Assembly (NCBI RefSeq): GCF_018977255.1
Contig: NW_024704742.1
Coordinates: forward strand, 47,556,001 to 47,620,000
From: Callorhinchus milii
Lineage: Eukaryota
DNA length: 64,000 bases
Direction of reading: 5' to 3'
The number at the start of each line of letters is the position of its first letter. Within the stretch, counting starts at the first letter, position 1. The notes beneath the pieces are model-generated. The model saw only the letters and a program-made list of their open reading frames with translations. It did no database searches and was not told the DNA's origin. This document shows, piece by piece, positions 1-64,000 of this stretch. The position numbers and the translations under genes are program-made.

Positions 1-379
1 AAATATATTTTCCTATACCTTTCTATTTAATGATCTGTTTCCATTTTGAAATAACATATTTTGCTTACTTTTTTCCACTAGTTCCACTTTTTCCAAGAAG
101 CATTAGTATGGCCTAATTGTTTTTTTTGTGAGGGGAATTCCCTCCCTCCCACACCCCACCCACTACAAGAATCAATCAAATTTCAAAACACTCATATTTA
201 AAAGTGAAAGTAGCTTGATCTGATTCCCGGTGTCAAAGACTCACACAACACCATTCAAATTCCTGCTCCTCAAACTACCAAAAGGCAGCACAGGTACCAG
301 ACCATTCAGTAATGACTTCATGATCAATGATTAATCCAATAAATATAACCAAGAGCAGTTAAATCTGCATTCCTGGTCT

Positions 380-718
380 TAATAATAATAATCCTTGCAT
401 TTAATATAATGTCTTATCAAGTCTTCGAGACGTCTCAAAGTGCTTCACATAGTATATTGTAAAGTGAATTGTCTGCATATTTTGTGGGCAAAACAGGACA
501 GCCAGTTGCATACAGCAATGTCCCACAAACAGTCGTGGATTGAAGTGACCAACTTATTACTATTATTATTTTTTGAAGCGATCCTCCAACTGGGTTCCTA
601 CTTACTGCTGGGTAAACAGAGACGCCTGGAGTAAGAAAACTTGCCTAAGGTTTCACCCCCGCCGGGAATCAAACCCAAGTCCTCTCGCTTGCGAGGCGAG
701 TATTGTAACCACTACAGG
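380..718 (-). mobile_element. tRNA-derived SINE with L2-type tail
   Basis: A/B-box-like head, ggcaagttttcttactcca core, tail ending (TTA)n; many copies in window. Confidence 0.9.
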
Positions 719-897
719 GCAGATCTTTAGCCAAAAGGCTGAGAAGTGATCCCTGATCGTACTTCTAAAAGATAATTGTATCAAGTTGAATGAAAAACCA
801 AAATGATACACAAATTGCTTTGCTTGCTTCTTGTGCAAACTTATTGTGGTGTATATCATTTGCACATGATACAAGGAATTGTGTTTACCTCTATTTA
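653..897 (-). CDS. Putative exon 8 (terminal): [25 protein letters not shown]..., stop inside a SINE
   Basis: Acceptor tctgctttttcag, open in phase 1, IYTTI motif. An internal donor (GAG|gtaaac after 889) means the gene could instead continue left of the window. Confidence 0.55.
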
Positions 898-3800
898 CTG
901 AAAAAGCAGATCCAAGCAATTTCCATCATCCAAAAGAATAGTGCAAAAATTTAAACTTTGGGAGATTAAATTTATTGATCTGTCAGTCACTAACCTCTGA
1001 GTAATACACAAATTACAGTTTGCTTATGATTTGATTGAGCAGTTTCTTCATTGCACAAAGGTGGAAAGAAGCAGTAAAACACCTTAATGAAGTTTCATGC
1101 CATTCTGGAGAGAATTGAATTAAAATCTTGAAAAATTGTTTTACAGCACTGAAAGGGCAGCCACAAAGGAGCAGGGAGACAAAAGGCTAAAAGTGGAGAT
1201 CAGAGAGAAAATGTGGTCAGTTACTTGGCTTTCACGTCTAACTCTTGAGCGACAAAAGAAAGTGAATTGGTCTAACCTATAAATATGAAGCTTCATCATT
1301 TGCACTTTAATAATATTTTTTAATAATATTCACCAACAAAATATAGTCAATTCACTTTACAGTATATTCTGTGAACCACTTTGAGACGTCTCAATGATGT
1401 GATAAGGCGCTATATCAAATTCAGGGATTCTTATTATTATGAGAAGTGATACATTACACAAAAAATTGGTTTAAAAATAATTTACAAAGATAGTCTGTAC
1501 ATTTCAGTTAGTTTTTTTAAAAGAAATAAAGATAGATTATATTTTTAACGTCCTTCCATGCAACACATCATTCATAAGCTGTGCAGGCAAACTGCTCCTA
1601 GCTCCTCTTAATGCTGCAATGTAACTGCCCGTGAGATATGCACAAGGGCAGCCTAAGGTGAATTATATTGTGATTTTTTCTCTCCCTTTCTGTAATGAAA
1701 TTCCTTATCTCACCTCTGCTTGGCACCTCAATCTAATGACCCCATTGATGGGAACTCAGCATGCACGGTGCGAGCGGCTTTTGCTCACCCTGAGGCCACG
1801 CTGTTGTCATTGTTTGTGTGTGTCTCTCTCTCCTCTGTAGGTATTTGTGAGTGTTTCTATGAGAGTGTGTCTGAGTGTGTGTGTGAGTGTGTATCTCTCT
1901 GTGTCTGTGAGTGTTTGTGTGTGTCTATAAGTGTTTATCTCTGCGTGTGTCTCTCTCTCCTTGTCTATGAGAGTGTGTCCCACTCTGTGTCTGTGAGTGT
2001 GTGCCTCTCTATCTATGAGTTTGTGTGCCCGGCTTCATTCATCAGAGAATCGAGCACAAAACACTCATTCTCACTTTCAAAGCCCTGTCTACCTCTTCCA
2101 CTGTGCCTTTGGACATCCTCCCACCTCCACCCACTGCCCTTCACCTCTCCTGACCCCAACTCCAGCTTGAGTCCAAAAACCCCTGACTGTCTAGCGCCCT
2201 GGGACATCTTTCCGACATGAAGGACGCTATAAAAGTGTAATTTGTTGTTGTTGTTGTGTGTGTCTCTCTCTTTCTGTTAGTGTGTGTGTTTGTGAGTGTG
2301 TCTCGGTGTGTGTTACTTTCTTTGGGTTGTTTGGTGGATCTCTAGGCCTTGAAGTGTAGTGTGAGATGGAAACAGAGCATTCGGCATTCTGGCCTGCTCT
2401 GGTTTTTGCCCACACACCCCAAGCCCCAAATAGGTCACGACTTTTTGTTAAAGAAACCTTTTAAAAAAATTTGCAACAAACTAATGTGTGTTATTTCATC
2501 ATGTTCAGTTTTACCAATAAAGTGAAAACGTGTAGGTTGGCAATAAAAAGTACCTTTCAATAGCACCAATCAACTTCCTGAAAATATCCACAAAATTTGT
2601 CAAATTCCCCCCCACAATTTTTGACAAATATTTCCATAATTTTCTACTGGCCCTGACCATACTTTCATTAAATTCATTAATTACCCAAGTCTGCAGTCAG
2701 TGAAAATAAAATTCTATTCGAATGTTGATTCCTCCCATATCTTACATTCTTCCTTCCTAGAAAAAGAGAACAAATTCAATTTTTTATAGAAATAAATTCT
2801 GCCGTAACACAAAATTGAACACTAAATTTTTTACAAATTTCAACAACGTCTTTCTACGTAGCAAAGTTTGAAAATGAATTCATTGTCAATCAGCAACATT
2901 CATTTCCACTGATTCAAATAAAATTAATCAGTGTAAGATACTGACCTTTTACTTAATGGCTATGATCTAGTACTGTTGCTTGAGAACCTAAATTACCTTG
3001 AGAGTGAGCTGTAGTTTCTGCAGATTGAATTGCTCTGGAAGTGGTTAAATGATCTAATCGCCATGTCTCATTTTCTTCCTGCTGAGGTTGATTAGTTTGC
3101 CTCATGAATGCTTGACCAAGTGCAAGCTGAGTTCTTGAGATTTCCACTACATTTAAAAGAAAGTGTTGTTTAGTTTTAATGTTGTCTTTTATCACCTACT
3201 CAATACAACTGCTCATCAGTGTAAAACTTAAATGTATTAAGATTATAAGTAAACCACACAGCATGTGTAAAATAGATCTAATTAACCAAATGATTTTTAT
3301 TCTTAGTAGCATAATTAATAGACTTCACATTTCACATATTTTAAGATATAATGAATAGTTTAGGTTATATATTTGAATTTATAATAATATTTGCATACAG
3401 TGCCTTTAACATTGGGAGGACATCTCAAAGTGTTTCACAGGATTTACTGTAAAGTATAATGTGTGTATTTTGTAGGCAGATGTGGCAGCCAATTTGCGCA
3501 CAGCAATGTCCCAAAAAGCTAAAAGCTGAATGACCCAATTTTATCTGTGAGAAAACTCCCACTCCTTTTCTAATAGTGTCACAGAATCTGTAACATCCAC
3601 CAGAACAGAAGGACGGGACCTCAGTTTAATGTCTGATCTGAGAAAGGCACCTCTAACATCACTCCCTCAGCACTGTTTGGAGTGGTTAGCCTGGAGTTCA
3701 AAGTCCCAACGTAGGTCCAAACCCACAACTTGCTGATTCAGAAGTGAGACTGTTACCAGCTGAACCAGGATAAACAAGTATTATGTCATATATTCAAATT

Positions 3801-6800
3801 TGTCCTTAAAGCTAACACTTGTATTTTTTCCATTAAAGGCATTTGGTCTATTTTGTAAGTAACCTCTACTAGATGAATTTAACTTTCGTTCTTCTAAAAC
3901 TATATAACAGAAGCTTCACCTTTTCTATTGATTAAGTTGGTACAGATACTAAGTCCGTTACCATTACAACCTATCTCAAATAACATTAATTAGCCCTTAT
4001 AACAACAAAACAACAAATCACATTTGTATAGACTTTTCATATCAGGAGGACGTCCTAAGGCGCTGAGCTTTATACATTGAGCCTCTGATTTATTTCGTTT
4101 TCTGGACCTTTTCTTCATTTCCAATTTTCACTGTACTGTTGTGTTTATACTGCCCAGCAGTATAGAGATTTACACTTTTGGCTCTACTTATAGTTTGAAT
4201 TTTTTTAAAAAATGTATTTCAGCATCCACACATGTGTATTGCAATATTGGAACAACCATTGATAAAAAAAACTCTTATTTCAGGAAATGTATTTTTATCC
4301 AGACTTCTCTGAAAGTTATTTGGAAACTATGGGCTATATCCTCACCACCTGCTCCGATCAGTTTGGGTATGACTTTTCTGGATTATTTCTCAGATGCTAT
4401 ATTTCATAGGAGATGTTCCAGTTTATTCTTCTCCAAATTTTATTGTTCCTTTCTTCTAATTGTTTCTCTAAGAATGTGAGGGAGCAAATGTACTTAAGCT
4501 CTCCGAAGTATAGTGTATAGTGAAGGGCACTATATAAATGCAAGTTGTTGATATAATCTGAAACTCTTGCCCGGGATTTAAAGTATATTTCTTTTAGCCA
4601 ATGTACATTTAGATTTGACCAGTTAAGTAAAAAAAAAATTTGACCAGTTAAGAGTGGTGTACATTGCAGTCTTGAGAATATTCAAATTCCTGCCAAGAAC
4701 ATTTTTAATTTTTAATCAGATTCAATTAACAGCACATTTAGCCTATGTTTGGACCTTGATAAACTGTCTGCTTATAATTCAGGAGTCACAGTGAAAAATG
4801 GTGGCTTTCACCCAAAGGTCTATCTATATGTGTGTTAGACTCAACATCAAAGTAGTTTTTAATGTTAGACATTGAGATGTCAATTTTAGACATTTTAGAG
4901 ATTGATTATTATCCAGACATTTTTCCCACTGAGCCTTAATGTTTCATACCAGAAGTGGCATTTTGCCAACTAGGGAAATTAAAATACTGTACATATTGTG
5001 AAAAAAATATTCTTGCCTTCCATCGCATCCCAATCTTGCTACGATACCACAGGAAAATTTGCTGTACTGTTTTTAAATTATACAATTTTTCATTGTAAAA
5101 ACAAAGTGGCACAAAATCGTTTATTTCCGATAATTATTTTCCTCTTTCCAGCTTTTCCTTACTAAAAGCTGTGCCAGTTTTGAGAAGCACATTTGTGCTG
5201 CCACAAGGTGATGCTTTGTAATTAGCTTTGTGGTGCCAAAATAAAAAGGCAAAAACCATTAGCACCTCCAGTGTGTTGAAACTGGTGCCCAGAGTAACAA
5301 AGTAACAAACCAAATTAACTTAATTTGGGTACATGGCTAAAAGAAATCTAAAACTAAAACAATATTGAACAAGCATTTTATAATAATAATCCTTCCATTT
5401 GATATAGTGCCTTATCACATCGTTGAAACATCTCAAAGCGCTTCACAGAATATAGTGCAAACTGAAGGGAGTGTTTTGGGCAAAACGCGGCAGCCAATTG
5501 CACACAGTAGTGGCCCAAAAACAGTCGTGGATTGAGTGTTCAATCCTTTTTTTGGGTGGGGGGAGGGACTATTACTCACAGAAAATGATCGCCAATCGAC
5601 TAACAACCGTATTCCTACTTACTGCTCGGTAAACAAAGATGTGTGGAGTAAGGAAACTTGCCTAAGGTTTCGCCCTGCCTGGGAATCGAACCCAGGCCTC
5701 TCGCTTGCAAGGCAAGCGCACTAACCACGAAACTACGGAATAATTACTTTACCCTGAGTGGCACACATGGCAGAGTGAAGCAATGAACAAGAGTTTACAT
5801 GAACACAAGCATGCGAGGCAAACCTCATGTTGCGCGTGGTGATCATCACGCATGTAGTCCTGTAGCTCAGTGGTTAGAGCACGCGCTTTGCAAGTGAGAG
5901 ACCTGAGTTCAATTCCAGGCAGGTCAGGGCGAAACCTTGGGCAAGTTTCCTTACTCCACATGCCTAATAATAATCCCTCCAAAACCAAAAACAATAATAA
6001 AATTGGTCATTTTCAATCTACGACTGTTTGTGGGACATTGCTGTGCGCAATTGGCTGCCGCGTTCGCCCACAAATATACAGTCAATTCACTTTACAGTGT
6101 GTTCTGTGAAGCGCTTTGGGATGTCCTCCCGATGTGAAAAGCGCTATATCAAATGCAAGGATTATTATTATTATTATGTAAGTATCACGGCACGCAAGTT
6201 GAACACTTAAAAGCAGGAGCACCAAGGTCAACAACGTTGCATGTGGAAAGCAGGCGACAGAACACGCAAACTCCAAACTGTCCTGAACCCAACGAGAGAT
6301 GAATTTTTAAAACGATTCCCCCCACTTTCCCCTCCTCCCCCGGACACCCCACTTCCCTGAAACACATGGACACATCAATCGATCCCATGTGTGTGTTAAA
6401 AAAAAGTCACGTAAATTTCAATCTCTGCTTCCAATTACACTAAAATTCACCCCTTTTTGCCCCAAAATACTCCCCCCCTTCCCCCACTTTTCAATGTAAT
6501 GGTTAAATTTGCCCCTTATTATGTAAAAGGAACCACTCCTCTTACTATGAGGATGCCTACAACCAAATGGTGCTGGCATCCTCATACTCCTGTAGTATTA
6601 TCAACACGGCCAAAATAATAGCTTCAAGCATTCCACAGTAATAGGAAAACTAAAGACTGTCCTTTATTTCAACAGTATAGCTCTTGTAATTTACCCTTTG
6701 CATCAGCACACTTCAGAGAATATAGTATTCATAAAAAACAGGGTTACATTAACAAAATGTGGAATCAATAAACAAATCAAAGATTTTAAACTGGAAAAAT

Positions 6801-9800
6801 ATTGAAATGCATTTTATTAGAACATTTTGGTTTGGTATTTCTTCACAATATATTATGAATAATATATGCTTTGTGATCTGTTACATATTCAATGGAAAAT
6901 TGAGGCCAGATTCTCCATTTTCACTTTTCTGCAAGTCAGAATATTCATAAATGTTGTATTGATAGTAATAACAACCACAACAAAATTACATTTGTATAGC
7001 ACCTTTCATGTCGGGAGGACGTACCATGTGTGATATAGTAAAGAGATTTATGAATTTTGGTGAACTGATGAAAAGGAAAATTTAGTCTGCCCAAAAATAT
7101 TTCTAAAGCCTTTACATTTACTTTCAATATATATCACTTTCATGTATCCAATGCTTTTGAATTTATGAACTCACAAATTTCACAACAATTTGGGAAAGAT
7201 ATCCCTTAATGAAATTTACCTGCAGTCAGACCATTTTCATATTGACTTCTTTCAGCAATGTCTTCTCGTAAACAGGCAAAGCATGATCTACAGTTTGAAG
7301 CTAAGCAGTAGAATATATTTAATTCAGACATCATTTTGAAACATTTTCTGTCAGAAACCAGTTGAAATAAACATAAGTGTTAGGTGAAGATGAATGAACT
7401 CAAACAGAGGTAAAAATTTATGTTTTTATTGATACCTCCTCAAACTATCTAAAGATCAAATCTGATAGCTGGACTCATACATTATATGCATGTGATTGTT
7501 CTCCATTGAGGCTGTATTTTTAAGGCTGAATGATTTCCTCAGAGTAAAGATAATATTTGGGAATCTTTTACCATTTGCAGTTTGCACTACTTTCAGCAAG
7601 CATTTCAGATTGGTAAAGACAAATTGTAGACCAGGTTTCCATATTGAATGGCGCAACCTTCAGTGGTGTGAAGATACCAAGCTACACTATGAATACAATG
7701 GCAATAGAGGAATATTAACAGTGTGGTGGTGTCAGAACCTGTAGTAGCAACCTAAGGAGCTAACGCAACAAGGGATTGCATACTTGATTCCCCTCACTGC
7801 TGTTCCTAATATGCCCCATGTTCGAGTGAAGGATTAGTCATGTCTGAGTGCCCTTATACACCACCAGTACCTGGATCAAAGCAACTTCGCTGTAGGCCAC
7901 AGTTAGTGTGGAGCTTGGGGAGAAAACAGAGGAATTTCATAATCTACCAAAAAGATTGAATTTACCCAAGAATGCTGAAGGAATCATTTCAGAACAGGGA
8001 CAAAATCAATTTGCACCAAATGATTTTTTTGGTGATGAAAATGCCTTGGGACATTCTTCTGACATGAAAGCCACTATATAAATGCTGTGCCTTCTGCTCC
8101 CCTCTCGACTCTCTACCCCCTCCTCGCTCCCTCCCTTCCCTCCCCTCACCCTGACCATTTCCCCCCTGCTCGGGTCCCGACCCAACTGTCCAGCGCCTTG
8201 GGACGTCCACCCGACATGAAAGGCGATCTATAAATGCAATCTTCATGTTGTTGTTGTTGTAAATATAATTTGTTGCTGTTATCAGGGTAAGTTATGCAAG
8301 AAATGTCTATTCTCAGAATAGGTTATGTGCACAGTGGATTACAACATTGCCCTGTTTGTCTACAATATGGCTTGAATGTCAAAATGAATGGGCTGAAAGT
8401 ATTTTTTCTGTGCTTGCTGGAAATGTCTATGTGTAATGAGTTGTGACAGTTTTAATTTAATTCTTCGCAACATGTGTGCCTGAATCAGAAAACTGCTTAC
8501 AATTTAGCATGAGATTGTTGGGCCATGAAACCATGTGTGTAAGAAATTAAAGTGTGCTTGTTCAACAATGGCACCCGTTTATATTGTGCATTTCATGTAA
8601 AAGAATGTCTCGAAGTGCTTCACAAAACAAGATTAAGTAGAAATGAATAGTGATGTTATGGAGGCAAACATTCAGTAGGAGGGCTCTTTTGAGTTTGGTG
8701 TTAAGATACATTTTCTTTGTCATTGTCTAGCGATAGTAACTTTAAATGCAATCTGTTATTCTTAATCTAAACATCCTCAGTAACGACACCAAGTGTAAAA
8801 ACATTTTCCATTATTCAGCTCTATCACCCTCACTTTGATGATGAAAAATTCAGTTTTTTAAAAAGAAATCGAATTTTATGTAAAAGGGAATATAAAATAG
8901 GTCTATTTTTCTGATGAAAAAGATTGAGTTTATATGGCACTAACCTTTGCAGGATGAATCTTCTTTGAACCATTGGTAAGATATGATGATAAGTGAAATA
9001 ACACAGATTGTTGGGAATAAAGCTAACCAAATATATTCACGGGTACAATTCGGCTCTGCAGATAAAAATACAAAAAATGAAGATTACAATAAAAGATAAT
9101 TAACCATTAGTTTTTTTTAGAAGTCTAAACTGCATTTATAGATTTGCTTCCTCTGCAGAAAATATTGCAAAGAAAATAGATTTAGACCTTTACCTTGCCG
9201 CTGAACAAATATACGATTGATTACAAATATTATTTTCAAATTATATTCAAAAGTATGTTGTGATCCTAATGAAGTAGTATTGTTTTATCTACTAACAGAC
9301 CACACACAATCAAGGGTAATTTTCAATATAACTATTTATAACAATCTTACTTAATATTAGTGATAAATAGCAACTATTTGTCCAGATTTATTCTATAAAG
9401 GTAATTGACAATTTTGCCACTCAACAACAACAAAATTACATTTGTATAGCGCCTTTCACGTCGGGAGGTTTTGAAACTAAAGAAGGAGGGGGCAGAGGGA
9501 TTTCAGAAGTGAGGTCCGGAGGGTGTGGTAAATAGCTGATAGCTCGTCCACTGATGGTAATAATAATATAATAATAGTAGGACAGAGTTGTCAGGGAGCA
9601 CAAAGTAAGACATTTTTCCTGTACATTTAAAATTGTTCAAGGCAAAACCAACCTAAATACGGATCACAAACCTGCCCATAACATCACTCGCATTGCTTGT
9701 TATTTAATGTAAGGACATATTTTTCTACCAACCAGCAATAATTACACCTAGGTTGTGCTTTATGCCAGAGACATCAGGATTTAATAAGGGATTTCTAATG

Positions 9801-12800
9801 GGATTTCTCAATAAGGAAATGTGAAGTACATTTCGCAGACTCATAGGAACTTCACACTGATGCAACCTACTTCCAGAGCAAAGTTCTTGATGATTTTCCA
9901 GTTAACTGAAGGTATCCCCACTCGGTTCCTTTATTGAAGAAACTAGTTAGAAGTTGTCGCACATTAGAGCCCAAGTTGTCATACTAACCTTCTTGTTGAT
10001 CATTGCTGGATTTCTGCCATTGGACTTGTGTGAAGCACTCTGTGGTTTGTGTTCCATTTGGTGAAAGAACACTCCAGGCAACATTAATACTTTTAGGCAA
10101 AGGCTCTATAGTGCTTGTGTTGATGTCTGCAATTTAAATGTGGATAATGTATTTAGTTACAGCTGTAAGGAAACGTTCACGCATTAGAATTTTCATAAAT
10201 GCAGGACAACTTAATAAACCACAATATTGTTAAAGCTAAATAGATAAAACTAAACAGTTGAGCACAATGCTCTTGTGTTCTTAAGATAAGCTACAAATCA
10301 ATAGCGTTTTGGAATCTTTAAAGATATAAAGCTCACCCAAAAGAAGACCTAGATCCCAAATATAACAGCCTGATACAGCAGGCTAAATATGATCTCCAAT
10401 ATATAAAAATAACCCTGTATTTTTAAAGCAACTTATCACATTATAGTGTCTCTAAACACTTCATGGGTAATTACAATAACAAATGTTATTTCAGGTAAAG
10501 GTAACAGCCTGACTGAGTTGGTCGCATTCTTGTCTCTGAGTCAGGACTTGGGGCTCACTTTGGGACTCACATGGTCTAGGCTGACACTCCAACACAGTCC
10601 TGAGGGTGAACCGCATTGTTGTTGGTGCCATCCTTCAGATGAGATATTAAACCAAGGTCCCGTCTACCTGTTCCAAGTGGATGTTAAAGATCCCATGGCA
10701 CTATTCAAAAAGCAAAGGGAATGTCTCCATTATCAACTCATGGCTGTTTGTAGGACAATGCTGTCTGAAATTGGCTGCTGTTTTCACCACCAAAATTCAG
10801 TCACAATTGGCTGAAAGGCCTTCTTTTGTGGCGTAAATAAGGCGCTATATCAAATTCCTTGCATTTGATATAGCGCCTTATCATGTCTCGAAGACGTGAT
10901 AGGACGCTATATCAAATGCAAGTAATATTATTATTATTAGAATTGAGTCAACCCTCTGTGACAGTCTCTGGTTTCTGAGCTAGGTGGTACCTAACCTCAA
11001 AGAACATCTTTGGATCCCCAAGCCTTGGCTCTCACAAACCTATGTATAATAATGTCTGGAATTGGGTAAGCAGGGTTTGTCAGGGGAAAGCACACATTCC
11101 ATTGGACACAGCAAAAATTCCATGTGTGGGTGGCAAGCACGGCAATGGGTTTCCACATGTCAGACACCTGGCTGAAAAATTAGTTGACTTTATCAAACCC
11201 TTTCTTAATTTTGTAAACTTCCATTAGATTCCCCTGTATACCACTGTAAAGTAAAATGCATCATTAATACTTGATAGATTTGCAACTTACTTTGAATAGT
11301 GATTACTACATGATTAATTATAGTTTTGTAACACGGATCATTGATTACATCCATTGTGACTGTATGATGAATATCTTGGCTGGAGCTTTTCTCATTGGAA
11401 GAATTGTTGCTTGGTTGATTTCCTGCAGTAGTGTTCTGAATTTCCATTTCCATGTTACACTTCGTACTTTTCATTCCATTTGCTGAACTGTAGTTCCAGG
11501 TAGCATTAAATTTCTTGGGGAAGGGTAAGACACATCTCTTCGAAATAATGTCTCTTCCTGTGATAACATTGCTGTCTCTTACATATATTATCATGGTTGA
11601 TACTGTGTACAAATTGATAGATGTTATTAATTTGACACACAAAATAAACAAAGACCTGAAATGAGAATTCAGCAATGAATGCAGTTGAAAATGTATTTTT
11701 TTTCCAAACCAGAATTCACTGGTCTGAGTGATTTTCAATTTACTTGCATGATTCACAACAAAACTGTATAAAAAAGAAGTCATACCAAAAAGGTCATACA
11801 AGAATTTGATCATGAATGCCAGGAAAAGGTATTTTACACCCAATATTTTGCTTTCCTTCTTTCATTGCAATTTTTGCTTTAACGAGTGAAATAATTGATG
11901 GTTTTGCTGATTAATAGAATCATAGAATCATAGAATGTTACGGCACAGAAGGAGGCCATTCGGCCCATCGAGTCTGTGCTGGCTCTTTGACAGAGCAACT
12001 GACTTTTATTAACCCCACTCAGCTTTCTCCCCATAACCCTGCAAACCTGTCTTCCCCAGATACCTATCCAGTTCTCTCTTAAAAGCTGTTATCGAATCGG
12101 ACTTCACTGCCCTTTCGGGCAGATCATTCCAAATTCTAACAACTCGCTGAGTGAAAAAATTTCTTCTAACCTCTCCTCTGCTTCTTTTGGTGACCACGAG
12201 TCACAGACATACCTACCAGCGAAAATAGCTTTTCCCTATCTAGCCTGTCGAAACCTTTCATGATCTTGAAGACCTCTATCAGGTCCCCGCGTAACCTTCT
12301 CTGCTCTAATGGGAAAAGTCCTAACTTTTCCAGCCTGTCCTCATAGCTAAGGTTCCCCATTCCTGGTATCATTCTCGTGAATCTCCTCTGCACCCTTTCC
12401 AGTGCCTTAATATCCTTCCTGAGGTAAGGTGCCCAGAACTGGACACAGTACTCCAGCTGAGGCCTAACCAGTGTTTTGTACAGATTAAGCATAACCTCCC
12501 TACTCTTATACTCTATGTCCCTACTAATGAAGCTCAGTACACCAAATGCCCTTTTTACTGCCCTATCTACCTGCTCTGCCACCTTCAATGAATCGCTTAC
12601 TTGAATGCCCAAATCTCTCTGTACGTTCACCCCCCTTAAGATTGAGCTACCAAGCCTATATTGCCTCCTATCATTTTTCCTACCTAAGTGTATCACCTCG
12701 CACTTATCTACATTGAAATCCATCTGCCACATGTCAGCCCATTCCACCATTCTGTGTATGTCTGCCTGCAGTCCATCACAATCTTCTTCACTATTTACTA

Positions 12801-15800
12801 CTCTAACTTGGTATCATCTGCAAACTTGGAAATAGTGCTCCCTATGCCCAAGTCCAGATCATTAATATATATTAGAAAGAGCAGTGGCCCCAATACCGAT
12901 CCCTGGGGGACACCGCTGCACACCTCCTTCCATTTCGAGAAACACCCATTAACCACCACCCTCTGCATTCTGTCACTCAGCCAGTTCCTAATCCAAACGG
13001 CTGTGGTCCCCTTAATACCGTGGGCCTCCAGTTTTTTTATTAACCTCTTATGCGGTACTGTGTTAAAAGCCTTTTTAAAATCCACGTAAATAATGTCCAC
13101 CGCATTTCCCTCATCAACCCTCGCAGTCACCTCTTCAAAAAATTCTATTAGATTTGTTAGGCAAGATTTGCCTTTAACAAATCCATGTTGGCTGTCTCTA
13201 ATTACCTCGTGTTCCTCTAAGTAGAGATTTATTTTGTCCCGGATTACGGTCTCCAGTAGCTTTCCTATTACCGAAGTTAGGCTGACTGGCCTGTAATTTC
13301 CGGGCTTGTCTTTCTGCCCCTTTTTGTAGAGTGGGGTAACATTAGCTACTCTCCAGTCTCTTGGCACCACTCCTGTGTCCAATGACGATTGAAATATAAT
13401 GGCCAAAGCCTCCGCTATTTGAACCCGTATCTCCCACAGCAACCTTGGGTGAAACCCATCTGGTCCTGGTGACTTATCAATTTTGAGCCCAGTCAATCTT
13501 TTCAGAACTTCCTCTCTGTCTATAGTAATCTGATCTATGTCCTCTACCCTGTCATCCAATACTGTGGCATTTGGGGCATCCGTTTCCGTTGTGAAGACAG
13601 ATGCAAAGTACTCGTTTAGTACATCAGCCTCTGCCTCCACAACAAGATTGCCGTCATTGACTTTGATTGGCCCCACCCTACCTTTAACTAACCTTTTTTC
13701 CTTTATGTGCTTATAAAATATTTTAGGATTCCCCTTTATGTTACCCGCTAACCTCTTCTCATGCGCTCTTTTAAGATCACTCCTGCATTCTCTATAATGC
13801 GCTTTGCTATCCTCAGTGTCTTGCATCCGCCAATTGTCGTTCGCCATCTTCTTCTTTTTCATCCTAGACAGAATATCCCTGGTCATCCAAGCAGGCTTGG
13901 TTCTCGCACATTTCCCTTTTGTGGGAATGTATCTATTTAGACCCTGAGCTATCGTATCTTTGAAGATTTCCCATTGCTCATAAGTCATTTTACCTGTATA
14001 ATATCCACCTGAACAACTAGACGAGATCTTGGTTTGATGTCTCATCCGAAGAAGCTGCTATAATTAGCACAATTGTAAATATAATTTTTCGATCCCAATG
14101 TCTGCTAAGCTGTAAAAAGCTTCACTCATTTTACTGAGTGAAAGGCAAGAGGGTAAATTACGTACCATAAGCATTCAAGAGTTAAATCCACAAAGGGAGT
14201 TCCTTAACTACTGGAATGTTGAGTTCTGTAATCGAACATTACCACAAGCAGTTTGTTTTCCTGCACGGAAATTATACTCACTGCATTCTGGTAAATTAAG
14301 ATTAAAATTCTGATTTCCTTAGATAAGACTTTGAAAAGTTTAAACCATGTATGAGATAAATATACAATTGCTTACTCAACATTAATTTACAGATCTAATG
14401 ATGTTCTTTATATTGAACTCAACTAAATGGAAAAAAACATAATATCACAAGATAAGATATAACATCCATTTTTATAAATGTCCTGTTTCTATTGAGTGAA
14501 TTAAATAACACAATTTCACCAAGTAATTATAACTATTTTGGTAATAATGTAATTATTAAAAGCAATACTGTTAGTTTTTACATAAAAGCACAGACACCAT
14601 AAGTATTCAGAATGGGTTTAGAAGCAATAAGTCACACAACAACAAACAACAAATTGTATTTATACACTGCCTTTTACATTGGGAGAATGTCCTAAAGGCT
14701 TTGGACAGTTGAGAGTTTGCACCTGAGCTGGGGGGTGGATTCCCAAGGGTTGGGGCCAATGGTGGCAAGGGTAGGAAGATAACCGAAGGCACAGGACCTT
14801 GAAGGAGGCGAGGGAAGACACAAAGCAAATGGACCCCGGAACGGAGTTCCAGAGTGTAGGGAAAGAAAGGCTGAAAGTCTGATTGTGGACCAGGCAGGGC
14901 AGGGACGGGAAGCAAGACAGTGTCTGCCAAGCCGAGGGAGGGAGCGGATTGGTAGGCTTTTGGAATGTCACAGAGGTAGACCGTGGAGGGATTTAAAAGT
15001 AAGAGCAAATGATCTTGAACTCAATCCTCTGGGGGATGCGGAGCCAGTGTAGCCAAGCAAGTAAGGGGCAGTGAAAGGCTTGCTCTGAAGATGGAGCTGA
15101 GAGGAAAGGAAGAATAAAATGGCCGACACATCATAAATCTAATGAATTTCTTAAGGAAATAACTAAATCAGTAGACAAAGGCTATGAAAATGAAATATTT
15201 TAAAGAATATTTATTTAATTAATTGTAATTTAGCATGTTGGATTGAAAATTATTTTGTGGTAGAAAGGGGAAGGTGATAATGTGAAGGGCGCTGCTTGGA
15301 ACCGGGAGTAAAAGAACCGGGGGAAGGCCCAGATGAACATATTTTAGGGCACTCCATGAACAGAGAACCTGTCCCTATGGATCCATTGCACGACCAGAAA
15401 CAATATTCAAATAGACAGTCACAACACTTTACAGTAAAATCTAATGAGGAGCTTTGAGACATCTCAACGACATGATAAGGCACAATCTCAGACATAAAAC
15501 CGTCAAATGCGCCTGTATCAAAGGATTATCATATGGCTGACAGTACTCTAAAAACACAGCACAAATGTATAACCTTACCTTGTGAAGACAATTTCTGCCT
15601 CATTGTATGATTTTCTCTTGTGTCAGTTTTACATATAAACCAGCCTATGGCTACGAACTGCAGACTAATGTTCTGACAGACATCCTTTCTTTGAGTCTTT
15701 TCAATATTGGAATGATTGAAAGAGATCGTTATCTCAGCCATACTTCTTCGACTGCCATTTTGTGAACAGTTTGTGTTTGTGGTAATGTTCATCAATTCAA

Positions 15801-18800
15801 GTGGAGACAGATTAGCTGCTTTGTCTGAAAAGTTCAGGTCAATGCAAGCCACCATGAGGATGTTAAAGTTACCTGTATACAGAAGAAAACTCAAGTCAAT
15901 TTTGGAGATGAGCATCACAGGCATGAAAAAATAATTGACAGCACCATTGCTGCTAAAGTAACATAATGGACAGCAGTTCACATTCTACGTCCCTCATGAA
16001 GCAAAGATTGTGGCCTGCACGGGGATCGAATAGACCATGATTAGTACCATGCTCAAATCAACTGAGCTAACCGCCCTCAAACTTGGTCAAGATGCATCTT
16101 ATAACAGGTTATTTAATGAATCAGGAACCAAGGTCAATTGGCTCACCTTATGTGTGCTAGTGCTTGCTCACCCTCCACCCCCCTCCTACAGCGTCTATCT
16201 ATTCTAATCCCCGTTTTTCTCAATTCCCTTCAATATTATTTTTCTTGAAGTACTATATTTATCGAGGTCTCTTATAAATATTATTATGAATTTAACATCA
16301 ACAGTCACTTGTGATAAGTTATTTAATATTCTAACAACCAATCCTGAGTTAAACCTAAATCGATTGTAAAGAAGGCATGTTTATTTCCTGCGTGCTGCAC
16401 TCTAGTTGTCCAGGAACATTATGCAGGAACCAATAATTTCTATTTACTTTTTTTTTAAAATTTCAATTAGAAACTGCTGTACTTTCAATATTTTTTTTAA
16501 TGAGGGAACTTCTGTTGGGTTCTTTTGTAAATATTGCGAAATTGGCCAAGAACGAAAAGTCCCTCCAAAAATATTCCATCCGAAGATTAAACCAGTAAAT
16601 AGATGATTCATAAATGTGAAGTTAGTGAATGGTGTTATAAATGGGTTTTTTATAATTCAAAACAGTTTACTCTATAACCTATCCTCTTCGGGGGGAGGTA
16701 AGAGGCGTCTCCTTGGAGCTGAACTGGCTCCAAGGTTATACGTTGGGCAACGGTATAATAATAATAATAATCCTTGCATTTGATATAGCGCTTTTCACGT
16801 CGGGAGGACGTCCCAAAGCGCTTCACAGAATACACTGTAAAGTGAATTGACTGTATATTTGTGGGCGAACGCGGCAGCCAATTGCGCACAGCAATGTCCC
16901 ACAAGCAGTCGTAGATTGAAAATGACCAATTTATTATTATTTTTGGTTTTGGAGGGATTATTATTAGGCGTGTGGAGTAAGGAAACTTGCCCAAGGTTTC
17001 GCTCTGCCTGGAATTGAACTCAGGTCTCTCACTTGCAAAGCGAGTGCTCTAACCACTGAGCCACAGGACTCCACAGGTATGTTGGAATTGAGCCAGCCTT
17101 CTATAACGGTCTCGGTTGTCTGGTTCCTGAGCGGCATCACAGTACTCCAGGGGCACTACTGATGACAGCAGAGCCAACTTGGCTCATTGGCAGAACTTGG
17201 AAAGACAGACCAGTCACTGGGGGCAGGGAATCATTCCACTCAGCTCCTGTTAACCCTGCAAGCCAAGGCCCTAACTTGTAGGGTGGTCCTTGCTGGACAA
17301 GCAGCGGGAAAGTTTGCCAGACAGCAATATCAATGGCAAACTATGGGGTTTTTGTTGGTCAGACTCCAGCAGTACCCCAATGCACACTCTGGGGTTCCCC
17401 AGCCTTGGGAGTCCCTCCAGGGAGAGAGTGCGCATTCCATTCCAACAATCTATCTCTGGGATGCATGGAATTCTGGTTTGGATACTCTTAAACATGATGA
17501 TGAGTTTCCGTACGTGTCAGATACTCGGCTGACCAAAAAAAATGTTTTCCTGTGTCCACTTTTAATCTTAAAAACAGAGCTGTCATTTAGATAGCAGTAA
17601 TGACAGTCAGACGTCATGTAACAACAGAAACTCTAAATGTATCTTACTTGTGCTTTCACTTCCTTTATACTTGTATATTTCCTTTATATTTCAAACTTGT
17701 CTCGTCCCAAGGAAGCCTACACTAGCTCCTACATTAAGCTTTGTGAATCCATTACTGCCAATCTTGGCCAGCTCTAGTGGCTCCCTATGGATTGAGTTTA
17801 AGATTTTCATCTTTACCTCTGCTTTCAAAACCCGTCCAAGATATATCTCTTCATCTGCCTTAATCATTAAAATGTTGTTAAACTTTGTTTATTAAATCCA
17901 AGGAGTATTATTTTTATTTTAACTAAGCTTTCCTAAATATATCTGTAACATGAACATGAAATTTAAAAAGATAAATGTACCTCTAATAAAATAATAATCC
18001 TTACATTTGATATTATGCCTTTTACTTTGGATGATGTCTCAAAGTGCTTCCCAGGATATATTGTAAAGGGCCGTAACTATGTGTTTTGTAGACTGTATTA
18101 AGGTTTTTTTTACATATAGATAATAAAGCATATCATAATAATATTAGCCATGTAGCCAAGTTTTCTAAAACATGGTCTTTAACCTCCTGAGATGATTACA
18201 TTTCTATGCAAAGTAAAACAGTTCCCTTAACTTCATCATTAAGAGCAATTCCACATCCGAGAGAGAAATTTGTACAGGTATTGGTGTTGATATACAGTCA
18301 ATTCACTTTACAATATATTCTGTGAAGTGCTTTGAAATATCTCGAAGAAGTGATAAGGCGCTTTATAAAATGCAACAATTACTATTATTATTATTATGAG
18401 TCTCAGTGTAAGAGCTAGTAGTGGAAAAATACTTCTAGTTTGCAGCTTAATGTACCACTGAGCCCAATTCTCTTAAAATGAAGCCTCAAATGCATTGCCT
18501 ACTCAATTTTGCCATATTTATTTTGTCCCCTGCATTAACAAAAAGCTGAATATATCTACATGTAATGATTATTAAACCCATAAGCCTTGAGTAATGAACA
18601 AAACTGTAACTAATTTCAATTTTAAGATAATGTATTTTAGTAAATATTGAAAACAATGGTACATGATTTTTCAATTTAGAAAAATGCATTTCTAAATCAT
18701 TCAGAAACCATTAGGTTTTAACAGCATATTTTTCAAAAGTCACTTAGTATTTGGATAGAACAATCATATTAAAAAATATGCACATTACTGCTTGAATTTC

Positions 18801-21800
18801 CTATTCTCACCAACCAAAATATTTCCATCAAACATTTTCATACCAAATGGACCATTTAGTCATAAATATGTCAAGTTTAATAGAATCACCATTACTTCCA
18901 TAATAAACAGCAATGGGCATTTGAAACTTAAAGGAAATATTGAGTTTGATTTTAAATGCATTATTGAGATTGGTAGTGATCGCTAATGTCTATACCAGGG
19001 CTAGTTTCGAAAGCACCATCAACCTAAATATTATCATTTTGTGTTCCCATTAAAACAATACAGTATATATTTTTTCAATCCACCACAGTTTAAATAGGGA
19101 TAGCGTGCCTGTCCACAGCACATCACTCTCTAGCATTTAGTCTCCCTAACTATGATTTTAAAAACCTGAACTAATATACCTTTCCCCTTTTTTTGGGTTC
19201 TATTGCCTGATCAATAAGAAAAGCAGTGGTCTTAAGAGGTGTGTGAAAGTACCCCAAGTTTACCAGCGAAGGATAAAACAACACAGGTTTAGCGATGTGA
19301 AGGGCAATTTTAGGTTAGACATTAAAAATTATTTCTTTACACACAAGGCAAACATTTTCTTTCATTTGTCTTTGCCTTAACAGTCTATTTCTAGCTATAC
19401 AAGCGTTTCTCAGTTTCTTAATGTGTTACTTTTGTGACCTAATCTGTCACTCTATCTTCAAGTCAATTCTTGTCAGTCACTGCATTCATCAGCACCACTA
19501 CCAAGTTTCTCTCTACAAAGGAAATATTGTACAAATTCTCTCCCATCTCCTCTTGCATAGAATCCTGTGTTGCAAGAACAACACGACAAAAGATATGTGG
19601 TTTGTAATGTTACTCATTACACAACACCAATTTTACAATCTCTTTCGCTGAGAACAGTGCTAAAAAAACACAATAAGCAAAATGATGGTTTTCTACTCAC
19701 TCCATCAATATATGTCTATCCAGCAATAAAACTTTTCTTAGCCAGATTCGCAAAAATAATTAAAAACGCAACCATTTCAATAAAAAAGGAGTGCTCCTGT
19801 CTATTTATTGTGTTGCAATCTATTAGCATTATGGAACAGGAATTGCAAAGATGAAAGATTTATAAAAATAATTTTGCAGGAGGATTCCCTAAGTTATGTT
19901 GTGTACTCTAGGTTACGGTGTGAAAGAAGGAGAATTGTTTTTTCCATTTGAAGCTACAAGTTGAAAATTGGAGTCAGAGTTGAGAGAGGTCAGGATCTAA
20001 AGCTGCAAGTCAAGGTTGTGGCTGGAGTCAGAGTGTTGATAACAGCTGTAAAGTCTGAACACAGCGAGCATGTACAGGTGATGTACAGGTGATAGGTGAC
20101 GCCAGGACTGCTAAATCCGAGTCAAAAGTAAATTAGAGATGATCAAGAAATTACTCAAATTAATTTAATGAGGACTTTCCTATTCACGTTAGTTTACAAC
20201 AACAACAACAACATGCATTTATACAGCACCCTCCACGACGGCTGGTGTCTCAAAGCGCTTAATAATGGTGGAGCCCGAGGCCGAGCCGGGGGAGGGGGAA
20301 GGTGAACCTAGGCGCGGTCAAAGAGGAAGGTCTTCAGACGCGACCTGAAGATGGGGAAGGCGGGGGTGAGGCGAAGGGGTTGAGGGAGAGAGTTCCAAAG
20401 TTTCGGGGTATAGTGGCTGAAGGCACGGCCGCCGATGGTGGAGCAGAAGATTCGGGGGACGCGGAGGAGGACGGAACCAGTAGAGCAGAGGCAGCGGGTA
20501 CTGCTGTGGGGAGAGAGATGGGGGGAGGGGGGCAAGAAATGGAGGGATATAAACACTAGAGTGAGGATCTTGAAGTCGATCTGCTCTGTGACAGGGAGCC
20601 AGTAGTGTTCAGCAAGGACTGGAGTAATCGAGGTACGAAGTTTGGTGCGCGTGATAATGCAGGCGGCGGAGGTTTGAATGAGCTGACATTTTGTGAATAG
20701 TGGACGAGGAGGAAGTTAGAGTAGTCCAGCCGAGAGGTGACAAAGGCATGGACAAGGGTTTCAGCAGCTTTTGCGGTGAGGTATTGTCAGAGACGGGCAA
20801 TGTGACGGAGGGGGAGGAAAGCGATGCTGTTCAGGGACCGGATGTGGTGGAGGAAGGATAACTAGGCTCGAACCTAACGCCTAAGTTGCGTACGGTTTCG
20901 GAGAGTTTTAAGGACAGGTCGGGTAGGTTGAGGCGGTCGGAACCATGGGACAGAAGACATCGTCGGGAGCCAAAGAGTATAGCTTCTGTCTTGTTTAACT
21001 GCAGGAAATCTGGGCTCATCCAGCTCTTGATGTCCGATAGACAAGCTGACAGAACATCAGGTGACTGGGGGTCACAGCTGGAGGTGGAAAAGTAGAGTTG
21101 AGTGTCATCCGCATACATGTGGAAGTTAACCCCGTGTCTGTGGATGACATCACCGAGAGGGAGCATATAGATGAGGAAGAGAAGGGAGCCAAGGATGGAT
21201 CCTTGGGGTTTCCTGTAGGTGACCAGGTGGAAGCGCAAGGAAAAGCCATTTGCATAAATGTAGTGCTGGCGGTTTGTAAGGTAGGACTCGAACCAAGCGA
21301 GTGCAGTCCCACCGAGGTAGATGATGGAGGACAGGCGGTGGAGGAGGATGGCGTGATCGACTGTGTCGAACATGGCGGAGAGGTCCACGAGGACGAGGAG
21401 GCAGAGGGAGCCCTGGTCACAGATAGAGAGGATATCGTTTGTGACCTTCACGAACGCTGAATCTCTACTGTGGCCAGGGAGGAAACTGGACTGGAGGGGT
21501 TCGAATAGGGTGTGGAGGGAGAGGTGTGCGCGAAGTTGGTTGGCAACAACGTGTTCCAGCGCTTTCGCAAGGAAGGTCAGGTTTGAGATAGGGCGGTTGT
21601 GGTGAGGTTGGTGGGATCGAGGGTAGGTTTTTTAAGGAATGGGGTGATGACTGCGGTTTTGATGGGGAGCTGTCTGCCCCCCAGTGTTGCCAGCAGTGGG
21701 CAGAGGAGGGGGAGCTGGGTGATCAGCAGTTGGATGGGGAAGGGGGTCGAGGTAGCAGGCGGTGGGTTTCATTATTACTGTCTGGGGTTTAGGTTAGACA

Positions 21801-22777
21801 CATTTTGTTAGACCAGAGTAAAGAGAGCTTATCTTTGCATCTAATTGTGCTCATCTGGAAGTGTTCAATTCTGGCAATGTGCACAAACAGTGTTTCACTG
21901 TTCAACACTGTCATCTCTCATTTTGATGAGGAAAATTAAATATTCTACAGAAACAAAATGTTCAACACAATTCAATATTTACTGATCTAAAGAATGAATT
22001 TATACGATTTTCTGAAATAAATTCTTGGATCATGTTCATTTAGATATTTTACAATGGGAATACGGCAGGAAAACATTAAATTCCTCTTTTTTTTAGATCA
22101 ATAATGCTGTATTTCACATTAGGCATTCTGTTACAGGTTATGGATTTATCTCATTCACTCCAGTTTAAAGAAAGAAAAAGTTAAAATAGCAAAAAACATG
22201 CAAAGAGGAATAACAACAACAAAGAGAGCCATACCAGGAAGTGTCTTCCAATTTTTATCTAAAATTTGGGGATTGCTTAATAATGTGTTCAAGAATGCAG
22301 TTCTTGCGAGTTATAAAATTATCCCAAATGGTAGCTAAATCTGACACGTATAGCTTCCTAGTGAGAACACTTGTGAGTAATACAAATAAGAAACTATGAC
22401 ATTTGATCAGTTTACGTTTTAACTAAAAAGTGAGCCATGAACTTACATCATAAAATAACATTCACTGCTAAACATTTTATTTTCCACCCTACATTGAAAG
22501 AAGCAAGATCGGAATGAAGCACTATAAATCTTCCATTCAAAAATTTGTTCAGGAACAACTTGAAGACATTTTCAGTTTGTGCTGTAACTGAAACGTGCTA
22601 CACTGCATCAGAAGAGGAACAACAATTTCACTTACTGAATCTTTATACGGGATACCATAAAAACTATTTCAAATCTGTGTGACTCTTACCTTCAGATGGA
22701 GTAAACAATTCAGAAAGGCAGATCATATAAACAGCCAGGGCAATTGTTATTAGCTTCATAAGGATCATTCTTGTCAT
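653..22777 (-). CDS. Spliced CDS (8 exons, ~472 aa) of an unnamed type I membrane glycoprotein / Ig-superfamily-like receptor: join(22690..22777,15579..15872,11291..11602,9989..10126,8945..9055,7220..7300,2997..3146,653..897)
   Basis: All seven introns are GT-AG and phase 1. Internal exons are 294, 312, 138, 111, 81 and 150 nt, all open in the joined frame. Total 1419 nt = 472 codons + stop. Order signal peptide - glycosylated ectodomain - TM - Tyr tail is coherent. The last exon is least certain. Confidence 0.8.
1812..2027. repeat. Complex (GT)/(CT) microsatellite; similar tract at 2255-2312, with an L2 3' fragment between
   Basis: Direct inspection. Confidence 0.9.
2997..3146 (-). CDS. Exon 7: cytoplasmic ([17 protein letters not shown]...AETTAHSQ)
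   Basis: Acceptor ctttcttttaaatgtag, donor CAAG|gtaatt, 150 nt, within ORF 2953..3195. Confidence 0.8.
5381..5738 (-). mobile_element. tRNA-derived SINE, full length
   Basis: Head GTGGTTAGTGCG...GGTTCGATTCC; same body and tail as other copies. Confidence 0.92.
5857..6175 (+). mobile_element. tRNA-derived SINE, short young subfamily
   Basis: TAGCTCAGTGG A box, GTTCAATTCC B box; candidate ATGTA target duplication; near-identical to 16757-17075. Confidence 0.95.
7220..7300 (-). CDS. Exon 6: cytoplasmic ([27 protein letters not shown])
   Basis: Acceptor attctactgcttag, donor GCAG|gtaaat, 81 nt, open in phase 1. Confidence 0.8.
8043..8260 (+). mobile_element. Two tandem L2 3' tails
   Basis: gccttgggac...gacatgaaag twice, ending (TTG)n. 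Confidence 0.75.
8945..9055 (-). CDS. Exon 5: transmembrane exon ([37 protein letters not shown])
   Basis: Acceptor ttttttgtatttttatctgcag, donor AAAG|gttagt, 111 nt, ~21-residue uncharged hydrophobic segment. Confidence 0.9.
9989..10126 (-). CDS. Exon 4: membrane-proximal partial repeat/stalk ([46 protein letters not shown])
   Basis: Acceptor tttaaattgcag, donor GAAG|gttagt, 138 nt, protein similarity to exon 3. Confidence 0.85.
10505..10830 (+). mobile_element. Old Deu-domain SINE (AmnSINE/SacSINE-like); other copies at ~3400-3770(-), 23715-24070(+), 28820-29100(+), 50790-51180(-), 62720-63090(-)
   Basis: Core gatgagatattaaaccaaggtcccgtctacctgttccaagtggatgttaaagatcccatggcactatt recurs in these copies, usually after a tRNA-like head. 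Confidence 0.75.
11291..11602 (-). CDS. Exon 3: degenerate Ig-like domain 2 (VSTMIIYV...[15 protein letters not shown]...DPCYK...ITIQ)
   Basis: Acceptor aatttgtacacag, donor CAAA|gtaagt. Cys followed 12 residues later by Trp. 5 sequons. Lies inside ORF 11205..11843. Confidence 0.85.
11914..13990 (-). mobile_element. CR1-clade LINE, 5'-truncated, relatively young; ORF2 reverse transcriptase broken by frameshifts
   Basis: [43 protein letters not shown] motifs; (ATTCTATG)n 3' tail at 11914-11936. Confidence 0.97.
14637..15065 (-). mobile_element. Old L2 3' fragment
   Basis: [17 protein letters not shown]; (TTG)n-like tail. Confidence 0.75.
15579..15872 (-). CDS. Exon 2: degenerate Ig-like domain 1 ([10 protein letters not shown]...AIGWFIC...KLSSQ)
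   Basis: Acceptor ttttcttctgtatacag, donor CAAG|gtaagg. Cys pair 71 residues apart, the second in a G-x-F-x-C F-strand-like motif. 8 N-x-S/T sequons. Confidence 0.85.
16011..16076 (-). pseudogene. Decayed tRNA-Ile(AAT)-like sequence (pseudogene or SINE head)
   Basis: gggcggttagctcagttgatttgagcatggtactaat..ttcgatccccgtgcaggcca resembles vertebrate tRNA-Ile(AAT), with deletions in anticodon and T arms. Confidence 0.7.
16757..17075 (-). mobile_element. tRNA-derived SINE, short young subfamily
   Basis: TGGCTCAGTGG and GTTCAATTCC boxes; GGTAT duplicated at 16752-16756 and 17076-17080. Confidence 0.95.
17076..17542 (+). repeat. Unclassified interspersed repeat (fragments also at ~10940-11180+, 27580-27770-, 30960-31620+, 32080-32120-, 36995-37140+, 44430-44470-, 61065-61155-)
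   Basis: Shared blocks gacagaccagtca..ggggcaggga, taacc.t.caagccaa, and 3' gatgggtttcc..tgtcagacacctggctgacc(A)n. Confidence 0.75.
20196..21770 (-). mobile_element. L2-clade LINE, 5'-truncated
   Basis: [35 protein letters not shown]; (TTG)n tail. Confidence 0.95.
22690..22777 (-). CDS. Exon 1: signal peptide [29 protein letters not shown](G)
   Basis: ATG at 22777 (acaATGa), hydrophobic core, donor GAAG|gtaaga, 88 nt (phase 1). Confidence 0.85.
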
Positions 22778-22819
22778 TGTTATTTTAGCACGTGGCTCGA
22801 TTGCACTTACTGCTAGTCT

Positions 22820-22912
22820 GTCTGTGGTAAATTCCTTCCTGTTCTCTTAATCTTACCAAAGAGGCGGTACCAAAACTTTACAGCAAGTACAACCTTCCTG
22901 CTGTTTTCCAAG
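22820..22912 (-). promoter_or_regulatory. Candidate proximal promoter of the receptor gene (RUNX, two ETS, NFAT-like sites)
   Basis: TGTGGT 22823-22828; CAGGAAG on minus strand at 22835-22841 and 22894-22900; TGGAAAA on minus strand at 22904-22910; all within ~135 nt of the ATG. Confidence 0.45.
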
Positions 22913-24704
22913 TCACATTTTTGTAGCAATGATATATATATTTATATATATCTGTTGAAATAATTCTGTAATAAGGTTCTAAGGACAAACCAACTTTGGT
23001 GCTTTTTAACCTTTGTTATGTTAACAGTTTAAAGTTACAATTTTCTATTTTATCAACCAAATCGGAGTTGAAATTTTGCACATTAATAATAACCAGCACC
23101 TTAACTTTAATGATTGAGCCTTCAGATGCTCCTACTAGTGGCCAATAGCATGATAAGTGTACAGTCCAAAATATAATAGGGAACCTGGATTAGATTGGGC
23201 AGTGTAGTTAGTTAGCATAGTGTTCTTTTGCTTTTTAGGCTTGAATTTTAAGCAAGCCCAAATTTATACAATAACGGCTCTTCTCGTGAATTTAAGGATC
23301 TGCCATGAAATAATCCTGGTAGTTTCCATCCATTTCCTAGTGGGCTAACGTTGCTAATGATGCCCATACTTTTGACAATTGGGAATGTTTTTGAAAGTTG
23401 ACAAAGCTGGTTGCTGTATGAAGTAAAAGTCTAGACAAATGTGGTTTTCAGAATGTACCTATTTTATAAGAAAATATGACTTTATTCTGCGACTTTGTTG
23501 TACTTTATTTTTAACCATGGTTTGTTTTGGTCACTTTCCTCTGCCCCCACTGCTCAGGTTTCCAGTCAGCTACTTGAAGCACTTAGAGATGTCCTTCCGA
23601 TATGAAAGGTGCTATATAATTATAAAATTGTTGTTGTTGTACTTGACTGTAACATGACTGAGATTAATTTATGCTGGAAAATGTAGAAGTTTGGGAAAGC
23701 TTAGTCATAGATGACTGCCTGGCTCAGCTGGCAGCCTCACCTCCGAATCAGAAGTTTGTGGGTTCAAGCTCACATCGGGACTTTGAGCTGATTGTGCCAT
23801 CAATCAGATGATGGGTCAAACTGAGGTCCTGTCTGTCAGTTCAGAGGGATGTTAAAGATTCCATGATATTATTCCAAAAAAAAAGGGAGTATCACCTGGT
23901 GTCCCGGCTTATAGTCCTCCAGATAATTTTGATCATTCACTCCACGATTCTTCATAGAACCCTGCTGTGTGTAAATGTTCAGCAACTAATACTCAGTCTT
24001 CTATACTTTACAAAAAACTCTGAAGCTCTTTGAGATGTTTTGACTTTACAGAAATAATATCAAATCCAAGTATTATTTATTCAGAGGAGCTGGAGTTTCA
24101 ACAAGCGGCAGTACAAACTGGTAAAAGTAAGGTTCAAGCCCATAGTGCTCCCAGAGACCTGAGCTGACATTCCCCACCATGCCAATGTGAGAAAAAGCTA
24201 AGTAGAATTAATGGCAAATTGTCTTGCACATCTCAGAGTGTTCAGCTCAAGACAGCATAGATGGAAGCATGGTGGAGGCATAGATGGAGGCAGCACAAGA
24301 TTGGTTTGGATGAAGAAGATCCTTCAGTCCATCCAATTTCATCCTTCCGAACACCTACACTACCATCCGGTTTTCCCATCACAGCATCACGCTGCTTTTT
24401 AAACAAGACCGGATTGTCCACTCCCTATCCTCTCTCTCACAGTTGGTGCAAGGCCATGGGAAAATTGTGCAAAAAGGAGAAAGATGAAAAACACAATAAG
24501 TACCCTTATCAAAATGTGAAAAAAGTGCTCAATTTCCTAATATTTGCATCCTTTACTTGAAACAACACCAAATTATAAAGATTTATGACGGTAGTAAGTC
24601 TTAGCCCTGGATTTCCCTCAGGAGTAGTTTAAAAAAATTGTCAGCAGTAAAGCAACAATGTGAATTTCCCACTTTTTCAAATTAATGAATTTAATGTGTT
24701 GAAA

Positions 24705-25264
24705 ACTCCCTGCTTGTTGGCCTCCCCAACTCCTCCCTCCAAAGGCTGCAGATCATCCAGAACTCTGCAGCCCATGTCCTCTCCCGCACCAGGCTCTGCG
24801 ACCCTAGCAACCCTATCCTTTCCCAGCTCCACTAGCTCCCCATCACTCAGAGTATACAGTTCAAGATCCTGGTCCTCACCTTCAAACCTTTCCATGGCAG
24901 GCTCCTCCCTACCTCTGTGACCTCCTAACCCCCTACCAACCTGTCCGTTCCTCCACTCAGTGGGCTCCAGCCTGCCTCACGTCTCCCGCCTTACCTGCCT
25001 CACAATTGGGGGGTGGGCCTTCAGCCACTCTGCTACCACCCTCTGGAACTCCATCACAGAGTCCCTCCACCTCGTCACCTCCCTTGCCTCATTCAAGACC
25101 CATCTCAAGACCCTACTCTTCGACAGTGTCTTCAGTCACTCTCCTACCCCTACCCTCCCCACCCTCCAATCCTACTGATCCCATCCACCAGCTCGGGTGC
25201 GGAACCCTGACTATCCTAGGGATGTCCTCCTGACGTGAAAGGTGCTATACAAATGTTGTTGTTG
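24705..25264 (+). mobile_element. L2 3' fragment
   Basis: Similar to 45600-46100; tail gggatgtcctcctgacgtgaaaggtgc then (TTG)n. Confidence 0.9.
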
Positions 25265-25517
25265 AAAATGAGCCATTTTCAAAGCAAAACTATTGTCCAA
25301 AATAATCCTCAATAAAATAATAAGTTCCTTCTTCAGTCTTTTCAGAATTTAATCGGCATCATGTTGAATTTTAACTTCGCAACAACTTTTGCTTTTTCTG
25401 ATTATTGATAGATGAATGATTTTTCTTTCAATTGCAAGAGCTGAAAAGTGCATTGATAATAACAATTAAAATAAGGCTTATATTTAGTTTATTAGGCAAC
25501 AATAGATTACAGGTATA

Positions 25518-25875
25518 CAGTTTAGTGGTTAGAGCGCTTGCCGCTCAAGTGAGAGGACCTGGGTTTGATTCCCGACTGGGCGAAACCTGAGGCAAGTTTC
25601 CTTACTCCGCACACCTCTGTTCATCTAGCAATAAGTAGGAACCCGGTTTTCAGTTGATTGGTGGGTCACTTTTCCAGGGGTCATAATCCCTTCAAAAAAA
25701 AAAATTTGGTCACTCAATCCATGACTGTATGTGGGACACTGCTGTGCGAATTGGCTGCCGCATTTTGCCTATAAAATATAGTCAATTCACTTCACAGTAT
25801 ATTCTGTGAAGCGCTTTGAGATATTTCAAAGACGTGATAAGGCGCTATATCAAATGCAAGGATTATTATTATTAT
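25518..25875 (+). mobile_element. tRNA-derived SINE, full length
   Basis: Head, body and (TTA)n tail match other copies. Confidence 0.92.
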
Positions 25876-26309
25876 TTCCATGTTTCAGAATTGAAGATAA
25901 ATTTGGGGCTAAGGGAAGTAAATACAATAGGGCATACTGCTGGCCAAGAGTTATTTTTCACATCCTTATTTTATATTAATATATTTTTATACATAACCTT
26001 GTATAACTGTAAACATTTGAAATTAACAATATAATAACCAGAACTATTTATGTGATATAAAACTGTACCTGAGAGGTTCTACACTGATAATTCTTTCTGT
26101 GATCCCCAAAACTAAGCAAATGCACATTTTCAGAATAATATTTTCCTAGCTTGCCTTTTTTAACCTATAATCACCCTTATCCTTCCAGTAATGCCAGGAA
26201 GTGTCATTATTTTCAATAGGAAGTCGTAGAGCTTTTGAGTTAAGCTGGGTGGGAAAGAATCACAACACAATCGTTTCTTGGTTACTAAACATTTTTGTCA
26301 ACATTAGAT

Positions 26310-26965
26310 TCACAAGATCACAAATTTAGTGTGGATAAAGACGGCCTTTTGGCTCATCTGATATCATCCTTCCGGAATACCCACCCTATCATCACTGCAT
26401 CAAGCTGTTTTTTAAATAAGTCTAGTGTCCTGGCGTCTACCATCTTTCCTGGCAACCTATTCCTATCGTTGATTAGCCTCTGCATAAATAAAAACTTCCT
26501 GTTATCTGTTCTAAAACTGCTCTTTACAACTCTAAACATTTTGCCCACAAAATATACAATCAATTCACTTTACAGTATATCCTGTCAAGCGCTTTGAGAC
26601 GTCTTGAAGAAGTGATAAGGTGCTATATCAAATGCAAGGATTATTGTTATTATTATTATTAAACCTATGTTCTTTTGTTGTACTGTATTGATACATTCTA
26701 AAGTATTAAATCTGAGTTTACTTTTCCAATCCCATTTTTAAAAAATTTACGCCTCTACGAGATCCACTTTGAATCATTTTCTCTCAATTTGAAGAGCACC
26801 CAGCTTGTCTAATCGTTGCATAGATCATTCCTCCATCACTGGGGATCATCCTCATTCCTCTCCTCTGCACCCCTTATATCGTGGTGACCATACCCGTATG
26901 CAGTATTCAAAGTTGGGCTGACCAGAGCACAGTATAGCCTGAGTATGACATGTGGGGAACTAAAC
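26310..26965 (-). mobile_element. Old CR1 3' fragment with nested plus-strand SINE tail (26538-26660)
   Basis: RLYCALVSPT and LFKKQLD-like translations; SINE tail ending (TTA)n inside. Confidence 0.75.
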
Positions 26966-27869
26966 TCAACTGATTCAGCAATATTACTCAATATCCTGTT
27001 TGCAAGAAAATCTATTGCGATCTTGGTTAAGCAATGATGCATCATTTGATTTCCAAAACTAATAAATGTAGAATGTTGCAATTACTTCATGTTGCTTTGC
27101 TGCAATACAAAGATTATTATTATTATTATTATTACCACAAATCCATTTCAATTAAAACAACAATGCAAACATATCACACATAATTATTCTGCAGTATATC
27201 TTAGGTCTGACAAAACTTCTCAGATGACTATTAAATGCTATAACATATTTATACAATGTAACTAACAAAAATTCAGTTTCAAAATGATGAGTTTTTTTCT
27301 GTTAATTATTCACGTTTTTAAAGTTCTTGATTTATGTGAAGTTTGGGACTTTTTGCTGCATGCAGAATGTGGTTAGCCAACCTGTGGCTTGTGGACCAGA
27401 GTTATTTTTATGAGTTACTATCTAAAAAAGCAAACACAAGCATGCTTATTCTCAATGGAAAAAATGGGCAGCAACAACAATCAAATGGGTAGAGATGATA
27501 ATAATAATCCTTGCATTTGATATAGTGCCTTATCACATCTTCGAGACGTCTCAAAGCGCTTCACAGATGTACGTTCGAGCATGGCTTTGGCTTGCAGAGT
27601 TAACAGGAGCTGACTGGGAAGAATATCTGTCCCCAGTCACTGGTCTGCCCTCCAATTCCTACTGATCAGCCAAGCTGGCTTATCTGACATCAGCAATTCT
27701 CTGGAGTACTGAAGACCGACCTGACTCAGAACCGGACTCCCAAGAACGTCACAGATGGCTGCCTCGATTTTGGCAATTCATCTTGAATTATGTTATCCCA
27801 TTCTCATTCGCTGTTGTTGAAACTGCAGTGGAGGAACGCACCAGGATAGGTTGTAACAGGAAAGAACAC

Positions 27870-28300
27870 CTGGGCTATCTTGGACCAAATTTGAAGATGA
27901 GCTCTAACTTTCTTTAGTTAGAGAAAGATTTCCTCCTGCTTGGCTCCTGTCAGCACCTTCTAACCACAAGTGTTGACAGCATTAAACTACTTGGATGCAC
28001 ACTCCACCTCGCAGAGCCTATGCAGAATCTTGATGTCTTGTTTGACTCTCAACTGTTCTTTAAGCCTGACATTTAGACTCTGATTCATTTACCTTTCCCC
28101 CCAGCTCCAAACATCGCCCACCTCCACCACTACCTTGCCCTTCAGGCCACCAAAACCCTAATCCCCATATTTATCACCCCATCCTCGCCCAGCTCCAGTG
28201 AGAGCCCAGCAGAATGAATTCAAGATCCTCGTCCTAATCTTTAAATCCCATCATGGTTCTGTCCCACCCTACCTCTGCAACCTCCTCAAACCCTAACAAT
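27870..28300 (+). mobile_element. Decayed L2 fragment
   Basis: Similar to 48600-49200 (ttggctcctgtcagcacct, ttcaagatcctcgtcct). Confidence 0.65.
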
Positions 28301-29744
28301 GCTACCACTGACCAGGATTCAATGTCACAACTCACACACAGAGTAGTCACGAGGATGCAATAGTGTAGGGCCTCACTCAATGGAACAGTTCCCCAAGCAT
28401 GAGTCAGACAAAGCTTCAAGAGAAAAAAAGAATTGGACGGCACATGTTCTGTTTTTAAAAAGGTCAACATCTTATATATCAAGAAAGTAAAACTAATGTA
28501 GATAACAGCCACAGACATTCATATTAGGTCAAACAAAATACCCCTTGCAGATATACAGCATTCAAGTAGGTTAATAGGTTAAGTAGGCAGTAGGTTAAAG
28601 TACAGTTAACAGTCTTCAGTTTACATTTTTTTAAACTTGTAATCCAGCTGCTTGATAAGCATTCTGTCACCTGGGAAAACTCCAGTGTATTTTAAGGGAA
28701 GTTAATCGAACCAAAGGTGACAAATTGTTTTGCAATTCAGCAAGTAATTCCTACACTAAGTCAACCAAAGCTGTGAAAAATTAAAAATTACATTGATTAT
28801 ATAAATAAACTTGCTCAATGATGGGGGAGTGCTGCATTGTCGGAGCTGTCATTCTTCGGATGAAGGAATAAACTAAGATCCCATCTGGCTGTTCAGGTGG
28901 ATGTTAAAGATTCCAAAGCACTATTGAATAGAGAAGAGAGCTTTGACCCACTTTCCTGGCCCAAAATCCCACAAATAAAATTGGTTATACGCATCAAGAC
29001 TGTTTGAAGGACATTGCTATATGCAAACCGGCTGCTGCATTTGCCTACAAAATAGATGCTACTGTGAATTCTGTGAAGCACATTGAGATGACCCAACTGT
29101 CCAGCGCCTTGGGACTTCCTCCCGACGTGAAAGGCGCTCTATAAATGGAATCTTGTTGTTGTATGAGATGTCAAGTCACCTGAGAAGTGAAAATAATTAG
29201 TTGGAATAAATTCATGAACAGATTAATAAAAGGCAGCTTGCAAATTTGCAAAAACAAAATGTCACTTGAGAAAAACTTGCTGTGTAGGTAGGAAATGATG
29301 TTGTAACTGGTTGTCAGCCAACCAAACCGTGACCTAAGTTACAGTATAATGTCCTTCATGTGCACCCTATCTTAACTCATGTCTAAACGCAATATATATC
29401 ACTTAGCCACCAGCTTATAGCTGCTGGCTAAGTTAATGAATTTAACCTAACCATCCTATGTGCATCAGAAAAAGTGGACTGGACTTACAACTGAAACCTC
29501 TTGGAACAACAACTCACAAACTGAAGCCCTCACTCCTCATAACCAAAGGTATTATTTGGGCTCATGTAAATACGGAGAGTTGAGTAGAGCGATGTGTATC
29601 ACAACTTGCACTCAATACAACACCTTACATTTTTGTGGGGGTCAGACGACACATGCGGAAACCCACCACTGTGCTTAAGAATATCCAAACCAAACTGAGA
29701 GTTGCATGCATCCCACTTATACATACAAATTCCAAAGATTTTAT

Positions 29745-30485
29745 GGATGTCAAATGAACACCTTTCATGTAGGAAAACATATCAAAGTGTTTCACAGGGA
29801 AAAAATAGAAACCTGAGCAAAGTGGGAGAAGTGGCCGGGGAAGGAGAAAGTCCACCAAAGGCTAGGTTGAAAAGGTAGGTTTTTACAAAAGTTTTGAAAG
29901 CAAACAGCGAAGATTATAAGACAGTGGGATTGGGGGAGAGAGTTCCAGAAACCAGGGCACGGTGGCTTAAAGCTCAGCCACTGATAATTATAGGGTTTGA
30001 AAGAGAGTTGAGAGTCGACCAAAAATGCCAAGATTGCACAATGATTCCATGAGCAGCAGTAAGCAACCAGGAGGTTCATACAGATGGTTGAATGAGAGAG
30101 AGGGCGATAGAAGTCTATAGGAGGAAGTAAGGAATGAATGAAGACTCAATGGAATATAAACACCAGTACAGACTGGTGTAGCCGAGTAGCCTGTTTCTGT
30201 GCTGTACATTTTTTGTAATCTTTGTAATTGTTGAAGCTAGATGTGATGAAGTGCTGACAGTAGCCAAGCAGGACGACTTTGGTTTTGCTGATGTTCAGTT
30301 GACAGAAGGTAAGACTCGTTTAGGATTTGATGTCCAACTGGCAGTCATTCAAAACAGCAATGATCCTGGATTCGACGATGGAGACAGAAAGTATCATTCC
30401 TACACACGTGGAGATTCACCCTAATCCTGTGGACAATGTCACCAAGGGGGATCATATAGGTAAGAGGAGTGGACCGAGGATAGAT
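29745..30485 (-). mobile_element. Heavily decayed L2 fragments
   Basis: FWNSLPQS translation and RT-like remnants; SINE/L2-type tail at ~29750-29800. Confidence 0.6.
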
Positions 30486-31060
30486 CTCTGAGGAAAATTT
30501 GTAAGAGTGGAATCAAGAGAGAACAGTGCCACCAGGGAACAGCAAGGAGGAAAGGCGATGTTGAAGGCAACAGACTTTGAGAACGATGAGGAGATACATG
30601 GAATCCCATTCACAGACTGAAAGGATATGAATTTGTGATTTATGATTTGTGAATTTACTCAGGGCTATATCTCGGTGCTGGGGGGAATGGGTGGCAGCAA
30701 CTGGACAGGCAGAATCTGGATGGGGAGGTATCAAACACACCCTACTTTAACAAATAGACATTTGAATGAACACACATGTATGAAGTATTCATGTGTACAG
30801 AAGTGCATGGAAAAAAGTTTATTTTATGATTGTGGAGGTGATCATATTCAACAGAGGCAGCATCAGAGGGAACAATACCAGTGGACAAAGCAGCAGGAAG
30901 AAAGTGCAGGGATTGGGATGCCTTCCCACTACAACATTTGTTGATGGCAGTTTGCAAAGCAAACCCACCCTCCATGGCAGTCTCAATAGTCCTGTTCCTG
31001 AGCCAGGCTCCATAATACTCTAGGACACTGCTAGTGACAGCACAGCTCGGCTGGCTTGTC

Positions 31061-31510
31061 AACAACAACAACAACAAGATTCCATTTATAGAGCGCCTTT
31101 CACGTCGGGAGGACGTCCCAAGGCACTGGACAGTTGGGTCAGGACCCGAGCCTTGGGGGGAAAATGGTGAGGGGAGGGAAGGAGCGAGGAGGGGGTAGAG
31201 GGTCAAGAGGGGAGCTGAAGGCACGGTCAAAGAGAAAGGTCTTGAGACCAGCCTTGAAGGAGGAAAGGGAGGAAGCGGCGAAGGCACTGGGGGATGGAGG
31301 TTCAGAGCCTGAAGGCTGAGAGGCTGAAGGCCCGGCCACCGATGGTAGGGCGGTTGGGGCGGGGGATGTGGAGCAGACCGGAGCCAGAGGAACGGAGGGT
31401 ACGGGCAGGTAGGTAGGGAGATAGTAGGTCGGAGAGGTAGGAGGGAGCGAGGCCGTGAATGGCCTTGTAGGTGAGGATGAGGTTCTTGAATTATCAACTG
31501 GACCTCGAAG
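31061..31510 (-). mobile_element. Young L2 3' fragment inserted into an unclassified repeat
   Basis: [14 protein letters not shown]; intact stem-loop tail and (TTG)n. Confidence 0.9.
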
Positions 31511-33319
31511 GACAGACCAGTCAATTGGGGCAGGGACTCTTCCCACTTAGCTCCCATTAACCTTACAAGCCAAAGTCCTATCAGGTAGGGTGGTCCTAGC
31601 TGGACAAGCAACGGGAAATCTCTCTATGGGTGCACCTGAAATAAGATGAGACCTACCACTTTAATAACAGAGACGACTTGTTTGCGTCACACCAGGTCCA
31701 GAGAGCCTATTTGTAAAGATGCAATTTACCTTTGGTATGACTTGCTTGTGATGGATTCAGTAGATGTCACCAAGTTGAAACAGAATAAACAACTTAAGTT
31801 TATGTAGTGCCCTCCATTTAGGATAATGTCTTAGAGCGATTCACAGTGATGGTGTTGGAAGCTGATAAAGGGAGGAGATATTCATAGGTACCATTGAAGA
31901 GGTAGAGTTTAGGCATAGTTAAAGAGAGATAGAGCACAAGACAGAGGGTAAGAGGGCGTTCCAAAGGGTGGGGGGATAGATGCTGAAAGGTTCGGCCATA
32001 AATGGTGGGTTAGAGAGCGTCAGCTGACCTGAGTTTACGAAATGGAGAATGAGCTGAGAGGAAGAGTGGGGTACGATAGTTTTTGGTCAGCTGTGTGTCT
32101 GACACATAGGGAAATCCATCATTAAAAGTATTCAAATTAGACAAGTTTCAAATATGTATGCCACTTATATATAGGAATATAATGGATTCTAGATTCTCCC
32201 TAGAGGGGAACTCCTCGTTTCTAATTCTGAGTGTTAGGCGCCAGATTGTGCACTTGGATACTTGCTGCTAGAGTTTAACTGGGTAAAACCACACAGCTTG
32301 CCATTGAGAGCAATGTCTGCCAAGCTACCTCCTGCTTTAAACACTTTGAGGCATCCTCCAGAAGTGAGAGGCACTATATAATTGTTAAATGTAAATTATG
32401 ATGTATAACTTATTCTGGAGTGTAGACTCTTAGTTCACCCCTACAGACCAGCAATACAATTGCAATGACTAGAAAGCGCGGATCTTCTTCAGCAGTAATC
32501 AATACATAAAATAACCTGTGTTAAAATCTTAGTTCTGTGCAATTTGCTCCTTAGTATGAACAGTCAATTCCACACAAGTAGCACCTTTTATTTGAATATA
32601 TGCAGATAACAAAGCATTAAACTCAAGGGAAAACAAAAATAACACATTCAGATCCAAAAAAACAGAAAATAATGCATGTGCCAAGGGAGGCAGGTTATCA
32701 TTTCAGATTTGATCCTTTATCAATGAGAAAACTTTTTTTTTAAAATAAAGGTACATCATAGAAATTTTCATTACAGAAGCAGGCCATTCGAACTATCATG
32801 TCAGTGCCACCGCTATTTCTGTTTTAATAATCCTTGCATTTGATATAGTGACTTATCACGTCGTTGAGACGTCTCAAAAGCGCTTCATAGAATATATTGT
32901 AAAGTGAATTGACTGTATATTTGCAGGCAAAATGTGGCAGCCAATTGCGCACAGAAGTGTTGTGGATTAAGGACCAGATTTGGGGGGAGGGATTATTACC
33001 TTTTATTTCAAGTTTATTTTATTGTTCAGTTCTTCCCTTAGAGTATCACCATTTTTTTTACTGCTCAGAATGATGACAATAATAACCCTCGCCTTTGGAG
33101 TGGGGGTGGTGTAGTGACTTTGTATTTGTAGAGCAACTATCTGTTAAATATTGAATATATTATAAATATAAGTATTGAATATCTATCTTGCCACCTCCTT
33201 CCTCTCTGTTATATCAAGACTGTATAATAATATTTATTTTATATTTTATATATCCTTCCCCTCTTTTAGATCTATAAATGCAAGTCGATGTTGAACCAGC
33301 CTCGTGGTAGATTACACAG

Positions 33320-33853
33320 TAATAATAATAATCCTTGCAAAACACAAAATACGGCAGATGCCGGAAATCTGAAAACAAAAACAGAAGTCGCTGGGAACAC
33401 ATGGAGAAAGGAAAGTGAGTCAGCGTTTCATGTCCATGACTCTTTGTCAGAACTGAGTTGACTCGCTTGCCTCTCTCCATAGATGCTGCCTGACCTGCTG
33501 AGCGTTCCCAGCGAATCCTGTTTTTGTTTTCATGGTAATCCTTGCATTTGATATAGCGCCTTATCACGGCTTTCGGACGTCTCAAAGCGCGTCACGGAAA
33601 GTGTAGTGACTGCCTGTTGTGTGGGCAGGCAGTTAATTGCGCACAACGCACACTTGTGGGATTGCGTGACCGAGTTTTTTTGAAGGAATTATTACCCTCG
33701 GAAAAGTGATCCGCCAGTGGACTAACGACTGGGTTCCTACTCACTGCGAAGCAAACAGAGGCGTGTCCGTGGAGTAAGGAAACTTGCTCAGAGTTTCACT
33801 CTGCCCGGACTGAAACCCAGGACCTTCCGCTTGCGAGCCAAGTGCTCTAACCA
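33320..33853 (-). mobile_element. tRNA-derived SINE interrupted in its tail by the 33340-33535 insertion
   Basis: Head at ~33800-33853, body to 33536, rest of tail at 33320-33339. Confidence 0.88.
33340..33535. mobile_element. Palindromic non-autonomous Penelope-terminus derivative inserted into a SINE tail
   Basis: Inverted arms match the 3' end of the Penelope element at 36900-36990; flanked by duplicated TAATCCTTGCA. Confidence 0.8.
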
Positions 33854-34154
33854 TATATATATATATATATGTGTATATATACTTATATATAAAGTCTTCA
33901 GAATACCTGCGTCTGTATCCATAACAGGGCGGAGTTGTGAGTTTATAATAATAATAATCCTTCATTTATTTGCCTGTGATCACATCGTTGGGATGTCTCA
34001 AAGTCCTGACAGCTCCAGACTCCCAGGACCTGACAAGATGGGGGGTGGGGGGGGATCAGTGCCTGTGTAGGGAGAGCTGGGCAGGGCCGACAGGTTCGGG
34101 CTGCAGTTTGTTCACAGTATCAACCGTTTCCCCTCTCCAACCCCCGTCGGACTA

Positions 34155-34205
34155 CAACAACAACAACAACAACAACAACAACAGCAGCAGCAGCAGCAGC
34201 AGCAG
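34155..34205. repeat. (CAA)9(CAG)8 compound microsatellite at the CpG-island edge
   Basis: Direct inspection. Confidence 0.95.
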
Positions 34206-35100
34206 TCCGCGGGCCCCACACACAACCGCACACACTGTCCGGGCGACGGCCCGACACGGGACCGCGCAGGCGCAGACTGGACTCCTCGGCGTCCCCGGAA
34301 GTGAGCGCCGAGCGGAGCGGAGCGGCCGCCTGTGTGTGTGTGTGTGTGTGCGTGCGCGCGCGCGCGGGGGGGAGGGGGGGTGGGGGCAGCGGCGCGAGAG
34401 CGGCTCCCCGGACCGTCTGACTGTTTTCAAAAGCGGCGGCGTTCGGAAGCGGAGAGGAGCGGCCGTTGCGGAGAGCAATGGTGGCCGGAGGGCGGGTGAG
34501 TGAGTGAGTGAGTGAGTGAGGGAGTGAGCTGTGTGGGCTCGTTCCGCGTCGACCCAGACTCATCTGAAAAGTTTCATCAGTTTACTTAACAACATGTACT
34601 TTTTTTTTAAAAAAAGGACGAGAACGGCAGTGTCCGTCTGTCTGTCCTGATAGTGTATTGTTTGATAAGAGGAAGAAAGCGGCGGCGGCGGCGGCGTCGG
34701 TGTCGGTGGTGGTAGAGCCGAAGCTGATGGCGCTTCTCGCAATCCGCGTTCTGGTTCCGTTCAGTTGCAAAAAAAGAAAGACGAGAAAAAGCGGTTCCCG
34801 CGGCGGCGGCGGCGGCGGGTGGGGGTTTGAGTGTGAGAGCGCGGGGTCCCGGGGGTGGTCCGCGCCTCGTAGCAGTTCGTCGAGTGATGAGGTGTTGCCT
34901 GACCCCCCCCACACCCCCCGTCATCCACGTGGTGACAACTGCTCGAGGAGGAGTTCAGGATAACCGGGAGGGAATTCCCGCTGAGCTGCGTCGCCCACCG
35001 GGAAGCTCCCGGGGTGGGGGGGGGACTCTTGGCACCGAGTCAGCGCTCACGCCCGCACTTGTCGGATGTCCCGACGACCCAACTGGTGACCGTCCTGTCC
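34200..35100 (+). promoter_or_regulatory. CpG-island promoter of an unidentified plus-strand gene
   Basis: Sharp GC/CpG enrichment in an AT-rich background; NRF1-type CGCGCAGGCGCA 34263-34274; GABP/ETS CCGGAAGTG 34295-34303; (GGC)n tracts; donor at 34496. Confidence 0.85.
34304..34495 (+). other. Putative exon 1 (5'UTR, start approximate) of the plus-strand gene, with upstream ATG at 34478
   Basis: Donor CGG|gtgagt at 34496 downstream of the promoter motifs. Confidence 0.65.
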
Positions 35101-35119
35101 TCCTGGTGGAGGCTGAACG

Positions 35120-36990
35120 CTAACTCTCTGGTAACTCCTCCCACCTCCCTCCTCCCCCCCCGGACCAACAGCCCACAACTGAACACCAAGTCACTATGAA
35201 CGAGGACGTCAATGAGCTCATCTGCTCTGGGGATCTTACCCCCCCCCCCCTCACACAGCCTCCAGTCTCCCAGCCCTGCACAGCCCCGCCTCTACTCCTC
35301 CCCAAGATCCACAAGCAGATCCCTGGCCCTGACCATCTCCTAATTTACAATGGACCTTCAATCCCTCTACACCTCCATTCCCCCACCAGGACGGCCCGCA
35401 GGCCCTCCGCTCCCACCTGGAGCAGCGGCCCCGACCGGTCTCCATCCACCACCGCCCTCCTCCGCCCGCATGAACGTGTTCTGACGTTGAACAGCTTCAC
35501 CTTCAACTCCACCCACTTCCTCCAAGTAACAGGTGTCGCTGTGGGAATCCACGTGGCTCCCAGCCATGGCTGCCTGTTTGTAGCACACCTGGAACACTCA
35601 GTTCCCCTCCCCAACCTGTTCCTCGGATACATCAATGACTGTATTGGAACTGCTTCCTGCTCTCGCACTCAACTGGAAACATTCGCGTACTTTGCTTCTA
35701 CCTTCCAGCCCTTCATTACATTCCCATAGTTTATCTCCGACCCTTCCCTTCCTCAACTTCACCATTTCCATCTCGGGGCATAGATTATCCACAGATATCT
35801 TTCACAAGCCCACCGACTCTCACAGTTACCTGAAATACACTTCCTCCCACCCCGCCTCCTGTAAGGACTCCATTGCCTTTTCCACGTGCCTCCCCCGCAT
35901 CTGCTCTGACGATGCCACCTTTCATAGCATTATACAGCACAAAAGGAGGCCATTCGGCCCATCGTGTCTGTGCCATCTCTTTGAAAAGAGCTTCCCAAAT
36001 CAATCCCACTCCCCCGCTCTCTCCCCATAGCCCTGCAAACTTGTCCTTCCAAAATAATTATCTTCTCTCTTAAAAGTTGTTATCGAATTGGCTTTCACCA
36101 CCCTTTCAAGCAATGTATTCCAGATCTGAACAACTCACTGTGTGAAAAATTTCCCTTCAGAATGCTGAGAGGCGAGGGAAAGATATGCTTAGTGGTTGGA
36201 TCACGCTGGAGGTGTTGGAAATGGCGGAGAATTATTTGCTGGTTATAAATATATATTTCCCCCCCCCCCTCAGCATTCTGAATTGACTGTTCCCTCTGCG
36301 ATTCCCTGGTTCATCACTACCAACACCTGTTCTCCTCTCCCGGCACCTTCCCATGACAGCGCAGGAGATGCAATACCTGTTCTTTCACCTCCTTCAATAC
36401 CACTGTTCAGGGCCCCAAACACAGTTTCCAAGTGAGACAGTGATTTATGTGTACTACCACCAATATAGTATACTGTATTCGCTGCTCACGATGTGGTCCA
36501 CTCTACATTGGGGAGACCAAACCTAGATTGGGTGATCGATTTGCCGAGCATGTCTGTTCGCAAGCACAAACCTGAGCTTCCGATTGCTTGCTACTTCAAC
36601 GCTCCCTTGCACTCTGACCTCTCCACCACTTCAGACCATAAGAGCAGCTCCCATCTTCCCAGCTCCCTTTCAGCTTACCCTCCCCTTTCCCTCTTCTGTC
36701 ACTGTTAACACATCATCTCGGGCCCAGACTCACCCTTTCTCTCTCTGGTCTGCCTCTGCTGCCCTCCTTTGTTTTGCATCATTAACACTTGTTTAATCCA
36801 TCATCGCCTGTCCTGCACCCCATTTTCTACTTTGTCTTTCTTGCCCCGCTTCCCCTCTCTGTTAGTCCTTAAAACCTCTCCTTCCCAACATCCCCCAGTT
36901 CTGATAATGGGTCATGGACCTGAAACGTTGACCCACTTTCCTTCTCCTGATCTGCTGAGTGTTCCCAGCGATCTCTGTTTTTGTTTGCAT
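35120..36990 (+). mobile_element. Penelope-like element (decayed RT + GIY-YIG endonuclease + hammerhead-type terminus), interrupted by a CR1 tail and a short inversion
   Basis: LPKIHK, LTLNSFTFN..FLQVTGVAVG, YINDCIG, HKPTDSHSYL..SSHP; NIVYCIRCSRCGPLYIG at ~36462-36512; CTGATAA..GGGTC-ATG-GACCT-GAAACGTT at 36901-36929. Confidence 0.9.
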
Positions 36991-37152
36991 GAGAGAGTGT
37001 ACACTTCATTCCAACAATCTATCTCTGCAATTTCCATGTGTTGGTGGGATGCACGGAATTCTCAGTTTGGTTTGGTTACTCTTAGGCATAGTGATGGGTT
37101 TCCTCATGTTTCAGGCACCTGGCTGACCGCCCCCCCAAAAATTGCTATTCTT

Positions 37153-38229
37153 AGAGGGTAGTGGTGAATGGTTGTTTTTCAGACTGGAGGGAAGTATACA
37201 GTGGTGTCCTCCAGGGGTCGGTATTAGGTCCACTGCTCTTTTTGATATACATAAATGACTTGGACTTGTGTACAGAAAGCAAAATTTTAAAGATTGCAGA
37301 TGACACAAAACTTGGGAATGTCATAAACAGTGAGGAGAATGGTAGCAGACTCCAGGGGGACATAGACAGACTGGTGAAATGGGCAGACATATGGCAGAGG
37401 AAATTTAATGCAGAGTGCGAGGTGATGCATTTTGGGAGGAAGAATGATGAGAAGCAATATACAATAAATGGTACAGTTTTAAAGGGAGTACAGGAGCAGA
37501 GATACCTGGAGGTTCACATACACAGGTCTTTGTAGGTGGCAGGATAGGTTGATAGAACTGTTTAAAAAAGCATATGGGATCCTTGGCTTCATAAATAAAG
37601 GCATAGGGTACAAAAGCAAGGAAATTCTGCTAAACCTTTATAAGTCACTAGTTAGGCTTCAGCTGGAGTGTTGTGTCCAACTCTGGGCACCACACTTTAG
37701 GAAGGATATCAAGGCTCAAGGCGTGACAACACTGAGGATACCTTGGAGAAGGTGCAGAGGAGATTTGCCAGACTGGTATCGGGGATGAGGGACTTTAGTT
37801 ATGTGGAGAGTCTAGAGAAGCTCGGATTGTTCTTAGAGCAGAGAAGGTTAAGGGTAGATTTTGATAGAGGTGTTCAAAATTATGAGGGGTTTTGATAGAG
37901 TAGATAGGGAGAAAATGTTTCCACTGGCAGGTAGTTTGGCAACAAGGGGACATAGATTTAAGATAATTGGCAAAAGAACCAAAGGGGAGATGATGAGACA
38001 TTTTTTTTACACAGAGTTGTTACGTTCTGGAATACACTGCCTGAAAGGGTGATGGAAACAGATTCAATAAGAATTTTCAAAACAGAATTAGATAGGTACT
38101 TGAAGAGAAAAAATTTGCAAGGATGTGGGGAAAGATCGAGGAGTGGGACTGATTGGGTAGCTCTTCCAAAGAGCCGGCACGGGCATGATGGGCCAAAGGG
38201 CCTCCTTCTATGAGTAATATTCTATGATT
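37153..38229 (+). mobile_element. CR1-clade LINE, 3' ~1.1 kb, decayed
   Basis: [18 protein letters not shown] and ADDTKL motifs; TTCTATGATTCT tail. Confidence 0.95.
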
Positions 38230-39539
38230 CTCCTGGTTTGGATACTCTTAAGCGAGATGATGGTACTCTGCATTATATCTGCATGTATTCCCCCCAAAAT
38301 ACTAATTCCTTGTTTGTCAAAATGCTCAAAGGGAGGTGCTTTCATGAGCTGGCTGGCAGGAGTGCAAAAAATCGGTGCCTCTGCCTTTAATGTATTAATC
38401 TACTTGTAGTTCTGCACAACTTTCTGCAGTGTAGGTGCTAGTTATATAATAATAATCCTTGCATTTCATATAGCACCTTATTGAGTGTCAAGAAGTATCA
38501 AAGTGCTTCACAGAATATACTGTAAAGTGATTTGACTGTAAATTTTTGTGGGCAAAATTTTTAAGAAATTTTGAACAAATAGCAGAATTTAGATGAAAAA
38601 ATTGTGCCAGTGTGTGTGTGTGCGCACATGTGCATTTCAATTTGAATTGTGATTAGAAGAAAAGGCTTTTTGTACCAAGTACTGTAGATTCTCATTTATT
38701 ATTCAAAAGAAAATTACAAAGGAATTTGCTTTTTAAGTAATGTAAACCAGCTCCCAGAGACAGGTAATTTTGCTTCCATTTCTGTCCCAACAGCAATCCC
38801 TCTGCTGATAATTTACAGGTGTGGCATAAGTGTGCCCAGGGGCAGCTCCATTTATTGTAATTTGAGTTGGAGCTTTAAAAGAGCCAGAAGGCCAATCCAG
38901 CAATGCCCAACCCTGGAATAATCACTGCCAGCTGAACTTGTAGCAGTATCAAGAGCCATTAGTGATTTCCTGGCTTGATTTCAGTTGTTAAATTCAAAAT
39001 GTGATGGTGTCTGGCAGCTGGTAGCAGCCTCATGAATATTGTATATTGAATCCAGTGCTAATAATATTACAGCAGTTCTTTGAGACACTTACACCTGCAT
39101 TGAGAATGCCTTTACATGACTTATATGACTGAATTTCATGACTTTCTTACCAGCACTCTGCTCCAAAAATGACTATTGCAGCTCATTGGTTCAAGGCCAC
39201 GATTATTTAACTTTCTAGATCTTTCAAAAAAAGCTAAAGCCTTTTGTTACAGTTTTTGATTATCAGTATTAATAATAATCCTTGCAATTGATGATAATCC
39301 TTGCACTTGATATACATTATTACAATACATTTGACCAAAATTATTTCTGTTAGTTACCATGGAAAGCCATTCAAATTTGCTCTTGTGAATGAATTTTTTT
39401 TTGGGGGGGGCACTGTCTAAGAGTTAGGAATTAAAGCCTATAGCTGCCACAATAGAGAACCTGCTTTCCAAGTCAATATAGTCATTTGCATTCATATTAT
39501 TAACACAATAAAACATTTCATAAAAGTTTTCTTTCAAAT

Positions 39540-40428
39540 TAATTTCCACATGTATGTGGAGGACATCCAACTCTATCTCTGCCTTCTCCCTCGATTTCAG
39601 GCCACTGTTGTTCTGACTGATTGCCTGTCGGCCATCAAGTCCTGGATGAGAGCTAACATTCTCCAGTTGAATATCAACATGACAGAGGCTCTCCTGCTTG
39701 GCTCCTGTCAGTGCCTTCCCACCTCAGGCACTGACAGCATCAATCTACATGAATGCACACTCCAACCTCACGGAGCCAGCGCAGAACCTCGGTGTCTACT
39801 TCGACTCAACTGTCCTTTAAACTCTACATCGGTGCTCTGACCCATTCAGCTTTTCCCCACTTCCGCAATTTTGCCGCTTCAATACCTCTCTCCTCAGACC
39901 GCTGAGACCCTTATCCATGCTTTTATTATTTCCAGGCTTCATTATACCAACGCACTGCTCAATATTCTCTCCACAAACTGCAGACCATTGATTTCTCTGC
40001 AGCTCGTGTCCTCTCCTGCTCTGTGAGTCTGTCACCCATCCTCGAGCAGAGAGTTCAAGATCCGTGTGCTCACTTTCAAATCACTCCACAGTCTTGCCCC
40101 ACCGTACCTCTATGACTGTCTAAATCATACCAACCCACCAGCTCCCTCGCTCAGCAGGTACATACACGCCCAGCCCAGTCCATTAGTGTTGTCATGCCTT
40201 GAGCATCTCAGGCCACACTTTGGAGCTCCATCTTGGAGTACCTTTGTCTTGTCCCTTCCCTCGCCTCCTACAAGGTTCATCTCAAGACCTGCAGTCATCT
40301 TTTTCCCCCTCCCCCTTGGGCAACACCCTTCCAACCAACCCCCAAGTTCAGGTGCAAACTCTTAACTACCTTGGAATGTCTTCCTGGTGTGAAAGGCGTT
40401 ATATAAATGCAATTTATTGTTCTTGTTG
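39540..40428 (+). mobile_element. Old L2 3' fragment
   Basis: MYVEDIQLYL (decayed YADD), NILQLNINMTEALLLG; stem-loop tail. Confidence 0.85.
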
Positions 40429-43149
40429 TAAGTGACAGATTGCAGTCAAACACTTGTGGAAAGGGCAAATATCTTACTATCATTTGACCCCGATAGCTCC
40501 AGGTAACGCAGAATGATTTTGAAATTTGTGCTGCGGTATAGCTCATGACTAGCAATTTCTAGATTTCCCATTGCCTTAAGGATGCTCCAACAAACTCTTA
40601 ACATCATTAATCATAACTCTGTGAACTTTATGGATCGCTATAGATTACTGAGGTGAAGCTATAATTTTTGACATAAATATGGAGATTTAGCTACATATTT
40701 ATGCTGCTTCATTCATGATAGCTGGCTGCATCTTTTTTGAATTGTGGTGAATGGACTAGTGTGGCCTGGCAGTTTGCAGATACACTGAGATGCCTGGCTT
40801 TGGATATGTATCGAGCCCCAGAATCAAGATCCAAGGCTTTCTCTTGAGCAAACCAAACATGTTTGCAATATTCAATTCCATGGTAAGATATATGCTTCAT
40901 ACACCACTGAAATTGCTAATTGTGACAAACACAACAAGTAACTTCATTACTTGCTGTTTCCAGCTTACATCAAATAACAGCAGCTAAAATCTTGCCAGTT
41001 GCATGGAGGGAGAAGAAATTGCTGTTTACATGAACATAAACTACCGTTGACTTTATTGAAACTTATATTTTTTTAAAAAACTCTTGAAATTGACACTGAT
41101 ACACCCAGACAAGTAACAATGAACAGCTAATCTGTCTGTTACAGTGTCTTTTCTTACACTGTATTCCAATACTGGAAACATATTGAGTGTGCAGGTTGTT
41201 TTATGCAGTAACCATTAATATGCATAGGATTCATTAATTGTGTTGGTGGACCAGGGATACTGATACTGACTCAATGTTGTATTGAAAGGTTCTGCAGCAG
41301 TAATTTCAAGCCTCTTATACATTCTCATCATTTTACTATTATTCTTGTTTGCCTACAAAATGCATAGTCACTCTACTGTACACTGTACCCTGTGAAACAC
41401 TTTGAAGTATCCTCTCAGCATAAAAGGAGCTATTTCAAATGTAAGGATTTTGAGGATTATTATATGTGTTTAATTTTGGGTCGCAAGCCATACTTGTGCT
41501 GGGGAATAAACATTTCTCATTTTTCTATGCAATGTTGATATCTTTTGGTGGCCAAAGCTGCCTGATTTCTGCTTAGGGAGAGATCTTCTGTGGTATGATC
41601 CCAAAAGTGAATTATAACTGCATTGAACATTGATAAATGAAAACCTTTGTTTCTGAAAGGAGCGTATTTTCCTGAATCGAGTGCTTTACAAATATGCAGT
41701 ATTACAAAAGACCCACATGCAGATTTTAAAACTTTTAAAACATTTTAGTAATGTCATTGTAACCTGCTCATACTTGGAAATACATTTTGTGGATTTAGAG
41801 AGAGGAAGGAGTATGCTGTGACCCAGAGCAGTAAGTATAAGAATGGAATGAGATGCAAGATGAAACTCTCACTGCTGCTCTAGTAGCGCAGCTCAACTGC
41901 TAATCTTGAGAAAGCTCTTTTACGTGGGTGTGAATTCCATTTCCTACTGACTGAGTGCCAATTGCTGCTGAATTATGTGGGCTTATGCCCTGTACACTCC
42001 ACACACTAAAATTGGGACTGACCTAAAACCTTACAGTTGATTGAAAAGAAACTCACATCTGTTATTTGAAGTAGAAAAGGACTTTGTGCTGACCCACCAC
42101 GTTCTCCATCGCTAGGTCAAATTATGGTATTTCATGATTGTTTTTCTTTCAAACCATATCAGAACTTTACTCACTGTTTCTGTTCTGATAGTGCAAAAGT
42201 ACATGGAAATAAAGGGTCGGTTGTTTCTCACAATATGTAGGGATATTGTATGTAACAGTATTGTGGCTTTGCAAGACTATTTCATTGAAGTGGCACGTTT
42301 TTCATCAGTTGCCCTGGGAATAGTTGATTTATTGAGAACTAGAAGCATTAATCTGCTGAGTATTTCTGGAATTGCATTATTTGTCTGGGTCCGTTTTGAT
42401 AATGAGCTGGGCCAATAGACAAGTGGGGCGCACTTTCCCCGCATTTTCCGCTACAACGGTCCTCGTCCGCAACAAATCTGCTCCAGCCCCTCAGGTACTA
42501 TACACACAGTGCGCTAGGCCCCAGGCCTCTCATGTTGTTTGCTCAATGCCACTACTATAGCCGGAGCGACTCCAATCGCGCAAGGCGGCGAGGTGAATTT
42601 TGGGATCGCAGAAGCAGCGTGAGTGGGAAATCAACTTTGCTGGCGAGTGAACCTCGATAGGAAAAGCAGCTGCGTCACACTTCTATACTGCCACGAATAC
42701 TTGGTAAGTGCTGTACTATTCAAATTAAAATATTTAGTATTTTAAACATAACTACATTTTCAGGAAATATATACCTATAGTTTTAACCAGGGTTGTTTCA
42801 CTTTTTAGGTTGTCCAATACAAAAATGTACAAACGTTTTTGTAAATCCTGTGAGGAAGCACAGGGACAGCACTTCTCATTTTCATTCTGTCGCTCAGATA
42901 GAATTGTACTCTATCCAGATGACTTTCATGAAGAAGGTGTGCTGTTGTTTTGCTGCATTTGCTGATACACAGTTAACCATGTTTGCGAGTACACCATTGA
43001 TGAGCACATGAAATCTCGGAAACATTGTGAATGCAAGGCAGCGGCAATAAGGAAAAAAGGTCAAATAATTTTCGTATATACATTTAATTTTGAAAGAAAA
43101 TCTTAATTTGTATGATTACAAAAGCTAATCTTCCTTTTTCTCTGATCTT

Positions 43150-43470
43150 CACTCCCGAATCCACCATCCGGCACCTCTGCTCGACTGGTACCGTCCTCGT
43201 GCTCGTCCCTCGCACCCACCGCCACACCATCAGAGGTCGCGCTTTCAGCTACTATGTCCCGAAACTCTGGAACACTCCCTCAATCCCTCCGCCTTGCCCC
43301 ATCTCTCCCCTTTTTCAAGTTCCTCCTGAAAACCTTCCTCTTTGACCGTGCTTACGGTCACCTCCTCCTCCTCCCCCCCCCCCCCCGACTCATAGTCAGG
43401 CTCTGCCATTGTTGAGCGCTCTTGAGACGCTACCCTGCGTGGAGGGCGCTATGTAAGTGCAAGTTGTTAT
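43150..43470 (+). mobile_element. L2 3' fragment (same subfamily as 20196-21770)
   Basis: RHLCSTGTVL..GRAFSYYVPKLWN; tail similar to 20196-20270. Confidence 0.85.
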
Positions 43471-43581
43471 TTTTGAATGAATTTGAAAAGCACAGAAAAC
43501 AACCACAGCAAACGAAAACAAATAGAACATTTCTAATGACAAATGCATCATGAAGACCAATTTTTATTTTTTCCTTTCTAG

Positions 43582-43852
43582 GTGGATGTGGACCTCAAAG
43601 ACAACTTGCTCTGACAACTTGCTTCTTTAGAGCCACTGCATTATCTATGGAGAGAAAATAATTCATATTGGGCTTTGTGCAGTGTTTGACTAGAGCAGAC
43701 ATGCTGCTTGAAAAAGCTCCTGTCTTCCAAGAGTTTCTATGCAAGAACATGAAACAGGAAGGGACTATTTCAACATCATCACAGCTTCGTCATACATACT
43801 TGAAGGAGCTTATTCCTGAGCATGAAGAAACATGTTGAAGATACGGATGTAG
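43582..43852 (+). other. Putative exon 2 of the plus-strand gene: 5'UTR with uORFs and candidate start ATG 43822 (MKKHVEDTDV...)
   Basis: Strong acceptor tttttattttttcctttctag; donors TAG|gttagc (43853) or GAT|gtaggt (43849); no repeat similarity seen. Gene not recognised. Confidence 0.6.
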
Positions 43853-44944
43853 GTTAGCAGCAAAATGTGTCTCTCAGTAGCACCAATTAGCCCTCCGCAA
43901 TTTTCCACAAAATGCTAAAATCATCCCTGCAATGCCCCGCAAAATTTGCAAAGAGCTCCACAACTTTGTGCAAATATTTACACACTTTTCTATTGCTTCA
44001 GATAATGAGCCATTGCCACTGGCTTGCATTCAAGGGGCTACTAAATCCAAAAATAATTCCCTATCATTTTAATGCATTCAATCTTATTTTTAAATTGTGG
44101 TTTCTCTGCGCCATGGATCTATTATGTTTCATATATAAACTTGAGTTCAGAATGAATTACATGTACCTTTAATTGTGAGATTGACCATCAATGAAAATGA
44201 TTGGTTGTTAAATAATAAATAATATTCACTGGTTGTTAATTACGTAATTAAGGACATCTGCAATTCCCTTTATTGATATGTTTACAAATGGTTCATAATA
44301 CAATACAAATTTATATTGTTCCTTTCAGGTGATTGGATATGTTAAAGCCTCAACAATGATGGATGGGCACCTGAGCTGGAGGTGGGAGCCAAGGGGGTTG
44401 AGGTGGGGAAAGATGACTAATTTTTGCTTGGTCAGTCAGGTGCCTGACATGTGTGAAAACCCATCACCATGTGGGATTAATTATGAAGGTTGATAACACA
44501 AGTAATGTTGGTACAGACAAGATGAGTGAAGTAGCCTCATTTTATGCTGCAAATTTTTTGTTTCCATGTTTCTGTTTAATTCATACATGAGGAAACAAAT
44601 TAACTGGAACTCCTCCAATGATTCATCAACAGAGGAGGGAAGGAAAATAAATTACAGACAGATGTGTATCTTGGCTCTCCACATCAAGAGTGCCAGTTGT
44701 AATTGTAGCAACTGATAACTGGCATTGTGCTTTCTGTGGCGTTATTTCTGTAAATCAAGCATGTTCCTAGTACACAATAAGGTACAACGCAACAATCATA
44801 TATCTTCGTATTGCTTCTTTGTACTGATTCTTTTTCTTTACTCTCACCATAGCAACTATGACGTTATTTCATAGTGCTTCATTTTCCATAAGAAAGAGAC
44901 TACTTACTGTATTGCACTCAATCAAGGTAACTTAAAAAACAAGT

Positions 44945-45422
44945 TTATTTTAAATGTCCCGAGGCGCTGGATAGAGTACAGCATTTCGGACCTGAGCTGA
45001 GGTCAGAAGGGGGGGGAGGGGGATGGCCGATGGCATGGTTGAAGAGGAGGGTCTTGAGGCAGGACTTGAAGGAGGCTAAGGAGAGGGTGAGGCGGAGTGA
45101 CCGGGGGATGGAATTCCAGAGGTTGGGGGCACAGTGGCTGAAAGCTGTCCCACCAATGGTGGGGCGGGTGGGTTGGGGGACATGGAGCAGACTGAAGACT
45201 GCTGAGCGGAGGGAACGGGCGGGTTGGTAGGGGGTTAGGCGGTTGCAGAGGTAGGGTGGGATGAGGCCATGGAGGGCTTTGTATGTGAGGACCAGGATCT
45301 TGAACTGGATCCTCTGAAGGATAGGCAGCCAATGGAGTCGGGTGAGAATGGGGGAGATGGGGGTCACGGAGTTTGGTGCGGGAGAGACACGGGCTGCAGA
45401 GTTCTGGATTATCTGCAGCCTG
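44945..45422 (-). mobile_element. L2 3' fragment
   Basis: RLQIIQNSAAR...LHWLPILQRIQFKILVLTYKALHG. Confidence 0.9.
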
Positions 45423-45504
45423 CACTGGCTTGGCATCTGAGCTGGGAATGAGAGTCAAGAGGGATGGAAAGGGAAAGATAACCAAAAGCACAGTCAAAGA
45501 GGTA

Positions 45505-46105
45505 GGTCTATCCATCTGCGACCTGGACTCCCTCTGCCTCCTTGTCTTCCTTGACCGCTCTAATGCTTTCGACTCTGCTCACTACTCTATCCTGCAGAAC
45601 TCTGCAGCCCATGTCATCTCCCGCACCAGGCTCCGTGACCCTATCACCCCAATCCTCATCCAACTCCACTGGCTTCCCATCACACACAGGATGCAGTTCA
45701 AGATTCTGGTCCTCACCTTCAAAGCCCTCCATGGCCTTGCTCCCCTCTACCTCTGCAACCTCCTAACCCCCTACCATCCTGCCTGCTCCCTCCGCTCAGC
45801 GGGCTCCGGCTTGCTTCATGTCCCCTGCCTTGCCCGGCTCACCATTGGCAGGCAGGCCTTTTGCCACTTTGCCCATACTGTATGGAACGCCATCCTGCAG
45901 TCTCTCCACCTAGCCCCCTTCCTTGTCTCCTTCAAGACCCATCTCATGACCCTCCTTTTTGCCTGCTTTCGATCACCCTGCTTCCCCCCCTGCCCTCCAC
46001 CTTCCCCAATCCTGATCCCCAGCTTGGCCTGGTATTTTGACTGTCCGGTGCCTTGGGACATCCTCTCGACGTGAAAGTCGCTGTACCAATATAATTTTGT
46101 TGTTG
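45505..46105 (+). mobile_element. L2 3' fragment with internal deletion
   Basis: ORF 45373..46074 jumps from SLCLLVFLD to QNSAAHV...LHWLP; (TTG)n tail. Confidence 0.9.
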
Positions 46106-46629
46106 TCTTGAGATGGACCTTGAATGAGGTGAGGGAGGGAGTCAGAAGGATTCTAGGATGAAATCCAAATACATATTTGTACAAATGTAGGAAGTTGTTG
46201 AATACAATGGCTGTGGAATTTGTGAAGGAGTTCTGTGTAATTTGATAATCACTTTCACTGGCAAGTTGCATGGTCCACTCCATTTGTGGAACAAACGTAT
46301 TTAGCGTTTTCTTATTGAATATTCCGATTGCTATGAACGTTTTTCCTGTTGAGTATTCCTAGTGATGATAAATGGAAAAGTTATTGGCTGGAGAGTGACC
46401 TGATCTAGTTCTTCTTCTGTTTATACTATTAATAAACGACAGGGCAAAGAGTAATACTTGTTATACACAATTGGATAGCTAAGGTTGTGTGGTGAGGTGA
46501 AGAGGATGACATGGTAATCTGGTATGACATGGTAGTCTCTTTGAATGTTAGTGAATACTAAGAAATAGAAAATAGATTGTGTATAAATGTAAGGTAATGC
46601 TTATTGGAATACAAAATGTCTATAAAATT

Positions 46630-47450
46630 GTTGTTAGCGTTATTTAAACAATATATATTTGATAAATAGAATATATACAGTTACATCGAAAAATTCCTGT
46701 GATAGAAAAGAAAAAGCAGCACACTAATATTCTGTTACAATATGCAACAGACCCTGCCCCTCGTGGGAGAGGGGCTGCCTCTGCATACTCCACTCAAATG
46801 GAGCGACCAAGGTGCGGGAAGCTCTTTAGTGACAGCGTGTACATCCCTTTGCACTACCTACATGTGCACGTGCATCACATACACCCTGCACACTGGGTGC
46901 CAGCTCCAGCCGACCGAGACTGACACCCCGGTGTACAATGCATCCACACATGTTTACAACGATTCTATCTTAAAACATTGGAACACAAAATCCACAGAGA
47001 TCCTCCGGCCCGGAGTACTGCCTTAATTTGCTCAGGGATTGCCTTGGCCAGGATGTTGTAATCTACATTCAGCAGTGAAATCAGCCAACCATTCTTTTTT
47101 TCCTTTGATGCCTTTTCTCATGGAATCTGCAATGGTCCCTGCCAGCAACATACTATTGTACACTTCCAGCAGGTTTGGGCCTACCTCATCACACAGAGCT
47201 GAGTAGTGCTCCACCGGGAGGCCATTGCCCCTGGAGGTCTTACCCGTCTGGAAAGACTTGATGGCACCTTGTCCAGAGAGCCGGGTATTCCAGATGCTCC
47301 CAGTTCCCCTTGTCCAGCCCCTCGGTGATGGCAGACAAGAAGTCACAGGAGGCCGTGCTCTCTGGACTTTTTATGGTACAGGTCAGCATAAAAGGATCTG
47401 CCGATCCTCTGTATGTCACCATGTTCCATGGGTGTGGAGCCCATCTCACC
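46630..47450 (-). mobile_element. Tx1/L1-clade LINE remnant, internally deleted
   Basis: KSFQTGKT..NGLPVEHYSAL..VGPNLLEVYN..SMRKGI and ISLLNVDYNILAKAI translations, joined directly to 3'-end-like sequence. Confidence 0.8.
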
Positions 47451-47459
47451 TTTCAGTCC

Positions 47460-49367
47460 CAACGATCAAAGCTGCTTTTTGAAGATCTCCCCCAATCCCT
47501 CTCCGCTGCCTTGGAGTCCTTTGAACTCCTCCCTCTCTGGGCCACCTACCGCACCAACCCATCCTCTGCGTTTACTCTTTCCACCACACTTTACGCCCTT
47601 ACACCCCTTACCTCCCAAACTGCCTCCTATTCCCGATCCTCACCCTGGTTCACCAGCCATCTCCGCTCGCTCAGTGCGGGCTGCCGAATGCACTTAGCTC
47701 AAATCTGGCCTAACAGTCCACCAGCACATCTGGCTGGACCACATCAAAACCCTCTGCTCATGCCTTGGCCAAATGGTCCTTCTATTCCAGGTTAATCCTG
47801 GAGGCGAAGGGCAACCCCAGGCTCCTGTTCTCCACCACCAACCAGCTCCTCCGCCCCCCCTGTCACGCCTCACAGATTCTTTCCTCCGACTCCCACTGCA
47901 AGGAAATGCTGGACTTCCTCGGGTGTAAAATCGAGGGAATCCGCTCAGCTGCCACTGCCCTTCCAACTTCCACCCCCTCCCTACCCCCCACCCCTACTCC
48001 AACCACTAGGCATCCTTCCTTCCACACCGTTGAACCTGTCACCCCCTCTTCTATCATCACTACCATATTCTCCATGAAGCCCACCACCTGCTCCCTGGAC
48101 CCCGTTCCCACCCCTCTCCTTACATCCCAACTACACCTCCTTGCCCCACTACTCGCCGACATCATCAACCTCCCTGTCATCTGGCACTTTTCCTACCCCC
48201 CTCAAAACAGCCACCTTGAAGAAACCTTCCCTTGACCCAACACAGCTATCCAGCTACCGGTCCATCTCCAACCTCCCTTTCCAAGGTCCTTGAGAGAGCC
48301 GATGTCTCCCAGCTTCTCTCTCTCCTCTCCTCCCACTCCCTTCATGAGCCCCTCTAATCAAGTTTCCGTGCTGCCCACAGCACGGAAACTGCTCTGGTCA
48401 AGGTCACAAATGACATCCTGACCAGGACTCCCTCGTCCTCCTCGACCTCTCCGCCACTTTTGATACTATGGACCTCCTCCACTGCCTCTCTTCCCACCTC
48501 AACCTCTAAGGTGTGTCCTTGACTGGTTCAGGTCCTACCTTTCACACCGCCTCCACTTCGTCTCAGCTAAAGGCTTCTCCTCCAGCCCCCGCCCTGTCAC
48601 TGACCGACTGCCTGTCCAACATCAAGAGCTGGACGAGGGACAACTTTCTCCAGCTGAACGTCAGCAAGACCGAGGCCCTCCTGATTGGCTCGCGCCAGCG
48701 CCTCCGCACCTCGGATGCTGGCAGCATCAGCCTCCACGGCTGCACACTCAACCTCACTAATCCAGTCAGGAACCTGGGTTTCTTGTTTGACCCTGAACTG
48801 TCCTTTCTCCCCCACATCCACGCTATGATCGGCACTGCCTACCACCACCTCCGTAACATTGCCAGTCTCCGCCACTGCCTCACCCCTCAGGCTGCCAAAG
48901 CTCTTACCCACGCATTACCCATTACCTTCGTCACATTAAATCTCGATTATGGAAATTCCCTCCTCATCGACCTTCCCAACTCTTCCCTTCAAAAGCTGCA
49001 GATCATCCAAAACTCTGCAGCTCTTTCCACTCTCACGCACCAGGCTCCGCAACCCCATCACTCACACCGTCGTCCGACTCCACTGGCTCCCCATCCCTCA
49101 GAGGATCGAGTTCAAGATCCTCGTCCTCACTTTCAAGGCCATTCATGGCCTTGCCCCCTCCTACCTCTCTGACCTGCTGACTCCCTACCAACTTGCCCGC
49201 TCCCTCCGTGGGTTCAGTGGGCTCCGGCCTGCTCCATGTCTCCCGCCCGACCCACCCTACCAACGGTAGCTGGGATTTCAGCCTCTCTGCCCCCACATTT
49301 TGGAACTCCATCCCACAGTCCCTTCGCCTCGCATCCTTCAAGGCCGGTTTCAAGACCCTCCTCTTTT
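47460..49367 (+). mobile_element. L2-clade LINE fragment with internal deletions
   Basis: [49 protein letters not shown]. Confidence 0.95.
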
Positions 49368-52149
49368 CAAGCAGAAAATAAAAAGATGAACAGACTCCAT
49401 GAGCTGAAGTGGAAATTTTAGATGCCATTTCTGCAAATGTTTTCAGTTATCAGCAAAGTTAATCTTGTACTGGATATCTTTGATTATAACAATGTTGAAG
49501 TTGCTTCTTCTAACCTGTATAGCTAATTTGTGAGGCCACGTTTGGAACGCTGCATGGTTTGAGGAGCCTATCTTCAAAAGGGCAATGCGGCATTTAGAGA
49601 CGATCAACGATTCTCAGTGACAATCAATGTCAATGATTTTGTGACTTTGTGATCTTAATTTCGAAGGTAGACCCCTGAGAAAAGAAATGAATTGATCTAA
49701 GTATTTCAACTACTGAGAAACATAGATAATGAATATTTAAGGACATAATTAACTTGAACTATGAGTGTAAACCTGAAGGAAATTTAATGCAATGAATACA
49801 AACTCAAATGAGACTAGAAATTAGATTTTGGATGTATACACATGTGCCTTAAGTGATAAGCACTTTAAGATGTTCATTCTGCATAAAACACAATATAGGC
49901 GTGAGTTTTTGGCTGAGCAAGATTACATAATTACCTGCTGTTTGAGTAAATGAAATTTACTACCAGTAGAATTTTTATAGCCACATGCTTGTGATAAAGT
50001 AGAACAATGATTTATTCAGGAAAGACTAATTTTACAGTTCAATGTTCTCAACTCCTGTCTGACTAAGATGAATGTAGGACTGCACTAAAAATGATTGAGG
50101 CCTCTAGAAATGGTAGGCCACTAAAATCTATAATGCAATGTCTAAAACCTAATTAGCTAGTAATACTGCTTTTGATAATGAATTAGATTAATTCATGAAT
50201 TATCCTAAGGCTATTACTATGTGGAGCACTGTTGTAAACTAAGGCACCCACTCCTTGGAAATATATTGGATTCATATATTTGCTGTCTTTTAAGATGACT
50301 AAGACAACTTGTATTGGTTGTTTTGTACTGCTTTCTAATGTACAAACCAATGCTCTTAACTGACGAATGAAGTTCACAACAATAAAGTAATACCTTTCCA
50401 AGAAAGCCTTATTAGATGAACTGAAATTCTAATTAATCTTGTTTAAAATCTTAAAATTAGCTTGTTCCACATCAATTTGATATAAGCAGCTGTAGTTTAC
50501 CAAATTGAGATGCATGGGAATATCACATTGCTTGAGGAAACCACATTTTCTCTGGTATGTTATGCCTGAAGTCTTTGTTTACTTAAATATATTCCATTCT
50601 TTAAAATATTATTTTTTTATTGTAGTCTCCCTAAAGAATCCAGACTATAAATCCCACAATATTTGTTGGCATCACAGCTAATTTTGTGATCTTCAAATAA
50701 TAGGTTCTTCATTTTCAGTTTCACTTTGTAAGCTCAATTGTACACCACATATGATGCATATATAACAGTAATTGATAAGTAACTTCATCGACAGGAAGCC
50801 ATCTCAAAATACTTCACAGGATATACTGGAAAGTTTAATAACTGTATTTTATAAGTGAGGGTGGCAGACAGCGCACAACAGGTTCCCACAAACAGCTATG
50901 AATGAATGACTAAGTTTATTTGGGGGGATTGTTGGCCAGGGCACCAGAAGAAATACTCCTCTCTTTTCAAATAGTTCCATGAGATCTTTAACATCCACAT
51001 GAACAGGCACAAAATCTTGGTTTAACATCTCATCTGAAGAACAGCACTTCCACCAATGCAGCGTATCCTGAGTACTGCACAGCAGTGGCAACCTAGACTG
51101 AGTTCAGAGTCCCAACTTGGGTCTTGAATCTACGACCCTCTGACTCAGACGAGAATACTACCAACCGAGCCAGCCTGATACACAAAGACATAGATCCTTG
51201 CTTTAGTTCAATCTCTCCGCTCAAACATTTGCAATATTTTATTGCAAGAGGAGGAGAGCTTTCTGGTTAAAGGTCTATCAATCAACACTAGAAGCCTCCA
51301 AGGACTTGCTGCAAAGGCAGTTTATGACCAAGTATTGCACGAGGCTAAGGAGAAGGAAATGAAGCAGGTACAGTGTGTTTCATTACTCTGTAAGGAATCA
51401 CAACTACTCAAGAATGCTCCCAAATCTTTTTTTTTCCTGATGCCTAAAGTCTGTTGTTGATGTTACCTGGAGGGGTTCTTCTTGGCTTGTGCCAATTGTT
51501 GGATAAGTCCGGAAAACTACATCACATATGCGGCATCCTTGAGTCTGGAGGAAGCATTCTGCTGAGTTGGCACCTGACCCAACAGGCTGTATGAGAGCTC
51601 CATCTGCATGGACATTGCAAGAGCTGCCAGGAGGTATAGGCAGATTGAAGACTTTAATTATCTATTTCGCTGAGTAGTAGACTCCATGCTGTCACCTTAC
51701 CGCAGTTGGCAAGAGAGCAGGTGTAGATGGTATTAATGCTGAGTTCCTAAAATCTGTTCTGGAGGTGGGGAGACGTGGATAATAGCAAAGTTCTTTCAGA
51801 ACAACGCCAGAAACTGTAAACACAACTAGGAGCTGCCCTTCTAAAGCTGGTGAATAGGATTCAGTATGAGGCGCACAATATGTCAATGTTTTAGAGTGAA
51901 ATGTGCAGCCATTCTCAAATGTGCCCCCTGTGATTTTGCACAACCACAGCAGCCCCTGACAGGGGAGAGAGGGAGAATGTGAGCGCGTGTGTGGAGTGCA
52001 GCATGTGCTATCCTTGTAGTTTGAGCATGTGATGGGCCCAGTGCTGCAGAGGGAGCAGCCAGACTAGAGCTCCCAGAGAGCACCACTGGGCAGGCTGACG
52101 ACCGGTCGGGCATGAGCGTGATCTCTCCTCCCACTCTGTGTCTCCTTCC

Positions 52150-52284
52150 CTCTCTGTCTGTCTTTCCCCACTCTGGCTCGAAAAGGGGGAAGTAACGCAG
52201 ATTAAGAAAACTTGCACTGGGGCCACCAGAGGTCTTGGTGGATGCACACTGAGGCCACCAAACAAATTTATTTGAGAACCACTG
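52150..52284. mobile_element. Possible end of a non-autonomous hAT-type DNA transposon
   Basis: TTGAGAACCACTG is the reverse complement of the hAT-like terminus CAGTGGTTCTCAA; partner end not found. Confidence 0.35.
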
Positions 52285-52730
52285 TTATAGTGAGACTGAG
52301 AATTACGGAGCAATCTCAGTGATTTTTGTATTTTTCAAGTAGTTACCACACTTGTATTAGTTGCATTGGAGAGTCAATTTCATGGTGGGCATGTCTCTCT
52401 GCCATGGCCCCTGACACAAGGAACTGGATCAAGCAGTTAATGTTAAGTAAACCTTTTATTGGATTTGGACCTCTAGAATATCAAGATGGCTGATATGTCA
52501 GTCCGGTGTAGATCCTTCTACCTCACTGAAGGCAGATGTTCATCAAATAGCTGATTAGGAAACTGAGGCTTGTAACGACAGTTGTTGGGAGATGTTAACT
52601 GGAACCTGGGTTTGTGAACACATGCTCACATATCCAGGGCTTGGTATTTACGTTGATTGGTTTGCAGACAAATAAGCAGCTGGTGCTAACCACCACACAA
52701 TGTAGTAGTGGTGTTTCTGAGCTGTGGTGA

Positions 52731-53063
52731 ATAATAATAATAATCCTTGCATTTGATATAGCGCCTTATCACGTCTTCAAAACATCTCAAAGCACTTCAC
52801 AGAATACACTGTAAAGTGAATTGACTATATTTTTGGGCAAAAGGCAGAAGCCAACCAGTTGAAATGACCAGTTTATTATTATTTTTTTTTAGGAATTATT
52901 ACCCCCAGAAAAGCGATCCGCTAATCGACTAATGACCGGTTTCTTACTTATTGCTAGGTAAACAGAAGCGTGTGAAGTAAGGAAACTTGCCCAACATTTC
53001 ACCCTGCCGGGAATCGACCCCAGGTCTCTCGCTTGCGAAGCGAGTGCTCTAACCACTGAGCCT
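52731..53063 (-). mobile_element. tRNA-derived SINE
   Basis: GGCTCAGTGGTTAGAGC head; (TTA)n tail. Confidence 0.92.
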
Positions 53064-56000
53064 ATGATGGTAATGCTGTCACACATTTCATCCTGAGTTG
53101 TGATGCTCACCAAGTAGCTCGCCAGGAGCTCCTGATACCTTCTATCCAGCTGGTGAGCTAGGCTGACACCTATATGATGAAGCATTAGTACAGGGAACAT
53201 TCGAATACACCTTTCAACACAATTTTGTGGAATGAAAACGCATAGCAAACATTCTCAGATGCTCATAGATTTGTGTTATTTCATCAATTATTTGTAATCC
53301 ATGACTCAGGGCTAGAAAACTGTCTTGAACAAAGAATGATTACTTTTGGTGAACTTCATTCTTCATGTTACTACACAACAGCAAGGAACCATTATGGCTC
53401 AGTCAAGGGTCATTCTCCGTAATCTATTGTCTGCTTTGGGGCAAATTTCAAACAGGTGTGTGATGTGAAATACACTGCACCAAAAGCTGTGAATGCAGAA
53501 TCGTTTGGGATGTTTAAAAGGAAGATAGATGGATACGTGAGAAAAAAAGCTAAAGAGGAATCCTGCTGTAATACAATTGTTGGAATCCAGAAAATTTTAA
53601 CCGTATTCATAAATTTAAGAGCTTCAAACGCTATCCCTCGTGAAAAGTGCCATATAAATGCAAGTTGTTGGTGTTGTAAATGATTGTACAAAGAAGCCAC
53701 CACCAGTGACCACCTCCAGGTTTGTAACTGGCAAGGTCACTGTATATGTGAGCGAAAAAACGAAAGGCTGCTCTCCCATCACAACCTAAGCTACTAGCAC
53801 AAGTAGCTAATTGTAATGAATATTTCTTTACACAAGAGGTTGTGGAACGTGGAATGCACTACCCCCAGAAGGTTGTATTTGCAAAATTGACTGAAGTGTT
53901 TGTAAAAATTAGATATTAGATACCTAGAAAGTAAAAGTATTTGGGATATGGCAAAATAGCTGGGGAAATGGGATTAAAGAGCTGCCATCATTCTATAATA
54001 TCATAGAGCAGTCGTCAGTCCAAATGTTTCTAAATGTTTTGAAATGTGATATTGCTCTTAAGGAGGACAATATTTCCCCCTATATCCAATTATCTGCCGA
54101 TCGACTAACAACCGCGTTCCTATTTGCTGCTAGGTAAACAGGAATAATACCTGAAACACATACTGATGATATAAAGTGGTTATATCAATGAAGGGATTAC
54201 TATTATTAATTGTAGATGAATGTTAATTGAGACTGTGCAGTACATCACTTGGTCAAAAGACAGGAAAGGTGCGTGTTTTAATTCAGTTGGCTAATCACAG
54301 CTAGTTTGAGTGTTACAATTAGCCTTCATGATCCAGGTTATGGGAGGGGGTGGAAGAAATCGGTCAGAATTTCTGTTCATCATTCCTATCCCGGGAGCTT
54401 TGCTGAACGGTGGACTTCGGGTAAGGACTGGAAGGATTGGGTTTGCTGTGACGTTCCCTGCAGTCAAATAGCTTGACAAACTTGCTATGAATCCTCCCTA
54501 CAACAATAATATTAATTTGATATAGCAGCTCATCATTGAGATGTGCCAAAGCACTTCACATAATATATTGTAAATTAGATTGACTATTTTGTGGTCGAAA
54601 TAATAGCTACATGAGCGAAACACCTGCGTGACATCAAACTCCAAGGTGGGGGGGTGATGCAGGTTGCACGCTGTTAGAAGGTTGGGTGGCATTTTTAAGA
54701 ATCTGGATAATACATTCTTGAATGTAAAAAAATCTTTTCATTTTATATTTTCTACTTGACCTACTCAGCAAGGATTGCATTTATTTGATTTATTTTATGT
54801 GTGTTATGCATTTGCCTCAATGGAATAAAGCTATGAGTTGAGATACATTTAATACACTAACTGCAGTACGAAACTGCAGAATACCCTAAACTTTCTTCAT
54901 TTGAATGTTCCAGTAAATACACAGCCTTTTATTTTCTTCTTAATCATGTTCTAAAGCATTTTCATATTAAACTGGAATACTCCATCAGAGAACCACTGGA
55001 AATGATGATTGAATATTGGCAATCTGGGCTGTTGAATTATTTAAAACACCTGGAAATTTGTAGTGTTCAATAACCAGGGAATTCCTACAAATTTGTTATT
55101 ACAATATTTATAAGTTCCTCTTTTATGCCATAGCATATTATTCAGTGGAATATTGATTGGATGCAGACAGATCTCTTTTGAAGATTAGCCATTAATTGTC
55201 TTGCAATATTTTGACCTTCATATCAATCATTTAAAAAAAGTTAATTTGTCCTTTCAGTCAATCTTTCTTTCAGCATACTCCATGCTGCCTTCATTTTCCT
55301 TATCGCTCTTTAAGTATTTAAGAGGAAACTCGATCCTTTAATTGAGTAAGGAAGGAATAGAGGGGTAAGGAAGTGGCTATTGGGAGGGGTCAAAGCTCAT
55401 GTGGAGTAATGAACACTGGCATTGACTGGTTGGGATAAATGGCGTATTTCTTTGCTGCAGCATTCTATGTAATTCCTCATCTTGTAAGGCAATACTGTGC
55501 CGGCAGAGGACATGCGATAAATAGATATGTTTGAATTGATTGACCTCCCCCCCAAAAAAATACAAATTTCCTAATCATGGTCTGGCTGAGAACTTTTGAG
55601 GGAAAAAATCCTCCTTTTGATTCCTCCCCTTTATTTCTGTATTGAAAATGCTGCCATAAACTGAGATACACTTCAGTGGAAACTGGCTACCCTCCAATAT
55701 GTCATAGAAATAACTTTTCATATGTAAGCTTAGCTTGTTAGTCTTGTCAGGCTACAACATCTGGCCCAGAAACGGCAGTGCCAAACTGATGCATCTTTCA
55801 TCCAGATGTTATTTGGATAGTAATCAGCAGTGGGAACCCCAGCACGAATTCACCTTCTTAGGCCAGAGCCCCTCCCTGAGTTTAGTTGAGGTACCCCAAC
55901 TTTGTGGCATTTTAACTCCATTAAGCTAAGTTAGAAATACAAGATAATCTTAGAAGAACTGCGTTAGCCTCCTTCCCAAACTAAATCAATCTGATATATG

Positions 56001-56222
56001 TGCATAGATTTGTTCGGGATCGATTTAAATGTTAATAGAATAGTGCAGTACAAATCTGATAGCTATAGGTATTGAAAATGCTGTAACTGTACAGTGGTTG
56101 TACGTGTTCTAAATTTGTATTCCTTTTTACCTTTCACACGATTGTTTAAGTTGTAATTTCAGTCACTCAATTTACTGTATTGGTTTTTCACACTGAATTT
56201 TGGCACATTTACTTTCAAACAT

Positions 56223-56870
56223 TGTGGAGTCCTGCAGTGTATTGGTTAGAGCACTCGCCTTGCAGAGGACCTGGGTTCCCGGGCAGAGGGAAACATTAGT
56301 TTCCTTACTCCACATGTCTCTGTAAGTAGCAACCTGGTTGTTAGTCAATTGGGGGATTACTTTCTGGAGATAATAATCCCTTCAATTAAATTTTAAAATT
56401 TTTTGAAAATAGTTATGCAGCATAATAGGAATCCTACAAGCACATCTGCCTAATATTCGGTGGTAATGGTAGAAAACAATCAAAAACATAGAAAACTTTG
56501 CTCAGCTTTGTTATTACTGTGGCTCAGTGGTTAGAGGACTCGCCTCACAAGCAAGAAGACCTGAGTTCGGTTCCCGGTCAGGACAAAATTTTAGGCAAGT
56601 TTCCTTACTCCACATGCCTAATTACCGAACCGTAAGTAGAAACCCGGTTAGTCGATTGGCAGATCGTTTTTCCCGGGATAATAATGACTTTTAAAAAAAT
56701 TGGTCACTCAATCCATGCCTGTTTGTGGGACACTGCTGTGCGCAATTGCCTGCTGTGTTTTGCCCACAAAGTATTACAGTCAATTCACTTTGCAGTATAT
56801 TATGTGAAATGCATTGAGATGTCTTAAAGACATGATAAGACGCTATATCAAATGTAAGGATTATTATTAC
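56223..56870 (+). mobile_element. Two tandem tRNA-derived SINEs (5' half at 56223-56385; full copy at 56517-56870)
   Basis: Two heads, shared body, one tail. Confidence 0.88.
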
Positions 56871-56879
56871 TCTAATTGA

Positions 56880-58805
56880 ACAAAAATAACCATTACATTT
56901 GTAAAGCGCCTTTCATGTCGGGAGGACATCCCAAGGAGCTGTACAGTCAGAGTTTTGGACCCGAGCTGGGGGTTGGGATCGGGGAGGGTGGAGGGCAGGG
57001 GTGGGGAAAGAGTGTGATTGAAAGCACAGTTGAAGAGGAGGGTCTTGAGATGGGTCTGAAGGAGGCAAGGGAGGAGGCGAGGCGGAGGGACTGCAGGGTG
57101 GCGTTCCAGAGGGTGGGAGTAGCACGGCAAAAGGCCTGCCCGCCAGTAGTGTGGCGAGCGAGAAAGGGGACGTGAAGCAGGCCGGAGTCCGCTGAGCAGA
57201 GGCAACGAGCAGGACAGTAGGGGGTTAGGAGGTCGGAGAGGTAGGGGGCAGTAAGACCGTGGAAGGCTTTGAAGGTGAGGACCAGGATCTTGAACTGTAT
57301 CCTCTGTGTGATGGGAAGCCAGTGGAGTTGGGCGAGGATGGGGGTGATAGGGTCACGGAGGCTGGTGCAGGAGAGGACATGGGCTGCAGAGTTCTGGATG
57401 ATCTGCAGTCTATGGAGGGAGGAGTTGGGGAGGCCGACAAGCAGGGAGTTTGCACAGTCGAGCCTCGATGTAATGAAAACGTATATGAGGGTTTCGGTGG
57501 CCTGTGGTGTGAGACAGTGGCGGAACCGGGCGATGTTGCAGAAGTGAAGGAAGGCAGAGTGGGTCATGGCACAGTTGTGGGGTAGAAAAGATAGTTGATG
57601 GTCAAACAAGACACTAAGGTTCCGGACTGGTGGACTGTGCATCCATGAATGGTGATGTTGTCAGTGCCTGAGATGAGGAGGCGCTGACGGGAGCCAATCA
57701 GGAGAGCCTCGGACGTTCAACTGAAGAAAGTTAGCTCTTATCCAAGACTTGTTGTCTGACAGACATTCTGTCAGGACAGCAGTAGTCCTGGAGTCAAGGG
57801 TGGAGGCAATGAGTACAGTTGGGTGTCATTGCATACATGTAAAAGTTGACTGACCCCATGTCTGCAGTTGATGCCACCAAGAAGGAGCGTATAGATATTG
57901 AAGAAGAGGGGACCAAGGACAGAGCCCTGAGGAATGCCGCACTAGTCGAGGAGAAACTGTTTGTGGAGGTGAAGTGCAGGCGGTGTGAGAGGTACGATCT
58001 GAACCACTCAAGGACAGCGCCGTGAAGGTTGAGGTGAGAGGACAGGTGGTGGATGAGGATAGAATGGTCGATGGTGTCGAAGGCAGCAGAGAGGTCAAGG
58101 AGGACGAGGAGGCAGAGGGATCCCTGGTCACAGATGGACAGAATGTCATTTGTCACTTTGATCAGGGCTGTTTCTGTGCTGTGGGTGGCACAGAAACCCA
58201 ATTGGAGAGATTTTTGAAGGGAGTGACAGGAGAGGAAGGAATGAACCTGGAAGCAACGACTCATTCCAGGACCTTGGAGAAGAAAGGGAGGTTCTAGATG
58301 GGGCGGTAGTTTGAGAGTAGAGATGGGTCGAGGCAGGGTTTTTTTAAGGATAGGAGTGATGACGGACGTTTTTAATAGGGTGGACAGGGAGATGTTTATG
58401 ATGTCTGAGAAGAGGCAATGAGGTGGAGCTCGGAGGTAAGAAGAGGGGTAGGGATGGGGTCGAGGGAGCAGGTAGTTGTTTTCATGCGGGTTATAGTGGT
58501 GGTGAGAGAGAAGTGGAAACAGGTTCGAAGGTGTAGAGGGAGGGATGGGTAGGGGCCTGGGTGGGAGGGGTAGATGGGGAGGGTGTAGTAGACGGAAGGG
58601 CAGAGGCAGCTGAGCGATCCCCTCGACTTTGGATACAAGGAAGTCCAGCATCACCTTGCAGTTAGCATTGGAGGTGAGGATGGGGAGGCATGAGAGGGTG
58701 GGAGGAGGAGCTGGTTGGTGATGGGAAAGAGGAGCCTGGGATTGTCTTTGGCCTCCAAGATTGTCTTGGAGTAGAACGACGATTTAGCCGAGGCGAGGGC
58801 GAGCG
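56880..58805 (-). mobile_element. L2-clade LINE, 5'-truncated
   Basis: HSTETALIKVTNDIL, LLDLSAAFDTIDH, LHWLPITQRIQFKILVLTFKA; 3' stem-loop tail. Confidence 0.95.
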
Positions 58806-60019
58806 GTAAGGTGTGATACCACTCCGCCTCACCTCCGCTTTGATAATTGAAAGTAAGTAGATAATGCTTCATAGTAAATTGAAGCATTGTAAATTCTGTT
58901 GCTAAAATATTTTTGTTGTTGGATTTATTTTTAACTATGTCAGCTGATATGAAGGTCATTTACCATGCCATCTTTCATGCTCCTTTTGTGATGTTGTTAC
59001 AAATACTCATCAGTAAATTATGCAATTCAATGTTTATGATTACAGTGCACTAAGCTTTCAGACTGTTAAATGTATATTAACTGTCACCGTTGAGAGCTCT
59101 GGGACACTATCCCACGTGAAAGGTGCTATATGAATACCATTTGTTTTATCAAATTAATTTAAATGAATTTCATTTATATATTTTTTTCATCTTATTTTAT
59201 AATTTTCTTTTGCATAATTCAAAATTTTAAGAATAAATAATATTGTCTGTAGTTGGTATTCTTTGTTTTGTGAATAAAATTGCTTTTGCACCTAATCTTA
59301 GATGTTCACTTAGGGTTTTATCTGAAAAATTAATATTCACAATGCATCAGTTTTAACCTCAGGTGGCAAAGAAGTAATTTTCGAGATGGTACTACTCGTC
59401 TTGGTTCAAATGTAAGCAGAGCATGTTATTTCAGGAAGCAAAATTGCTTCTATATTAGTATATTGCAAAGTAATCTCTAAAATAGCTTTTGAGAAAATTG
59501 TTTCCTTGTAATCCCAATTTTTAGCAGTCGTCAGAATTATAAAATAATAGGTGTTCATCATTTACACTTTAATTTTATTTTCCTTTTATTTCATGATGCC
59601 TAATTGGTTAGCGATTGAAAATTTAATATCTTACAAACATAAACACTTGTTGGTAAGACCAAAACAAGACAGGATAAATATAATCATAGATAATATAAAT
59701 AATGAATAGTAGATCTTGCACGGAGTTTCAGGGGAACTTCTTCATGGAGAGGATGGTGAAAATGTGAAAATTACTGCCGGAAACTGTGGTTGAAGTAAAA
59801 AATATTAATATGTATTTAAGAGAAAATGATGTGCAAATGGGAGAGGAGGAAATAGGTGAGGTGAGGGGAATGCGAGGAGTAGGGGATGAATATCAACACC
59901 AGCACAGACTAGTTGTATCAAATGGCCTACTTCCATGCAACATTTCTATGGAAACATTTCCTAACCTACTTCTCAAGCTCTACCATCCTCAAGTTCCAGT
60001 CAATCCCAAAATTTCCCAT

Positions 60020-60412
60020 TTCCAACCTTATGCCCAGTATCTCCACATGCCTATCACCCCTGTTCTCACCAGGCTCCCCTGGTTGTTTCTCCCAGTGGAT
60101 GGAAAAGGTCCTCACTCTCCCCTACACTCCCTCCCTCTTTGACCTTTTCTTTTACCCAATCATCGACAACCTTCAGCCAATATGCCGCTGAAATGCCCTC
60201 TGGAACTACCTCCCGAGATTCCTCTGCCTTGCTCCCCTCTCTAATTGTCTTTAAAAGCCTGAAAAGCTACCTGTTTGGCTGTGTCTACGGCAACATCAAC
60301 CTCCTCCCCTCTCCCCCACTCTGCCTGTTTGGCGTCAGACTCCACCACTGTCAAGCCCTCCGGGACGCTAACCCGCATGAGTGCGCTATACAAATGCAAG
60401 TTGTTGTTGTTT
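60020..60412 (+). mobile_element. Decayed L2 3' fragment
   Basis: ITPVLTRLPWL, FKSLKSYLF; (TTG)n tail. Confidence 0.7.
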
Positions 60413-62469
60413 GCTCGGTGTCTGGCGCTATCTTTGTAAAGTGCTCTGAGACATTGCCCTTTGTGAAAGGTGATAAATGAATGTGAATTGTTTTTGTTTT
60501 ATTTCTTCTAAACTAGGATCAAATGACAGATGTGTGAAAATGCATACAGTTAGAATTTTTTAGAATTCAGTATAAGCTACTGATGAAAATATTAATGATT
60601 TTCTTCCAATCGCAAATATATAAACACAAAGTGTACTAATCAGATGACTTACAAACACATTAGGAATATCTTAAGCAGCACAGTCAGTAATCTATTCCTT
60701 TTGATAAAATGCCTGTTGCTCAGAGGATATATTATGTATCACAGTACACGGCACAACACTGATACTTTTAAGAGAATGGAAAAATAAAGCCTAAATCCTG
60801 GAGAAAAATTTCAGGTTTGGATGGGTTGCAGGAGTTATTCGCTCAACCTTAGTGAGCAATTACTTCTTCATGGAAATGGGGTGTGCACAGAGAGGAATCC
60901 GAGATGCTGCATGGTAGATAAACAGACTGGTTAATGCGCACTGAACCAAGTACACAACAGTACTGTGAAGGATCATAAAGCTTAGAGTCAGAACCCTGCA
61001 GATTATTTAGCTCATCAAGTCTGCTTCTTCCACAGATCATTCGTAGCTTATCCTATTTTTGTTCATCTGTGTCTGACACAGGGGGAAACCCATCACCATC
61101 CTTATTGAATAGAAATGTTCATGTGTAAGGTGGGATGCATGGAACTCTGGATTCCTCTTCTTTGCCTCAAACTGTGCAGACTTAACACTGGTATAGGTTA
61201 TAACTAATAACATGCACACACATAAACTGTGTACATTCACATATATTACATATGTTTAGGTTTTTCAGCCTACAAAGCCTGCATTTTGTTAATTCATGGC
61301 TGTTCTTCACCTTTTAATCCTATATCTCTGATGTTTCTTTGTGTCAGTTATTATTCATCCATTCATTTCATTCATTCGCATAAAATAACTTTTTCCTGAG
61401 TGGAATCACAAGTAACCTACACTTGTAGAATTTTTCTAATGCTGTTGTACAGCAGAACACTTCGAATAATGTTTGGCATAATTTCTTGTTGCATTTCTAA
61501 ACTTTAGCCCAAATCTGTGGATACTTCTTCATAGTATTTGTAGTTTTATTTTTTCCTTGATGTACAAAATCTTTTGTTTCAGTTGCTTTCTACTGCTAGA
61601 AGCTTTTAGCTCCTTTTCCGATCTATTGGATTTGCTTTTCATGAAGACAGACAATTGGAAACATGAGATGGCCTAGATTTCAATCAATAGTAATGTCAAA
61701 TGATCCTGAAAACACAGCAAGCCAAAGTAATGTTTCAGACTTACCTTGTCTTATTTCAAGAACGGTTTGGAGTTTCCCAGTTCATCTTCTGTGAAAGTCT
61801 TCAGATCTCCAGGAACATAGTAAATAGGTTGACAAGTAGCCAGAAATCGCAAGACTTAGATGATGGGTGCAAACTCAAAAGGATTAATGAGTTATTTAAG
61901 TGATACTGTTGACTGAATTCATCTTGACACAGCACCATTTCCTTGTATTCTGTTTAGCTACTACTGCATATAAAAAAAATCACAGATCTGATTCCATTGA
62001 TAAATTTTGTTAGTATTTTAAATTCTAAAATACAGTATTAAACATAGAATTTAAGTCAGTAAAGTATAGTGGGATGGGAGAGGGAGAGAAACTCCTACTG
62101 CATTTACAATCCTTTATTTTCCCAGCAGCAAAATTATTCTAGTATCAGCAGTAACACACAAAATCCATATTTTATCAGCTCAGGTTTTCACAAGACTGAA
62201 AGAAAACTGTGTTTGCTAAATTGAAGCAAAATAACAAGTATAAGACACAGTCAAAGTAATTGATGAATCTAATTTTCTTCTGCTTGTTGTAAACTGTCCA
62301 AATGTAGTCTTGCAATTTGTGGTTCTCTAAAATCAATTGAATTACATTCATTCAAACTCGCTCTGAAAGTATAATCCTCTCCAACAATCTTCCAGATAAA
62401 TACATTGGCCATTCACTTTATAGATGTTTGTTGGGCATTGATGTGCACAAATTGGCTGCCACATTTATA

Positions 62470-62650
62470 ATATAATAATAATAATCTTTGCATTTGATAT
62501 AGCGCTTTTCACGTCTTCTAGACGTCCCAAAGCGCTTCACAGAATATACTGTAAAGTGAATTGACTGTATATTTGTGGGCGAACGCGGCAGCCAATTGCG
62601 CACAGCAGTGTCCCACAAATAGTCATGGATTGAAAATGACCAATTTATTA
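62470..62650 (-). mobile_element. 5'-truncated SINE of the short young subfamily
   Basis: Near-identical to 16757-16935. Confidence 0.9.
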
Positions 62651-63404
62651 TTTTATCTACAAAAACATAGTTACTACACTACAGCAAAGATAAGGGTACA
62701 GATATCGATCACATTGTCAAGATATCTTAAAACATTTCACAGGTTTTACAGTAAAGTGCAGTGACTCTGTGTTTGTAGGTGAATGCAGCAGCCAGTATGC
62801 ACACAGCTTGGAGATGAATGACCATTTTTGAATCCAGGGGCATTGGTAACTAGAAAAGCGGGAGAACTCCCTTCTGTCAAGTAGTTCATGGGATCTTTAA
62901 TGTCCACCTGAAAAGACAGACGTCGGGACCTCAGTTTAAATTCACTTCAGAAGGGCAGCACCTCTGACAATGCATCGCTTCCCAGCACTGTGTTGGAGTG
63001 TTAACCTGGATTATGAACTCAAAAGTCCAAATGTGGGATGTGAACCCACAACTTTTTGACTCAGGCAAGAGTGGTACTAACTGAGCCATTCGTATATTTT
63101 TAACTATTACTGTTGTATTTTTAAAAGAATTTCTAACCATGTCTCCTTTTTATGTGGTCTCCCTAGATAGTTTGGATTTGTGTATTTGGGTATATGCATA
63201 GTGTATTTGTGCATAAACTAGGAGTAATAACAATACTTGTCACGCCAGGAGGACATTCCAAAGCACTTCCCAGGATATACTGTAAAGTACAGTGACTGTG
63301 TGTTTTGTGGGTGAACATGGTAGCCAATGTGTGTACAGCAATGTCCCGTGAAGTGAGTGACCATTTTTATTTCGGGGATTGTTGATGGGAGAAATTCTCT
63401 TTTT

Positions 63405-63660
63405 GAATAGAATCATTGAATTATACAGCACAGAAGGAGGCCACCAAAGCGATCCAAATCAATCCCATTCCCCTGCTCTCTCTCCATAGTCCTGCAAACT
63501 TGTCCTCCTCAAATAATTATCTGCTTCTCTTTTGAAAGTTGTTATCGAATCTGCTTCCACCACTCTTTCAGGCAATGCATTCCAGATCCGAACAACTCGC
63601 TGTGTGAAACCATTTCTCCTCACCCCCCCTCTGTTTCTTTTAACAACTATTTTAAATTTG
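63405..63660 (-). mobile_element. CR1 3' end fragment
   Basis: Similar to 11914-12200 and 35925-36155 (cagcacagaaggaggcca, gttatcgaat motifs). Confidence 0.85.
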
Positions 63661-64000
63661 TGTCATGCAATCTTTAATGTCCACCTGAACAGGCAGACAG
63701 GACCTTGGTTTAACTTCTCATCCAAAGGACAGCACCTTTGACATGTCATGCACGTCCCCCAAGTCCCAACCTAAAATGTGTTTAAAGGGAAATTACTTGT
63801 CGGTTTTAAAATTGTTTGAGCTGGAAGGTTTGTGGGGTTCTGTTTACAATGTTTGTGTAATTCCCTTATGTTACCCCCCTCCCCCCACCCCCACCCATCA
63901 CCAAGTCTAAAAATGTACATTGTTGGTGTTATTGAAAGGTGACCTTGTTTGATCAGGTCATTGCCCTGAGCTGGATCCTTCTTTGATTTTCATTCATCTC

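Follow-up and report, generated by a model that had tools for sequence, protein, structure and literature searches.

The window, the whole 64,000-nt stretch of DNA that was analysed, contains on its minus strand a real and spliced gene that encodes a membrane glycoprotein of chimaeras, sharks and rays, its glycosylation being predicted. Positions are given in the window unless preceded by C1, the numbering of the contig, or L006, the stretch just beyond the window start. The original prediction of eight minus-strand exons joined through GT-AG phase-1 introns into 472 aa was fully recovered from the sequence: the joined frame of 1419 nt was reproduced (472 aa plus stop), the introns are GT-AG throughout, and the six successive internal exons (E2 to E7) are, as claimed, all multiples of 3 and in phase 1. 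The TM helix of this frame starts at residue 286, followed by a tail of 165 aa. The proposed plan of leader, ectodomain of about 255 aa, one TM helix and tail was retained, while the length of 472 aa was wrong along with the last exon. With added tail exons, the revised model has a frame open over 512 aa with internal exons all in phase 1, and at least 10 exons, 8 of them inside the window, which the gene then leaves at its start. The approximate gene span is C1:47550481-47578777 (-). The introns are crowded with LINE and SINE fragments, and when the 150 open frames of at least 80 aa in the window were scanned with Pfam, the matches were reverse-transcriptase fragments only, with no neighbour-gene domain.

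Exon 1 (22690..22777; all exons are on the minus strand) has its ATG at 22777 and encodes a hydrophobic leader, either a signal peptide or a signal anchor, up to a gtaaga donor in phase 1. By tblastn it is 70-77% identical to the N-termini of 6 of the 11 orthologue queries, the remaining 5 being without an N-terminus. The first ectodomain module is encoded by exon 2 (15579..15872, 294 nt), which has strong splice sites, many NxS/T sites, a conserved Trp 3 residues ahead of the last Cys, and four Cys, of which most orthologues retain three or four; tblastn identity was 36-54% to 7 orthologues, with E down to 4e-26. Exon 3 (11291..11602, 312 nt) encodes the second module with the conserved motif INATW-YSS-NG-K-T-C, matched by phmmer to shark and ray proteins at E 6.7e-14 to 6.2e-10 and by tblastn at 37-42% identity. 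Exon 4 (9989..10126, 138 nt; tblastn identity of 37.5-48% to orthologues) is a stalk module and an internal repeat of the exon 3 core (E3 against E4 by BLASTP, E 5e-08), and no internal repeat was found between E2 and E3. The ectodomain of about 255 aa, with 16 NxS/T sites predicted for N-glycosylation, is thus laid out as two Cys-bearing modules of about 100 aa and a half-repeat of the second module, 46 aa long. Exon 5 (8945..9055, 111 nt) comprises the juxtamembrane Cys, the TM helix and the tail start, and shows 55-78% tblastn identity to 9 orthologues. Since frames of 218 aa around E3 and 151 aa around E2 stay open in DNA of 37% GC, and E1-E5 are all matched by shark and ray sequences in tblastn, these exons are more than chance.

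The tail continues with exon 6 (7220..7300, 81 nt), which encodes a Cys-rich juxtamembrane piece, contributes YENG as the first YxN motif, and was the top-scoring among the 81-nt phase-1 candidates. By eye, it is like the shark segment CRS..L.E...Y..N, and the BLASTP comparison with Carcharodon was not significant. Exon 7 (2997..3146, 150 nt) is a degenerate tail-module copy; another copy, L006:7492-7656, is 80% identical to it in a stretch of 103 nt. Both tyrosines of exon 7 are gone, and its donor arose where the parent copy encodes YANL.

Splicing was observed in contigs of one sequencing run (X1), presumed to be RNA by automatic guess only, for which four contigs were listed on the gene at depths of 2.7-6.4. 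A 226-nt contig lies exactly on E4 (9989-10126) with a further 18 and 70 letters on its two sides, exon 4 being joined to both neighbours, and another contig lies on E3 (11337-11549). Record 1 matches E5 (8945-9040) and 2996-3146 (E7), and the two pieces are separated by exactly 81 unlisted letters, the length of E6, which by this length only would be their source. For E4, E5 and E7, the splice points of the contigs coincide with the predicted exon edges. Since the E3 sequence has one copy only in the genome, a processed copy is an improbable origin of these contigs. The search of sequencing runs with E3 found the stretch in 5 of the 12 runs listed, none of which is recorded as RNA, and runs X8-X10 gave solely repeat-derived contigs on the 20-kb stretch, where the uncovered bins of E1 and E2 carry no weight.

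The last exon first proposed, 897-653, had to be abandoned. It has a SINE at its end, its 3' part belongs to a dispersed repeat (382-713) with three further copies within 40 kb downstream, and it shows no similarity to any of the orthologue tails. Moreover, the X1 contig reads one base beyond the E7 edge, a G, before diverging, whereas this exon starts with T. The probable exon 8, overlooked in the original prediction, is 2685..2756 (72 nt, phase 1-1), with the highest acceptor score in the region (8.3). It starts with GA, in agreement with the extra G of the contig, and resembles the shark 'NNIRxGSNQ' tail module weakly (phmmer E 1.3); the assignment is based on this match and on the one contig base. 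Homologous tail exons are found 2.3 and 5.4 kb past the window start: the shark 'QQEAxVYxNEIQ' module is recognised by phmmer in the E7 copy at L006:7492-7656 (E 0.0012), and the shark EYANxL segment in L006:4481-4606 (E 0.0072), the outermost exon, whose acceptor is poor. We infer that both belong to the gene. A further candidate between these two, about 3.8 kb past the window start (phmmer E 0.034, Mustelus), was dropped, having no phase-1 donor.

E1-E5 are matched in frame, exon by exon, by unnamed shark and ray proteins, with best tblastn E values per exon of about 5e-11 (E1) and 1e-10 (E4) to 4e-26 (E2). The shark and ray genes are collinear with E1-E5 and have identical exon edges, so that frame and edges are conserved in this comparison. 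Among 2120 candidates, 11 proteins were retained at E<=0.001, every one chondrichthyan and named 'uncharacterized' or 'hypothetical'. The shark and ray relatives include Cetorhinus maximus LOC144683384 (XP_078402503.1), Carcharodon carcharias LOC121283302 and Scyliorhinus canicula LOC119962984, together with Mustelus asterias LOC144509100, Heterodontus francisci XP_067884850.1, Chiloscyllium chiPu_0003063, Mobula birostris and Narcine bancroftii XP_069781036.1. Two of the six phmmer matches of E3, P0003 (2213 aa) and P0006 (588 aa), were dropped on inspection as being long and repetitive. Word-based protein searches with E3 gave no match, and no elephant-shark-type gene model was present in the protein collections searched.

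Identities to the shark and ray genes are 70-77% in the leader, 55-78% in the TM exon and 36-54% in the ectodomain modules. The ectodomain therefore diverges faster than leader and TM, in keeping with the fast evolution first proposed for this gene; its placement in cartilaginous fishes also stands, since relatives were found so far only in this group. The INATW..NG..C motif and its half-repeat are common to all, and shark and ray tails carry modules of the 'G-EN..QQEA.VY.NEIQ' type and EY(A/E/T)N(F/V)L, as here. In contrast, module 2 of the gene in the window is without two of the shark cysteines and has one Cys unique to it, its tail modules are not arranged in the order or number seen in sharks and rays, and E7 is a module copy without either tyrosine, unlike the shark modules. 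The gene thus belongs to a chondrichthyan family of 'uncharacterized LOC' genes, collinear over leader, modules, stalk and TM as judged from sequence comparison.

The neighbourhood of the gene was then compared with that of bony vertebrates. DUF719/FAM114A exons lie at C1:47518390-47522456 (+), a BACK-domain (KLHL-type) exon at C1:47649635 (+), RFC1 at C1:47752986-47754825, and a TIR domain within an 849-aa open frame of TLR type at C1:47505365. The gene is convergent with its FAM114A-type neighbour and divergent from the KLHL-type one. In chicken, the order given in the available text of PMC5767321 is RFC1-KLHL5-TMEM156-FAM114A1-TLR1B, and a human duplication of 0.25 Mb at 4p14 contains FAM114A1, TMEM156 and KLHL5 according to the part consulted of PMC5673001. 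From this five-gene synteny, the gene was assigned to the TMEM156 slot, between the FAM114A1-type and KLHL-type genes (the latter a candidate KLHL5) in the TLR1-RFC1 block. The FAM114A-type, KLHL-type, TLR and RFC1 neighbours are arranged as in chicken, and the earlier view that the gene cannot be matched to any named one is not supported.

Sequence similarity to TMEM156 was sub-threshold. In a scan of 12 sequences, the Pfam family PF15106 (TMEM156) gave two weak matches, at E 0.046 and 0.061, with 13.5 bits for P0017 and 13.1 bits for P0004, below the gathering threshold of 27 bits; the remaining 10 sequences had no match. The match is limited to profile positions 155-215 of 226, juxtamembrane region plus TM, a stretch on which the unrelated TM families Orf78 and COX2_TM also score. 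In a language-model search of the Atlas, the TMEM156 cluster came at rank 2, behind a herpesvirus glycoprotein cluster, with a score of 0.80 that shuffled proteins reach one third of the time; the Atlas search with E3 gave no usable match. A bony-vertebrate TMEM156 was found neither when 1.84 billion representatives were searched by phmmer with E3 nor in a word-based search with P0004. When PF15106 was run against the whole genome, its sole match was a poly-Ile SINE tail, which was rejected.

Taken with the synteny, the expressed multi-exon gene, coding for a membrane glycoprotein of chimaeras, sharks and rays, is most probably the TMEM156 orthologue, and we hold this identity with reasonable but incomplete confidence, since the orthology is read from position while the similarity stays sub-threshold. 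The slot TLR1-type / FAM114A1 / X / KLHL5-type / RFC1 is the same as that of bony-vertebrate TMEM156 in the text available for those genomes, and so is the plan of a leader, a glycosylated ectodomain and one TM. The proteins differ in size: those of cartilaginous fishes measure 447-615 aa and have long tails rich in YxN, while the Pfam model of TMEM156 stops about 17 positions past the matched TM stretch and the representative of the Atlas cluster has 291 aa.

A lineage-specific chondrichthyan gene, unrelated to TMEM156 and occupying or replacing it in the FAM114A1-KLHL5 interval, would account for the lack of significant similarity to TMEM156 in any search, for orthologues all named 'uncharacterized' and none TMEM156 at source, and for a tail that greatly exceeds what the 226 positions of the Pfam model can accommodate. 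On the other hand, the gene sits in the same slot of a conserved five-gene block, convergent with its FAM114A-type neighbour and divergent from the KLHL-type one, and has a leader, a glycosylated ectodomain and one TM in common with TMEM156. Out of 24,736 Pfam families and 7.7 million Atlas clusters, TMEM156 is also picked out by two leads that are weak but independent, and the Pfam model detects no other TMEM156-like locus in the genome, although the exon-wise search is insensitive. An unrelated gene in this interval is therefore considered unlikely.

A slightly poorer prospect is the reading originally favoured, a leukocyte receptor of the immunoglobulin superfamily (of the CD2/SLAM, CD226/TIGIT, BTLA or CD4/LAG3 kind) with eroded V/C2 signatures, which would define a new Ig family of cartilaginous fishes. 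The gene is indeed like CD2/SLAM, CD226/TIGIT and BTLA in its phase-1 exon logic, with a leader, two modules of about 100 aa each encoded by one exon, a TM and tail exons, and tyrosine motifs are likewise present in the tail. Secondary structure is strand-rich, as taken from low-confidence models, and a Cys-Trp-Cys spacing of 23/35/89 occurs in the elephant-shark-type E3 alone. Symmetric phase-1 exons are, in turn, a general feature of extracellular modules and widespread among them. The superfamily assignment found no support in the domain searches: of the 14 Pfam families that a scan of 12 sequences listed at E<=10, none is an Ig family, nor was one found in 7 orthologues at E<=1, and at E<=10 E2 alone gave no Pfam match and E3 alone non-Ig matches only. 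There is no conserved Cys...Trp...Cys either, since Cys23 of E3 is missing from all 8 aligned orthologues and the family-wide conserved Trp (INATW) lies 13 residues ahead of the first conserved Cys.

The family profile had 0 matches at E<=10 against PDB sequences, and AlphaFold2 gave no confident sandwich, with mean pLDDT values of 38.2 for the Mobula orthologue (12-row alignment) and 47.5 for E3 (9-row alignment); no Ig fold was recovered from these models, whose quality is too low for a judgement on the fold. Foldseek of the E3 model of pLDDT 47.5 against the PDB returned 0 matches at E<=0.001, and its top rows, herpesvirus gB fragments at E 0.35, are meaningless at such model confidence. 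The gene is thus probably not the proposed new Ig-type receptor, and the picture of early Ig-receptor evolution would be unchanged. As for chance open frames or a decaying, non-functional pseudogene among repeats, the packing of introns with LINE and SINE fragments, the missing gene model for the locus in the collections searched and the thin reads (four listed contigs, depths 2.7-6.4) would fit, but this very improbable reading is already contradicted by the 512 aa without stops, the spliced contigs, and the reading frames, phases and exon boundaries that chimaera-type sequences have in common with those of sharks and rays.

Returning to the probable TMEM156 orthologue, the tail was inspected for tyrosine motifs. 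In the revised elephant-shark-type model, 4 of the 6 tail tyrosines are in YxN, and the corresponding counts in shark tails are 7/11, 6/9, 5/9, 4/6, 6/13, 4/11 and 1/4, the last in Mustelus, at Asn frequencies of 0.07-0.10. The SH2 domain of Grb2 prefers pYxN. The YxN enrichment of these duplicated phase-1 tail exons suggests, at the level of sequence motifs, Grb2-type docking. The TM helix is strongly conserved and is followed by juxtamembrane cysteines. In a possible mechanism, the ectodomain would bind a ligand or partner, a second membrane protein may associate with the conserved TM, and the tail tyrosines would become phosphorylated; the pYxN sites would then dock Grb2-family SH2 adaptors, as in LAT and LAT2, and exon duplication together with alternative splicing would determine how many docking modules there are. 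LAT and LAT2/NTAL have several pYxN Grb2-family sites behind a TM with juxtamembrane cysteines, a likeness that would apply only if the proposed docking is correct. They have almost no ectodomain, compared with about 255 glycosylated residues here, and no homology is claimed.

More tentatively, and with the odds rather against it, cartilaginous fishes may keep an ancestral, signalling-competent TMEM156, a receptor with a variable tail of exon-encoded Grb2-type (YxN) modules that was reduced or lost in bony vertebrates, and an ectodomain fold absent from solved structures. In the available text of papers on TMEM156, the gene appears in expression signatures, lymphoid and B-cell, and no function is established there. 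If true, this proposal would provide TMEM156 with its first mechanistic hypothesis, and the strength of signalling would be adjusted as cassette exons duplicate and decay, with E7 as a fresh copy minus both tyrosines.

The family itself was already known but uncharacterised, and what is new is this member. It supplies a missing gene model for a reference cartilaginous-fish genome, and connects the shark and ray genes listed as 'uncharacterized LOC' with each other and, via synteny, with TMEM156. In addition, the YxN-rich, exon-modular tail offers a testable idea of the function of the family.

The original prediction, eight minus-strand exons (E1–E8) coding for one protein, was rebuilt from its description and proved accurate as an account of the DNA: the joined exons amount to 1419 nt, that is, 472 aa and a stop codon. 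E1 (22777–22690) begins with an ATG at 22777, codes for a hydrophobic leader and ends before a gtaaga donor at 22689. E2 (15872–15579) and E3 (11602–11291) are long phase-1 exons with strong splice sites, followed by the 138-nt E4 (10126–9989) and the transmembrane (TM) exon E5 (9055–8945). E6 (7300–7220) and E7 (3146–2997) were recovered as the best-scoring pair summing to the length in the description, and E6 is placed there by length and splice score. The proposed last exon was E8 (897–653). In the joined frame, the TM helix begins at residue 286 with 16 NxS/T sites upstream, and the tail comprises 165 aa. RVT_1 fragments of LINE-type elements were found at 12801–14057 and 20834–21631 (introns 2 and 1, respectively, on the gene's own strand), 37155–37532 and 57797–58783, and a long imperfect CA/TG-rich simple repeat, with frames reading THTHT.. 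and CVCVC.., occupies 1733–2340.

When 1.84 billion representatives were searched by phmmer with the E3 peptide, six matched at E ≤ 0.001. Four of these form one family (P0001, P0002, P0004 and P0005; E 6.7e-14 to 1.9e-06), and the remaining pair, long repetitive proteins, was set aside by inspection. Source names in the family are "uncharacterized protein" of Narcine bancroftii, Heterodontus francisci and Cetorhinus maximus (LOC144683384), while the source of P0005 is an unnamed transcript assembly. Using the Cetorhinus protein as query added Carcharodon LOC121283302, Mustelus asterias LOC144509100, Scyliorhinus canicula LOC119962984 and proteins of Mobula birostris, S. torazame and Chiloscyllium, so that 11 of 2120 candidates reached E ≤ 0.001; every one is from a chondrichthyan, and none carries a function name. 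The family is, then, already present in public shark and ray annotations as uncharacterised loci; no gene model containing E3 was found for this genome in the collections searched.

In tblastn on the locus, the family proteins matched E1–E5 collinearly, in frame and with the predicted edges, which together with the phmmer matches establishes a real gene. Identity to the orthologues was 70–77% for E1, 36–54% for E2, 37–42% for E3, 37.5–48% for E4 and 55–78% for E5, so that the leader and the TM exon are better conserved than the ectodomain. A cleaved signal peptide would not usually be as well conserved between a chimaera and sharks or rays as this leader (22690–22777). In the lamnid isoforms (Cetorhinus, Carcharodon), the leader exon is followed by six additional residues, and the initial three correspond to read-through of the E1 donor at 22679–22689 (SEGKSH vs. 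SEGKNH); these residues may come from use of an alternative donor or from faulty annotation.

The proposal of an Ig-superfamily receptor found no support: no Ig family is among the Pfam families listed for 12 family sequences (E ≤ 10), the E3 cysteine that forms a C..W..C pattern in the window is missing in all eight aligned orthologues, and the invariant Trp of INATW precedes the first conserved Cys in the family alignment. The family profile had no match among PDB sequences. AlphaFold2 with shallow alignments reached pLDDT values of 38.2 and 47.5, and Foldseek of the better of these low-pLDDT models returned no match at E ≤ 0.001; an Ig fold for the ectodomain is thus unsupported, improbable rather than refuted. 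E4, the stalk (9989–10126), is a half-repeat of the core of E3, the second ectodomain module (11291–11602; BLASTP E 5e-08), and tblastn cross-matches revealed the same half-repeat in sharks and rays. No likeness was detectable between E2 and E3.

Contigs of a sequencing run (X1), classed as RNA by the tool's guess only, align to these exons. One of 226 nt covers exactly E4 (9989–10126) with 18 and 70 further letters flanking it, and another of 213 nt falls within E3. Because the genome has just one copy of E3, these contigs are unlikely to stem from a processed copy. A 337-nt contig covers 2996–3146 (E7) and 8945–9040 (E5), with exactly 81 unlisted letters, the length of E6, between both pieces. 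In addition, a 252-nt contig matches 8576–8827 (minus strand, intron 5) without difference, 118 nt past the E5 donor, with TATAAA just before its end. Read-through of this donor reaches a stop after one codon, and annotated ray isoforms likewise end just after the TM helix (Mobula, 316 aa; Narcine, 288 aa). The intron-5 contig may represent an isoform that lacks the tail and has its 3′ end in the intron, although contigs cannot show ends.

E8 is wrong as the last exon, and the gene extends beyond the window. Towards its 3′ end, E8 lies in a dispersed repeat (382–713) with three further copies in the next 40 kb, it did not match the orthologue tails, and the 337-nt contig follows the genome for one base (G) beyond E7, before diverging for its last 8 letters, whereas E8 begins with T. 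The 40 kb beyond the window start (L006) was examined in the same genome. A copy of E7 (80% identity over 103 nt) lies 2.3 kb outside the window at L006:7492–7656 (minus); phmmer aligns this copy with the tail module "QQEAxVYxNEIQ..." of sharks (E 0.0012). E7 itself (2997–3146) lacks both tyrosine codons of this module, and its used donor falls where the copy codes YANL. E7 is a recent duplicate of the downstream tail exon and gained its donor inside the former YANL codons. A further exon, L006:4481–4606, corresponds to the "EYAN(V/F)L" segment of the shark tails (phmmer E 0.0072). Inside the window, the candidate exon 2756–2685 has the region's best acceptor and phase 1-1, shows weak similarity to the shark "NNIRxGSNQ" module (phmmer E 1.3) and begins with GA, consistent with the X1 contig. 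With these three exons, the frame is open for 512 aa and every internal exon is a multiple of three in phase 1; the 3′ end of this revised model is provisional.

TMEM156 was suggested by two leads, both weak. PF15106, the Pfam TMEM156 family, matched 2 of 12 sequences below the Pfam threshold (E 0.046 and 0.061; TM-proximal stretch only), and a language-model search ranked a TMEM156 cluster second (score 0.80). This identity was tested independently by synteny on the contig C1 of the same genome. The order there is a TIR domain in an 849-aa open frame (47505365–47505808, minus, outside the window), DUF719/FAM114A exons (47518390–47522456, plus), the gene under study (about 47550481–47578777, minus), a KLHL-type BACK-domain exon (47649635, plus) and RFC1 (47752986, minus). 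In the excerpts available, the chicken order is given as RFC1, KLHL5, TMEM156, FAM114A1, TLR1B, TLR1A (PMC5767321), and a 0.25 Mb duplication at human 4p14 as containing FAM114A1, TMEM156 and KLHL5 (PMC5673001). By this comparison the gene sits where TMEM156 does within a conserved block of five genes. As the Pfam threshold was not reached, orthology is inferred: the gene is probably the TMEM156 orthologue. The genome yielded no second TMEM156-like locus in an insensitive, exon-wise search with the Pfam model, whose one match was a poly-Ile repeat. The TIR-bearing frame represents an intronless TLR1-family-like gene adjoining the FAM114A-type gene. On the other side, the BACK exon of the KLHL-type neighbour lies ~30 kb past the window end; the stretch 34001–36000, with GC up to 0.60 against about 0.38 around it and poly-Q/poly-N-type simple frames, probably marks this divergent neighbour's CpG-island promoter or its first exon.

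"No literature available" is the wording for TMEM156 in an excerpt of the chicken paper (PMC5767321), and the TMEM156 papers sampled from the literature were all expression or association studies, with no described function.

The tails are strikingly YxN-rich. In the revised model, YxN accounts for 4 of the 6 tyrosines, and in shark tails for 7/11, 6/9, 5/9, 4/6, 6/13, 4/11 and 1/4, where the Asn frequency is 0.07–0.10. The SH2 domain of Grb2 is known to prefer phosphorylated YxN. Together with the juxtamembrane cysteines, such a tail is similar in design to those of the transmembrane adaptors LAT and LAT2, but not in descent. Each tail module is a phase-1 cassette exon; there are as many as four repeats in S. 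torazame, and the modules vary among isoforms and species. Judged from sequence, the protein would act as a receptor or adaptor, with the number of exons and their splicing setting its docking capacity. The high conservation of the leader and TM helix suggests roles beyond targeting and anchoring: the leader may stay uncleaved as an anchor, and a partner may pair with the TM helix. The gene adds a modestly interesting tail architecture to an already annotated but uncharacterised family.
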